Shown here: positions 1 through 64,000 of the stretch, piece by piece | How positions within the stretch are numbered: position 1 is the stretch's first letter | How the letters are laid out: the number at the start of each line of letters is the position of its first letter | From: Azolla caroliniana | Lineage: Eukaryota > Plantae > Polypodiophyta | DNA length: 64,000 bases | Direction of reading: 5' to 3' | Assembly: GCA_043228905.1 (NCBI GenBank) | Contig: JBHGNT010000015.1 | Span: 18,104,001-18,168,000 of the forward strand | The notes under the pieces: model-generated | Databases searched by the model: none | What the model was told of the DNA's origin: nothing | Seen by the model: only the letters and a program-made list of their open reading frames with translations | Program-made: the position numbers and the translations under genes

Positions 1-696
1 ACGTGTTTGTAGAGACAGAGAGGAAGAGAGAGAGAGAGAGAGAGTGTGCGTGTGTGTGTAGGGAGAGAGAGAGTGTGTGTGTGTGTATGTAGAGTGAGAG
101 AGAGAGAGAGTGTGTGTGTGTATGTAGAGTGAGAGAGAGAGAGAGTGTGTGTGTGTATGTAGAGTGAGAGAGAGAGAGAGTGTGTGTGTGTGTGTATGTA
201 GAGAGAGATAGTGTGTGTGTATGTAGGGAGAGAGAGAGAGAGTGTGTGTGTGTATGTAGAGTGAGAGAGAGAGAGTGTGTGTGTGTGTATGTAGAGTGAG
301 ACAGAGAGAGAGAGTGTGTGTGTGTGTGTGTAGAGTGAGAGAGAGAGAGAGAAAGTGTGTGTGTGTAGAGAGATACAGAGTGTGTGTGTAGAGAGAGAGA
401 GAGAAAGTGTGTGTGTGTAGAGAGAGTGGTGTGTGTAGAGTGACAGAGTGTGTGTGTGTAGAGAGAGAGTGTGTGTGTGTAGCGAGAGAGAGAGAGAGAG
501 AGAGTGTGTCGTAGAGTGAGAGAGTGTGTGTATGTGTAGAGAAAGAAAGAAAGAAAGATATATTAACGTCTTCTAAGAGAGAGACAGACAGTGTGTGTGT
601 GTATGTAGATTGAGAGCCAATTCAACGTGTCGGTAGAGAGAGACAGAGTGTGTGTAGAGAGAGAATGAGTGAGTGTGTAGAGAAAGAGAGAGAGTT

Positions 697-727
<31 letters not shown>

Positions 728-932
728 TGTGTGTGTGTGTGTGTGTAGTGAGAGAGAGAGAGTATATGTGTAGTGAGAGAGTGTGTGTAGAGATAGATAG
801 CCAGAGAGGCAAGAGTGTGTGTGTAGAGATAGATAGTCAGAGACAAGAGTGTGTGTGTGTGTAGAGAGAGACAGTGAGTGTATGAATGTGTGCAGAGAGA
901 GAGTGTGTGTGTGTGTATGTGTGTGTGGAGAG
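1..932. repeat. Compound (AG)n/(TG)n microsatellite with recurring GTATGTAGAGT unit
   Basis: Alternating gagaga and gtgtgt tracts; explains the THTHTL/SLSLS ORFs. Confidence 0.97.
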
Positions 933-1033
933 AGAAATTTAGGAAAGAAAGATGAAGATCAAAGGAGAAGAAGGCATTCATTGTATGAGAGGAGCAGCTT
1001 TCTCCAGCTTTCTCCAGAATAAAGAGAGGCTAG

Positions 1034-1107
1034 ATGGATATAGCTCAATTGGTAAGGTTGCTCAATGGAGACCAGGCAGGATCATGGGTTCAAGCCCTGC
1101 ATTCCAC
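1034..1107 (+). pseudogene. Degenerate tRNA-like sequence (A box/B box), SINE head or LTR-borne cassette
   Basis: TAGCTCAATTGG at 1041 and GGTTCAAGCCC at 1087 at tRNA-like spacing; acceptor and anticodon stems poor; T-arm region resembles the one at 61061-61080. Confidence 0.55.
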
Positions 1108-4100
1108 AATGGCATCTAGTGAAATAAGATATCTCATTAGATAACTATCTAATCAAGAGGTGAGAAAATTGGGGTTTTAACCCAAGATGTGTTAACAACT
1201 TATTGCTTGGTTAATTAAGCTAATTATGATAATAAATAAATAGAGAGAGAGAGAGAGAGAGTGTGTGTGTGTGCGCGCGCGCTTTTGTTGTTTGGACAAA
1301 TGGCTGCAAGGAAGCCCCACCAGGAAGAGCGAGAAGCAGGAAGTGTTGTCGCATGTTAACCATAGATGTAGTTGAGAGGAGAGTAGGTGTGTCTCGTCCG
1401 ACCGCGTCTATTTTGTTGTCCGCCCGCCAAAAAGGAAAGGGCGTGTTTCATTTGTGGAGAAAGTAAAGAGGTTATACCAACTTGTTGTGCGTTCTTATGA
1501 TTATTGTTGCGCCTATTCACACAGAAAAACAGAATGATGAAGTTGTTCTCCCGAGTCCCAATTTCGATTCATTCGATAGTATGGTGGCATTGGCGTCCAC
1601 GCCATCTTTATTTTCTCGAGAGCTTGGGTATGGTGTTAACCTTTTTTTATCCTTTTCGCAGAGTTTCTTGAACATGTGCACTTGTACACACTTTTCGGCC
1701 CCCTCCTTAGAAGAGAAACGAGAATTCATCCACATAGCAAAAACCGTGCACATGAGAAGGTAAAGAAACGCCCCTCTCATTTCAATACTATTTGTTTAAA
1801 TGTGTCGTATGGTATCAATAATATGTTTCTTGTATTTCTATCAAGGTGAAAGAAAGAAAGAAAGAAATTTGGCATAAATGAACGACGTGACATTAGAAAG
1901 GTAAGTCATTGAAAGCGTTACGAAGGAACTCAAATGGGAAAAAATGGCTTTTGTAGTGAAAAAGTAATTACCATGTGATCTTGCAACGGAAATAATCGCG
2001 GAGGTGTCACCCTTGGAGAAAGAAAAACAGTCCATTCCATTCACTTGTCAATGTTCGACGAACTCACTGTTGTGGATAATACAAAAATAAATAGTGCCCT
2101 CCAGTGTTTATTGAAGTACTCTTGAAAGGTTATGGAGCATATCAAGCTACACATACCCTTGTTGGACAAAGGAAGATATTAATGAGCTCCTTTAAATAAG
2201 AAGTTTACATGCATTGATAAGACAATCACAAATGATTGGTTATCAGTTCTTATGAGTGCGTGACGATGTTAGAGTATCGAGATTCTAAGGTTCAATAGTA
2301 TAAAATAGTGTTGCGGTCACTAATGGTGAAGCTTTTGGTTTTCAATACTATAATAATAGGCTCAAGTCTCAAGCATCAGGTTTGTTGTTTTGCCAATTAT
2401 AAAAATTCATTCTAATAGTAGTTTAAGAACATGCACGCTAACGGTTTGCTAACGTATTACTAGGAAAAATTCTTTACAAGTGTACTTGAGATAATGTGCC
2501 GCAGCCCGCTCCTTAAAAAAGGTGACTTTTACAATATTGGCATTGATATTGAAGGAGTGTAAAGGATACCAATGCCCTTTGGAAAAGGCCCTACTAATAA
2601 AGTGACTATGAGCTTAGGCAACTTGCAAGTTGGCAATAGAAGGGAGATTTGGGAAAGCTACATGGCGCTGGACATACAACTCGTTGGGTGAAAATAAACA
2701 AGGGACGATAGTTAGGGCATTGGAATGAAGCTTTAGCGAATAGACCATAGTGGCAACAACCACATTCGACGAGAGAGTGTTGTGCATAGAGCTTTATACC
2801 AAAGTATCTTGTAGAGGAGTACGGAGCACATTTAGTATTATTGTCATTTTATGGGATGCAAAACACTAGGGTGCGGCAATGAGAGAGCTTCGAGGGAAAG
2901 GTTTGGGAGAAGGGACATGGTCATGACATGGACACAATTCATTAGTTGCGAGATCGTGGGGGACAATGACAAGGGATTCCAAGGGCAATAAAACATTTGA
3001 CCAAAATATTACCATCCATCAAAGGGTGTCCACTATCTATCTACACAAGATTAAAAAATTTCATGATTAATCAATACATAGTCATAATCGATTGATTAAT
3101 GGTAAAGGTGAGTACCGTGTGGAAGAGGTTGTGCCAAATCGATTATTTGGTTAATAACCAATCATTTGGATTGCTCATATAAGAAAGTATTAATTAGACA
3201 ATCATGGCACACCATTAAACACATAATTTGTTGAAGAAAAAGAAAAGACAAGAACAAATCAGTAACCGGTTGGTGACCATGCGCGGTGAAGGTATTAAAT
3301 CACTTGGCAGATAAGGATTTAATGATAATTTTACACAACCTGAGATCTTGCGAATCCTAGTAAATACAACGTCATTCTTAAAAATTCCCCTTAATTAAAT
3401 TATGTTCCACGTGAAAGTGATTGGTGTTGGTGTGGTTTAAGAAAGTAAAGTTTATTCGTTTTTTTTTCCAAACAAGCACGTATGTAACTTATAGGGTTGT
3501 GCAAGTCCATGAGCACATGGAACTCTCATTTAATTAGCTTGTGATGTCTTTATTTCAGCCCTTGTGCTACTTCGATAAGAAATATCATCAATACCCAACA
3601 CTTTACAGGGTATCATCAATTACACCCCATGATCTTTTTCGGAATACAATGATATTTTTCTCGAGTCCTTAACAAACAAGAAAAAGTGAAGGTAAAGTAT
3701 GAATGTAGATAATGAGGATTTCTTTTAATCAAGGAAACCTAATTTCATTATCACACAACTTAATTAGAAGAAAGAAAAATAATCACGGTCAAACTAATTA
3801 ACTACGATGCCAATGGTGAGAGGTATTTATGCTATCATCCCTCGCTAATCTTGGTACTTGATTCTAGTCATATGCATTTTATTCTAGTACATAGACCACT
3901 TCATCTTATTCATCATCACCACTCTTTCGATTGTGGTTGCTTTTAGACAAACATCTTGGCTTTTCTTCACTTTAGACACCTCTCCATCTTGGATCGACCA
4001 ATGTTGGAGATCTTTCAAAGGTAGAAGTTTCAACCCAAGTAAGCTTAGAAAGTTATTGCCCGACTAGCAATATTATCTAGTACCTTAAATAGTTTATTAA

Positions 4101-4822
4101 TTTCAATATTCAATTTGTTATTTTGAAAGATGAGACAACATTTTAAAATGCTACCACTAGTTCAGTCATACTATTTAGATATGTGTAGCCTATTTTAGAT
4201 TGATGAGACAACATTTAAAAATGCAATCTCTAGTTCGGTCTTAGTATTTTAACAATGTTTGCTAACTAGTAACATGTGCATGAATGATGGATTAATGTAT
4301 CAAAATGGAAAGGATTTAGTGGAGACCTCAATGACAGTAAAAAGGGTGTCTTAAAAAAGGTCCTATTATTCTAAAAGAAAAACAAGTCCTCATAGTAAGA
4401 ATCTCTTCATAGTTTGCCATTGTCTTTGCTTGTATTCTCAAGATGATTGAAGTGAGTGGATGCATGTACACATGGGCATGCTATATATTGGACATTTGAC
4501 TGGTGGAAGTTGCCATATTTATTGGTCACCCTCACATATATGTACTAAGGAGATGCTATTGTACATGCCACATGGGAAGAGTGCCTCTCTTAATGATGGT
4601 GGGCCGTAGCATTAGAGTATCTGAAAGAGGTCACCCTTGTGTACGATATCTTAATAATTGATTATGAACAATTTTTTTCTTTGAGTGTACAATGTGTTTC
4701 AATATGTTTTCAGTAGATAATCTTGTTAAAATGTTAGGCGCGCAACACCATTTGAATACGATCAATGATATAAGATAATGTGAAACATTTTAATGAACTT
4801 AGATGGAATTAACTCTGTGTGT

Positions 4823-4827
<5 letters not shown>

Positions 4828-4870
<43 letters not shown>
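4828..4870. repeat. (AG)n microsatellite
   Basis: Uninterrupted AG tract. Confidence 0.95.
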
Positions 4871-4872
<2 letters not shown>

Positions 4873-5799
4873 AGCCTCTAGGGGACTCAAGCATGAGCTA
4901 TGGAATCAACAATCCTTACGAAAAATCTTCCGTTGTGTAAGCGGGGTTTTCTAAATGGTCGAACAAAAGCAACAAGTAATTTTTTAATGAAAAACTAAGC
5001 TAGTTGTGAAAATTTATTCTTTGGATCTTCCATGAGTTATTGTGTTTGAGTAGATAAGCAAGAGCATGTCTATTGTCATTGACAATGGTTCTGTCCTTGT
5101 TAGGAGTTCTTCAAAGATAGTACAACCTTGTATGAGTGCTTGGCAATCATCCCTATTGTTGTAATACACTGAGGGCACATTCATCACATGCCCTCTTTTT
5201 TTGGTTCATATTCAACCAATTATCCATTTCATTTCAAAGATGTGTGTGAGCATGTGCGTATGTGATGGTGCACTTGTCCTAAGGGCATTTATGTCCATAT
5301 GTGACCATTGACGTAAGTCATCCACCTCAATAAATTTCATATTATCGAGTATTCACAGTGTTGCACCATGACCATACTACTTCAAAATGCTATCAAGCTT
5401 TCTGAAAATTATACAAATGGTCCTAAAACGTTTTAAAAATTACGGAACCTATTAAAAAAATAATGAATCATAGCTTTGTCCTTCTAACTATAAAACGACA
5501 AAAACAATCGCAAAGACCTATTGTTTTCTCTAAGTCGACTCTATCCTCTATTTTCTACAACTTAAATATCCCTCGAGGCTTATTCTCACATGATACGTTG
5601 GACTTTACATTTCTTCTCCTCTCTCTCTTTCTCTCGCCTCTACTTCTTTTTGCTTCTTCTTTTTCTATCATTTTAAGCTCTAACTTCAAAATCCACCCAG
5701 ATCTCTTTCTTGTTGTTAATATTTGATCATTCATGCCGAAACAGGCAAAGGGCAACCCCATCAAGAGAACTAGTCCAACTGTGGGTTGTTAAAGCACAT

Positions 5800-6720
5800 A
5801 CATAATGGTCCACAATAATTGAGCCCAAGCTTTCACTTTGAACGTATTATTAATTTGTTTTGATAAACCCAAGATTTCAACAAAGACCACCAAGGAACAA
5901 GACAAATTTGAACCTCCAATTACACAATTAAGTTCACAACCGAGTTTTTCCATTTACATGACTAAGTCGCATTCCTTGATTGAGTGATAATGGAGGTTGT
6001 AGGTTTGAATGTGACTTTATTTTCTACCTTTTTCTTATTCACTTATTTTTTCAATTTTCAATTTTTTGTTTATTTATACTTTTCTCCATTTTTTGTTAAT
6101 TATTATTGCACACAACCTTGTGTTCTTCATTATTTCCATCTCATCATGACCATCTTTCTTCTCCTCAACACTTCACATTTGCCATTCTCATCACCATTTT
6201 TGGTATTATGGGAATTAGCCCTTGTGTAAACATGATTGGCGATTGTTATGATCCATATGGATTCCAAACTCATTCGTGAGGAATGTAGGACAACGGAATG
6301 AAGATACACAAATGAGGTGTTTGAGGCATGACCTCCTCTCCATCAACATACTTATATAAACACAATGTGAAACAATCCTCAAGAGGAGGAGATTAAATAT
6401 ATTTAGTGCCATTTTTTTATTTCTTTGTGAACCCCTCCCTATTGGATTAGGCATTAATTACGTGGTTATATAAATACTAGGTAAGAGTAAGTGTAATTAT
6501 GGAGCACCTTCCTTATAAGAGGACATATTGATGCCCTAAGTGGATTTTCCTTATAACTAATTAGAGTAGACTCATGTGATTAACGTCATCTATCACAACC
6601 CATGATGGCACTTGGTGACCAAAATGAATTGCAATTATTATAGTGGATGTCATGCAATTGTGGTGATTCCACTTCCACCACTTACAACCATTGTTGCACA
6701 TATGCCTATGTGTGACACAC
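5800..6720 (-). pseudogene. Possible heavily decayed Ty3 integrase relic
   Basis: Faint minus-strand traces: LHD...HFG (zinc-finger-like, ~6610-6660), WESIxMD-like (~6250-6270), KECDLV (~5970); no continuous frame. Confidence 0.25.
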
Positions 6721-6906
6721 TAATACCAAAGCCTTAATAACCGGAAGAGCTCCTATTTGAATATCAAATAATTTTTAGTACTCACTACCAGTGAAGGATA
6801 AATTGTTTTTTTGTCATTTAACCTACTCTTTTGCTTTGACTAGCAAAGACAACTTTAATACTAAGACCAACACATCGATGAAAATACCATTTCTTCACCA
6901 CTAAGC

Positions 6907-7230
6907 TGTTGAGATTCGCTCCTTGAGATTCGAGAAAGAGAAAGACCGGCTCTGGAATACACAACAATGTGGAAGATAGAAAAAACAAGAAGTGCACAGT
7001 ACACAATGTTTTACGTGGAAACCCTAAATGGGGAAAACCACTGGAGAATAGATCTTCACTATACAGTGGATATACAAGACGGTGAGATTACAACACTCTC
7101 TCACCGCAGAGTTTAACAACCTCATAGGGCTCTTGACGTCTAGCTCACTCAGCTATGGCGTTGTTACCTCTCACTCACACACTCTCTCTTCACTGTCGCG
7201 CTCTACAACAAAGGCTCACAACTATTCTAT

Positions 7231-7279
<49 letters not shown>

Positions 7280-7469
7280 GGTTTGCCCTAAGTATATTTA
7301 TACTTATAAATTGTATGGGTTATTTTCAAATGTAGCCAATGCTACTGTCATTCCTATTATAACAATGATAGTTAATCAGCCGACAAGATTCGACTAGTCG
7401 ACTCCAGTGTCGACGGTCTAGTCGGCCCGACTAGTCGGCTGCACCCATAAGAGGGACATATTCCTAACA
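6907..7469 (-). mobile_element. Solo LTR, Copia-type (563 bp)
   Basis: TGTTG...CTAACA termini; 5-bp TSD TAAGC/TAAGT; U5-type hairpin motif TTTTACGTGGAAACCC...GGGAAAACCAC in reverse; internal (CA)n and GACTAGTCG repeats. Confidence 0.8.
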
Positions 7470-9189
7470 TAAGTTGCCTATGATCATCACACGATTCTGA
7501 CATTGTGCCTCTCAGTTTCTTCCTCAAGGATGATTGTTTTTAGTAGTTCTCTTGAATCAACATCATTAATTTTAGGTCAGGGAATACAACTTGTGCATCT
7601 TTCATGTCCATGGTGGTGATCTTAGATGGGATGAATTGATGAGATAAGCGTTTGAGACATTACTGCAACGTTTACACACATGTTGATGGAGGCAAGAGAA
7701 TCACATGATGACTTGATCTTGAGGGTGTAGTATTTGATGGACATACCATCATATACTACATTGACTCCAGCAAAAGGGTATATAAAGTCACACCTCAAAT
7801 TTGAATCCTCCTTTCAAGAATTTTTGAGTTGCGTTGCTCTTTTATTCTCCCCAACACAAAGATATTGTTATGTTTTTCTCTCTTTCCTTCTTTCTCCTCC
7901 CCCCTTTTACATAAAATGAGAGACCCTTTATATAGGGTCTCAAATGCTAAGAGCATGTTGCCACTTAGCGCTCATGCTTTAGCTTACATACAATGATTAG
8001 ATTGAATACATATTTAAGAATATATTTATTAAATAGTTATCCTAGTGAAATTTACATTCCTTCGAGGAAAAAGGGTGTTGAGTTCAAAACCCATTCTTTG
8101 CCCTTATATGAAAATATCACTTTGAAACAGATAAATTACTTGCTTCGGATGTGGATTTCCATTGTGTGCCATTGGCAACATGACATAGATTTGAAGCTTG
8201 CATGTGGTTGTGTCGGTGGAGAATATCTTACATAGATTTCCTTAAGTGTCCTTATGCATTTTTGCATCTCATACATAGCCAAGCATGTGATTTGTGTAAA
8301 CATAATGTTAGTTAGTACATCACATGGCTAATAACCACTTGTCTCTCCGTGGTGTAATAAATGCTTCTTGGATTTGGCATGTCTACCAATTTCCATCAAT
8401 TTCGCCTTCCTATCTTTGTTTGACAAAGAATTTTGTCATTTTATACTTCCAACTTGTAAAGTGTATTCTTCTTATCAAGCTTCTCACTAGGGAGACATAT
8501 ATCATGTTGGTGTAAATTTGTTCTTTCCCTTTGTCTTCCTTCGATCTTCATGGGACAACAAACATGGTGGGTCTCTTCCATACATGAACTATGTAGTTGT
8601 ACTATGTTGTGTTGACTAAATTAATGTGTATTATCCAACTGTTTTTGAATAATGTTAATGAAAAACACCCAACCAAAAGAGAGGCTATATTGATGAAAAA
8701 CCTTCACACTTTAATACCATGTAAATATTTAGAGAACTAGATAGGTAGCCCTCAAGCAATGGAAATATATAAGTATGTGCTTGTTATTCAATATTATGTA
8801 TGAGACATTAGATTGGATTTTTTATTTCCAACAAGGAGGCCAAATTTTGCCATATTGTAGTGTGACTCCACTACTATATAAGGGGCACATATAATCATAC
8901 TATTTTTAACAAAATGGTGACGGTAAACATTGTAAAAAGTGTGTGAAACTAACTATGATATTTCATCTTGCTTGAAAAGGCTAAGTGTCGTCTCTATCCT
9001 AGACATAATGCTAAACATTATGTTAAAAATCCCAATGTTTAGCATCATGTTTTTTAAATTTTTATTGGAGGAGATTTACCTGAAGGCGAGGGAAGGAATG
9101 AAAGATTCAACATTTTTTGTTGGGTGGTAGGGTAAAGGGACATTCAATTCAAATAGTTTGTAGAGGATATTGAAGAAGAAGTTTAACGT

Positions 9190-11203
9190 TGTGTGCCTCT
9201 ATCGCTATTGTGACAACAAGGGTCACACTATCAAGGGTTGTTGGAAAAAGATGGTATATGAGAAGACTGGGTCTAGTAAGACTTCTTGGAAAAAGCCACA
9301 TTGGCCAATAATGTTGCAAATGAGCTTGAGTTGCAGGTCGTGATTGAAGAAGTATGCTCTATAGAAGACATTCAAGTCATTGACGACTCATGTATTCTTG
9401 ATAGTGAAACACCTTGACATATGTCCAATAATCATGATTGTATAGATCTTTGACACCTCTACAAGAGCCCATCAATGTTGTGGTCAGAACAATGCTTGAT
9501 GTCAAGCTAAAGGAACTAAAACCATTTCCTTCAAAGAAATAACCAATGAGACAAAGCATCTCTCTCAAGTGTTGTATGTATCATATCTAAAGAAGAATTT
9601 ATTGTCCATTTTGGCATTGAATGAGAGGGGTCTTGATGTTCAATCAAAGAAGATGCAGAAATAATGGGTTCTATTGGCAAGGTTATGGGATTAGGGGTAA
9701 GGTGCAACAATTTCTATGAGTTGAGCATGTGTATAATCTTTGTCGACCATTGTACCAACACGAAGCAATGACATGAGAGACTTGGGCATCTCGATGTTGT
9801 CGTGTTGAAGGAGATGGAGAAGTCAAATATAGTAGTAAAGTTTCTGGCCCTATCTAGTTTAAGTCATGTGTGTGATGCTCGTATGATGGGCAAGCCCATT
9901 CCAAAAGAGAGTCGAAATCAGATAGTTTCCTCTACGGTTGATACATGTTGACATCTCTAGAAAATTGGCAACTCCTTCAATTAGTGGACCTCTCTACCAT
10001 ATGCTAGTGGTCATTGACTCTAATAGAAATATGTGGGTTTATGTCCTAGAGAAGGCTAAAGGCTTGAGCAACTTCAAAAGATAGCGCCAATTTTTTGAGA
10101 AGGTGTTCAAAAAGTTGGTGAAGGAGTTATGCTATGATCAGGGTGGAGAATTATTATTGGTAGAATTTTGTGAGTACTGTAATGAGCAATAGTCAAAGGC
10201 CTATCAACTCTACGATCTGGAGGCAAGAGAGGTATTTACAAGCAACGATGCGGTGTTTTATGAGAAACAACCACACCTAGAGAAGAAAAAAAGGTTCTCA
10301 AATGATCTCATCAATCAAAGAAATATCCATCCAATGTAGTGTTTGATGAGGAACAATCACATCTAGCTAAGAAGTAAGGTTCTCAAGTGATATCATCAAC
10401 CAAGAAGTATCCATCGTGTGCCAATCCATCTTCTAGAAAAGGACGTTGAATCATCCAATGGTGATGACTCCTAATTTCAACTTGTTGTAGTGCCATCGGC
10501 AAAAGAAATACCTAAGTGGGCTTAACACCTCTTTGATTATCAAAATACTACCATCGAATTTCCTGAAACTTTGACCGATGAATTACCCAGATCAAGAAGA
10601 ATAAAGAAGCAATGGAGAACCTCTGAACACAATGTCTACATAGATTTGATGTTTGACATCATAGCTGTGAGTAAGCTGACCTTGGTGGAGGAAGCCATGT
10701 CGAACCTGAAGTGGAAAGAGGTGATGCCATTAGAATATGACAACATCATGAAGAATGACACGTGGAACTTGGTAGAGAGACCAACATAAAAGATTGGGCA
10801 CCAAGTGGGTGTGGAAAGCAAAGTATAAAGCTAATGGTTCTTTGGAGATGTTCAAGGCCAGGCTAATGGTACAAGGATACTCCCAAAATCAAATCGTTTG
10901 ATATATAATATAACTTTGCCCGATAGCTTGCATAATGACAATTCCACTAGTCATAACTTTGATTTCTTTAAGAGGATGATTGATTTATCTTATGAATGTC
11001 AACTTGGAAGTTCTGAATGGGCATCTCAAGGGGGAGGTATATGTGATGGAACCAATTGGGTCTGAGATGTTACTTTCAAATAACAAAGTTTGCGAGGTAA
11101 AGGAGGGATTGCATGGTCTAAAACAAGCATCGGGAGCTTAGAACCAGAGGATAGACAACTTCTTAAAATTTGTTGACTTTAAACAATGGGCACATGATGG
11201 AAG
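9190..11203 (+). pseudogene. Ancient Ty1/Copia element I, left part (zinc knuckle, PR, IN, RT remnants)
   Basis: Decayed YCDNKGHTIKGC, ILDS..HMS, HERLGHL, YDQGGE, EYDNIMKNDTWNLVERP, FKARLMVQGYSQ and GLKQA motifs with many stops. Confidence 0.8.
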
Positions 11204-11487
11204 TGTGGTGAGTGTCGATGTTTATGCGGAAGTGTTTGTTCATATCATTCGCTTATGAAAAACAAACAACATAAACAGAAAGTAGAGAGGGCAGATTCAG
11301 ACTTACACAGATACGAGCTTTAATGGAAAGCTTCTTATTTTCTGCACAAAGCGTTTTCTCTCAAAATTTACACTCGTCATCATCTATTACAATGTTAGGT
11401 ATTCGCTTATGTACTAAGCCCTAACTTGTTAATGTGTTCACACTAGGACGGATACAAGGTGGAAGGAGTCGGCCTTTTATGCCAACA
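11204..11487 (-). repeat. 3' LTR of element E (284 bp)
   Basis: TG...CA; adjacent PPT (revcomp GGGGGAGTT) at 11488-11496. Confidence 0.9.
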
Positions 11488-11604
11488 AACTCCCCCGTAA
11501 AAGGACTACTCTTCTGTACAATTACAAATGTTTGGGGTTGTGATTTTATGTTACAAGTATGTCGGCAAGTAGTCGAGTCGGCAGAGGTATGGTATGATTT
11601 TCGA

Positions 11605-12078
11605 TCAACTCTTACCTTCTGCTTCTCGTTTGGTTTTCTTCTGCTCGGTCGCTTGTCGTAGTCCCATCTTCGTCCTTAGTGCTCCGAAGCGTTGATCTGG
11701 GAGTAGCTTCGTTAGGCAATCAGCGATGTTCACCTCAGTGTCGATCTTCCAAACTTTGAGCTTCTTCTCGGTTACAAGCTCTTGGATATGATGATACCGC
11801 ACCTCAATATGCTTCGTCTTTGCATGGTAGACGGGATTGTTGATGAGGTGTATTGCGCTCTATGAGTCGCAATGGATGGTCGGCGCTGATTGGTCGGTTC
11901 GGCTTGTAGTTTTGAAATCGGCAATCAGTCGGTGCAACCAGATCGCTTCTTTCGCTGCTTCCAATGCTGCTATGTACTCGGCTTCTGTAGTAGACAAAGC
12001 CGTGCACTCCTGACGTTTCGACCTCCATGATATTGCACTGCCACCATAGGTGAAGATGTAGCCTGATGTCGATTTCCA
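11605..12078 (-). pseudogene. Element E RNase H
   Basis: KSTSGYIF, ISWRSKRQ, ALSTTEAEY, CDS, NIADCLTK. Confidence 0.92.
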
Positions 12079-15000
12079 AGAATCAAGCTCAACATAGTGC
12101 AATGTGTGAACACACCTTTTGAGAATCCATGATTACTCAAAGGTCAAGAGTCACACCACTACTCTCTACACATTAACTATGTGTCATAGAATCATATTCT
12201 ATGACACATAACTAATGAGTTACATATTGCCCATGACTATGAGTCTTCACATTCCCCAAGAGAGAGAGTGGTTGTTGTAAAGTTAATGAAGAGAGAGGGT
12301 GACTCTATATAAAGCACCCTCCTCATACTTCATACTAAGTTGGTTGTGACTCCTTATTATGCTACATTTTGTAAATCTTATTCTACTTGTGAAATATACA
12401 CCTTCTTGAGTATTCCTTTTTCTATCTATCTTGTGTTCTCTCATCTCTCCTCTAATTCCTCTCACACATACACATAGCACACATCTCTTCTGCTACACAA
12501 GAATCATACTTGATTCTTTACATGGAATCAGAGCGATTTGGTAGCTCAATCTAGCCCACTCGCCTCTTCGTGATCGTGTGTTGTGCTCTACGCTGACGTT
12601 CAAGAAGAACCGACTCATCGCTATCGTAGTACCACTACATAGCTCGTGTTCGAGAGAGAAGGAAAAGAAGAAAGGAAGCTTAATCGACAATGAATACTCA
12701 AATGGGGAGCGCTCTCCCTAGCGAGAAGTTGGATCACAACAACTTTGCATCTTGGGAGTACAAGATGCACCAATACCTTGTCGGCCAAGGCTATTGGAGT
12801 TACATCAAGGGAGCACAAGAATACCGACCTGACCCGAAAGATGCCGACTATGCAACTTCGGAGCAAGCGCCAAGCCGAGTGATGTATTGCTTGGCGACAT
12901 GTGTTCACGACCACATGCTCGGCTACATTCGAGAAGCCGAGACGCCGAAGGAAGCGTGGGAGAATCTACGAAAGATTTTCGCCGCCAACATGACCGCGAG
13001 AAAGCTTCAACTTCGCCAAGAGTTGAACGACATCCAACAACGGGATATGTCCATTACAAGCTACACCTTGAAGATCAAGGAGCTTTGTGATGCACTCGGC
13101 TTGATAAGCGTCAATGTGGAGGATGACGAAATGGTGCAAATATGCCTCGGCAGCCTTGCACCACGGTTCGGTGCGATGCGGATCGCCGTACTAGCACGGG
13201 AGAATCCGCCCTCCTTCTTCGATCTTCAATCCATGTTGTTGGTTGAAGAGAATCATGTTCGAACAAGGAGCAACGCCTTGGAAGGCCACATGCTCTACAC
13301 ACATTCGGACGGAGGAAGAGAACGCGGCCTTGCAAGAAGAGGCCAATTCGGCCAAGGACGAGGCGGACGAGGCCCGACTTACGAAAACAACTCTCAATTA
13401 AGGCAACAAGATGGAGGCCATCGAGGAATTTTAGGAAGAAGGGGGAGCCACCATTCTGGTCCAAGCCGACAAAACTCAGTCGAATGCGGATATTGTGGAA
13501 AAATCGGTCATCGCGAAAAGAATTTTGTAAGAAGATACGTGAGTCGGCTTCCACTAGCCGACAACTCACCAATTACACCGCCGACTCCGAGTACGACGAC
13601 TACGGTGGATTATTCGTAATGAGACATAGAGCGAATTCTATGTCGGCCTCTACTTCTACTAGTGCCTCCGGTCCGGAAGATGTATGGTTCGTCGATTCTG
13701 GTGCCTCAAACCATATGACATTGCATCAAGAATGATTCTGAGAACTTCGAGAGCCGGAACGACCCGGCTATGTCGAAACCGGAGACGACACTACGCATCC
13801 GATTCGGCACATCGGCAATGTTCCGTTCGGAGAAGAAGGTAAGCAAACTTACATTAAAAATGTCTTGCATGTACCAACTATGACGAAGAATTTGGTCTCC
13901 GTCGGCCAAATTGTAGAGCAAGGAATGCAAGTTCGATTTAATCAAGGCGGTTGCTTCATCGAAAAAGAGGGCCGACTCATCGCTCACGGACGAAGAGAGG
14001 GCCGAATGTTCATTCTCGACTCGCACGAGATGAAATCGGCCATGTTCGCAAAGGGCATGAAAGACGATTCCGACATAGAGTTATGGCACAAGCGGATTGG
14101 CCATATCAACCTCCAAAAGCTCAAGGCAATGCATTCGAAAGGAGTCGTCATCGGGCTCCCGACATTCACGGAGAAAGAGATTGAAGGCGTGTGTGCCACT
14201 TGCCAATTCGGCAAGCAACATCGGCACCCATTTCCGAAGGAGCGGAACGTGAGCAAAGGCATACTCGACGCAATTCATTCTGATGTATGGGGTCCGGCTT
14301 AGACGGCGACATTCGGCGGATGCCGATACTACGTGACCTTCATCGACGACTTCTCTAGGCACACTTGGATCTACCCGATGCGGCAAAAGAGCGAAGTGTT
14401 CGGACACTTCCAAAACTTCAAGAATGAAGTCGAGAAAGCCACAGACCGACATGTATGATGTCTTCGGTCAGATGGAGGCAAGGAATATTTCTCGGATGAG
14501 TTTACGGCGTATCTACGGAAAGAAAGAATTCGGCGAGAGTTTTCGTGTCGACATACGCCACAACAAAACGGAGTGGCCGAACGAAAGAATCAACACATCC
14601 TCGAAGTAGCACGGGCCATGATGAACGAAAAGCACGTGCCGAATTCCTCATGAATCGGTGTACAACATCCAGTGTGCATGACCTCACACCGCACGAGAAG
14701 TTTTTCAGAAAGAAGCTGGACCTATCGCATGTTCGGATATTCGGCTCCATTGCGTACGTGCACATCCCCGACAAGAAGCGTCAAAAGCTTGACCTGAAAT
14801 AAGAGAAATGTATCCTCGTAAGATACTGATTGGAGCAAAAGGGGTACAAGTGCTACAATCCCTCAACTCGAAAATCTCGAGTAAGTCAAGACGTCGTTTT
14901 CGATGAGTCCGCATCCTGGTACACACTAGAGACAACTTCGACTCCGATTTCGCTCGACCTAGAATACGCCGAAATAGAGATAGAAGCCGGAGATCGCCTT

Positions 15001-17449
15001 ACGCGCATGTTCGAAGAAAGTCCGATCATGACCCGACTGAGCGGACCACAAGAGCCTCCGAGCGATCAAAGCACATCTCGACCGAGTCCGAAGCTAGACA
15101 AAGGGAAGGCGAAAATGCTGGAGTTTGATGACGATCACATCGACAACAATGAATCAACTCACTCCCTCGATAGTGAGTTCGAAGGCCTTGAGATCCGGAC
15201 AAATGGAGCGGAGAAAGCCATAGTATCCGCAAACGAGAAGCTCTGCCGATCCACCCGTGAAAAAAACCCTGTAAGCCGATTCAGCTACAACGATTACATG
15301 GCGTACCATTATGCCTTTTTGATGAAGGTAGCAACAGTACGAGAGCCGGAAACCTTTTCCGAAGCCGTGAAGGACCCGCAATGGATCGAAGCAATGAACG
15401 AGAAGATGCGTGCACTACGCAAGAACGAGACATGGGATCTCGTTCCCCACTCACCGCACAAGAAGGCAATTGGCTGCAGATGGATCTACAAGGTGAAATA
15501 TAATGCCGACGGCTCCGTCAACTGCTACAAAGCTCGATTCGTAGTGAAAGGATACACACAAACACATGGAGTCGACTATGAAGAGACCTTTTCCCCGGTG
15601 GCAAAGATGACGACGTTGCAAACTGTGATCGCACTTGCTACGGCAAAAGGGTGGCACCTCCACCAAATGGACGTCAAGAATTCCTTTCTTCAAGGAGAAT
15701 TAGATGAGGAGGTGTACATGGTACAACCACCCGGCTTCGAATCACGCATTCATCCAAAATCCGCATGCCAACTCAAGAAGCCTCTCTACGGCCTCAAGCA
15801 AGCACTAGCACAAAGATTACGCAATATCTTCATCAAATCGGATTTCAAATGTCGAAATCTGACAACTCCCTCTACGTACGACACGACTCTAGAAGCCTAA
15901 TTGTCATCATCCTATACGTGGATGATCTGGTCATTGGAGGTGAAAGTCTAGTCGACATCAACAAGGTCAAGTCCCTCCTCTTCGGAAAATTCGAGATGAC
16001 AGACATGAAGGAGCTCCATTACTTGGCATCGAAGTAATTCAGATTCCGGCCGGCATTATGATCTCTCAACGACACTACATTCTCAACTTGTTATACAAGT
16101 TCCGGATGACTGAGTGCAAATCGGTCTCTACACCTCTCGATTGAAACCTCAAACTAGATGCTGACTCCAGCACAGACGAGTGCGAGCCAACCCAATATCG
16201 TCAACTGATGAGGAGCCTCATCTATCTCATGATTATTCAACCCGACCTTAGCTATCCAGTCGGACTCCTCAACCAATTCATGCAAAAACCATGCAACATT
16301 CACTTGGATTGCGCTAAGCGAGTATTATGATACGTGAGTGGCACAATGGATTACGAGGTTCTCTACGCATTGGCTACACCAATATGACTCGAAGGGTACA
16401 CAGACGTAGACTGGGCAGGCTACAAAGCTGATCGACGATAGACCTCCGGACTTGTCTTCTCGCTCGGTAGCGGAGCAATATCTTGGAGTAGTAAGAAGCA
16501 GCCTACTGTCGCACTTTCGAGTACGGAGGTCGAATACAGGGGCGCAACCATAACTGCATGTGAAGCCGTATGGCTCAAGAGGATTTTGAAGGATTTGGGC
16601 GTCCCCATCAAGGATCCGACTCCCATTTACTGCAACAACATGAGCAGTATATATTTGGCTTGGAATCCAGTGTTCCACGCACGCACAAAGCATATCGAAG
16701 TGCACTATCACTTCATTCGAGAGCGCGTACAGGCCAGAGATGTCAACCTTCAACACATCAACACGAATCTTCAGACGACTGACATCTTCACCAAAGCCTT
16801 AGGAGCCGACAAGCTTCGACAATTCATGTCAGACCTCGGATTGACGATTCCTGACATTTCAAGCTTGAGGGGGAGTACAAGTGAGAACCGGATACCGTTC
16901 AAACCGGGAAGCGGACACCAGAGATCGTCCGAACCGGATACCAGCCGAAGCGGACATCAATCAAAAGGAACCGACCCGAGTTGAGCTTGAGGGGGCGTGT
17001 TGAGAATCAAGCTCAACATAGTGCAATGTGTGAACACACCTTTTGAGAATCCATGATTACTCAAAGGTCAAGAGTCACACCACTACTCTCTACACATTAA
17101 CTATGTGTCATAGAATCATATTCTATGACACATAACTAATGAGTTACATATTCCCCATGACTATGAGTCTTCACATTCCCCAAGAGAGAGAGTGGTTATT
17201 GTAAAGTTAACGAAGAGAGAGGGGGACTCTATATAAAGCACCCTCCTCATACTTCATACTAAGTTGGTTGTGACTCCTTATTATGCTACATTTTGTAAAT
17301 CTTATTCTACTTGTGAAATATACACCTTCTTCTTGAGTATTCCTTTTTCTATCTATCTTGTGTTCTCTCATCTCTCCTCTAATTCCTCTCACACATACAC
17401 ATAACATACATATCTTCTGCTACACAAGAATCATACCCTATTCTTTACA
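12079..17449 (+). mobile_element. Copia element D1, full length, degenerate
   Basis: 5' LTR ~12079-12522 (first 5 bp TGTTG and left TSD deleted), PBS TGGAATCAGAGC 12523-12534 (tRNA-iMet, 1 mismatch), PPT 16987-16997, 3' LTR 16998-17449. Confidence 0.95.
12690..16984 (+). pseudogene. D1 gag-PR-IN-RT-RH polyprotein with stops and frameshifts
   Basis: UBN2-type gag, CGYCGKIGH knuckle, WFVDSGASNHM, LWHKRIGH, HSDVWGP, PQQNGVAE, QMDVKN, LYVDDL, TKHIEVHYHF. Confidence 0.95.
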
Positions 17450-19248
17450 ATCTGTATTTCCAATGTAGTCGGAATCGGTATAGCCTTCGACTTCGGCTGA
17501 GTTTATCAGTCCGAAAGTTAGTTGTGCATCCGCGGTTCCTTTTAGATACCTAAGGATGTCCTTGATGGCCTCCCAATGCTTCTTTCCTGGGTTTGACATG
17601 TACCGGCTGACCACCCCTACAACATAGGCTAGGTCAGGTCGAGTTGCCACCATTGCTTACATGATACTTCCTACTACCGATGCATAGGGTATCTTTCCAT
17701 TAAGCTCTCCCTCCTTGTCCGTCGAAGGAGAATCTCTGTCCGATAGTCTGATCGACGACGGAAGTGGTGTCAGTGCTGGCTCCGCATTCTCCATGTTGAA
17801 GTGCTTCAACACTTTGTGGATGTAATCGGACTGGGAGAGTCGGAGAGTCCTGGTCATCTGATTTCACTCTATCCTCATGCCCACTATGTGTCGGGCTTGT
17901 CCTAGTTCCTTCATTGCGAATTTTGCATGAAGACTCTGCTTTAGCTTACCGATCTCTGCCTGATTGCTTCCTGCAATCAGCATGTCGTCGACATATAGGA
18001 TCAGATAGATCCTGGACTTGTCGGCCAGTTGCCGAACATACATGCATGGGTCAGAGTCTGATTTGTTGTATCCAAGCTGCCGTATGTAGGAGTCAAACTT
18101 CTGGTACCACATTCTCGGTGCTTGTTTTAGGCCATATAGAATTTTCTTTAGTCAACATACAAGGTGACTATCCTCCCTCGTCGTTGTGAAGCTTGTCGGC
18201 TGAGACATGTATATGTCTTCTTCCAGATCTTCGTGTAGGAACGCCGTCTTTATGTCCATTTGCTCTAGCTCTAGGTCCTCTGTCGCCACAACTCCTAGTA
18301 GGAGTCGGAGGGTGGTCTTCTTGACTATAGGTGAAAATATCTCGTCGTAGTCGACCCCATGTTCTTGTTTGAACCCTTTTGCGACAAGCCGAACTTTATA
18401 CTTGGGTTTCTCTGAATCAGATACATATTTGTATCGGAATACCCACTTGCAAGGTAGCGGCTTTCGTCCAGCTGGTAGTTCGACCAGCTCCCATGTCTGA
18501 TTCTGATGAATCGAGCCCATTTCGGATTTCATGGCTTGTAGCCATGTTTTGGCATCCGGTGCGACCATAGCTTCTTCATACGTGCTTGGTTTGCCTGCAT
18601 CCGTGTAGTTAACGTAGTCGAGGCCCGGTTGATAAACCTCTGTTTGCCTTCGCGCTCGTCCAGATCTCCTGAGTGTCGAAATGTTTGGTTCAAATCCTTC
18701 AATCGGTTCTGTTTGACGATCGGCATTTGATGAACCATATGTGTTAGGAGTCTTGCTAGGTATTCCACCCCCGGTTTGGGATTTTGGCGGTGTTTGGGTG
18801 TTCTTCCCTGTGGGTATCGTCGACTCTTTTCTGACTTGTCTCTTGGTGACTCTGCCTTTGTCAACTCTTGTCAATTCGGCCGTGTCTTTGAAGACTTTGT
18901 CTTTGAGTTCGACGATAGGACTTGTTGCCAATTCAGTGTCGGCAGGGAAGTTGGCGGCTTGTTGGAGTTCGACTATTTGTCGAGTCTCCGATTCGGCCCG
19001 GTTGGTCTGTCCTTCCACGACAATGCTGTCATCTTCAAAGGATACCTTCTTACCCATTGTCTTTTGCTGGTTCCTTTGAGAGAAGATAGAGTCTTCATTG
19101 AAGACCACGTCGTTGCTCCGGATCAATTTCTGGTTCTCAGGGTCCCATAGCCGGTAGCCAAAGTCCCCATCGGTTCCATAACCGAGAAATATGCACTTCG
19201 TTGCATGGGGTGCTAGCTTTGTCCTTTTGTCCTTGGGGATGAACACGT
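17450..19248 (-). pseudogene. Element E RT and integrase C-terminal region
   Basis: KCIFLGY, NQTWELV, RLVAKGF, EQMDIKTAFLH, ILYVDDML, TRPDLAY. Confidence 0.93.
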
Positions 19249-20553
19249 TGTCGCGAAAATACGACGAGGATACGTGAACGTTGAGGCAAGACCCCGGGGC
19301 CTTTGTCTAGAGGATATCAAATTCGTGTATTTATATACTAAGAATTAACCGAAATGAGAAAGATTAACAAATTTCATTAATAAAAGGGAAAGAAAGATTA
19401 CAATCAATCCCAAGATTGGGATTACAAAAGTTTTATCTTATGGAGATGATTAGAATAATAGATTAGAGGAAATAAGAGATTATGATTCTTGAGTGATATG
19501 GCTTTGACAAGGAATTTTGGATTTTGAGAGATTGCTTCCGTATAGAAATTATGGTTTACTTAAGAGATAGCTTCCGTAGGGAAGATTAGGGTTCTTGGCT
19601 TCGATAAGATAAGAGAGCTCCCAAAGAAAAATAAAATAAAATTTATAATATGGAGAGTCTATCCTAGTGTAGGAAAAAAAATGGAATAAATATGGAGTTC
19701 CCCCTTGATCATAGCCTTTCCACTTTTTGTTGCATGGCCTCTACTTTTAGTTGCCTAGCTTTTTCTTTTGGTTGCATGTGACTGTCCACATGACCTTTAC
19801 TTTTTCCATGCACTCCCTTCTTTAGTTGCTTGCGTCCACATGGCCTTTACTTTAGTTTGTTGCATGATCCAATCTTTCGTCCGTCCGCGTCCAACCTCGT
19901 CCGGTAGCCGGTTCCATTTTGCTTGCCGGCCGATTCCGGTTTGCTTGCCGATTCCGATTCCGGTTTTGCTTACCGACCGGTTTCCGATTTGCTTGCCGGT
20001 TCCGATTTTGCTTGCCGGCCGATTCCGGTTTTGCTTACCGGCCGGTTTCCAGTTTTACTTACCAGCCGGTTTGCATACCCGTTCCGATTCTGGTTTTGCT
20101 TGTCGGCCGGTTCCAATTTTGCATACCAGCCAGTTTCCGGATTGCATACCGGCCGGTTTCCGGATTTGCTTACCGGCCGGTTTCCGGATTTGCTTACCGG
20201 ACCCGTTTTCCGGGTTTGCTTACCGGCCGGTTTCCGGTTTTAAGGAATTTGGCCACCATCATCCATCAAGACAAAGTGGCCAAAGTGCTCTTAGCACAAA
20301 TGAAAAATGAGGGAGCTCAAAGTGTTTATATAGCTAGGGCCTTAACTTTCCTATCTATGTGGGATAGTTCTAATTTCCCTATCTAATCAAACTTTATTTT
20401 CTCATAACTTGGTATGTATTTCTCCATTTTGTATATAGTAAAATACATTTTGAAGCTCTTGAGTATATCCATCTTTCTATAGTAAGCTACTAATCTGATC
20501 TATAATAATTATTTCATTATTTTTTTACATAGTGTGTGAAGATTCACACGACA
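19249..20553 (-). mobile_element. Solo LTR (1305 bp) of TGTCG...CGACA Ty3 group
   Basis: TGTCG/CGACA termini, 4-bp TSD ACGT both sides, interrupts E integrase (GCEAY|VFIPKD). Confidence 0.88.
19900..20240. repeat. Degenerate ~23-bp tandem repeat (TTTGCTTACCGGCCGGTTTCCGG) inside solo LTR
   Basis: More than ten visible units. Confidence 0.9.
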
Positions 20554-21618
20554 ACGTAGGCTTCGCATCCAAATATACGGAGCCTATCGTAGGTCAACTA
20601 TTTGCCAGAGCATAGTGCCTGTGGCACTTCGAGCTTGATTGCTCTTGATGGCGCTAGATTTATCAGGTACACTACCGTCTGCAATGCCTCGGCCCAGAAT
20701 TCCAGCTTCAGTCCGGCTTGTTGGAGCATTGCTGTCACCCTCTCCTGGATCGTTCTGTTGATCCGTTTTGCCATCCCATTCTGCATGGGTGTGTATGGCA
20801 CGGTCTTTTGATGCTGGATCCCTTTTTCGGACAAGTACTGCTTGAAGGCTCTTGAGGTGTACTCAACTCCGTTGTCGGATATGAGTGTCTTCACTCTGTG
20901 TCCCAACTGGTTCTCCACTTCAGATATCCATCGAGTGAAGACCTTGAGCACTTCGTCTTTGGACTTGATGGAGTAAGCCCAAATTTTTCGTGTAGAATCA
21001 TCTACGAAAGTGATGAAGTACCGGGAGCCTCCTAGTGATCGCTCTGGCATAAGCCCACATATATTTGTGTGCACGAGCTCTAGGGGCTATTGTACTGTCT
21101 CGTAATGGAGAGAATGTGTATTTAGGGTCTGTTTCCCATATTGACAATGCTCGCAGAAGTCTGTCTTTGCCTGGAGTTTCGGGAGGTAGCCAACCGACAT
21201 CAGTCGATCAAGTCCGGCTTGAGACATATGGCCGAGTCGGCCATGCCATAAGTTTGGGTCGGTCTTTTCGGTTACGTTCACGACCCCTTCAGGGTTGATC
21301 GCCATCAATGGGTACAGATTGTTGTACTTGTACCCACTCCCGATTTTTAGGTTTCCCCGACTGATCACCCATGTCGACTCGTGTAGAGTCGTTCGATACC
21401 CGTCTTCGGCTAACATGCCGATGGAGAACAAACTCCTCTTTAGATCGGGTACGTGCTGAACTCAGTGTAGGGTTATTGTGTTGCTCCCCGGTTCCGGCTA
21501 CTTGGCACTCCTGCCTGTTTCCCAGTCAGACTGTGCCGCTGGCGTCGGTTGAATAGTCCGAAAACCATTCGATGTTGGGGGTCACGTGAAATGTGGCACC
21601 AGAGTCTAGTAGCCACGT
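20554..21618 (-). pseudogene. Element E integrase core, GAG-pre-integrase and protease C-part
   Basis: HTNICG, FVDDSTR, SDNGVEY, PMQNGMA, LWHGRLGH, CEHCQYGK, LLDSGATFH. Confidence 0.92.
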
Positions 21619-22392
21619 TGTCAAGGAAATCCTCGCGGATGCGTAGAAGTTGGGCAAGACCACGGAGGTCTTGAACCAAGGAATAGAGAAGTGAGGAGGA
21701 AGAGTCTGTGGTTTACATGAGCCTTGAGACCGTAGTTTAAACAGAAAAGATTAGCGAAACGAGAGAGAGATAGTGTAAGAGGAACGTGCGTAGACACAAG
21801 CACAGATAAATATGTTAAGAATAACTTGCGTTAGGTGGATAAACTTCTATTAATCAATATATGCGCGTGGCACTGTGGGTGATTACAACTAGATCAGTGC
21901 CGGTGTTTGAGCGTAGGCTCTAAAATAGTCAGGTACAGAGATGAGTGGGCACACAGAAGGTCGATCTCCTGGTCGGGGGAACTCGAGCGTCTGACGCGAG
22001 CAGGGGAAGTGCCTTCCGGTGGCATGTCGTAGGACTCCTCGTCTTCTTTGGTCTCTGTTTCCTTTCTCCTCTCTCTAAAATTCACATCCCCCTTTTAAAA
22101 CAGTTAAGGGTCGCCCCTTTTATAGCACAAGGAGCGACCGTTACAGAGCATTCATGGCCTTGTCGCTTTAACTTCCTAAATTCTCTCCCCCCCCCTTGAT
22201 TCGCTCTCCTCGTAACTCTCCCTACTTACGCGATGTCTGAATCCCTATTAATGCTTTAACTACCTAGTACACCTCCTTTTTCCTATGCCTAGTACTTACA
22301 CTATCTAATTCACTAGGGGCGTGCACTCGTGCACACCAGTGCTCCCGCGCGTTTCACATTGTTTCTACCGATGGCCCGGAATCTTCATGACA
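21619..22392 (-). mobile_element. Solo LTR (774 bp) related to A/B LTRs
   Basis: TGTCA...TGACA, TSD ACGT/ATGT; shares TGTC(A/G)TGAAGA start and TTGGTTCAAGACC U5 motif with B. Confidence 0.85.
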
Positions 22393-22957
22393 ATGTGTGT
22401 GCAACTTGTACACTGTAGAGGACTTCTCCAATCATCGAATCCTCTAGGGAGAGGATTTCTCTGGATCGGGTGTCGGCAACATTGATCTGATTGCCGATTG
22501 GAGAGTGGTCCGAGTCGGAACGTCCCTGATTCCGCTCGGATCGCCGACCACTCTCTTTTCTTTTTATCGACCAACAGTCGGAAATGTTGTGGCCAACTTT
22601 CTTGCAATGTGTGCAGTACTCACTTGTTCGGCCCGTTTTCGAATTCGATCGTTGTCGGTCCCCTCTTGTTTTCGATCGGCTATATCGTCGATCGGTTCTG
22701 TCAGCTTGTTCTTTCGTTCGACTTTGTCGGTCAAACGACTCAGTCGAGTGGTGGGCTTCTACCAACTCATCGATGGTCACTCCCATCGATTTTCTCTTGA
22801 TGTCCTCTGTGAGGACTTGGCCGGTTGTTTCGTCCAAATTTAGGATTGGTCGGCTATTGGCGTATGTCATACAGAATACCTCCCAACTCGTTGGCAAGCT
22901 TGATAGGAGGGCAAGGGCTTTCACTTCTTCTTCGAAGTTGATCCCTTGTAGTTGTGG
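22393..22957 (-). pseudogene. Element E gag C-terminal half
   Basis: EEVKALALLSSLPTSWE, CTHCKKVGHNISDC zinc knuckle; N-terminus missing. Confidence 0.9.
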
Positions 22958-23064
22958 GCCGTATGGCCTAAGCAAGGAGTGCGAGCATATAACCTTCGAC
23001 GGTTGAATAGTTAGGTTAAATAGTATGGTACCTAAAGAATAGTATAAAAGAGAGTAGTAGGGGA

Positions 23065-23157
<93 letters not shown>

Positions 23158-23875
23158 AATTTCAATTTATGTAAGAAAAGGTCTTTTGGCAAACATGTTT
23201 CGCTCTATATGAGCTCATTAGTGCTAAAGACCATATACAAAATTGTGAGAGGCTTATATAAGGGAAGATGAAAGAAGAGAGAAGGGGAGTGGTGGGGATG
23301 GATGAGAGGGGATTTGAATGTGTATAAAGGAGGATGTGGGAGTTAGGGAGGTAGTGAATGTAGAGAGGGATAACTTAATGAGTTTGATGGGAAGGGATGA
23401 TTTGGGATCTATTATATTTAGTTCTAATAGAATGATAGCAATAGTAAGTATGATGTTTTAATGGGGATTTGGGGATCTAATATATTTAGTTTTGACTAGA
23501 TAAGAATAGAGTGATTTGGACTTGGTCCAACATATGAAAGGCTTAGGAATGTCTTTTAGTTGGGGATCTAGGCTAAGGTCGGTGTGTAAGTCTTGTAAAA
23601 ACGAGTGGATGCCTAATTTAGGGGAGTTTTTAGAGTACCTAAGCTTGAATATGGTAGGTGTAAAGGAAGATTTGTTTTTATGCTTATGGATAAGAGTATT
23701 CCTAAGGGAGAAATGATGTTTTTAAAAGGCTTAAGGATGAAATTTGGTGGGTAACCTTGGCTAATGAGTCTAAGGAAGAAACATTTTTTCATTTCTAGGT
23801 ACCCTATAGGTGTGCTTTCTCTAACTAGGTAGCATTTTAATTCGTTTGAAATAAAATTTTGTTTGACATGTATGA
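22958..23875 (-). mobile_element. LTR-like fragment at a deletion junction, contains (AG)n 23070-23152
   Basis: Non-coding, with a TATATAA box in CCCTTATATAAGCCTCTC (minus) and a CT-rich leader; sits between truncated E gag and truncated D2 RT; no matching TSD. Confidence 0.4.
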
Positions 23876-26800
23876 GCTTTCGGATGAATGCGTGATTCGA
23901 AGGAGGGAGGTTGTACCATGTACACCTCCTCTTCTAATTCTCCTTGAAGGAAAGCATTCTTGATATCCATCTTGTGGAGGTGCCACCCTTTCGCCGTTGC
24001 GAGTGCAATTACAATCCACACCATCGTCATCTTTGCCACCAGGGCAAAGGTCTCTTCATAGTCGATTCCATGTGTTCGTGCGTATCCTTTCGCTACAAGT
24101 CGAGCTTTGTAGCGGTTGACAGAGCCGTCAGCATTATACTTCACCTTGTAGATCCATATGCAGCCAATTGCCTTCTTGTGCGGTGAGTGGGGAAGAGATC
24201 CCATGTCTCGTTCTTGCGTAGTGCACACATCTCCTTGTTCATTGATTCGATCCATCGCGGGTCCTTCGCGGCTTCGGAAAAGGTTTCCGGCTCCCGAACT
24301 GTTGCTACCTTCATCATAAAGTTGTAATGGTATGCCATATAATCGTTGTAGCCGAATCGGCTTACGGGGTTCTTTTCACGGGTGGATCAGCGGAGCTTCT
24401 CGTTTGCGGATACTAGGGTTTTCTCCGCTCTATTTGTCCGGATCTCAAGGCCTTTGAACTCTCTATCGAGGGAGTGAGTCGATTCGTTGCCGTCGAAGTG
24501 ATTGTCTTCATACTTTGGCATTTTCGCCTTCCCTTTGTCTAGCTTCGGACTCGATCGAGATGTGCTTTGATCGCTCGGAGTCTCTTGTGGTCCATTCAGT
24601 CGGGTCGTGATCGAACTTTCTTCGAACATGCGCGTAAGACGATCTTCATCCTCTATCTCTTGTTCGGCGGATTAAGCGTCGAGCGGAATTGGAGTCGAAG
24701 TTGTCTCTTGTGCGTACCAGGATGCTGACTCATCAAAAACGACGTCTCGACTTATGCGAACTTTTAGAGTCGAGGGGTTGTAGCACTTGTACTCCTTTTG
24801 CTCCAGTGAGTATCCGATGAGGATACATTTCTCCGACTTCGGGTCGAGCTTTTGTCGCTTTTCGTCGGGGATGTGCACATATGCAATGGAGCCGAATATC
24901 CTAACATGCGATAGTTCCGACTTCTTTCTGAAAAACTTCTTGTGCGGCGTGAGTTCATGCACGCCGGATGTTGTACATCGATTCATGAGGTATACGGCCA
25001 TGTTAGCCGCTTCTACCTAGTACGACTTCAACACGTTGTCGTGAAGAAAACCGTCCCTTAGCGCAATCGGTGCATAGCGCGCGTGAACCGGCTCTTCACA
25101 CGTGCGCGCCCTTTAATGTATATAATAGAGAATTAGGTACAAAGGAATATCCTGGGTAGTTAGATTTGGTAGGTAGGAAGTTAATGAGGGAAACGGCTCC
25201 CCTCTTGAAGCTATAAAAGAGAGGGAGACGCGGGGAGACAGGGATTTTTTTTTTTTTGAGAAGAGGACGAAGTGCTGTCGGACCGAAACCGGACGCTTCT
25301 CCTCTGTTCATTCTCCGTCGCCCTTCTCTACAGGTTTTCGGGAGGCTTGCGCTGCTTCGAGGAACGTCCGTGTACTTTCGGCAGCACCTCCATCCTATCC
25401 CCTTTCGTGCGCGGACGAGCAGGCATCAGCATCTGTTCGCCGGCCTGTTCGGTTGTAACCGCTCGCGTGCTCTGTTGTTTATTTGTCATTCATTAATATA
25501 CAAACATTCATGTCTCTCTGTCTCTGTGTCCACTCGTGTCTTCTGCGTTGACAGAGCCGTGTCCCTGTGTTTCTTTGCTCATACGTAACCGAGCGTCTCT
25601 CTCTTTCTCTTTCCCCTTCTATCACCTGCTCTTTGGTTCAAGACCCCGGTGGTCCCGCCTCGTTTCTCCACGCACGCGCATAGTAACGCGACATCTTTAG
25701 TGAACCCGACGTGAACAAGGCGGCAGAGGAGTAGAAGATGAGGAGGTCGGATCTTGCAGAGGCCATGGCTTTGGCCGTGGACCGGATAGTGAGCGCGCGC
25801 GAGGGCACCGGTATTATAGATCTAAGTACTAAAGTAAGCTTAAGATAAGGATAAAGTAATGATAGATAGAAAGGAGAAAGAGAAAGAAGGGTGCCGATCC
25901 ACCCGACCACCCCCGAGCGAAGGGATCGAGACGGACTCGAGCCTCGATCGGCGTCCCATACCACCGCCGTGGCGTCGAGTCGTACCTGGTGCTGGCGCGC
26001 TCGCTACAAGAGTTGACCCACCACACGAGCAGAGTCTCGATGTAGTCAAAAGATGATCAAATGAGGGTAGCTAGGCCTCTTATTTATAGCGATACCCAAG
26101 GCCCCCAGGCAAGTTCACACTTGACCTAATGGGTTGTCTCAATCCCGAGGATTAAAAGTAATCCTCCCCTTCTTTACACTCTCGTTTAACCCTCACACTT
26201 ATCCACGTGTATAGAATACTACGGTAAATTATCACCACGGGATATTATATGGTCATGCCCGTAACATACTCCCCCTCTTTAAAACATTGCACTCTTGCAA
26301 TGGAAAGTTAGGGAAGTTAGTTCTAAGAGTATTTTCGCATTCCCATGTGGCATCTTTTATTGATTTATCCATCCATTTTATTTTAAATTCTCAGATTTCT
26401 TTAGTACATAATTTTTTTGTTTTAACATCGAGAATTCTTTCTGGTTCATGTGGTTTAGAAGACAATTCTTCAGAAGTAACCAGAGTTTCAGTCGTAACTG
26501 TATTGTCGCCAGAACCTAGAAGTTCTTTTAGACGACTCACATGAAAGACTGGATGAATTCTGACACCATCGGGAAGAGCGAGACGATAGTCTGATGACCC
26601 AATGCGTTTGAGGACTGTAAAAGGTCCACAAAACCGTGGGGCTAACATAGCGCACTTACCCGTAGACAATGTCTTAGAATTGTGAGGTACACGTAAAAAT
26701 ACCTTCTATCCAGGGTTGAATACACGAGGTTGCCTATGATGATCGACATAAAAACGCGCTCTATCTTGAGCTGTTTTTATATTATCTCGTGCAATATGCA

Positions 26801-27092
26801 ACATATCTTGCATATCTCGAAGAAAGTTTTGCGTACTTCGCAACGCATCATGATATATATTAACATCAATCGGGGCTCGTGGCTGAAAACCATACATCAA
26901 CATAAAAGGACTATATCCCGTCGACGTATGCTTGGAGCTGTTATAAGCAAACTCCAAAAATGGGAGATAACGTTCCCATTTTGTTGGTTTTGCACCAACG
27001 TATGCTCGAAGCATGTCCTCAATAATTTGATTTACTCATTCTGTCTGTCCATCGGATTGAGGATGATCCGTGGAGCTCATGCTCATGCTCAA

Positions 27093-27902
27093 CTTTCGGC
27101 TCCGGATCGTTGCGTGAGTCGGGTGGGAACCACCGAGGTCTTGGACTAGGAGAAAGAAGTTCGTGAGATAGAGATTAATTATGAGTAAATAGCAAAGAGA
27201 AAGATAAGAAACTCGTGAATCACACGAGTATACTATATTAATTGGTTCTTAGGGTGTTAAGAGAGAAGTAGATGTATAAATCGTGAATCCCACGAATAAT
27301 TTTTGTATTGATTAATACTTAATCCAAATAATCAACAACCCTTTATATATTTCTCTCCTCCTTATATAAGGAAGGAAGAGCTAAGCATGGCTTCATGCTT
27401 TTTTTTTTACAAAAAGTGTTCATGTCCACTAAATGTGCATGTGATGCTTTTTTTTATTTCCTAACGCTAGATGTGCATGAGTTATTTTTAGTGTCTCGTG
27501 TTTTTTCTTTTTCATATATTAAAAAAATACACGATTTACCTTTTAATAAAGGTATGCATAAATAAAGGTCTTATACGTATTAAATCTATATTTAAAACAC
27601 TTAAGATAAGTTAATGTAATGGTAAGGTTGGGGTTTGTCAACGTGGAGGTGCAGGGTTCGAATCACGCCTTGCGCAGTAGTGAGTATTTCCTTTTTTTTT
27701 TACATTTATGTCTCTTTATCCGGCTCTTCCTTGCCGGTATGCCGTTTTCTTCCTTGCCGGTATGCCGTTTTCCTCCTTGCCGGTATGCCGTTTTCCTCCT
27801 TTCCGGTATGCCGTTTTCTTCCGGTTCTCACCGAGCACTCCATTCTCTATCCGGAGGGACAAAAATATAATTTCCACATAGTGTGCAACCTACACTACGA
27901 CA
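27093..27902 (-). mobile_element. Solo LTR of the G family inserted in C integrase
   Basis: 27093-27157 is the reverse complement of G U5; ends CACTACGACA followed by ACGT; left terminus and TSD damaged; internal ~23-bp repeats 27720-27825. Confidence 0.88.
27605..27701 (+). promoter_or_regulatory. tRNA-like A box/B box cassette with oligo-T, antisense in LTR U3
   Basis: TAATGTAATGGT 27612, GGTTCGAATC 27655, T10 at 27692-27701. Confidence 0.6.
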
Positions 27903-28362
27903 ACGTAGTTTCTAACTTCTTAAAGACTTGTGTCTAGAAGTCACTAGTAAACTTTGGATCTCGATCACTCACGATATCCATCGGTAACCCATAAAAACGA
28001 AACAATTCGTCCACGAATTGGTAAGCCAATTCAGGAGTTGTTACCGTGGTTTTAGTAGCAATAAATCTGGCCATTTTAGTTAGTCGATCAACGACAACCC
28101 AGATGGCATCATGACCTTTTTGGGTGCGAGGAAGGCTAACAATAAAATCCATGGATATACTTTCCCACTTATTATTGGGAATGTCCAAGGGATGTAAAAG
28201 TCCTGCGGCTTTAAGTCGGTCGGCTTTGTTAACCTGACACTGGTGACATTTAGTCACATAGCTATGTATGTCAGGACGCATCTTAGGCCAATAAAATTGA
28301 GTGGAGATGAGAACGAGTGTACGATGTATTCTAGGGTGCCCTGCTGAGGGTGCATCATGGCA

Positions 28363-31300
28363 TTAAAAAAGAATCCTCTTTTTGACCTCGGGTAAATCTG
28401 GAACACAAACCTTCCCATTACGGTAGAGCAAACCGTTAGCAATGTGGAAGTATTCCTTCAAGGATGTGGTGGTGTCTGTTCCAGACTCAACTCTTGCCCA
28501 GTATTTTGCGAAATAATTGTCATCAGGATACTTTCCTCGAAGGTGATCATAAAGGTCTGATGATATTTCAGTGAAGCTAAGCGTGTTAACTTCACGGATG
28601 CGACTTAGTGCATCAGCGACAGTGTTCATGGAACCTTTACGATATCGTATGGAAAAATCAAAGTCCTGGATGAGATCAGCCCATCGTGCCTTACGACCTT
28701 TCAGGTCTTGTTGGTCACAAAAATATTTCAAGGACTCGTGGTCCGTAGTTACCACAAAGTGATTTCCATAAAGATAATGGCACCATGTTTTGAGCGCATG
28801 TATAACTGCAAATAATTCCTTTTCTTGAACGGTATACCGACATTGAGTAGAATCAAGTTTCTTACTCTCGAATGCTATTGGTTTACCACCTTGATACAAG
28901 ACAGCACCTATAGCATAATCGCTTGCATCGGTTTCAACCTCAAAAGGTTCTGAAGGATCGGGTAAAAGAAGTGAAGGAGCCTTACATACCAGGTCCTTGA
29001 GTTCCTTAAAGGTGAGGTCTAGTGTAGCATTCCAGACAATAGGTTTTGTAGACTTACGCGTTTGACCTTTTAGAATATCAGTAAACGGCGTCATCAATTG
29101 GGAGTAATTACGAAGAGACTTTCGCAAAAACCCGACAAAACCAAGGAATGATCGAACTTCTCGAATATTCCGAAGATTGGGCCAAAGCTTGATTTTCTCA
29201 ATGCAAGAAGGATCAATTTCAACTCCTCGTTCGGTTATGAGATGTCCTAGATAAGTAATTGATTTCTTAAAGAACTCACATTTTGAGATCTTTGCATAAA
29301 ACTGTTTGTCACGCAATGTTTGTAAAACAAAGCGGACATGTCTAGCATGTTCTTGTAATGTACGACTATAAACTAAAATATCATCCAAGAAAATAACGAC
29401 AAATTTTCCAAGTTGTTCTCGGAAAATGTCATTCATTTCTTGTTGAAAAGTAGCCGGAGCATTGGTCAAACCAAAAGGCATAACCAAAAACTCATAATGG
29501 CCATAGCGCGTACGAAACGCCGTTTTAGGAACATCGTCCTCACTTATTCGTATTTGATGGTAGCCAGTACGGAGATCAAGTTTCGTAAAATACCGAGTTC
29601 CTTGGAGACGATCAATTAGATCGTCAGCCCGGGACAATGGGTACGAATTCTTGATCGTCACTTTATTCAAGCATCGGTAATTAATACACATACGCCATGT
29701 GCCCTCTTTCTTTTTAACCAAGAGAACTGGTGCACCCCATGGAGATTTACTATAACGTATATAACCCATTCGTAAATAGTCCTTGAGTTGCTTAGATACC
29801 TCATCTTCTTCGGATTGACTTAAGCGATACAGAGGTATACTTATTGGTGCAACACCAGGTACAATATCTATACGATGGTCTATATTACGTTTAGGAGGTA
29901 ACCCATCAGGTAGTTCACTTGGAAAAACATCATGAAAATCATTTAAGATTTCATCAAGTTGTTGTTCAAAATATGATAATTGAACCGGGACATTATCGAT
30001 ATTGTAAACGTGAATGTCCGGATCAAGTACACAATAAAATAACGTAGAACAAGACAACTCGGATATTGATGGACACCAGGAAACAATCGAGAGGGATTGT
30101 TTTTTTACACATTGAATAAAATGCGTACAATCGTTCAGTACAAAAGAAATGGAATGGCGAACCCAATCAATAAATAAAGAAGAGTTTTTATTATAAAACC
30201 AGGGATAACCCAGTATTACATCGGTGGTACAAAGATTCATTACATGGAAGTCTACTTCATCTATATAAGTATCAATAGAAATTCCTAATGAATGAATCGC
30301 CCCGTTGATGTATTGTACTCTTCCATCAGCCAAGTGCACCGTGTAGGTGTGATCACTTACGGTGGGTTGGATTCCCCATATCTGAACCAAACGATCATTC
30401 ACAAAATTGTGTGAGCTTCCCGAATCAAATAAAAATTGTACGGGAGATCCATTGATATACCTGTTTGCACGTAGTAAATCATTGGGACCCAATACATAGT
30501 GAGGGAAAGAACATTGACAATTACTTAAATGATGTGTATAGACCTGAAGGACATTAGGAATCTGACCTTTATGGTCTGCAACTTTAGCTTTGTTGTCGTG
30601 CTCTTTCCGTTGGAGCTTTCGACATTGATCTTTTGTATGACCCTTCTTTTTGCAGAATACACAAAAAGGATGTTGTCGCTTACAATCGCGATCCAGGAAT
30701 TCGTTGGGTGTCTTGCGTTTCCCAACAAATTGTGACTGCTTAGTCCCGGGCGCTTCGTTGGGTTTGTTATGGTCCTTCTTCGAAGTGCGTTGATAGCGAA
30801 GAACTATTTCAACGGCCTCTTCAAAGGATTTTGGATCCTTATCGTGCACTATCCAGTGATAGCCCGAATTGGGGATGCCATTGACAAAACAAGCTATCAA
30901 CCAATTGTCCCCTTCTAGACCCGATTTTTGGATTTGGGTTCTAGCATGGTGAACATAGTCTTCTAGCGTGGAAAATTTCCTGCTAGAGAGGTTCATTAAA
31001 GCTTGTGCTGCCTTTGTTCGAGAGGGAGGTTGTAGAAATTGGCCCTTAAAAACCGTGACAAAATCTGTCCAGGTATCGGGCAATTTCCCCATAGTACGGA
31101 GCCCACGCCACCAGGCGGCGGCCTTACCCCCGAGTTCTCGGCCGACATATGCAATCTTCGTACTATTTGGCGTGGGATAGAGCTCAAAATGAGACTCCCA
31201 TCGTCCCAACCATGTGCAGATTGCTTCTTCGGTTCTTTCCTTTTTGTCTCTCGTAAATGGCTTAGCGACAAATGATGGTTCACCTTGTCGCTCATCAGGT

Positions 31301-31500
31301 CTATTAGTCTCACGTTGTAGACTAATGACACGTGCCTCAAGAGCACTCTGAGATTGCCGAAGTTCGGTCATCTGTTGAGCGGTGAAACTAAGGTATTGGG
31401 TTATTTGTGCCAAATACATCTCAGTGGACATTTGTCCAGGAGGATTCCCTTGAGTTCCTTCCGCTTGAGCGGATGACATGGGGTCGTTAATTTGAGCCAT
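28363..31500 (-). CDS. Element C Gag-PR-RT-RNase H polyprotein (1045 aa, frameshifted before integrase)
   Basis: [60 protein letters not shown]. Confidence 0.93.
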
Positions 31501-33640
31501 TAAAGATTATTTCTGGAAAAGAAATAGGACAAGGTCAGAGATATAGTCATAACATCATGTCGTGATGTAAACATATCATGGGCGAGCATTAATTGATATC
31601 ATTATCTCACGTCAATACCCCTCTAGACGTATGAGATGAGGTTCAAGATCAGGTTACTATGGTAACACAAAGGTGTTTTAAAAACCATGGGGGTGACAAA
31701 TAAATGTCTTTCCCTGATCTCTATATCGATTTTTTCATGGTGGCTCCCTGAGGCTCAACCATGTATGTTCGCGTCATGAATTGTTTATACACGAAAAAAA
31801 TGTTAATAATAAACTATGTTTCGGTGCCCACATATGTGGTTTCGGCTCTTTAAGTCCTATTACGAGGACCCCGAGGTGCACTTAGACCTTAAGTCTAAAC
31901 ATGTGTTATAGTCATATGTATCAAGGATGTTGTATGGTGTTGGTCATATTTGAACTCGAGACCTCGAGAACAAATACATTAAACACTTGAGCCAACCAAG
32001 TAAGTTGCTCTTCTCGAATGGTTAATGTTTGATGCGTATAAGAGATATGCGAGGCAATTGATCATATATGTTTTTTTTTTAAAAGAACATATATGTCAAG
32101 GGTCCTTATTTCGCCCTCATTTACCAAAACTATGTTGGTACGTTACCTAACCTCAAGTCTCGTAATTATGATGACATACGCCAAAGTGCAACCTAATGGT
32201 CAAGCCAAATGAGCCCTTGTTTCGTAGTAGGCTCACGTGGGCCATCACATGGTCACGTCATTACGAATGCCTCTCGTAAGAACAAGCTCATGGTGGCATC
32301 GTATCCATGTAACGAGGGAGGGATGTTGGATACTTGCGTCATTGGAGCGACCTCAGTTGAAGTGGGTCAAGCCCTACGTACTCAACATCATTTTGGCTAT
32401 TGGCGTTTCATTACGTAACGAAATCGAGGTCGTCAACGGGGTTATCAACAATAAAAAAATGTTGAAAAAGGGATGGTGACAACGCCATTCTCACAAAAAT
32501 GTGAGGACGGCCACCAACATCCTTTTCCCGACAAGGACAACTTTCGATATAATCACGTAATAACGAATATACACATATGTTTACTTATCACATATATACG
32601 ATCAAATACGTATATATGTGACCACATATGCCTATATTAAACATATCGTTATATTAAATAGCCACAAATGATGTGATCGAGATACGTAATCGAGGTATAT
32701 ACCTCTACGCACACGAAACATCCACAAATAAGAGATCATCGTAATACGCAATTGAGGTATTGACCTCTTACGCATACGAGACCAACCGCATATCGTTTAC
32801 AACAAATCAACAACTCATACGCAAACGTAACATATGTTCGTGAACGTAATACGTAATTGAGGTATTAACCTCGTACGCATACGACACTCATCACATATTA
32901 TTAATATGTCAAACGAGGTATTGACCTCGTGCACATATGTAAACGTTTTAGATAATCAATTAAAGACCACTACAACATCATTGACTTAATGAAAAAAATT
33001 ACATATAAACTAAACACATGATTAGATGGGAGAAGAGAGAATAGAAAGAAAAATTATGGAAAGAGTTACCGAAGTTCTTTGTTGATCGTTGTCTGGATCA
33101 AGGCCGACCGCACATCGATCGATCAGCATCAATCAAAAGACAAATGAAAAACAAAGAAACATTAGTACGTAAATCTGATACCAAATATTATAGATCTAAG
33201 TACTAAAGTAAGCTTAAGATAAGGATAAAGTAATGATAGATAGAAAGGAGAAAGAGAAAGAAGGGTGCCGATCCACCCGACCACCCCCGAGCGAAGGGAT
33301 CGAGACGGACTCGAACCTCGATCGGCGTCCCATACCACCGCCGTGACGTCGAGTTGTACCTGGTGCTGGCACACTCGCTACAAGAGTTGACCCACCACAC
33401 GAGCAGAGTCTCGATTTAGTCAAAAGATGATCAAATGAGGGTAGCTAGGCCTCTTATTTATAGCGATACCCAAGGCCCCCAGGCAAGTTCACACTTGACC
33501 TAATGGGTTGTCTCAATCCCGAGGATTAAAAGTAATCCTCCCCTTCTTTACACTCTCGTTTAACCCTCACACTTATCCACGTGTATAGAATACTACGGTA
33601 AATTCTTACCACGGGATATTATATGGTCATGCCCGTAACA

Positions 33641-36600
33641 ACCGGCGCCCTTGACAGGGCTATTGAGGCGATCATTGGTATGATCGGCCGGTTCAGTGGA
33701 AAGGATGCCACGAGTTATTTGGCGTCCTACCGGGCGGAGATGTTGATGAGGGATATTCTGGAAGAGAGGTGTCTTGCCGGATTCCCTCGAGTGGCGATGC
33801 CGGGCATCCATGTGGAGGTGCTCGAGGTCCGGGCGGAGAGCCGGACCTGGGAGGAGTTCGAAGGACGGCTCCTGGAGAAATACGGGTTGGATGACGCACT
33901 TCGACTTTTGAAGCGGAGCTTCATGGAGTGGGTGGAGTCCCCCAACAAAGGAAGAAATGCGTCGGTACTCCTTCGGGAGTTTGAGGAACGCTTTGCGCGC
34001 CTTTCGGCGCTCGATCAGACCGTTCTGGACACAAGTCGTGTCCTACTGTTTGTCAAATCGGTTGACGCACGGGATCGGGAGAAAGTGGGCTCCTTACTGG
34101 AAACCGAAGACGGGCTGACGGCCGACTGGGCCGCGGTAAAAAGAGTCTGCGGCCGTTTTGACAAACGGTGGGAGTGGGCTGATACAGGGGCGACCGGGGC
34201 GGGTCCTGTAGCAGCAAGAAAGCTCGAACCGATACCACAGGCGCGAAGGGAAGAGACCCGGGAGTGGCTCGAAACCTGTTCAGCTTCGACCAGCGTGGTC
34301 AGAGGCTCGTCCGGGGGAACAACTTTGGAAGAGTTGACACGGGCGGTAAAGGATCTCCAGATCGCCCAGGCTCGGAGAGAAGGTGGCGAACAGACTCGTG
34401 ACCGACGGCCTCCGGTAGGAAATAGGTGCATGTGGTGCGACGAGGTCGGCCACATCCGGAAAGACTGCGGGGACTTTGCGGAGGCTTTGAGAAGCCGGGT
34501 AGTGTACCTGTGGGAAGGCCGGGTGCACGCCAGCGATACCCGGAGGGCCCTGAACCGAAACGACGGGCGAGGAGGAATGAAAAGGCTGAAGGAAGAGGCT
34601 GTCGACGGAGACAGAACCGGAAAGGGCGGTGGAGGTGCGGACGACGCACATAGAGGACATGGCGCTGGAAGACGAGTGGGCGGAGAGCCACTATTCGAGG
34701 CCACACTGGGCCCGAGCGACCACGGAAACCCCGGTGAAGATCGGAGATGTTTAGGAACCGGTGGTGGCGCTGGTGGACCACGGTTCGGAAATAAACCTGA
34801 TGTCCATGGACTTCTACAAGAAGGGGAAATGGCCGATCAACACCAAGCACGGGTGGAAGATACGGGCGGCGACACGTGCCACCGAGGAACTACACGGGGC
34901 CTGCCCAAACGTACGAGTCAAGATCGGGAACATCGAGATAGACCAACACTTCTTTGTGGAGGAGACGTCCTCGCACGCGGTCATACTGGGAGAACCGTAC
35001 ATTACGACAACACGAATGGAGACCAAGGTGCTGGACAACGGGTCGGCTTACGCGAGGGTCAAGAGTCAGGACGGGCGTCATTCGGTCCAGTTCTTGACGG
35101 TGCGATCGAACCACGAACGAAACCGCGAGTCCCTCGGTGGCGAGAACCGAGAGGATTTTTAGAGAGTGCTGTCAAGGCGTGGGGTCGCGAAAGTCCGGAC
35201 ACTCTGGGAAAACCCCACAAATGTACGATAGAGGCGAAACTGAAGAAACCTTGTACCATAAGTAGGAAGTTTTGTTTCTCCGACAACGGAGGGTGTACGA
35301 TAATTGACGTCGTTGGCCGAGAAAAGACAAGGGCGGAAGAGCGACTTCGGGCGTGCGGAGTTCTCGGGCCTAGCGAGGAAATCAACGGAGCTGTGGAGGC
35401 GGTCTCCTTCGACGATACCTTGGGAATACTGCGAGAGGTGGTCGGAGAAGGCCTTAAAGAGGACCGGACGATACCTGTTTGTTCAGAAGAGATGTACGAA
35501 GTCATCGCGGACTTCAGTTGAGGGCTCGAGTCAGATCGGACGGCCCGGGTTAACACGAAGTACAAGACTGTGGACCGGAAGGTAAGGCCGGTCGCGGCAC
35601 CCTTACTGGAGGGCAGCAAGTTGCGAATCAAGGGGGTCGCGTCGGACCCCAGTTTACGAGATCCGGCCTACATAGGACACACCTTCACCGACAGAACGCT
35701 ACGGGAGCTCAAAATCGGTGGGGGTGGGTTCCTACTGCCGGCGGAAGAAGACCGGTTTCGGAGAATGCTCGGAAGGCACGGGAAAGCCTTCGCATTCTCA
35801 CTGGAAGAGATCGGGTGCGTAGACCCGACAGTCGTGAAACCGATGGTGATATTCACGGTACCGCATGTGCCGTGGAATCTCAAACCAATTCCGGTACTGA
35901 GAGCTCACATCCCGGAGCTGATGGAGCTGTTGAGGCAGAAAGTCGGTATGGGCATCCTCGAACCGTCGAGTGCCCCGTACTCGAACCGGTGGTTTACCGT
36001 ACTGAAGAAGAATGGGACGTTGCGCTTCATTCAAGACCTGCAACCGATCAACAGAATGACCATTCGGAATGCAAGAATCGGACCAACGATAGACGAGTTC
36101 ACGGAGGCCTTCGCCGGAAGGTCGATCTACTCGGTCGGTGATCTGTACTCGGGGTACGATCAGTTCCAACTAGCCGTGGAGAGCAGAGACATTACGACGA
36201 TGCAGACTCCTCTCGGCCTAGTGCGGATGTGTACCCTGCCACAAGGAGGGACGAACTCGGTGGCCCACATGTGATTGCGATGAACAAGGTGCTGAGGGAT
36301 TGTATCCCGGACATCACCATGCCATTCTTGGACGACATTCCAATCAAGGGATGTCCGGTGGAGGAAAAGGACGAAACGATCGGACCGGACGGATGCCGGA
36401 AATTCGTGGCGACACACATTGACGACTACGAGAGGGTGCTGCAGAGGCTAGAGGACGCGAGGCTCACCTTCTCCGGGGAGAAATCTGGCTTCGGGCAATC
36501 AGAAATCATGGTCGTCGGACATCTATGCGGACCGTATGGCCGGAAACCGTCTCTGGCTAAGGTGGAAGCCATCTCCGCAATGAAGCCCGACTGTAACTCG

Positions 36601-38731
36601 GTCACGGAGGTACGGAGGTTCTTGGGAGCATGCTCGTTCTACCACATATGGATCCCGCATTACACCCACGTTGCCGTGCCGCTATACGGGTTGCTGAAAA
36701 AGGGGCGAAGATTCGAGTGGCGAGACGAGCATACGGAGTCGGTCCGAAAGATGAAGGAGGCTCTTGCTGCAGCTCCGGCGCTCCGGAAGGCTGTCTACGA
36801 GAAAGGCACTCCCATCTACATAACGGTAGATACAAGCCCGATCGGGATCGGATGGGTCGTCAACCAAGAAGATGAGGACGACATTCGGTTCCCAATCCGG
36901 TTCGGTGCGAAGGTCCTCAGCGAGCGACAGCGAGGATACGCCCAGGTTAAACACGAACTCTGGGGTATCGTTTCGGCGGTAAAGGCTGATAAAGATTATC
37001 TGATCGAGACAGAGGTGATTATCGAGACGGACTGCCTGCCGATTCTCGACATGGTTTCCGGATGCGCAACCCCGGACCTGGCAATGCTCAGGTGGATAGC
37101 GTACATCAAGTCCCTGGATCCGGAAATACGGCACATTTCCGGGAAAGACAATGCCATGGCCGACATGCTTTCGAGGGCGCGATTCGACGACGAGGGCGGC
37201 ATGGTTTCGGAGGACGAGGAAGTCGGCGTGGATTTCTTCGAGGCGGCTTACGTAACAACCAAAGGGGGGAGCACTCCGGTGCTTAACGATTTCAACGAGA
37301 GCAAGTACGACGGGGAGTGGCTGCAGATTGGGGGATTCTTGAGTACGATGATGCCGGACGCGTCATGGACAAAGAACGAGGCCAACCGGATCCGGAGGAA
37401 AGCATACCGATTCTTTCTCCGGGACGGGTACTTGTGGAAACACCCGAAGAAGAGAAACGGCATCCCGCTCCGAGTAGTGGCGATGGAGGAGGAACAGGAG
37501 GAGTTGCTGAAGGCCTACCACGACAGCCCCTGGGCTGGACACCGTGGGACGTGGGCCACGTTCGAGAAGCTAAAGGGGAAGTACTGGTGGCCGGGACTGT
37601 ATCGGGACGTGCATCAGTTCGTGACAACTTGTGAGAGCTGTCAGATACACTCCATAGTCCGACATCGGGACGAGCTTCACCCTACATACCCTCCGGCCAT
37701 CCACTTCAAATGGATGGTAGATTTGGTGACGATGCCGATGGGTGTAGGGCAGATGCGATATTTGGTGCTGGCCCGGGAGGACCTGACGAACCAGGTGGAA
37801 TGCCGAGCCCTGCAGAACAAAACGACCGCAGCCGTGTGTCGGTTCCTGATCGAGGACGTGATATGCCGGTACGGGTGCATCGGGAAGATCGTGGCTGACC
37901 GCGCGGAGTTGGACGCCGAAGAAGCCGAGGAGATGTTCGACCGATTAGGGCTCAAGCTCTCGCTCACCACAACGTACAATCCGGAGGCGAACGGGAAGGT
38001 GCAACGCGGACACGGACCGATCGTCAAAGCGCTAGTCCGGGCGTGCGGAGGCCAGGTCGGGAACTGGCCACGACTGTTACCTTATGCCTTGTGGGCGGAC
38101 CGGACAACGCACAGTTCGGTAACCAGGTTCATGCCGTCAGAGCTCATGTTCGGACAGAAGCCGATCATGCCGATGGAACGGACGAACTTCTCTTGGTCGA
38201 CAGTGGACTGGAGAGACGAGATGAGCCGGGAAGAACTGCTAGTGGCGCGTATACGACAGCTCGAGCGGAGGCCAGAGGACGTGGAACGAGCGACGGAGAG
38301 ACTTTGGACGACGAGGATGAGGAACAAAGCCCGGTTCGACCGAACGCACCGGCTCCGACCAAAGAAAATCGAGGAAGGCGACTGGGTGCTAGTCTACGAC
38401 CGCAGCCTCGACAACCAGCACCGGGCAACACGGAAGTTTGCAAAGCGGTGGTTCGGGCCTTACGTGGTAACAAGCGCCAACGACAACGAGACGTATCACG
38501 TGGCGGAACTCGACGGTACGAGGATGGCGATACCGGTAGCAGGGAAGCGGATCAAAGCGTTCAAGAAGCGCCACGACGGCGAACCGGATCTAAGAGGCCT
38601 GGACAGCGACGACGAACAGTCCGAAACGGAGGACGAACCGATAGACGAGGAACCGGAACCCGGACCGATTTTCTCCAAACAGAACCGAATTTTGGCGCAT
38701 ACCGGTGGATGCGCGGTTAGGTGGGGGCGGA
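33641..38731 (+). pseudogene. Element B gag-PR / pol with internal deletion, stops and frameshift
   Basis: Colinear with A; CMWCDEVGHIRKDC, VDHGSEIN, DLYSGY, FLDD, DTSP, ETDC, WFGPY; 536-bp deletion at ~34595. Confidence 0.93.
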
Positions 38732-41389
38732 TGTCGTGAAGAAAACCGTCCCTTAGCGCAATCGGTGCATAGCGCGCGTGAACCGGCTCTTCACGCGTGC
38801 GCGCCCTTTAATGTATATAATAGAGAATTAGGTACAAAGGAATATCCTAGGTAGTTAAATTCGGTAGGTAGGAAGTTAATGAGGGAAACGGCTCCCCTCT
38901 TGAATCTATAAAAGAGAGGGAGACGCGGGGAGTCATGGATTTTTTTTTTTTGAGAAGAGGACGAAGTGCTGTCGGACCGAAACCAGACGCTTCTCCTCTG
39001 TTCATTCTCCGTCGCCCTTCTCTGTAGGTTTTCGGGAGGCTCGCGCTGCTTCGAGGAACGCCCGTGTGCTTCCGGTAGCACCTCCATCCTATCCCCTTTC
39101 GTGCGCGGACGAGCAAGCATCGGCATTTGTTCGCCGGCCTGTTCGGTTGTAACCGCTCGCGTGCTCTGTTGTTTATTTGTCATTCATTAATATACAAACA
39201 TTCGTGTCTCTCTGTCTCTGTGTCCACTCGTGTCTTCTGCGTTGACAGGGCCGTGTCCCTGTGTTTCTTTGCTCATACGTAACCGAGCGTCTCTCTCTTT
39301 CTCTTTCCCCTTCTATCACCTGCTCTTTGGTTCAAGACCCCGGTGGTCCCACCTTGTTTCTCCACACGCGCGCGTAGTAACGCGACAACGTGCTTTTCGT
39401 TCATCATGGCCCGTGCTACTTCGAGGATGTGCCAAATCTTTCATTCGGCCACTCCGTTTTGTTGTGGCGTATGTCGACACAAAAACTCTCGCTGAATTCC
39501 TTCTTTCCGTAGATACGCCGTAAACTCATCCGAAAAATATTCCTTGCCTCCATCCGATCGAAGGCACCATACGTGTCGACTTGTAGCTTTTTCGACTCCA
39601 CTCTTGAATTTTTTGAAGTGTTTGAACACTTCACTCTTTTGCCGCATCGGGTAGATCCAAGTGTGCCTTGAGAAGTTGTCGATAAAGGTCACGTAGTATC
39701 CGCATTTGCCAAATGTCGCCATTTGAGCTGGTCCCCATATATCGGAATAAATTACGTCGAGTACGCCTTTGCTTACATTCCTCTCCTTCGGAAATGGATG
39801 CCGATGTTGGTTGCCGAATTGGCAAGCCACACATACGCCTTCAATCTCTCTCTCTTTGAAGGTCAGGAGTCCTATGACGAGTCCTTTCAATTGCATCACC
39901 TTGAGCTTTTGAAGGTTGATATGGTCAATCCGCTTGTGCCATAACTCTATGTCAGACTCGGCTTTCGTGCCTTTTGCGAACATGGCCGATTTTATCTCGT
40001 GCGAGTCAAGAATGAACGTTCGGCCCTCTCTTCGTCTGCGCGTGATGAGTCGGCCCTCTTTCTCGATGAAGCAACCGCCTTGATTAAATCGAACTTGCAT
40101 TCCTTGCTCTACAATTTGGCCGACGGAGACCAAATTCTTCGTGATAGTTAGTACATGCAAGACATTTTTAATGTAAGTTTGCTTACCTTCTTCTCCAAAC
40201 GGAACATTGCCGATGTGCCGAATCGGATGCGTAGTATTGTCTCCGGTTTCGACATAGCCGGGTCGTTCTGTCTCTCGAAGTTCTCGGAACCATTCTTGAT
40301 GCGATGTCATATGGTTCGAGGCACCGGAATCAACGAACCATACGTCTTCCGGACTGGAGGCACTAGTAGAAGTAGAGGCCGACATAGAATTCGCTCTATG
40401 TCTCATTACGAATAATCCACCGTAGTCGTCATACTCGGAGTTGGCGGCATAATTGGTGAGTTGTCGGCTAGTGGCTCGGAACCATTCTTGATGCGATGTC
40501 ATATGGTTCGAGGCACCGGAATCAACGAACCATACGTTGTCGTGAAGAAAACCGTCCATAAGCGGAATCGGCAGACCAAGGCGTGGGAACCGGTTCCTCA
40601 CGCGCGCACGCTCCAAGTCGAACATAGAAGCGAGTTAGGAGGATATTCGGCAGGAACGGGCCCTAACACGAGTGGAGACAAAGACCGCGCGAACAGTCTT
40701 TTCGGTCGCGCGCGCGAGCTAAGGGACGGCACGAGTCGGCGGCGTAACTACGCGTATGCGTGAAGAACGGAGCGGATCCCTGTTCGAAAGGGACAGGGGA
40801 TAAAGCTGACATGACGGCCTGCTCGTCGAGATATATAAGGAACAGGAAAGAGCTGTAAAAAGGGATATATCGCGCGGAGAGGACGAAGTGCTGTCGGACC
40901 GTTTCTGGACGCTTCTCTCTCTCTGTTTCCTTCCTTCTTGAGCTCCATAGCTTTCTGTGCAGGGTTCCGAGGAGGCTCGCGCTGTTTCGAGGAACGCCCG
41001 AGTGCTTCCGGCAGCACCTCCAACCTGCTAACCCCCTTGCCCTGTTTTGTGCGTCGAAGCGAGCAGGCATCGGCATCTGTTCGCCGGCCTGTTCGGTTGT
41101 AACCAACCTGTGCCCCATCGAGGGTTGTAGTCGTGCTAGCCATTTTTCTTAATATACATATTTAGTCATTCGCATCTGTCTATGCCGGTGTCTGTTCGCG
41201 TTCTCCGTGCTGAAGGGCCGTGTCCCTGTGTATCCCCGGTCCTGCGTAGCCGGTTCTCCCTCTTTCTCCTCCCTCGCTTGCTCTTTGGTTCGAGGCCCCC
41301 GCGGTCCCGCCTCGTTTCCACACGCACTTGCGTAATATCTCGATATCTTTGGTGAACCCGACGTGAAAGAGGCGGCAGAAGAGCAGAAG

Positions 41390-43516
41390 ATGAGGGGGTC
41401 GGATCTTGCAGAGGCCATGGCTTCGGCCGTGGATCGGATTGTAAACGCGCGCGAGGGCACCGGTGCCCTCGACAGAGCTATTGAGGCGGTCGTCGGCACG
41501 ATCGGCCGGTTCGATGGGAAGGATGCCACGAAGTATTTGGCGTCCTACGGTGCAGAGATGCTGATGCGGGACATTCCGGAAGAAAGGCGTCTTGGCGGAT
41601 TTCCCCGAGTGGCGATGCCGAGCATCCATGCGGAGGTGCTCGAGGTGCGGGCGGAGAGCCGTACCTGGGAGGAGTTCGAAGGGCGGCTCCTAGAGAAATA
41701 CGGGCTGGACGACGCGCTCCGGCTTTCAAAGCGAAGGTTCATGGAATGGGTGGAGTCCCCGGGGAAAGGAAGAAACGCGACGGCACTCCTCCGGGAGTTC
41801 GAGGAAAACTTTGCGCGCCTTTCGGCGCTCGACCGAACCATCCTGGACACGAGCCGGGTCTTGCTGTTTGTCAAGTCGGTCGACGAGCGGGATCGGGAGC
41901 ACGTGGGCCTCTTGCTGGAAACCGAAGACGGGCTCACTATCGACTGGGCGGCTGTCAAGAAAGTCTGTGGCCGTTTCGACAAACGGCGAGAATGGGCGGA
42001 TAACGGGGCAGCCGGGTCGGGCTCGGTCGCAGCAAGGAAGCTCGAACCAGCGCCACAGGTGCGAAAGGAAGAGACCCGAGAGTGGTTGGAAACTGGTTCG
42101 GCTTCGACCGGCGTAGTCAGAGGCTCGACCGGAGGAGCGGCGCTGGAGGAATTGACGAGGGCGATAAAGGACCTCCAAATCGCGCAAGCCCGAAGGGAAG
42201 GTGGCGAACCGGCTCGTGACCGACGGCCGGCGGCAGGAAACAAGTGCATGTGGTGCGATGAAGTCGGCCACATTCGGAAGGACTGCGGCGACTTCGCGGA
42301 GGCGCTGAGGAACAGGGTGGTGTACCTGTGGGAAGGACGGGTGCATGCCAGCGACACCCGAAGGGCCCTGAGCCGAAACGACGGGCGAGGTGGTATGAAA
42401 AGGTTGATGGAAGAGGCGGCGGCCCGACACGCGGAAACCGTCCACTACTCGGCGTCGGCCGGCATTCGAGTCGGGGGCGGCGAGGCCCGAAGGGAAAGCA
42501 AAACCGGATTCTGGCCGACGATGCTGGAAGGCCTTGCCGGTGCAAGGCTTAAAAGGGAGGAATCGGACCGTGCGGAGAAACGGGTACGGGAGATGACCGG
42601 GTGGAGCGACCCTGTCGAGGAAAAGACGGGCTTCGTGGAAGCCGCTTGCCAGAACCACGAGGCCCTGGTAGAAGAGAAGCGGGTGGGGAAACCCGGGACG
42701 ACCGGGCCCTCACAACGATACGAGACCCGGTCCGGGCCACGACGGGACGAAGCCGGCGGGGCCGGTACGCAAGATAAACCCCAGAAGGGCGGGTACCGTC
42801 TGGGGACGGAGATAGAAAGGACCACGGACTTACGAAAGGTCCTGGAGGAGCGGATCCTCGACAGTAAGGTGGAGTTGTCGTTACGAGAGGTGCTGGGAAT
42901 CGCCAAGAAGGAGTTCCACGACTCCATCGTGGACTTGGTGAAACGGAAGAGGCTGTCAACGGAGACAGAACCGGAAAGACCGGTGGAAGTGCGGACGACG
43001 CACCTAGACGACATGGCGCTGGGAGACGAGTGGGCGGAAAGCCACTATTCGAGACCACACTGGGCCCGAGCGACCACGGAAACCCCGGTGAAGATCGGCG
43101 ATGTCCAGGAACCGGTGATAGCTTTGGTGGACCATGGATCGGAGATCAATTTGATGTCCATGGACTTCTATAAGAAGGGCAAATGGCCGGTCAACACCAA
43201 GCACGGGTGGAAAATAAGGGCAGCAACGCGCGCCACCGAGGAACTGCACGGGGCCTGTCCGAATGTGCGAGTCAAGATCGGCGACGTCGAGATTGACCAG
43301 CACTTCTTCGTGCAGGAGACGTCTTCGCATCCGGTCATACTGGGAGAGCCGTACATCACGGCGGCGCGAATGGAGACCAAGGTGCTGGACAATGGTTCGG
43401 CCTACGCGAGGGTCAAAAGCCAAGACGGGCGCCATTCGGTCCAGTTTCTGACGGTACGGCCGAACCACGAACGTAACCGCGATTCCCTCGGTTCCGAAAC
43501 CCGAGAGGATTTTTAG
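41390..43516 (+). CDS. gag: Element A Gag-protease ORF
   Basis: Open frame with capsid-like N-terminus, CX2CX4HX4C knuckle and aspartyl protease LVDHGSEIN; first ATG 41390. Confidence 0.93.
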   Translation: MRGSDLAEAMASAVDRIVNAREGTGALDRAIEAVVGTIGRFDGKDATKYLASYGAEMLMRDIPEERRLGGFPRVAMPSIHAEVLEVRAESRTWEEFEGRLLEKYGLDDALRLSKRRFMEWVESPGKGRNATALLREFEENFARLSALDRTILDTSRVLLFVKSVDERDREHVGLLLETEDGLTIDWAAVKKVCGRFDKRREWADNGAAGSGSVAARKLEPAPQVRKEETREWLETGSASTGVVRGSTGGAALEELTRAIKDLQIAQARREGGEPARDRRPAAGNKCMWCDEVGHIRKDCGDFAEALRNRVVYLWEGRVHASDTRRALSRNDGRGGMKRLMEEAAARHAETVHYSASAGIRVGGGEARRESKTGFWPTMLEGLAGARLKREESDRAEKRVREMTGWSDPVEEKTGFVEAACQNHEALVEEKRVGKPGTTGPSQRYETRSGPRRDEAGGAGTQDKPQKGGYRLGTEIERTTDLRKVLEERILDSKVELSLREVLGIAKKEFHDSIVDLVKRKRLSTETEPERPVEVRTTHLDDMALGDEWAESHYSRPHWARATTETPVKIGDVQEPVIALVDHGSEINLMSMDFYKKGKWPVNTKHGWKIRAATRATEELHGACPNVRVKIGDVEIDQHFFVQETSSHPVILGEPYITAARMETKVLDNGSAYARVKSQDGRHSVQFLTVRPNHERNRDSLGSETREDF

Positions 43517-43572
43517 AGAGGACTGCCAAGGCGTGGGGCCGCGACAGTCCGGATGCTCGGGAAAAACCCCAC
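43507..43572 (+). promoter_or_regulatory. Putative -1 ribosomal frameshift signal (G GAT TTT plus stem/pseudoknot)
   Basis: Slippery heptamer directly before the ORF1 stop; pol is in the -1 frame and open across it; GGACTG/CAGTCC stem 6 nt downstream; heptamer conserved in B at 35153. Confidence 0.75.
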
Positions 43573-46500
43573 ATCTGTACGATAAAACCGTGTACAATAG
43601 GTAGGAAATTTTGCTTCTCCGACAGCGGAGCATGTACGATGGTCGGCATCACCGGCCGAGAGAAAACAAAGACGGAGGGGAGACTTCGGGCGTGCGGTGT
43701 TCTCGGCCCTGACGAAGAAATCAACGGAGCCGTGGAGGTAGTCTCCTTCGACGACACCTTGGGAATGCTGGGGAGGGTAGTCGAAGAAGACCTTATCGAG
43801 GACCGGACGATACCGGTATGTTCCGAAGAAATGTACGAAGTCATCGCGGACTTCGGTCGAGGGCTCGAGTCGGGACGGACGGCCCGAGTTAGCACCAAGT
43901 ACAAGACTGTGGACCGGAAGGTGAGGCCAGTTGCGGCGCCCCTACCTGAGGGCAGCGAATCCCGAATTAAAGGGGTTGCATCGGACCCCAGCTTACGGGA
44001 TCCGGCCTGCATAGGACACACCTTCACCAACGAGACGCTCCGCGAGCTGAAGATCGGTGGGGGCGGGTTCCTACTACCGGTGGAGGAAGACCGGTTTCGG
44101 AGGATGCTCGGAAGGCACGGAAAAGCCTTCACATTCTCACCGGAGGAAATCGGGTGCGTAGACCCGACGATCGTAGAGTCGATGGTGATATTCACGGTAC
44201 CGCATGTACCGTGGAATCTCAAGCCAATTCCGGTTCCGAGAGCTCACATCCCGAAGTTGATGGAGCTGTTGAAGCAGAAAGTTGATATGGGCATTCTCGA
44301 GCCGTCGAGCGCCCCGTACTCGAACCGGTGGTTTACCGTACCAAAGAAAAACGGATCATTGCGCTTCATTCAGGACCTGCAACCGGTCAATAGGGTGACC
44401 ATTCGGAACGCAGGGATCGGACCGACCATAGATGAGTTCGCGGAGGCCTTCACCGGAAGGTCGATTTACTCGGTCGGTGATCTATATTCAGGGTACGACC
44501 AGTTCCAGCTAGCCGTGGAGAGCAGAGACATTACGACGATGCGAACTCCCCTCGGCCTAGTGCGGATGTGTACGCTGCCGCAAGGAGGGACCAACTCGGT
44601 GGCCCACATGGTGAATGCAATGAACAAGGTGCTGAGGGACTGCATCCCGGACATCACCATGCCGTTTCTAGACGACATCCCGATCAAGGGATGCCCGGTA
44701 GAAGAGAAGGACGAGACGATCGGGCCGGACGGATGCCGGCGATTCGTGGTAACGCACATCGACGACTGCGAGAAGGTGCTGCGAAGGCTAGAGGATGCGA
44801 GGCTCACCTTCTTGGGGGAGAAGTCAGCCTTCGGGCAGTCGGAAATCATGGTGGTCGGACATTTATGTGGACCATATGGCCGGAGACCGTCTCCGGCAAA
44901 GATAGAAGCCATCTCCGCGATGAAGCCTGATTGCAGCTCGGTCACGGAAGTACGAAGATTCTTGGGGGCATGCGCCTTCTACCACATATGGATCCCGCAT
45001 TACGCGCACGTCGCGGAGCCGCTGTACGGATTATTGAAGAAAGGGCGAAGATTCGAATGGCTAGACAAGCACACGGAGTCGGTCCGGAAGCTGAAGGAGG
45101 CTCTTTCGGCAGCACCGGCGCTCCGAAAGGCCGTCTACAGGAAGGGCACCCCAGTGTACATAACGGTTGACACGAGTCCGACCGGAATCGGGTGGGTCGT
45201 CAACCAAGAAGATGAGGACGGCAATCGGTTTCCGATCCGATTCGGTGCGAAGGTCCTCAGCGAACGGCAGCGAGGATACGCCCAGGTTAAACGCGAACTC
45301 TGGGGTATCGTTTCGGCGGTGAAGGCCGACAAGGACTATCTGATCGGGACGGAGGTAATCATAGAGACGGATTGCATGCCGATTCTCGGCATGGTTTCCG
45401 GATGCGCGACGCCGGACCTGGCAATGCTCAGGTGGATAGCGTACATCAAGTCCCTAGACCCGGTAATACGACACATTTCCGGGAAAGACAACGCCATGGC
45501 CGACATGCTTTCAAGGGCGAGATTCGATGACGAGGGCGGCATGATTTCGGAGGACGAAGAGGTCGGCGTGGACTTCTTCGAGACTGCGTATGTAACAACC
45601 GACGGGACAAGCACTCCGGCACTTAACGACTTTGACGCGAGCAAGTACGACGGGGAGTGGCTGCAGATCGGTGGGTTTTTGAAGACAATGACGCCCGATG
45701 CGTCATGGACGAAGGACGAGGCCAACCGGATCCGGAAGAAAGCGTACCGGTTCTTTCTCCGGGATGGCTATCTATGGAAGCACCCGAAGAAGAGGGACGG
45801 CGCTCCGCTCCGGGTAGTGGCGATGAAGGAAGAACAGGAGGAGCTGCTGACGGCTTACCACGACAGCCGTTGGGCTGGACACCGTGGAACATGGGCTACG
45901 TTTGAGAAACTGAAAGGGAAGTATTGGTGGCCGGGGCAGTACCGGGACGTGCATCGGTTCGTGACAACTTGCGAGAGCTGTCAGATGCACTCCATAGTCC
46001 GACATCGGGACGAGCTTCACCCCACGTACCCTCCGACCATCCACTTCAAATGGATGGTAGATCTGGTGACGATGCCAATGGGGGTAGGACAGATGCGGTA
46101 CCTGGTCCTAGCGCGGGAGGATCTGACGAACCAGGTGGAAGGCCGGGCCCTTCCGAACAAAACGACCGCGGCCGTATGCCGGTTCCTAATCGAGGACGTG
46201 ATATGCCGGTACGGGTGCGTCGGGAAGATCGTGGCTGACCGAGGGGAGTTGGACGCCGAAGAAGCCGCGGAGCTGTTCGGCCGGCTGGGAGTCAAGCTCT
46301 CGCTCACCACTGCGTACAATCCGGAGGCGAATGGAAAGGTGGAGCGCGGACACGGACCGATCGTCAAGGCGTTGGTTCGGGCATGCGGAGGCCGAGTCGG
46401 TGACTGGCCGCGGCTGCTACCTTATGCTCTGTGGGCAGACCGGACCACGCACAGTTCGGTAACCGGGTACATGCCGACGGAGCTCATGTTCGGCCAGAAG

Positions 46501-46995
46501 CCGATCATGCCGATAGAACGGGCTATCTCCTCGTGGGCAACGGTCGACTAGAGGGACGAGATGAGCCGGGAGGAGTTGTTGGCCGCGCGCATACGACAGC
46601 TCGAGCGGAGACCGGAGGACGTGGAACTGGCTGCGGAGAAGCTCCGGGTGGCGAGGAAAAAGAACAAAGCCAGGTTCGACCGAACGCACCGGCTCCGACC
46701 GAAGAAAATCGAAGAAGGTGACTGGGTGCTCGTCTACGACAGCAGCCTCGACAACCAGCACCGAGCTACACGGAAGTTCGCACGAAGGTGGTTCGGGCCT
46801 TACGTGGTACGGAGCGCCAATGACAACGGGACATATCACCTGGCGGAACTCGACGGCACGAGAATGGCGATACCGGTTGCAGGGAAGCGGATCAAGGCGT
46901 TCAAGAAGCGACACGACGACGAGCCAGACCCGGCTCTCCTGGTCAGCAGTGACGAACGATCCGAAAACGAGGAAGAACCGACGGGCGAGGAATGA
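43513..46995 (+). CDS. pol: Element A Pol (RT-RNase H-integrase), one premature stop at 46549-46551
   Basis: DLYSGY, LPQG, FLDD, DTSP/ETDC RNase H, HHCC zinc finger, DRGE and GKVER integrase core, WFGPY; TGG in B is TAG here. Confidence 0.93.
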
Positions 46996-48476
46996 AGACG
47001 GGCCAGTTTTCTCCGTCCCAACTTTCTTGGCGCACACCGGAGGATGCGCGGTTAGGTGGGGGCGGATGTCGTGAAGAAAACCGTCCATAAGCGGAATCGG
47101 CAGACCAAGGCGTGGGAACCGGTTCCTCACGCGCGCACGCTCCAAGTCGAACATAGAAGCGAGTTAGGAGGATATTCGGCAGGAACGGGCCCTAACACGA
47201 GTGGAGACAAAGACCGCGCGAACAGTCTTTTCGGTCGCGCGCGCGAGCTAAGGGACGGCACGAGTCGGCGACGTAACTACGCGTATGCGTGAAGAACGGA
47301 GCGGATCCCTGTTCGAAAGGGACAGGGGATAAAGCTGACATGACGGCCTGCTCGTCGAGATATATAAGGAACAGGAAAGAGCTGTAAAAAGGGATATATC
47401 GCGCGGAGAGGACGAAGTGCTGTCGGACCGTTTCTGGACGCTTCTCTCTCTCTGTTTCCTTCCTTCTTGAGCTCCATAGATTTCTGTGCAGGGTTCCGAG
47501 GAGGCTCGCGCTGTTTCGAGGAACGCCCGAGTGCTTCCGGCAGCACCTCCAACCTGCTAACCCCCTTGCCCTGTTTTGTGCGTCGAAGCGAGCAGGCATC
47601 GGCATCTGTTCGCCGGCCTGTTCGGTTGTAACCAACCTGTGCCCCATCGAGGGTTGTAGTCGTGCTAGCCATTTTTCTTAATATACATATTTAGTCATTC
47701 GCATCTGTCTGTGCCGGTGTCTGTTCGCGTTCTCCGTGCTGAAGGGCCGTGTCCCTGTGTATCCCCGGTCCTGCGTAGCCGGTTCTCCCTCTTTCTCCTC
47801 CCTCGCTTGCTCTTTGGTTCGAGGCCCCCGCGGTCCCGCCTCGTTTCCACACGCACTTGCGTAATATCTCGATAACGTCTTCCGGACAGGAGGCACTAGT
47901 AGAAGTAGAGGCCGGCATAGAATTCACTCTATGTCTCATTACGAATAATCCACCGTAGTCGTCATACTCGGAGTCGGCGGCGTAATTGGTGAGTTGTCGG
48001 CTAGTGGAAACCAACTCGTGTATCTTCTTACAACATTCTTCTTCGTGGTGACCGATTTTTCCGCAATATCTGCATTCGACCGAGTTTTGTTGGCTCGGAC
48101 TGGAATGGTGGCTCCCCCTTCTTTCAAAGGTTCCTCGATGGCCTCCATCTTGTTGCCATAATTGAGAGTTGTTTTCGTAAGTCGGGCCTCGTCCTCCTCG
48201 TCCTTGGCCGAATCGGCCTCTTCTTGCACGACCGCGTCCTCTTCCTCCGTCTGAATGTGTGTAGAGCATGTGGCCTTCCGAGGCGTTGCTCCTTGTTCGA
48301 ACATGATTCTCTTTGACCAACAACATGGATTGAAGATCGAAGGAGGGTGGATTCTCCCGTGCTAGTACGGCGGTCCGCATTGCGCCGAACCGTTGTCGTA
48401 GTGTATTTTGTACACTACGTGAAAAACGTATATAGTATTAGATTCAATAAAAAATGAAGAAATAGAAGAAAATAGC

Positions 48477-48563
48477 AAAATAAATGGAACATGCATAGGG
48501 CAAGATTCGAACCTTGCACCTCCATGTTAATAATGTAATGTCTTACCATTACACTAGCATTTC
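48477..48563 (-). promoter_or_regulatory. tRNA-like A box/B box cassette in G 5' LTR
   Basis: Minus strand TAGTGTAATGGTAAGACAT...GCAAGGTTCGAATCTTGC; D-like and T-like stems; T4 then T6 downstream. Confidence 0.65.
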
Positions 48564-49186
48564 ATTAGTGTTAAAGCATAGATGTCCCACATAGAAAGGT
48601 AAATTCACGCTAGGATAAACATTAGAAAAACGCATAACAAAAGAAAAAGCTACACATACACATCTAGCGTGCATGATAAAAAACGCACAAGTTAGAAAAA
48701 AGCATGATCACTTTAGATAAATCATATAGTCTATCTATAGGAAAAGCATGGGGTCTATAGTTAGAGAAAAAGCATGGATTACTAAGACTTCCTCATCACT
48801 ACATAAGGATGGGAAGCACAATGTAATTATGTGTGAAATATTTGGAAATTGGATATATTTCCGAAAACACCAACCGATTAATATAATCGTGGGATTCACG
48901 AAAATAATATAATCTATACTTGTGGGATTCACAAGTTTCTTATATCTTTCTTTCAATCTAAATACATATTCTTATCTAAATATTGATTAATCGAATACAA
49001 TACACTCGTGGGATTCACGAAATTTCTATCTCTCTTTCTAATAATCTATTTATTACTAGCCTCATCTCATATTCTTCTTTCTCCTAGTCCAAAACCTCGG
49101 CGGTTCCCACCCGACTCACGCAACGATCCGGAGCCGAAAGGCACGACACAGTTAGTGAACCCGACGTGAAGGCGGGTGGCAAGGAG

Positions 49187-51217
49187 ATGGAGAATCAACA
49201 AGAGGCGATGAACATGATGATGATAATGTTTGAGCGGATGCAACAAGAACAACGTGTGATGTCGGAGATGAAGGCGGCAGTAGAGCGGCTTCTGCGACGA
49301 AACGGGGAATTCAACGGTAAGGGTGTGTCACGCTACCTACGTGAATATAAGGCGGAGATGATGCAATATCGGATACCGGAAGGATTGCAAGTGATATCCT
49401 TTAGTCGGGTGGCCTCGGACGAACTACAAGAGAGAATCCACAAGATACAACAACAAAACTCGACATGGGAGTCCTTTGAAGAAGCTTTACGGGAGGCATA
49501 TGACTATGAGAGATGGACGGGACGAGATCGACGAGAATTCGACGAATGGGTGGCGTCGGAGAAGACTCACCGAAGTGCAACGCAAGCGTTCCTAGAGTTC
49601 GAGCATCGTTTTGCTCGACTCTCGGAGCGGGAACGAAGATTGGTGGGAGAAGATAAAGTCTTAATGTTCGTAAGATCGATCGATCGGAAAGAAAGGATGG
49701 ACATTGGGATCGAACTCGAAGATGATGACGGTGCGAATGGCCTTACCGAGGATTGGGCTAAAGTCGAAAGGGTATGCCGAAGACATGATGAAAGGAAGCT
49801 GAGAATCTCGTCAACAACGACATGGCCCATGAAGGATGGTCGATTGAGGAAAAACGATGAAGCCAATATGAAGGCCGAAATACAACATGATGGTACCACG
49901 GGAGAAAGAGTGGAACAAGACACCCACTCGTCTTGTGAAAGAACGATGGTGAAGGATAAGGCCGATAATTCAAGTGTAGAAGGAAATTTCGGGATACAAG
50001 TGCCCGAGACATCGGGTCAAAAAGGGGTAAGCATAATAGATGTTTGCATAATTGATGCAGATAAAGAGTGTGAAGCGGATGTGATTAAGGAGGTAGCCAC
50101 AAAAGACGAAATCGAATCGGAGGTGGCTATGGACGAATCAATGGCGGATTGCCATATCGAGACTTCCCCACCACTGATTCCAGAGACTCCGGCGGTTGCG
50201 ATCGAAAGGCAACGTGAGACCGAAGAGACGGAAGGTGGCGGAGAGAAAACGAATGTCGAAGCCGACGAATACGATGAAGAGATAGCCGAGAAGAATGCTA
50301 AGGGTGAAACTACGAAAGAAGGTAATACCGAGGATTCATGCCAACAATATCTAGAGACTTCGGCGGTTGTGTCCGAGAACCAACGTGAGACCGGAGAGAC
50401 GGGAGATGGCGGCGAGGAAGGTAAAGTCGGATGTCGGTTCGGATGGAAAATGATCCATCCGAAATTCCAATCTAAAAGAAAGTGCGACAATGCGGAGGTC
50501 GGGTCTACGACGGGAGAAGCGCGTAATACAGAGCACGCTCTACGGCGAATAAAGAAACGCGTGTTATGGCGAATAAAGAAGCACGCGCTACGGCGAGAAA
50601 AGAAGCATGCATTACAACCACACGAGGACCGAACAACGAGCACATATCGGAGGACCTACGTGGCGAACAACGGAAAGAAGTGCCGAAAGTCGAACCGGAC
50701 AAGGCAGGTGAAAACGAAGAAAAGAAAGCAAATCCGGACGAAAAGAAAAGAAAAGAAACCGACCCGAAAGAGCACTGAATCGGTAAAAACCGATCAACCG
50801 AGTCCGGATCGACCGAATACAAATCGGAAAGGAAGCCGAACTAAACGAAAGACGATCCGACGAGACCGAATCGGAAGTAAGCTAATCCGACTAAGCCGAA
50901 AATCCGAAAAGAAGTCGAGATTGATGAAGAAAAGAAAGAGGGCAAGAAAAGATACTACCGCGGATGACAAGGACCAAGCGGGCCATGCAAAAAGCGAACG
51001 AAGACTATGGTGGATCGGATGTCGACAATGGTTCGGGTGGAAAGAATGGATGTGCTCCAAATGGAGAGACAAAGTCAACATAACAAGAGAAGTCGAGGGT
51101 ACTACGAGCCGGCAACGAAACCAATCGGGTAGAGACCGGACGGAGGAGACTAACAAACACCAACAACTTCGGCACATACCGGAGGATGTGCGGGTTTGGA
51201 GGGGGCGAGTGTCGTAG
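49187..51217 (+). CDS. Gag-like protein with acidic middle and K/R-rich C-terminus (~676 aa)
   Basis: Uninterrupted ORF; N-terminus aligns with A Gag (FNGKGVSRYL vs FDGKDATKYL; VLMFVRSID vs VLLFVKSVD; GLTEDW vs GLTIDW). Confidence 0.85.
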   Translation: MENQQEAMNMMMIMFERMQQEQRVMSEMKAAVERLLRRNGEFNGKGVSRYLREYKAEMMQYRIPEGLQVISFSRVASDELQERIHKIQQQNSTWESFEEALREAYDYERWTGRDRREFDEWVASEKTHRSATQAFLEFEHRFARLSERERRLVGEDKVLMFVRSIDRKERMDIGIELEDDDGANGLTEDWAKVERVCRRHDERKLRISSTTTWPMKDGRLRKNDEANMKAEIQHDGTTGERVEQDTHSSCERTMVKDKADNSSVEGNFGIQVPETSGQKGVSIIDVCIIDADKECEADVIKEVATKDEIESEVAMDESMADCHIETSPPLIPETPAVAIERQRETEETEGGGEKTNVEADEYDEEIAEKNAKGETTKEGNTEDSCQQYLETSAVVSENQRETGETGDGGEEGKVGCRFGWKMIHPKFQSKRKCDNAEVGSTTGEARNTEHALRRIKKRVLWRIKKHALRREKKHALQPHEDRTTSTYRRTYVANNGKKCRKSNRTRQVKTKKRKQIRTKRKEKKPTRKSTESVKTDQPSPDRPNTNRKGSRTKRKTIRRDRIGSKLIRLSRKSEKKSRLMKKRKRARKDTTADDKDQAGHAKSERRLWWIGCRQWFGWKEWMCSKWRDKVNITREVEGTTSRQRNQSGRDRTEETNKHQQLRHIPEDVRVWRGRVS

Positions 51218-51292
51218 TGTATTTTGTACACTACGTGAAAAACGTATATAGTATTAGATTCAATAAAAAATGAAGAAATAGAAGAAAATAGC

Positions 51293-51379
51293 AAAATAAA
51301 TGGAACATGCATAGGGCAAGATTCGAACCTTGCACCTCCATGTTAATAATGTAATGTCTTACCATTACACTAGCATTTC
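51293..51379 (-). promoter_or_regulatory. tRNA-like cassette in G 3' LTR
   Basis: Identical copy of 48477-48563. Confidence 0.65.
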
Positions 51380-53011
51380 ATTAGTGTTAAAGCATAGATG
51401 TCCCACATAGAAAGGTAAATTCACGCTAGGATAAACATTAGAAAAACGCATAACAAAAGAAAAAGCTACACATACACATCTAGCGTGCATGATAAAAAAC
51501 GCACAAGTTAGAAAAAAGCATGATCACTTTAGATAAATCATATAGTCTATCTATAGGAAAAGCATGGGGTCTATAGTTAGAGAAAAAGCATGGATTACTA
51601 AGACTTCCTCATCACTACATAAGGATGGGAAGCACAATGTAATTATGTGTGAAATATTTGGAAATTGGATATATTTCCGAAAACACCAACCGATTAATAT
51701 AATCGTGGGATTCATGAAAATAATATAATCTATACTTGTGGGATTCACAAGTTTCTTATATCTTTCTTTCAATCTAAATACATATTCTTATCTAAATATT
51801 GATTAATCGAATACAATACACTCGTGGGATTCACGAAATTTCTATCTCTCTTTCTAATAATCTATTTATTACTAGCCTCATCTCATATTCTTCTTTCTCC
51901 TAGTCCAAAACCTCGGCGGTTCCCACCCGACTCACGCAACGATCCGGAGCCGAAAGGCACGACACCGTGGTGCAAGGCTCCTGAGGCATATTTACACCAT
52001 TTCGTCATCCTCCACATTGACGCTTATCAAGCCCAGGGCATCACAAAGCTCCTTGGCCTTCAAGGTGTAGCTTGTAATGGACATATCCCGTTGTTAGATG
52101 TCGTTCAACTCTTGGCAGAGTTGAAGCTTTCTCGCGGTCGTGTTGGCGGCGAAAATCTTTCGAAGATTCTCCCACGCTTCCTTCGGCGTCTTGGCTTCTA
52201 GAATGTAGCCGAGCATGTGGTCGTGAACACATGTCGCCAAGCAATACATCACTCGGCTTGGCGCTTGCTCCCAAGTTGCATAGTCAGTGTCTTTCGGGTC
52301 AGGTCGGTTTGGTGCATCTTGTACTCCCAAGATGCAAAGTTGTTGTGATCCAACTTCTCGCTAGGGAGAGCGCTCCCCATTTGAGTATTCATTGTCGATT
52401 AAGCTTCCTTTCTTCTTTTCCTTCTCTCTCGAACACGAGCTATGTAGTGGTACTACGATAGCGATGAGCCGGTTCTTCTTGAACGTTGGCGTAGAGCACA
52501 ACACACAATCACGAAGAGGCGAGTGGGCTAGATCGAGCTACTAAATCGCTCTGATACCATGTAAAGAATCGATGGTTATTCTTGTGTAGTGGAAGAGATG
52601 TGTGCTATATGTATGTGTGAGAGGAATTAGAGGAGAGATGAGAGAACACAAGATAAATAGAAAAAGGAATACTCAAGAAGAAGGTGTATATTTCATAAGT
52701 AGAATAAGAATTACAAAATGTAGCATAATAAGGAGTCACAACCGACTTAGTATGAAGTATGAGGAGGGTGCTTTATTTTGAGTCACCCTCTCTCTTCATT
52801 AACTTTACAACAACCACTCTCTCTCTTGGGGAATGTGAAGACTCATAGTCATGGGGAATATGTAACTCATTAGTTATGTGTCATAGAATATGATTCTATG
52901 ACACATAGTTAATGTGTAGAGAGTAGTGGTGTGACTCTTGACCTTTGAGTAATCATAGATTCTTAAAAGGTGTATTCACACATTGTGCTATGTTGAGCTT
53001 GATTCTCAACA

Positions 53012-53246
53012 GCTATGAACAACAAACAACGTAAACAAAAAGTAGAGAGGGAGATTGAGGCTTACACAGATACGAGCTTTAATGGAAATCTTCTTATTTT
53101 CTGCACAGAGCGTTTTTTCTCAGAATTTACACTCGTCATGATCTATTACAATGTTAGATATTCACTTATGTACTAAGCCTTAACTTGTTAATTTTTTCAC
53201 ACTAGGACGGATACAAGGTGGAAGGAGTCGGCCTTTTATGCCAACA
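53012..53246 (-). repeat. Remnant of element E 5' LTR, interrupted by D2
   Basis: Aligns to 11251-11487 and ends GCCAACA followed by TSD GGAAG. Confidence 0.9.
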
Positions 53247-53800
53247 GGAAGTATGTATGTCAAAATGAAGGACAAGAAACAATTCGTCATCGACATTAGC
53301 CAAACACAAGAGTGTTTGGAAGCCGAGTTTAAATGAAGGAATTTGGGATTTTACTCTACTTCCTCGGAATGGAGGTTTGGCAAACCTTAGTCGGCGTTTT
53401 CATGTCACAATAAAAGTATGCAACAAAGATCTTGAAGACCTTTGGGATGATCGCTACAAGTCAAAGTCAACTAGGATGGAGTCAAATGGTAAGCTATCCC
53501 AAGAAGAAACTTCACCAATGGTTGACATAACGAAGCAACTTCTGGGAAGGTTAATTTTCCTGTGTGGCACTAGGATGGATATTTTCTTTGTCGTCAGTGT
53601 GGTAAACTGATTTAAGAAGCTAAAGGAGGTGTGTTATGTGTATTGAAGTAAATAGTGAGTACTTTAAATTATGGAATCTTGTACAAGCGTACAATTGACG
53701 AACTTAGTGGGTATTATGATTCAAATGGTCGAATATAGTGATTCTAAAAATCACGTTTTGAATATTTCTTTTCAATAAGTTTTGGAGCTTATGCATGGAA
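53247..53800 (+). pseudogene. Ancient Copia I, right part (RT C-terminus and start of RNase H)
   Basis: MKEFG..YFLGMEV, GRLIFLCGTRMDIFFVVSVV, LSGYYDS traces. Confidence 0.75.
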
Positions 53801-54168
53801 AACATGTTCGCATTCACAAGTGGAAGGATCGCGCATAAATGGAAGGATAAGGAATATTTTGATTAATTTTAGTACTTTTTCAATGATTTTACAAAACACA
53901 TTGATACTAGTATCATACGTGTTCAAATATACTATGAAAAAGGTTTAAAATCCACTATTTTCGTGTTTTAGTAATAAATAAAAAAAGAGGAATTTCAAAA
54001 AGTTACATTCTCAATTTATATCACAAACTTTACAACCAATGTTATTTTATAAGAAACGATTTTTTAGAAATCATAAGAATTCAAAACACATGCTTTTATA
54101 TTACTAGATTTGTTACAAGCGGAATGTAGTTACACTTAATAGCCAAAAATACATTCATGATCACTCCT

Positions 54169-55383
54169 TTACGGAGAATCACTACTATAACTAATATACA
54201 ATGACGATTCCTTCTTGTCATCCTCGGATGTACCAATCAATGCATGATCTTCGTTATAAACCAAATGGTTTGACTCTAGATTATATGTAGCAGATCTTGT
54301 TTGCCTTCGACTCGAGCCACCTTGTAGACCTGATAATTTTTCTTTTATTATATCTATTGTTGACTTCCTTAATCGTCCGGCTTTTGTAAGCGTGAAGTCG
54401 TACACGATGATATCCACATGAGAGATATCAAGGGTCGAGGTGTTACGAATGTTTCGCTTCCTCTTCCTACCTCCCCTTGTCGTTGGGCATTCAATCATCT
54501 CCAATGTATACTTACCCGTAAAAGCATTTGCACTTCTAGTGTTGTACCAATGAACTTTTATAGACTTGATCGTGTTTTCTATTTCATGCATTAGCACTTC
54601 TAGAATTTTACCAACCCAAAATTGGTGGCCATGTGAGTTCTCATCAGCAAGCGTTGCAATCAACATCCCCACCGCGAGCTCTTGCAAATTGCCTTGCCAT
54701 CTAGCTTCGACTGCTTTGGTCATCCTTGTTGTGGATGGACCAAACTGTCATTAATCGCATTTGTTGGTTGCTCTGGAGTTTTATTTACACGATCATGTTG
54801 TAGCGACCATGTGAATGGCGTTTCCAAATTCCAATTGTCACCAAATACACAATTGTCTATAATTCTTTTCTGATCACTAAAAAATAAATCCCACCATGAC
54901 GTGTCTTGTTGTGCGGGATATTTCTTTGCGGCCTCAATATGCTTTCTTTTTTCTTCTAAGGTTTGGAGCCATAATTGTTTTTGTTCCGATACCATGTCAC
55001 ATATTGGCATTTGTTTAGCTCCATGGACAATTGTACTCAGCATACAAAGTATTAACTGGCAACCACCTTGAGGTTCCCATGTTGTAGAAGATGAATATTG
55101 TTTAGCATACAAAAGCGTAGAACCACTTATTTCATTTTTCTTTATCATAAAAATGTGATTGAAGCTTATATTGTTTATTGGGCGAGAACTTTAACATTCC
55201 CAACACCCCCATCTGATATATATATCTTAAAGTCATGTACCTCCTTCAAGTGTAACACTTTTGGGCGTGGTGTATATGCATCACAAATGACATCAAATAG
55301 TTTTGGTAATGTGAAAGCATCATGCCGAGACAACTGTATGGAGAATGTGCTAAACATCTGATCTATATGATCATGTGTGTGGC
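54169..55383 (-). pseudogene. DUF7869/Sola1-like DNA transposase C-terminal half, degenerate
   Basis: (G)HTHDHIDQMFS motif followed by colinear broken ORFs 55175-55383, 54720-55148, 54169-54723; cut off by the H LTR. Confidence 0.6.
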
Positions 55384-55532
55384 TGTCAGGAGCAGTACTT
55401 AGACAGAGAAGTACTGTCAGGAACAATACTAAAATAGAGAAGGAATTAGTACTAAAAGATGAGGATTAGTACTAAGGGAGGTGTAGAACTCTCAAGAGAA
55501 GGAGAGAGTGAGATCAAGAGATAGATAGATAG

Positions 55533-55538
55533 ATAGAT

Positions 55539-55617
<79 letters not shown>
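55533..55617. repeat. (AG)n microsatellite with GATA repeats upstream, inside the H LTR
   Basis: Direct reading. Confidence 0.9.
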
Positions 55618-55622
<5 letters not shown>

Positions 55623-55644
55623 GATAAGAAAAGATATATATTAT

Positions 55645-58600
55645 TGTTGAGCGGCAAGCTCAACCAGATCCAGATTGGCTGAATAAGCTTGAGCCGGATC
55701 GGCATCCGGAAGGATGAACCAGATTGGGGAGCCGGTTAGCCGGATCCAGCAGTAACCAGAAGCCTAGTAGTAGCCTAAACTACTAGGTAGTTAATGTCTC
55801 GTAGTTAGTGTTAGACGCTCGTGTGATCATTGAAGTACATTGTACCTCTGTCAGTCCTCTTAGGACTTATATAAATAGTGCTGTTGAGCACGTTGTATGT
55901 ACAAAGTTTTAGAGTTATTTTGAATAGAGTTTTATGTTATGCTCTTTCTTTGTCTCTCTTGTGTACCCTTTGTGTGATAATCTCTCTCTCTGTTGCTACT
56001 TGGCTGGGCTGGTTTGTCTGACGCTTCCGCACATAATCTTTTACATGGTATAAGAGCTCGAGAGTTGAGAACCTCTGCAGCCGACATCAACATCTGGAGA
56101 CGAACCCAAAGACCCAGTAAGAACAGAAAGAGAAGTGATGGACAGAGGAATGGCTAACTCGCTCCCGGTGGAGAAGCTCGACAGATCCAACTACGCATCT
56201 TGGTCATACAAGATGCACCAATACCTGCTTGGGTATGGTTATTGGAGCTATGTCGACGGAGCTAACGACACAACACCTGATGCGGCACACAAGGACTTCC
56301 CAGTGTGGGAACAAGCGACAAGTAGAGTGCTTTGCATCTAGTGTTGGAGACCAACTGCTGAGCCATGTCCTAGATGCCAAGATGCCAAAAGAAGCTTGGG
56401 GAAACCTGAAGAAGGGTGTCACGGCAAGCGCTACGGCCCGAAAGCTGCAACTATGACAGGAGTTGACCAATGTCCGACAGAAGGACATGTCGGTAGCCGA
56501 TTACAGGGCCCGAATCAAAGAGATCTGTGACTCACTTGCCTCTATCGACGTCACTATAGAGGAAGATGAGATGGTGCAGATCTGTCTTGGGGGCCTAACG
56601 TCTAAGTTCAGAGCGTTCCGAACGGCGGTCTGTACGAGGGAGAATACCCCGTCCTTTTTCGACTTACAGTCAATGCTCCTTGTAGAGGAGAACCACGCTA
56701 GTGCGTCAACAAGTGCACCCACCGACAATCGAATGCTGTACACGAAGGCGGATCGGCTCGCAATGGTAGTTGCCGGCAAGAGCAGGACCAAAGGCACAGA
56801 GAACGTGCCGTTAGCAGTTCCGGACCCTCCACAAGCAGGGGGAGTCAAGGCGGTGCCGGAGGCCGGAGGCCGGCAAGCAAAGGCCGACACGAAATGCTGG
56901 TACTGTGGTAAAAAGGGCCACAGAGAAAACGAGTGCTGGAAGAAGTGCGCTGATTCGGACAAATGCGGATCCGGCAAGGCCGACAGAGAGAACCGACAAT
57001 ACTCGCACTATGCAGAAGGATCGGGAGGATCCAAAACCGGAAAAGCCGGTAAAGGGCCAACCTTGGTGATGAAACACGAGGCTAACTCGATGAAAAAGAC
57101 CACTTCCAAACCGAAGGAAGTGTGGTATGTTGATTCCGGTGTGTCGAATCACATGACGAGCCACAAAGAGTGGTTCTCCTTCTTGGAGAAACCGGAACAA
57201 TAGAGAGGAACCGGAACAATAGAGAGGAACCTTCAAAGCTTGGTTGAACGGGAAACAAAGAGGAAGATCAAGTACCTGCAGTCGGATGGCGAAAAAGAAT
57301 ATTTTTCCGGCCAATTCAACAATTATCTGCAGCAAAAAGGAATTCGAAGAGAGTTCAACTGCAGATACACACCGGAGCAAAACGGTGTGGCCGAGAGGAA
57401 GAACTGGTCGATTGTCGACGCGGTAAGGGCAATGCTAGAGGAGAAGAGCATGCCCCATTTCTACTGGGCCAAGGTGGTCAGGACGACCGTCTACATCCAA
57501 AACCGAATCGGTGACAAGGTGGCCGCGCATGAGCTGTATTTCGGGCGCAAGCCGAATATGAGTCACCTTCGGATATTCGGTAGTATTGCATATGTGCATG
57601 TGCCGGATGAGAAGCAGAGGAAGTTGGATGCAAAGTCGGAGAAATGCATCCTGGTCGGTTACTCGCATGAGCAAAAGGGGTATAAGTGTTATAATCCCCA
57701 GACGAAGTAGGTCCGAGTTAGCCGGGATGTTGAGTTTGATGAGACGGCATCATGGTATGCCTTACCGGCTCCGACTTCCGACCCCAACCCGATACCGGAG
57801 GATGAGGCTAGTGAGCCTGAACCGGTCCAGTCAGAAGACGAAGGATTCGAGACTCTAGATGTGAGTCCAGAATCGTTTCGGTTGAGTGGACCGAATGAGC
57901 GGCTGAGTCGGGATGACCAGTCAGATGAGGAACCGACGAGTAGTGGAGACTTTGCCGTGCTCTCCCTACGCAAGGAACCGAGGAGATGGTTCACGTGCAA
58001 AGAGAAGGGGAAGAAAAAGATGCCGCAATATGCAACCGGCAACGTTGAGACAGATCGGAGCGAATCCGACTTCGGAAAGGATGAAGGCAGATCTTCGGGA
58101 ACAAAGCCCAAACCGGCCAAGAAGGGCCTCAAACCGGGTAACGATAAGATACGCCGGTCTTCCCGCCAGAAGAACCCCGTGAAGCGGTATGGGTACAATG
58201 AGTACATGGTGCATCATTATGCGTACATGACTAAGGTGGCGGAAGTGCGTGAGCTGGAGAGCTACGCAAAAGCAGCAAAGGACGCAAATTGGCGTGCCGC
58301 TATGGAGGAAGAAATGCGGGCACTTGATGCCAACGACACATGGAACCTAGTTGACCCTCCCCGACACTGTAAACCGATCGGATGTAAGTGGGTGTACAAG
58401 GTAAAGTACAATGCCGACGGTTTGGTTAACCGGTACAAGGCTTGGTTAGTGGCGAAGGGATACGCGCAGACCCATAGAATCGACTACGATGAGACCTTCG
58501 CTCCGGTAGCAAAGATGACGATGGTTCGTGTGGTGCTGGCGATTGCTGCGGCAACGGGGTGGTATCTTCAATAGATGGACGTGAAGAATGCATTTCTTCA

Positions 58601-60814
58601 AGGCGATCTTGAAGAAGAGGTTTTTATGACCCAACCCCTTGGTTTCCAGTCGGAGATGAACAAGTCGGAGGTATGCCGGCTGAAGAAGGCCTGAAGCAAG
58701 CCTCCTGAGCTTGGAATGTGAAGATCATGCACCGATTGCGTAAGATGGGGTTTGAGGCCTCCAAGTCCGACTCTTCATTGTTCATCCGACAAGGTTCGGA
58801 TGGTCCGGTTTGCATTTTGCTGTACGTTGATGATCTAGTCATCACCGGACCCAGACTCGATGAAGTCAGCCGAGTCAAGTCCCAGTTGTCGGATGCATTT
58901 GAGATGAGGGACCTGGGGGACCTTCACTATTTCCTTGGGATTGAGGTGATCCGAACCCCTGACGGCATACTGCTCTCACAACGACACTATGTGTTGAATA
59001 TGCTGTACAAGTTCGGCATGACGGAATGTCGACCAATCTCCACACCCCTGGACCGGAACCAGAAGCTTTGACTCGACTCTAGACTGGCCTACGATGAGAA
59101 GCGGTTCCGACAAATCGTCGAAAGCCTTATATATTTAACAATCACCCGACCCGACATCAGTTATCCGTCGGCGTGATCAACCAATATATGTAGAAGCCGA
59201 TCGTGGAGCACCTTCTTTGTGCGCATCGAATTTTGCGATATGTGAGTGGCACAAAGGACCGGGGACTATTATATTGGCATGGTATAATCGAAGAGCTAGT
59301 CAGCTAGACTGATGCCGACTAGGCTGACGATGCATCGGATCGCCGATCCTCCTCTGGCTATATGTTTTCCCTTGGTAGCGCGGCTGTTGCGTGGAGCAGC
59401 AAAAACCAGCCAACAGTTGCCCTTTAAAGCATTGAGGCTGAATACCGGGGCGCTTTGGCAACTACTGCAAGACCTACGGATCGAGGTGCCGACCCCGATC
59501 TTGATCTACTGCGACAACATAAGCAACATGCAACTCGTCAAGAACCCCGTATTCCATGCTCGCACAAAGCACATAGAAGTGCACTACCACTTCGTGTGTG
59601 AGCGTGTCCTGAGCGGTGAAGTCGAACTTCGGTATGTTCATACGGATCGGCAAGTTGCCGACATCTTCACCAAACCACTCAGATCAGACAAGTTGCATCA
59701 CTTCACTGAAATGCTTGGTGTTCAGCATCTCGATGTGCCACACTTGAGGGGGAGAACGAGCAAAGACACTGGAACAGGCAAAGGCAAAGAAATTGTCAAT
59801 TGTGCCGGTGAGGGAAGAACCGACAAAGGGGGAGACAAGAAGAAGGAAGGAGACGAGTCGACAAAGGAAGTTGACACATCCGAACATGTCAGAACAAGCG
59901 GCAATGGCGATAGAGTGAAGAAGGACAAAGCCGACCGAAAGAAGATGGCCAAGACCCGGACATGTTCTGATGTGGTGAAGGGCCTGGAACCAGAAGACGA
60001 ATCTGGAGTGACCGATTCGGACAAGAGCTGGAACGAATCGAAGATAGCCAATTCGGTTCAACAGACGGATTCAGAAGAACCGGATCAATTCAAGGCCAAG
60101 AGGATGAGAAGACAGCGAAAGTCGACGCCAACATGAAGGAATCGGCGAATCGGCAAGTGCCGAAGTCACAACAGCGAGGGAGCTGAATTGGGCCTGTTGA
60201 GCAGACAAGCCGACCGAGGAGGTCCAGGTGCGCAGAATCAGAAGGGTCGCGGCAACCGGGACCGCACTGGACGAGGAACGTGAGCGAGGCGGAGTGACGC
60301 CAAAAGGAGCCAGGTTGAAGAACCGGCTCCCATGGAGACTAGCACTACGATCCGACCTCAAGTTGAGCTTGAGGGGGAGTGTTGAGCAACAAGCTCGACC
60401 GGATCCGGATCGGCTGAATAAGCCTGAGCCGGATCAGCATCCGAAAGGATGAGCCAGATCGGTGAGCCGGTGAGCAAGCAACCCAGTGAGCTGGGGAGCC
60501 GGTTAGCCGGATCCAACAGTAACCGGAAGCCTAGTAGCAGCCTAGACTACTAGGTAGTTAATGTCTCGTAGTTAGTGTCAGACGCTCGTGTGATCATTGA
60601 AGTACATAGTACCTTTGTCAGTCCTCTTAGGACTTATATAAATAGTGATGTTGAGCACGTTGTATGTACATAGTTTTAGAGTTATTTTGAATAGAGTTTT
60701 ATGTTATGCTCTTTCTTTGTCTCTCTTGTGTACCCTCTGTGCGATAATCTCTCTCTCTCTGTTGCTACCCAGCTAGGCCGGTTTGTTTGACGCTTCCGCA
60801 CATAATCTTTTACA
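55645..60814 (+). mobile_element. Copia element F (related to D family), internally deleted
   Basis: LTRs 55645-56045 and 60380-60814, TSD ATTAT, PBS TGGTATAAGAGC 56046-56057, PPT 60369-60379. Confidence 0.95.
56138..60136 (+). pseudogene. Element F polyprotein with stops, frameshifts and a PR-IN deletion
   Basis: KLDRSNYASW, CWYCGKKGHRENEC, WYVDSG, PEQNGVAE, LYVDDL, TKHIEVHYHF. Confidence 0.93.
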
Positions 60815-61015
60815 ATTATGTTAAGGGAATATACAATAGTAGCTAGGAGGCTTAAGACTGGCGTTGAACCGATTTGGTTCGAAATAATGCCTTGTGCCTC
60901 CTTTTATAGTGTTGTCAGGAGTACTCCTGAAATTTCTAGAATGTTCTAGAGAAATATGGAATATACTTCAATTTTCTATAGTAAAACCTAAATGAAAATA
61001 ATATCCTTCGTATTA

Positions 61016-61087
61016 CAACATATAGTTTAATGGTCAAAAGCTTGAACCATGTAACATAAGGTCATGGGTTCGAGTCTTGCTATATCA
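61016..61087 (+). promoter_or_regulatory. tRNA-like A box/B box cassette at the U3 edge of the H LTR (antisense)
   Basis: TAGTTTAATGGT 61023 and GGTTCGAGTC 61067, 44 nt apart. Confidence 0.55.
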
Positions 61088-63064
61088 TGACACTATCCTG
61101 CCTTTAAAACGATGGAAGTATTCAAGAAGAGCACGAGCATTGGTCACATTCTCTATTGGTTCCCAAATACGCTTGATGGGACTATATCCTAGCCAATCGA
61201 CTAAATTGTAGAGCTTGTTGCGAACAATCTGGGAATTGAGGATGGCGGCAACCTCGTACTCAGGTCCATCGTCAAGCTCGATCGGGGGTGGAGGTTGTTT
61301 AATACGACCTGTGATGGTGTTGTCTTGATAGGGTTCGAGGAGAGAACTATGAAACACCAAATGTATCCAAAGTTGTGGAGGTAGATCGAGTCGAAAAGTG
61401 ACATCATTAATTTTTCCGATAATATGGAAAGGACCTAATCGCCGGTAATCTGGAACTTCTCGCATGGGCGAGTAGTCTTGATGTGTCGTCATAGTAGCCA
61501 CACCCGATCTCCAATGTCAAAACTGGATGGAAGTTGATGACGATCCACGCAAACCTTGTGTGTTTGTTGAGCTTGTTGTAGATGAGTAGATAAATCCGCT
61601 TGTATCTTACGTAGCCGCTCCAAACGATCCTCTGCAGAAGGATTTGTAGGTAACTCTAGGGTTTCAAATACACACAACCGGGGGTGACAACCCTTATAAG
61701 CATAAAATGGTGTCACCTTTGTCGATGAGTGGACAGAGTTATTATACGCAAATTCGGCGAAGTGGAGAATATCCGCCGAGTCATCTTGATGATAGCTTAA
61801 AAAGCACCGAAGATACTGCTCCAACGTTTGATTTGTTTTTTCTGCTTGGCCGTCTGTTTGCGGGTGGTAGCCGAAGGAGAGGTTACAAGTGACCTTAAGC
61901 ATTTTAAAGAGGTGCTTCCAGACCTTCGAGACGAATTGGGGTCCACGGTCGCTGATGATACTATCGGTTCTTGGCATTTTTGCTCTCCAACATGTATCAC
62001 AAGTCCGAACAAAATCTTCGACAAATTGTCGCATATGGGGCTACCAGAAGGATCCTTGTACTAAATCTAGTGTTTTAGTACTACCAAAATTCCCAAGTGT
62101 GTATGTGCCATGACAGTTTTGGACTTCTTGAAGGCGACAAGTACCATTGGGAACATACAAGAGTTTCTTAAAGAATAGCAATCCATCATGACATTCGAAT
62201 TGTCAATAGTCCATACCTGGTTGTTGTTCTATGAACAAGATGCTCGAGAGGGATCAATTTGTGTTAGAATGGCTTGAGCGAAAACATCTGTCTTCAAGTC
62301 CTCACGTATGGTATCGATAACGTGGGAATCCAAGGGCATACCGAAGACCTGCGTTGCTTGCAGTCGTGCCGGTCCTAAGATTACTTGCTTTTGGTTATCG
62401 AAAGCTGGCTCGCCGGGACGCGGTGCTAGATACGAACGCCGTGATAATGCATCTGCCTTCCCTTGTTACTTCCCCAGACGATATGTGATTTTGAAGTCGA
62501 AACGAGTGAGGAATTGGGCCCACTGATCTTGACGTCGATTTAACACACGAGCATTCTGAAAGTAGGCAAGGTTTTTGTGATCATTGAATACGATGACTTG
62601 ATGAGAAGACCCCTCTAGAAAATGCCTCCATTGAGTAAAAGAGTCCACTATTGCTAATAGCTCTTTATCGTGAATTTCATAGTTGATTTCCACGGCATCA
62701 AACTTGTGTGAATGGAATGCCACAGGATGTAGCTTTTCATCATCGCCTTGTTGAGATAGAATGCTACCCAAGGTGAAATTCGACGCGTCTGCTTTAATGA
62801 TGAATGGTTTTTCTGGATCAACATGAGCTAAAATAGGAGCTGATGTAAATGCCTTTTTAAGAATCTCAAAAGCAATGTCCGCTTCTTCAGATCAAACGAA
62901 CGATTTTCCCTTCCTGGTAAGTTGTGTGAGAGGCAGAACAAGCTTTGAGTAATCCTATATGAACTTGCGGTATAAATTGACAAAGCCTAAAAAGCATTGC
63001 ACATCTTGCAATGAACGCGGAGTCTACCACTCTACCATCGTTTTGACCTTAGCTGGATCCATCA

Positions 63065-64000
63065 ATCATGATGTTGTTCATCATCAATCAAAGATCTTCA
63101 TAAGAGAAGTGTTAGTTTTGTTCTGCATCTTGACGACCGTTTCCAACATTTGGTATTAGAGCTTGACGTTTTTTTATTTTGTTGGTTGCCATCTTCTTTT
63201 CCTCATCAACAACTCCTCCTTGTTACCCCGTAAAAGTCTTCTGGCTGATTTTGTTTGATAGAATAGACTCTGAGATTCCAATTGGTTTGAAATCTCCCAT
63301 TCGACAACTTCTACTTCCTGAGAAGCAATACCTGGAAAATCAACACTTCACTGAGCTAAATAACTCCTGAAGTAGGCTAGTCAGTTGTACTTCGCCTTTG
63401 TGATTGTAACTGCTTGAAGTGAGGTATTTCCATCGAGTCAACCATAAATCATGCTTCATCATGCTGGACGGCAATCGGTAAGGCCATCCGGCGATACCCA
63501 CGCTCATCGTAAGCACTCGAAGCTGATTCAGTCCCATCAGGCCCTAGGAACAACCCACATCTGTGCTTCATTAAGCTAGAAGACATTCGGGAGGATCAAT
63601 TGGCTCCATCTCTCTCATCGTTGTAGTCACCCAAACCTAGATCACCTTGGAAAACGACACAAAGGTACATAATCTGTGATCAGTCTATAAAATCGGCAAT
63701 CGAAATTAGACTGACAATTAACTGCACTCAATTTGACTAGATGATATTCGGGAAGACTAATCTGCTCTGTCCCTCCACTTGTCATAGTCACTCTGAGAAA
63801 GATTAGGACCCAAATTCCATCTGAAATCCAATCGACAATTAAATTGGCAAATTTAGGTTTAATTTGGCTAAAGTCAATCAACTACAGCCGATTCGACCCA
63901 TCAACAATCGAAGCCGATTCCGCACACAACCCATCAACAATCGAAGCCGATTCAACCCATGTCCAAATCTGACTAGAATGATATAGGGCGAGCCAGTCGA
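63065..64000 (+). mobile_element. Start of another LTR element: truncated LTR end, PBS, leader
   Basis: ...CCAACA 63148, TT, TGGTATTAGAGC 63151-63162 (iMet PBS-like); short direct repeats ACCCATCAACAATCGAAGCCGATTC at 63897-63953. Confidence 0.6.

What the first reader, a model, noticed from the sequence alone, without database searches (positions are those of the whole stretch)
19245..51968. A tRNA-Trp-primed Ty3 group inserts at CpG-centred 4-bp targets (ACGT)
Seen: six independent insertions of this group have targets ACGT/ACGT (19245, 20554), ACGT/ATGT (21615, 22393), ACGT/ACGT (25033, 39388), ACGT (27903, left side damaged), ACGT/ACGT (40534, 47875) and CCGT/CCGT (48390, 51965). Copia and chromovirus insertions here have unrelated 5-bp TSDs (GGAAG, ACCGG, ATTAT, TAAGC). 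Established: most plant LTR elements make 5-bp TSDs with weak preference. Inference: a sequence-selective, chromodomain-free integrase, possibly reading methylated CpG and so steering itself into older transposons. ACGT is also the bZIP/G-box core, so such insertions could disrupt regulatory sites.
Basis: partly seen in the sequence, partly recalled or inferred. Interest (0 to 1): 0.82.

Follow-up and report, generated by a model that had tools for sequence, protein, structure and literature searches.

The report
Plant retrotransposon inserting at CG sites
A family of plant jumping genes inserts almost only into four-base sites with CG in the middle, most often ACGT; this is real but likely the same habit already published for the moss Phygy family, and the idea that it senses DNA methylation remains untested.

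Summary
Six related Ty3/gypsy insertions (two long elements, one gag-only element, two solo LTRs, one damaged LTR) sit at 4-bp targets with a central CG; empty paralogous sites hold one copy of the 4-mer. Outside the window, 78 of 85 distinct insertion junctions, found by LTR sequence alone, have NCGN (27-fold over local background) and 36 of 85 have ACGT, with a symmetric spectrum (A>C>G>T)-CG-(T>G>C>A) and almost no signal outside the four bases. It is not new in kind: REXdb (PMC6317226) lists the Phygy lineage as 4-bp TSD, NCGN, tRNA-Trp primer, no extra domain. These elements match those traits; placement in the Phygy tree could not be tested because no reference sequence was reachable. 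Additions here: the ACGT-weighted palindromic spectrum, relatives in Riccia liverworts and ferns, use of the same targets by a gag-only element, and a conserved short ADRGEL loop in the integrase. The likely mechanism is a two-fold symmetric intasome that bends its target at a central pyrimidine-purine step, as foamy virus does, plus base reading that narrows it to CG. Methyl-CpG sensing and G-box disruption are unsupported.

The parts
19245..20557 (-). D: solo LTR 19249-20553 (1305 bp) with ACGT/ACGT target duplication, inside a copia integrase region
21615..22396 (-). E: solo LTR 21619-22392 (774 bp) with ACGT/ATGT duplication (one copy changed C to T), inside a copia gag-pol region
25033..39391 (+). 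A: Phygy-like element 25037-39387, LTRs 25037-25693 and 38732-39387 (25 substitutions), primer site near 25698, broken gag-pol, ACGT/ACGT duplication; about 6.5 kb without the nested chromovirus
25807..33645 (-). G: chromovirus nested in A, LTRs 25812-26266 and 33186-33640, 5-bp ACCGG duplication, chromodomain remnant; control element
27093..27906 (-). F: LTR related to C, inside the integrase of G; ACGT at 27903-27906, U5 end damaged
40534..47878 (+). B: Phygy-like element 40538-47874 (7337 bp), LTRs 808 bp with 3 substitutions, ACGT/ACGT duplication
41350..41367 (+). Primer-binding site of B, complement of the CCA-ended small RNA miR894 (tRNA-Trp 3' end, label recalled)
41390..43516 (+). B gag-protease ORF (DUF4100 E 7e-7; weak aspartyl protease match)
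43477..46995 (+). B pol: RT, RNase H, integrase (H2C2, core with ADRGEL loop), stop codon after the core, then SH3-like tail and acidic end; no chromodomain, no separate archaeal RNase H
48390..51968 (+). C: gag-only non-autonomous element 48394-51964 (3571 bp), LTRs 755 bp with 1 substitution, primer site near 49153, CCGT/CCGT duplication

Best explanation
These are Ty3/gypsy retrotransposons, likely of the Phygy lineage, that insert at four-base targets centred on CG, most often ACGT, likely because their integrase bends the target at its central step and reads the C and G bases, without needing methylation. Shown: the 4-bp duplication, the CG centre, the two-fold symmetric spectrum confined to the duplicated bases, the lack of a chromodomain, and use of the same targets by a gag-only element. 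Inferred: two integrase active sites cut four bases apart on sharply bent DNA (as in foamy virus), which favours a flexible pyrimidine-purine centre and disfavours T first and A last; lineage-specific base contacts narrow that centre from any YR step to CG; non-autonomous copies are moved in trans by the same enzyme; TG/CA centres are mostly later deamination.
For: 78 of 85 distinct left junctions NCGN versus 3.3% background; 36 of 85 ACGT versus 0.22%; ACGT is 46% of NCGN sites versus 6.6% expected. First base A54 C20 G10 T1, last base T57 G13 C11 A4, symmetric (P=0.33 for a difference) and independent (P=0.61); 73 of 85 fit VCGB, the CG case of the foamy-virus consensus VYRB with T/A disfavoured at the edges (PMC4422553 passages). 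Right junctions 22 of 25 NCGN. In two sequencing runs, 24 and 29 contigs match through ACGT and then turn to unrelated flanks (agreement 0.38-0.39). Predicted integrase model matches foamy virus and Ty3 integrases best. Phygy in REXdb: 186 elements, 4 bp 100% (NCGN), tRNA-Trp 81%, no extra domain.
Against: No Physcomitrium-named protein appeared among the rows listed in three protein searches (120 of 215, 19 of 19, 120 of 187), so tree placement in Phygy is untested; B (7337 bp) is just under the moss size range (7656-9968). Only 3 of 10 contigs holding both ends of one LTR show identical 4-mers (L016, L043, L050); 3 differ by one base and 4 by more, probably collapsed short-read assembly, not checked. 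119 of the 120 loci come from one series of assemblies, so probably one host. No residue that reads CG was identified. Methylation independence is not shown.
Confidence: 0.7

Rival explanations
1. The integrase prefers or needs methylated CpG at the centre of the target, which would steer a chromodomain-free element into already silenced DNA.
For: C methylation created strong target preferences for avian retroviral integration in vitro (review passage, PMC11054761; the primary paper was not held). CpG is methylated in this host: 22 of 25 LTR differences in A are transitions, 11 at CpG. All six window targets lie in other retrotransposons, and 18 of 84 outside flanks match transposons of this window.
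Against: The window is nearly all transposon and no genome baseline exists. Flank CpG observed/expected is flat at 0.69-0.80 from 0 to 3000 bases. Fly errantiviruses show strict 4-bp palindromic targets in a genome with little CpG methylation (recalled).
Confidence: 0.17
2. A host protein that binds ACGT (bZIP or bHLH type) or another tether brings the integration complex to these sites.
For: ACGT is the favoured 4-mer; tethering is known for other LTR elements (passage in PMC5408687).
Against: Signal is confined to the four duplicated bases; outside them only a weak C excess at the adjacent base (31 of 85), no G-box selection. A bound factor would cover, not expose, the cut site (inference).
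Confidence: 0.06
3. A separate lineage that converged on the same TSD and primer as Phygy.
For: Tree placement untested; TatI also has 4 bp and tRNA-Trp; size slightly below the moss range.
Against: No separate archaeal RNase H, which TatI has in 100%; NCGN is the one motif that REXdb gives to Phygy alone; nearest named relatives are from liverworts and ferns.
Confidence: 0.12
4. Artefact: mis-set LTR ends (ACGT as part of the terminal inverted repeat) or chance.
For: ACGT is palindromic, so ACGT-TGTCG...CGACA-ACGT also reads as an inverted repeat.
Against: 3' LTRs start at the same TGTCG after the purine tract without ACGT (29 of 120 loci); 5' LTRs end before the primer site without it; CCGT/CCGT is direct; empty sites hold one copy; 20 different 4-mers occur.
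Confidence: 0.01

Closest known systems
Phygy lineage, non-chromovirus Ty3/gypsy of Physcomitrium patens (REXdb, PMC6317226)
   Same: 4-bp TSD with NCGN, tRNA-Trp-type primer, no chromodomain, no archaeal RNase H, no extra ORF, coding region filling the interior (versus 7, 22, 40, 74).
   Different: The paper calls Phygy species-specific and gives only NCGN; here the spectrum is weighted to ACGT and CCGT/ACGG, B is slightly shorter, and relatives occur in Riccia, Ceratopteris and Adiantum proteins. Phygy is also named in a liverwort genome (PMC12885004 passages).
TatI and Selgy (REXdb)
   Same: 4-bp TSD; TatI also uses tRNA-Trp.
   Different: TatI carries an archaeal RNase H, absent here; Selgy uses tRNA-Ala and is about 5 kb; no target motif is given for either.
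Prototype foamy virus intasome
   Same: 4-bp stagger, consensus VYRB, central YR step, T first and A last disfavoured; best structural match of the predicted integrase.
   Different: Weak preference for any YR step; here 92% CG. The loop at foamy-virus Ala188 aligns one residue shorter and is followed by a near-invariant Glu.
Drosophila errantiviruses (gypsy, ZAM, Idefix groups)
   Same: Strong palindromic 4-bp targets TATA, CGCG, ATAT.
   Different: Different lineage and motifs; none of the three listed has CG as the central step.

Membership tests
Ty3/gypsy | Domain order gag-protease-RT-RNase H-integrase between LTRs | tested here: met
   (elements A and B)
Phygy | Groups with Phygy references in RT-RH-INT trees (the formal criterion) | not testable with these tools
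   REXdb sequence files too large to read; no Physcomitrium-named protein in the listed rows
Phygy | 4-bp TSD | tested here: met
Phygy | NCGN target motif | tested here: met
   6 of 6 in the window; 78 of 85 and 22 of 25 outside
Phygy | tRNA-Trp primer-binding site | tested here: inconclusive
   Same site in A, B, C, complement of CCA-ended miR894; the Trp identity is recalled, no tRNA set was searched
Phygy | No chromodomain | tested here: met
   No Chromo match at E up to 1 in the A and B tails or in 9 relatives; the nested chromovirus does match
Phygy | No archaeal RNase H, no extra ORF, polyprotein fills the interior | tested here: met
Phygy | Size 7.7-10.0 kb (descriptive; the paper calls size insignificant for classification) | tested here: inconclusive
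   B 7337 bp; A about 6.5 kb without its nested element
TatI | Archaeal RNase H domain | tested here: not met
   Only weak RVT_3 matches lying on the ordinary RNase H in 2 of 9 relatives, none in A or B
Chromovirus | Chromodomain; RT close to chromoviruses | tested here: not met
   No chromodomain; RT-RH 26% identical to the nested chromovirus
Helenus (tRNA-promoter TRIM), for C and F | Non-coding element under about 1 kb with tRNA-derived LTR segment | tested here: not met
   C is 3571 bp and encodes gag; the A/B-box-like segment is not called by ARAGORN or Rfam; definition from PMC10886601

The most novel reading that the evidence does not exclude
The Phygy-type integrase reads symmetric 5-methyl-CpG at the centre of its cut site, so a chromodomain-free plant retrotransposon finds silenced DNA by sensing DNA methylation directly.
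Probability: 0.15. Interest if true: 0.8.

Novelty: new member of a known kind. Interest (0 to 1): 0.3.

Why it matters
REXdb names Phygy as the one exception to unselective target choice among plant LTR elements, and my searches found no follow-up on its mechanism. A 92% CG-centred spectrum is far stricter than retroviral preferences, so the lineage is a ready model for how an LTR integrase reads bases, and a clean place to test whether methylation guides insertion. The 4-bp NCGN signature also helps annotate solo LTRs and gag-only copies in non-seed plant genomes. The finding itself is a confirmation and refinement, not a new system.

Tried and rejected
No whole genome is held, so no genome-wide logo or baseline. 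No relative in viral contigs (6 pattern matches, none confirmed). The first contig overlay showed very high copy depth but its cut loose-end table held no target rows; only 12 of 42 loose-end rows were shown, so rows for partial matches (xCGT, xxGT) were not seen, and run X1 may be the window's own sample. Empty-site alignment failed for A, D, E. Rows dropped before the count of 85: 29 purine-tract (3' LTR) junctions and 6 duplicates of 120; L047 was kept although it is probably a chance match (its continuation, like those of L020, L071, L076, does not hit the A/B LTR; 4 of 69 tested). Weak CG-1 domain matches in the spacer before the integrase (E 0.21 in B, 0.02 in A) are below the cut-off and absent in 9 of 9 relatives: rejected as chance. 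The protein atlas gave no useful taxa; cluster look-ups gave no plant names beyond Riccia. GingerRoot (6-bp TSD), the Tuber paper and the Ylt1 passages gave no CG-centred target. PMC7466625 passages do not name Phygy or targets; PMC6911290 confirms 4 bp for Phygy and Phygy nested in Tcn1. No earlier finding of this scan matched. The TAAGC control TSD was not found. REXdb supplements 1 and 3 (element table and sequences) could not be read and may hold the moss 4-mer spectrum, which could already be ACGT-weighted.
Full report
Observation. The window is a nest of LTR retrotransposons. Six insertions share LTR ends TGTC(G/A)...(C/T)GA(C/T)A and a conserved U5 motif: solo LTRs D (19249-20553) and E (21619-22392), element A (25037-39387, with a chromovirus nested in it), damaged LTR F (to 27902), element B (40538-47874) and element C (48394-51964). 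Only a 4-base duplication fits. Empty sites for B (a local tandem duplicate, one ACGT) and C (a paralogous copia, one CCGT) confirm it; the test failed to align for A, D and E. On window frequencies, 6 of 6 NCGN has P=2e-8. Control elements have 5-base duplications (ACCGG, GGAAG, ATTAT confirmed; TAAGC not located).

Anatomy. A and B encode gag (DUF4100 match in B), protease, RT, RNase H and integrase in Ty3 order, with an SH3-like tail and an acidic end; no chromodomain and no separate archaeal RNase H, while the nested chromovirus does match Chromo. Both are broken: A by stops and frame changes and at a catalytic position of the integrase, B by a stop after the integrase core. C encodes only a gag-like ORF (36% identical to B gag over 194 residues), so it must be moved in trans (inference). 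A, B and C share one primer site, complementary to the CCA-ended small RNA miR894 (PMC5846777 passages); that this is the tRNA-Trp 3' end is recalled. LTR pairs differ by 25 (A), 3 (B) and 1 (C) substitutions, so B and C are young. Named relatives of pol are from Riccia sorocarpa (64%), Riccia fluitans, Adiantum nelumboides and Ceratopteris richardii (52-55%, partial); unnamed ones reach 82-86%. The host is likely a non-seed land plant; it was not identified.

Test outside the window. No genome is held. Of 120, 29 follow the purine tract (3' LTRs) and 6 are duplicates, leaving 85 junctions. Central CG: 78 of 85 (background 3.3%, 27-fold, P=3e-106). ACGT: 36 of 85 (background 0.22%). Strand-folded counts against expectation among NCGN: ACGT 36 vs 5.1, CCGT/ACGG 20 vs 7.8, ACGC/GCGT 11 vs 5.9, ACGA/TCGT 1 vs 13.8, TCGA 0 vs 10.4. 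First and last bases mirror each other and vary independently; 73 of 85 fit VCGB. Outside the four bases there is only a weak C excess at the next base (31 of 85). Of the 7 non-CG centres, 4 are TG or CA and one (L047) is probably a chance match. Right-hand junctions give 22 of 25 NCGN, 9 ACGT. Against: of 10 contigs holding both ends of one LTR only 3 have identical 4-mers, likely because short-read assembly joins flanks of different copies; this was not checked. Independent of that set, contigs of runs X1 and X3 laid on B's left junction match through ACGT and then diverge in 24 and 29 (plus 12 one base further) contigs with unrelated flanks, against 19 and 11 stopping at the LTR start with a purine-tract majority; summed depth steps from 2170 to 53654 (X1) at the ACGT boundary; 12 of 42 rows were shown.

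What is known. Neumann et al. 2019 (PMC6317226; passages and supplements 5 and 4 read) state that Phygy elements have an insertion preference for NCGN, the exception among plant LTR elements; their table gives 186 elements, 4 bp 100% (NCGN), 7656-9968 bp, tRNA-Trp 81%, no extra domain. Every trait that I could test matches, size aside; the formal criterion, a tree with Phygy references, could not be run. I put membership at about 0.85. A search for Phygy, retrotransposon and NCGN listed 20 papers, and only this one holds both Phygy and NCGN; fern genome with Phygy gave none.

Mechanism. Retroviral integrases with a 4-bp stagger bend the target at a central YR step; foamy virus has consensus VYRB and T first/A last are disfavoured (PMC4422553 passages). 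The spectrum here is that pattern with YR fixed as CG, and its symmetry fits a two-fold complex (inference). The predicted B integrase (mean pLDDT 79) matches foamy virus and Ty3 integrases best. The motif after the second catalytic Asp, ADRGEL, is nearly invariant in 57 aligned sequences (A57, D56, R53, G54, E56, L57) and aligns one residue shorter than the foamy-virus loop that carries Ala188 (my reading). Since that residue sets preferences outside the duplication, a glycine there would fit the flat flanks; the CG-reading residues are unidentified. Methyl-CpG reading has a precedent in vitro (review passage) and the host methylates CpG, but no result here points to it: flank CpG content is flat at 0.69-0.80, the 6 of 6 nesting is uninformative in this window, and strict palindromic targets occur in fly elements (PMC5408687 passages). 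G-box disruption is not supported: 13 of 36 ACGT sites have a preceding C.

Verdict. Real, robust and mostly known: a new host and a sharper target spectrum for a Phygy-like lineage. Interest 0.3; the methyl-reading case stays open at about 0.15.

Noticed in passing
window 48490-48560 (C LTR, minus strand) and 27610-27675 (F LTR, plus strand); similar piece near 1030-1110 and in the flank of L111: tRNA-like A-box/B-box segment lying antisense to the LTR in the C/F family; not called by ARAGORN or Rfam. Possibly a SINE head captured in the LTR.
   Followed up: partly
window 41341-41345 and 47870-47874; also L006, L009, L035, L038: Both LTRs of B end in CGATA instead of CGACA, and four outside loci do too, so the integrase tolerated a non-CA end at least once.
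   Followed up: partly
window 43477-43516: gag and pol of B overlap in the -1 frame around a G-GAT-TTT run, a candidate frameshift site (motif type recalled).
   Followed up: no
window 48394-51964: Young gag-only element (LTRs differ by 1 base) with high summed contig depth at its LTR end; a non-autonomous partner family.
   Followed up: partly
window 41350-41367: The primer site is the exact complement of miR894, an abundant conserved plant small RNA mapped to gypsy elements in a conifer; a possible tRNA-fragment silencing link.
   Followed up: partly
window 40301-40537: A tandem duplication of about 190 bp in the host copia keeps an empty copy of B's target next to the filled one.
   Followed up: yes
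window 17760-53251: An outer minus-strand copia (GGAAG duplication) hosts at least four layers of nested insertions (copia, A, chromovirus G, F).
   Followed up: partly
window 19900-20245: Degenerate tandem repeats rich in CCGG inside solo LTR D; shorter repeats in F near 27720-27820.
   Followed up: no
window 25812-25820 and 33186-33194: The chromovirus LTRs end in TA rather than CA at their U5 end in both copies.
   Followed up: no

What the first reader, a model, noticed from the sequence alone, without database searches (positions are those of the whole stretch)
48477..48563. LTRs carrying an antisense tRNA-mimic Pol III cassette
Seen on minus in both G LTRs: TAGTGTAATGGTAAGACAT (A box with D-like stem GTGT/ACAT), GCAAGGTTCGAATCTTGC (B box with T-like stem) 43 nt later, then oligo-T. 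Acceptor and anticodon arms are lost. Established: A/B boxes recruit TFIIIC/Pol III and tDNAs act as chromatin barriers; Cassandra elements carry 5S-derived Pol III promoters in LTRs. Inference: a tRNA-based analogue, serving as an insulator protecting the LTR promoter inside heterochromatin, or producing a ~90-nt RNA or antisense transcript. I do not know of a description of this, but cannot search.
Basis: partly seen in the sequence, partly recalled or inferred. Interest (0 to 1): 0.8.

Follow-up and report, generated by a model that had tools for sequence, protein, structure and literature searches.

The report
Backward tRNA promoters in retrotransposon LTRs
Several families of protein-coding jumping genes in a plant genome, likely a moss, carry a backward-facing remnant of a tRNA gene in their end-repeats, with its two promoter boxes kept while most of the surrounding repeat diverged; it likely recruits RNA polymerase III and would then shield the element's own promoter from silencing, but neither step has been tested.

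Summary
Both LTRs of element G, a 3.6-kb non-autonomous Phygy-type Ty3/gypsy, carry an antisense tRNA-type A box and B box at tRNA spacing, followed by T-runs. It is not a tRNA. The cassette is inherited within the clade: it sits in U3 of two autonomous sister families, of a distant branch (integrase about 60% identical) that shares little else in the LTR, and of 8 of 9 usable metagenome relatives. A similar antisense cassette lies at the LTR tip of an unrelated chromovirus (945 pattern hits). Across subfamilies the A box varies mainly where tRNA A boxes vary, and cytosines on the cassette strand show excess C-to-T change (34/60 sites against 17/69). Against a strict need: two sister families lack it, and elements with a mutated B box still transposed. 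No RNA or chromatin data were available, so the insulator role is untested. The closest known elements, Helenus and Cassandra, are small, non-coding and sense-oriented. Scan notes report tRNA-like units in fungal Gypsy elements of other genomes. Verdict: new variant of a known kind.

The parts
48394..51964 (+). Element G: non-autonomous Phygy-type Ty3/gypsy LTR retrotransposon, inserted in a copia element
   Evidence: TG...CA LTR pair with 1 mismatch and CCGT duplication; the flanks match an uninterrupted copia copy at 13160-13683
48394..49148 (+). 5' LTR of G (755 bp)
   Evidence: 40 other genomic matches at 88-100% identity among 40 scored candidates of 3756
48477..48563 (-). Antisense tRNA-like cassette in U3 of the 5' LTR (the finding)
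48546..48556 (-). A box TAGTGTAATGG
   Evidence: one base from the A box of a host tRNA-Gln gene
48503..48513 (-). B box GGTTCGAATCT
   Evidence: intact in 29 of 30 G LTR loci
48449..48480 (-). Candidate polymerase III terminators: T4 at 48477-48480 and T6 at 48449-48454
   Evidence: function inferred
48800..48808 (+). TATA-like box of the LTR's own promoter (TACATAAGG; TATATAAGG in sister families), about 245 bp from the A box and facing the other way
   Evidence: conserved block in 8 subfamily LTRs; position; function inferred
49153..49170 (+). Primer-binding site for tRNA-Trp (one mismatch in this copy)
   Evidence: complementary to the 3' end of a host tRNA-Trp(CCA) gene; intact in most other copies
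49187..51217 (+). Gag-derived ORF with a low-complexity tail; no RT or integrase
   Evidence: N-terminal 236 aa of the frame 56% identical to the Gag of autonomous family 2; no Pfam hit
51198..51209 (+). Polypurine tract
51210..51964 (+). 3' LTR of G
51293..51379 (-). Second copy of the cassette (A box 51362-51372, B box 51319-51329)
27093..27902 (-). Solo LTR of autonomous family 2, the likely helper lineage of G; last bases missing
   Evidence: full-length 7.3-kb copies with gag-PR and RT-RH-INT frames
27612..27665 (+). Homologous cassette, antisense to the family-2 LTR (A box 27612-27622, B box 27655-27665, T10 27 nt on)
60815..61092 (-). 5' part of the 3' LTR of a chromovirus (Tcn1-type); the LTR is split by a copia element at 55645-60814; purine tract at 61093-61105
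   Evidence: chromodomain in the adjoining frame
61023..61077 (+). tRNA-like cassette antisense to the chromovirus LTR, at its very tip (A box 61023-61033, B box 61067-61077)

Best explanation
The cassette is a tRNA-derived A-box/B-box unit fixed in U3 of a Phygy retrotransposon clade in antisense orientation; it is likely a working type-2 RNA polymerase III promoter, and it would help the element by holding a factor-bound, open patch about 250 bp outside the LTR's own promoter. Shown: sequence, position, orientation, inheritance across families and the conservation pattern. Inferred step 1 (about 0.6): TFIIIC binds the boxes, loads TFIIIB on the AT-rich stretch upstream, and polymerase III makes a 90-120 nt RNA that runs toward the LTR's outer end and stops at the T-runs inside U3. 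Inferred step 2 (about 0.55 given step 1): the benefit comes from the bound DNA, which shields or opens the neighbouring polymerase II promoter among nested, silenced retrotransposons, as tDNA and TFIIIC sites do in yeast and mammals. Copies with intact boxes would then stay transcribable longer and found the next subfamily. The cassette is not needed for one round of transposition.
For: (1) It is present at a homologous place in G, in autonomous families 2 and 5, and in older subfamilies. (2) It is present in family 6, whose integrase is only 59-61% identical to families 2 and 5 and whose LTR aligns with G only over the cassette, G nt 107-158. (3) It is present in 8 of the 9 metagenome LTRs that reach this region, out of 24 loci fetched. 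(4) In 11 subfamily representatives (mean identity 72%) the A box is invariant at T8, A9, A14, T16 and G18 and variable at positions 10, 12, 13 and 15; the B box averages 0.94 column identity, within the top 1.2% of 407 U3 windows. Family 5 has the same A box as host tRNA-Asp genes. (5) C-to-T variants occur at 34 of 60 cytosine sites on the cassette strand against 17 of 69 on the other strand (p=3e-4; CHH only 26/51 against 12/59), with no bias in the rest of U3 (74/221 against 52/180). This is the direction expected if that strand is the exposed non-template strand (own knowledge); raised mutation at active tRNA genes is reported in PMC6130373 (passages). (6) The B-box cytosine mutates recurrently in family 2, yet CG remains the commonest state in all four families counted, which suggests that mutants are purged over time (inference). 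(7) T-runs lie 21-50 nt after the B box in four Phygy families, and the upstream DNA is 64-89% AT against 68-82% at nine host tRNA genes. (8) An unrelated chromovirus has the same antisense arrangement in 30 of 30 loci examined.
Against: There is no direct evidence of binding, transcription or chromatin effect. Families 3 and 4 in this window are recent Phygy elements without the cassette. B-box C-to-T mutants are in both LTRs of 3 of 7 full-length Phygy elements checked, so they transposed; 13 of 38 family-2 LTRs have the B-box CG changed, against 28 of 1121 at other CG sites, which is the opposite of a protected site. The A box as a whole is only in the top 21% of U3 windows. The invariant GGAGGT and the trailer after the B box are not explained by TFIIIC binding. 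The strand-bias test was post hoc, holds in 3 of 4 families, uses homologous sites, and weakens to p=0.095 on rare variants. The chromovirus cassette has no T4 inside its LTR. No barrier element of the animal or yeast type has been reported to act in plants (PMC9540200, passages).
Confidence: 0.38

Rival explanations
1. The RNA is the point: polymerase III makes a short hairpin RNA fully complementary to U3 of the genomic RNA, which tunes the element's own copy number or diverts small-RNA silencing, somewhat like the polymerase III small-RNA cassettes in foamy virus U3.
For: Strong predicted folds in G (z -3.2), a metagenome relative (-2.5) and the chromovirus (-4.6). The B-box hairpin is 92% paired over 18 Phygy sequences with 8 cells changed on both sides (3 of 500 shuffles as high). 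GGAGGT is invariant in 11 representatives. Terminators lie inside U3 in Phygy.
Against: The fold is not shared by family 2 (z +0.55) or family 5 (z +0.03). The covariation involves 3 pairs, all but one cell being transitions, among related sequences, and the structure was taken from G itself. The hairpins are short for a microRNA precursor (own knowledge).
Confidence: 0.2
2. Passive relic: a tRNA-derived SINE head or tRNA pseudogene entered U3 once and has been carried along without function.
For: Two sister families lack it. B-box mutants transposed and are frequent. In young family G the whole U3 is about 99% conserved, so the two G LTRs alone say nothing. Other tRNA-headed repeats exist in this genome.
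Against: It is the only U3 segment shared between G and family 6. A-box variation tracks the free positions of tRNA A boxes. Box spacing stays at 44-45 nt. There is no flanking duplication or tail. A mutation-prone CG would not be expected to survive neutral divergence to 60% integrase identity (inference).
Confidence: 0.2
3. A replication signal: the cassette strand is the minus-strand cDNA, so a tRNA-like hairpin forms in single-stranded DNA near the polypurine tract and guides reverse transcriptase, RNase H or integrase; polymerase III is not involved.
For: The chromovirus cassette abuts the purine tract. Excess C-to-T on this strand and mutations shared by both LTRs also fit damage to single-stranded minus DNA. 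The hot-spot cytosine lies in the predicted hairpin loop.
Against: The B box lies 111-238 nt into the LTR in Phygy families, at no fixed distance from the tract. The A box, its spacing and the T-runs are promoter traits not needed for a hairpin. The fold is not conserved.
Confidence: 0.12
4. Helenus/Cassandra mechanism: the cassette is the promoter of the genomic RNA.
For: tRNA-type boxes in both LTRs of a non-autonomous element.
Against: It points away from the primer-binding site and gag, meets T-runs within 50 nt, occurs in 7-kb autonomous elements, and a separate TATA block is conserved.
Confidence: 0.02

Closest known systems
Helenus / TRIMp3 (Kojima 2024, PMC10886601; parts 1-4 of 6 of the text, passages, and a motif search of the supplement)
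   Same: tRNA-like sequence with conserved A and B boxes in both LTRs, no functional tRNA, polymerase III function inferred and not shown; tandem arrays occur
   Different: Helenus are non-coding TRIMs of 311-1263 bp with the cassette in sense (120 sense against 7 antisense B-box motifs in the supplement), proposed to make the template RNA; the only plant case is in Selaginella. Here the cassette is antisense, in U3, and in 3.6-kb gag-bearing and 7.3-kb autonomous elements. The paper notes that 'not a few' Repbase LTRs hold tRNA-like sequence but followed only those under 1000 bp.
Cassandra TRIM (as described in PMC10886601 and PMC12786077, passages; the original paper was not read)
   Same: polymerase III promoter captured in plant LTRs; tandem arrays with shared LTRs
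   Different: 5S-derived, sense, makes the element's RNA, non-coding
Simian foamy virus U3 polymerase III microRNA cassettes (PMC3993851, passages)
   Same: A/B-box cassettes with T-run terminators inside U3 of a coding retroelement whose genome is made by polymerase II
   Different: animal retrovirus; products are shown microRNAs; no antisense arrangement is mentioned in the text searched
tDNA and ETC barrier insulators of yeast and mammals (PMC12409998, passages)
   Same: A/B or B boxes bound by TFIIIC that stop heterochromatin spreading; this is what the cassette may work like
   Different: fixed host loci with shown occupancy; here mobile, unshown, and in a plant, where no such barrier is reported (PMC9540200, passages)
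Phygy and Tcn1 lineages (PMC6317226, passages and one supplement row; PMC2864245 and PMC7466625, passages)
   Same: these are the carriers: 4-bp NCGN targets and tRNA-Trp priming for Phygy; chromodomain and self-priming for Tcn1
   Different: none of the passages read mentions a tRNA-like or polymerase III sequence in their LTRs

Membership tests
Helenus / TRIMp3 | tRNA-like A and B boxes in both LTRs | tested here: met
Helenus / TRIMp3 | TRIM: short (up to about 1.3 kb) and non-coding | tested here: not met
   G is 3571 bp with a gag-derived ORF; families 2 and 5 encode RT and integrase
Helenus / TRIMp3 | cassette in sense so that polymerase III can make the template RNA | tested here: not met
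   antisense to PBS and gag in all families; Helenus sense
Helenus / TRIMp3 | polymerase III transcription | not testable with these tools
   needs occupancy or 5'-end RNA data
Cassandra | 5S rRNA-derived sequence in the LTR | tested here: not met
   no Rfam 5S hit; boxes are of tRNA type
tRNA gene | cloverleaf with acceptor and anticodon arms | tested here: not met
   ARAGORN 0 genes; Rfam none; relaxed ARAGORN calls are inconsistent between families
Recent SINE insertion | own target-site duplication and tail | tested here: not met
   longest shared word on the two sides is 6 nt
Recent SINE insertion | free-standing copies outside LTRs | tested here: inconclusive
   64 of 70 Phygy and 26 of 30 chromovirus pattern hits run on as LTR for 200 nt or more; candidate free copies proved to be family-6 LTRs; only 100 of 443, all 97 and 100 of 945 hits were listed
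Phygy (carrier) | 4-bp duplication with NCGN preference | tested here: met
   CCGT here; NCGN at nearly all outer flanks of 58 LTR copies; definition
Phygy (carrier) | tRNA-Trp primer-binding site | tested here: met
Phygy (carrier) | no chromodomain; polyprotein fills the internal region | tested here: met
   family 2; at 7.3 kb it is slightly under the published 7.7-10.0 kb range
Phygy (carrier) | RT/RH/INT tree position with reference elements | not tested
   no reference sequences were held; the tree has only local elements
Tcn1 chromovirus (second carrier) | chromodomain at the integrase C-terminus | tested here: met
   PF00385, E 4e-14
Tcn1 chromovirus (second carrier) | self-priming site in place of a tRNA PBS | tested here: inconclusive
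   the sequence after the 5' LTR is complementary to a stretch after the TATA box, judged by eye
tDNA/ETC barrier insulator | TFIIIC occupancy and a block to heterochromatin spreading | not testable with these tools
   no chromatin data

The most novel reading that the evidence does not exclude
Two unrelated Ty3/gypsy lineages of a moss have each kept an outward-facing tRNA-type promoter at the outer end of their LTRs as a portable chromatin barrier. More than a thousand mobile TFIIIC sites would then protect retrotransposon promoters and mark the borders of the interleaved transposon islands and gene regions: a plant tDNA-type insulator spread by transposition.
Probability: 0.2. Interest if true: 0.85.

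Novelty: new variant of a known kind. Interest (0 to 1): 0.6.

Why it matters
Known plant LTRs with polymerase III promoters (Cassandra, Helenus) are small non-coding elements in which the promoter points into the element. Here tRNA-type boxes point outward, in protein-coding elements that have their own TATA block, so they must do something else if they do anything. About 1,500 exact pattern matches (443, 97 and 945) are a lower bound on candidate TFIIIC sites in one genome. The identity of barrier insulators in plants is an open question (PMC9540200). If the host is a moss, targeted box mutations are feasible, and intact, mutant and cassette-free sister LTRs already exist as natural controls.

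Tried and rejected
Expression: no RNA holder listed; the four runs were contigs only, and one guessed-RNA contig over 48511-48597 is not used as evidence. Donor tRNA: no consistent best match among 18 host isotypes (Asp, Arg, Lys and His all appear). Donor SINE: the apparent free-standing copies were family-6 LTRs; the microsatellite-flanked tRNA-headed repeat is only weakly similar. Landing pad for other elements: not supported, 64 of 70 and 26 of 30 copies are intact upstream, and the two breaks at 12-13 nt look like deletions. Protection of the B-box CG from decay: not seen (13/38 in family 2, 14/37 in family 5, 4/15 in the chromovirus against 34/75 at other CG sites). Common origin of the Phygy and chromovirus cassettes: undecided; the middles are unrelated (z -0.6 to 2.3), the 16 nt after the B box are alike (z 4.2, noticed post hoc), and a Phygy profile scores the chromovirus no better than a host tRNA-Gly (8.3 against 7.9 bits). 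One search used a mis-registered structure and is replaced. The tip 'fam6_L270' in the RT tree belongs to another element (opposite strand) and is ignored. One search failed on a script error and was rerun. Conservation inside family G alone is uninformative, and selected for identical cassettes. Earlier-notes look-ups by sequence and by moss terms found nothing; the same-genome notes shown concern a different feature. Repbase could not be searched.

Full report
Observation. The motifs are at the stated place on the minus strand: A box 48556-48546, B box 48513-48503, T4 at 48480-48477 and T6 at 48454-48449, with an identical set in the second LTR. The distance from the A-box start to the B-box core is 44 nt, as in a host tRNA-Gln gene, and such a pair arose in 0.02% of 20,000 simulated LTRs. 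It is not a tRNA: ARAGORN finds none in the window, Rfam finds none in 47500-53500, and the predicted fold is two hairpins.

The carrier. Element G spans 48394-51964, with 755-bp LTRs that differ at one base, a CCGT duplication, a primer-binding site that matches a host tRNA-Trp gene, a purine tract and a gag-derived ORF without RT or integrase. Target sites are almost all NCGN among 58 LTR copies. A 4-bp NCGN duplication and tRNA-Trp priming define the Phygy lineage described from a moss (PMC6317226, passages and one supplement row), so the host is likely a moss; tree placement against reference elements was not tested. The primer site and gag lie on the plus strand, so the cassette is antisense, in U3, about 245 bp outside a conserved TATA block.

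It is inherited, not a one-off. A solo LTR at 27093-27902 belongs to autonomous family 2 (7.3 kb) and keeps both boxes at the same spacing with a different middle. Family 5, also autonomous, has it with the A box of host tRNA-Asp genes. Family 6 has other LTR ends and an integrase 69-73% identical to families 3 and 4 but 59-61% to families 2 and 5; its LTR aligns with G only over the cassette. Families 3 and 4 in this window lack it, so it was either lost there or moved between branches. Of 24 metagenome loci found by gag, 9 have an LTR that reaches this region: 8 hold the cassette and 1 has an internal deletion; one of the 8 is 99% identical in gag to family 2 and is not independent. Contigs of two other coded organisms cover the cassette and run off at its edges, some with a family-2-type middle followed by the A box.

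A second lineage. A scan of the window gave two more A+B pairs. One lies antisense at the tip of the LTR of a chromodomain-bearing element. Its pattern has 945 exact matches and 0 in the reversed control, and 30 of 30 loci examined place the B box 11-18 nt from the LTR start. Whether it shares an origin with the Phygy cassette is undecided. The other pair belongs to a small microsatellite-flanked repeat, not an LTR.

Signs of selection. Inside young family G the whole U3 is about 99% conserved, which says nothing. Across 11 subfamily representatives (mean identity 72%) the B box ranks in the top 1.2% of U3 windows. The A box ranks only in the top 21%, but it is fixed at T8, A9, A14, T16 and G18 and free at 10, 12, 13 and 15; the position names follow tRNA numbering, recalled. 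The GGAGGT before the B box is also invariant, which a pure TFIIIC model does not explain. A hairpin around the B box is 92% paired in 18 sequences with weak covariation, but whole-cassette folding is not significant in families 2 and 5.

A possible footprint of use. In four sets of LTR copies (38, 37, 24 and 15), leaving out the B-box CG and pattern-fixed positions, cytosines on the cassette strand carry T variants at 34 of 60 sites against 17 of 69 on the other strand (p=3e-4). The rest of U3 is symmetric, the effect persists in CHH context, and it holds in 3 of 4 sets. On rare variants alone p is 0.095. The test was post hoc and the sites are homologous between families. It fits transcription from that strand (PMC6130373 reports raised C-to-T and G-to-A at active tRNA genes, passages; the strand direction is my inference), but it also fits damage to single-stranded minus cDNA.

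Results against. The B-box CG is changed in 13 of 38 family-2 LTRs against 28 of 1121 at other CG sites; the C-to-T form needs 6 changes on a weakly resolved tree and is not clustered. It is in both LTRs of 3 of 7 full-length Phygy elements, so such elements transposed. The boxes are therefore not required for one round. Their survival over deep divergence despite this mutability points to slower, lineage-level selection (inference). No landing-pad pattern was found, an idea taken from scan notes e1-10420520 and e1-10420559.

Mechanism. I commit to a type-2 polymerase III promoter whose value to the element lies in the bound DNA next to its polymerase II promoter: about 0.6 for binding and transcription, 0.38 overall. 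The barrier activity of tRNA genes and ETC sites depends on TFIIIC in yeast and mammals (PMC12409998, passages), and no such element is reported to act in plants (PMC9540200, passages). The rivals are an antisense regulatory RNA (0.2), a passive relic (0.2) and a cDNA hairpin signal (0.12). A Helenus-type genomic promoter is excluded by orientation.

Novelty. tRNA-like boxes in LTRs are known from Helenus (PMC10886601; parts 1-4 of 6, passages, supplement motif search), which is small, non-coding and sense-oriented. A 2025 review names Cassandra as the exception to polymerase II transcription among plant LTR elements (PMC12786077, passages). Polymerase III cassettes in U3 are shown for foamy viruses (PMC3993851, passages). 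Ten searches and passages of PMC7466625 and PMC2864245 gave no description of antisense tRNA-like boxes in Phygy or Tcn1 LTRs. The library lacks most subscription papers, Repbase was not searchable, and Kojima remarks that not a few Repbase LTRs contain tRNA-like sequence, so an unpublished annotation is possible. Unchecked scan notes describe tRNA-like units in fungal Gypsy elements of other genomes. Verdict: a real and conserved feature, a new variant of a known kind, function untested, interest 0.6.

Noticed in passing
window 1030-1245; L186-L196: A repeat of about 220 bp, usually between AG microsatellites, with a tRNA-like head and a second, inverted box-like part; 1501 first-look candidates. 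It may be an undescribed SINE- or MITE-like family.
   Followed up: partly
G000:C18:6693625-6711282 and C3:11234032-11242827: Tandem arrays of element G sharing LTRs (7 and 4 LTRs, periods about 2817 and 2895 bp).
   Followed up: partly
window 48886-49019: Two to three copies per LTR of the near-palindrome TCGTGGGATTCACGA after the TATA block, conserved in all 8 subfamily LTRs aligned; a likely cis-element.
   Followed up: no
window 49088-51217; L257: G and a family-6 non-autonomous element both keep the Gag N-terminus plus a charged tail ending in a WWIG..QWF motif, which suggests that the non-autonomous ORF is an old, retained design.
   Followed up: no
window 61030-61082; L246: In the chromovirus cassette the middle is a near-perfect 17-bp inverted copy of the B-box arm, forming a strong hairpin at the LTR tip. 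L227 is an LTR fold-back with two inverted tips.
   Followed up: partly
L206, about 290 nt before the gag match: A more distant Phygy relative has a sense-oriented B-box-like stretch in its LTR without a clear A box.
   Followed up: no
G000:C3:14.64-15.39 Mb, C4:19.41-19.54 Mb, C10:5.14-5.15 Mb, C5:17.99 Mb: Large tandem clusters of tRNA-Asp, tRNA-His and tRNA-Lys genes with many decaying copies.
   Followed up: no
L087 and L102: Two independent breaks 12-13 nt upstream of the A box, near the predicted start site; both look like deletions joined to another Phygy LTR.
   Followed up: partly
window 52868-52917 and 12168-12220: A 50-bp near-perfect palindrome in a copia LTR.
   Followed up: no
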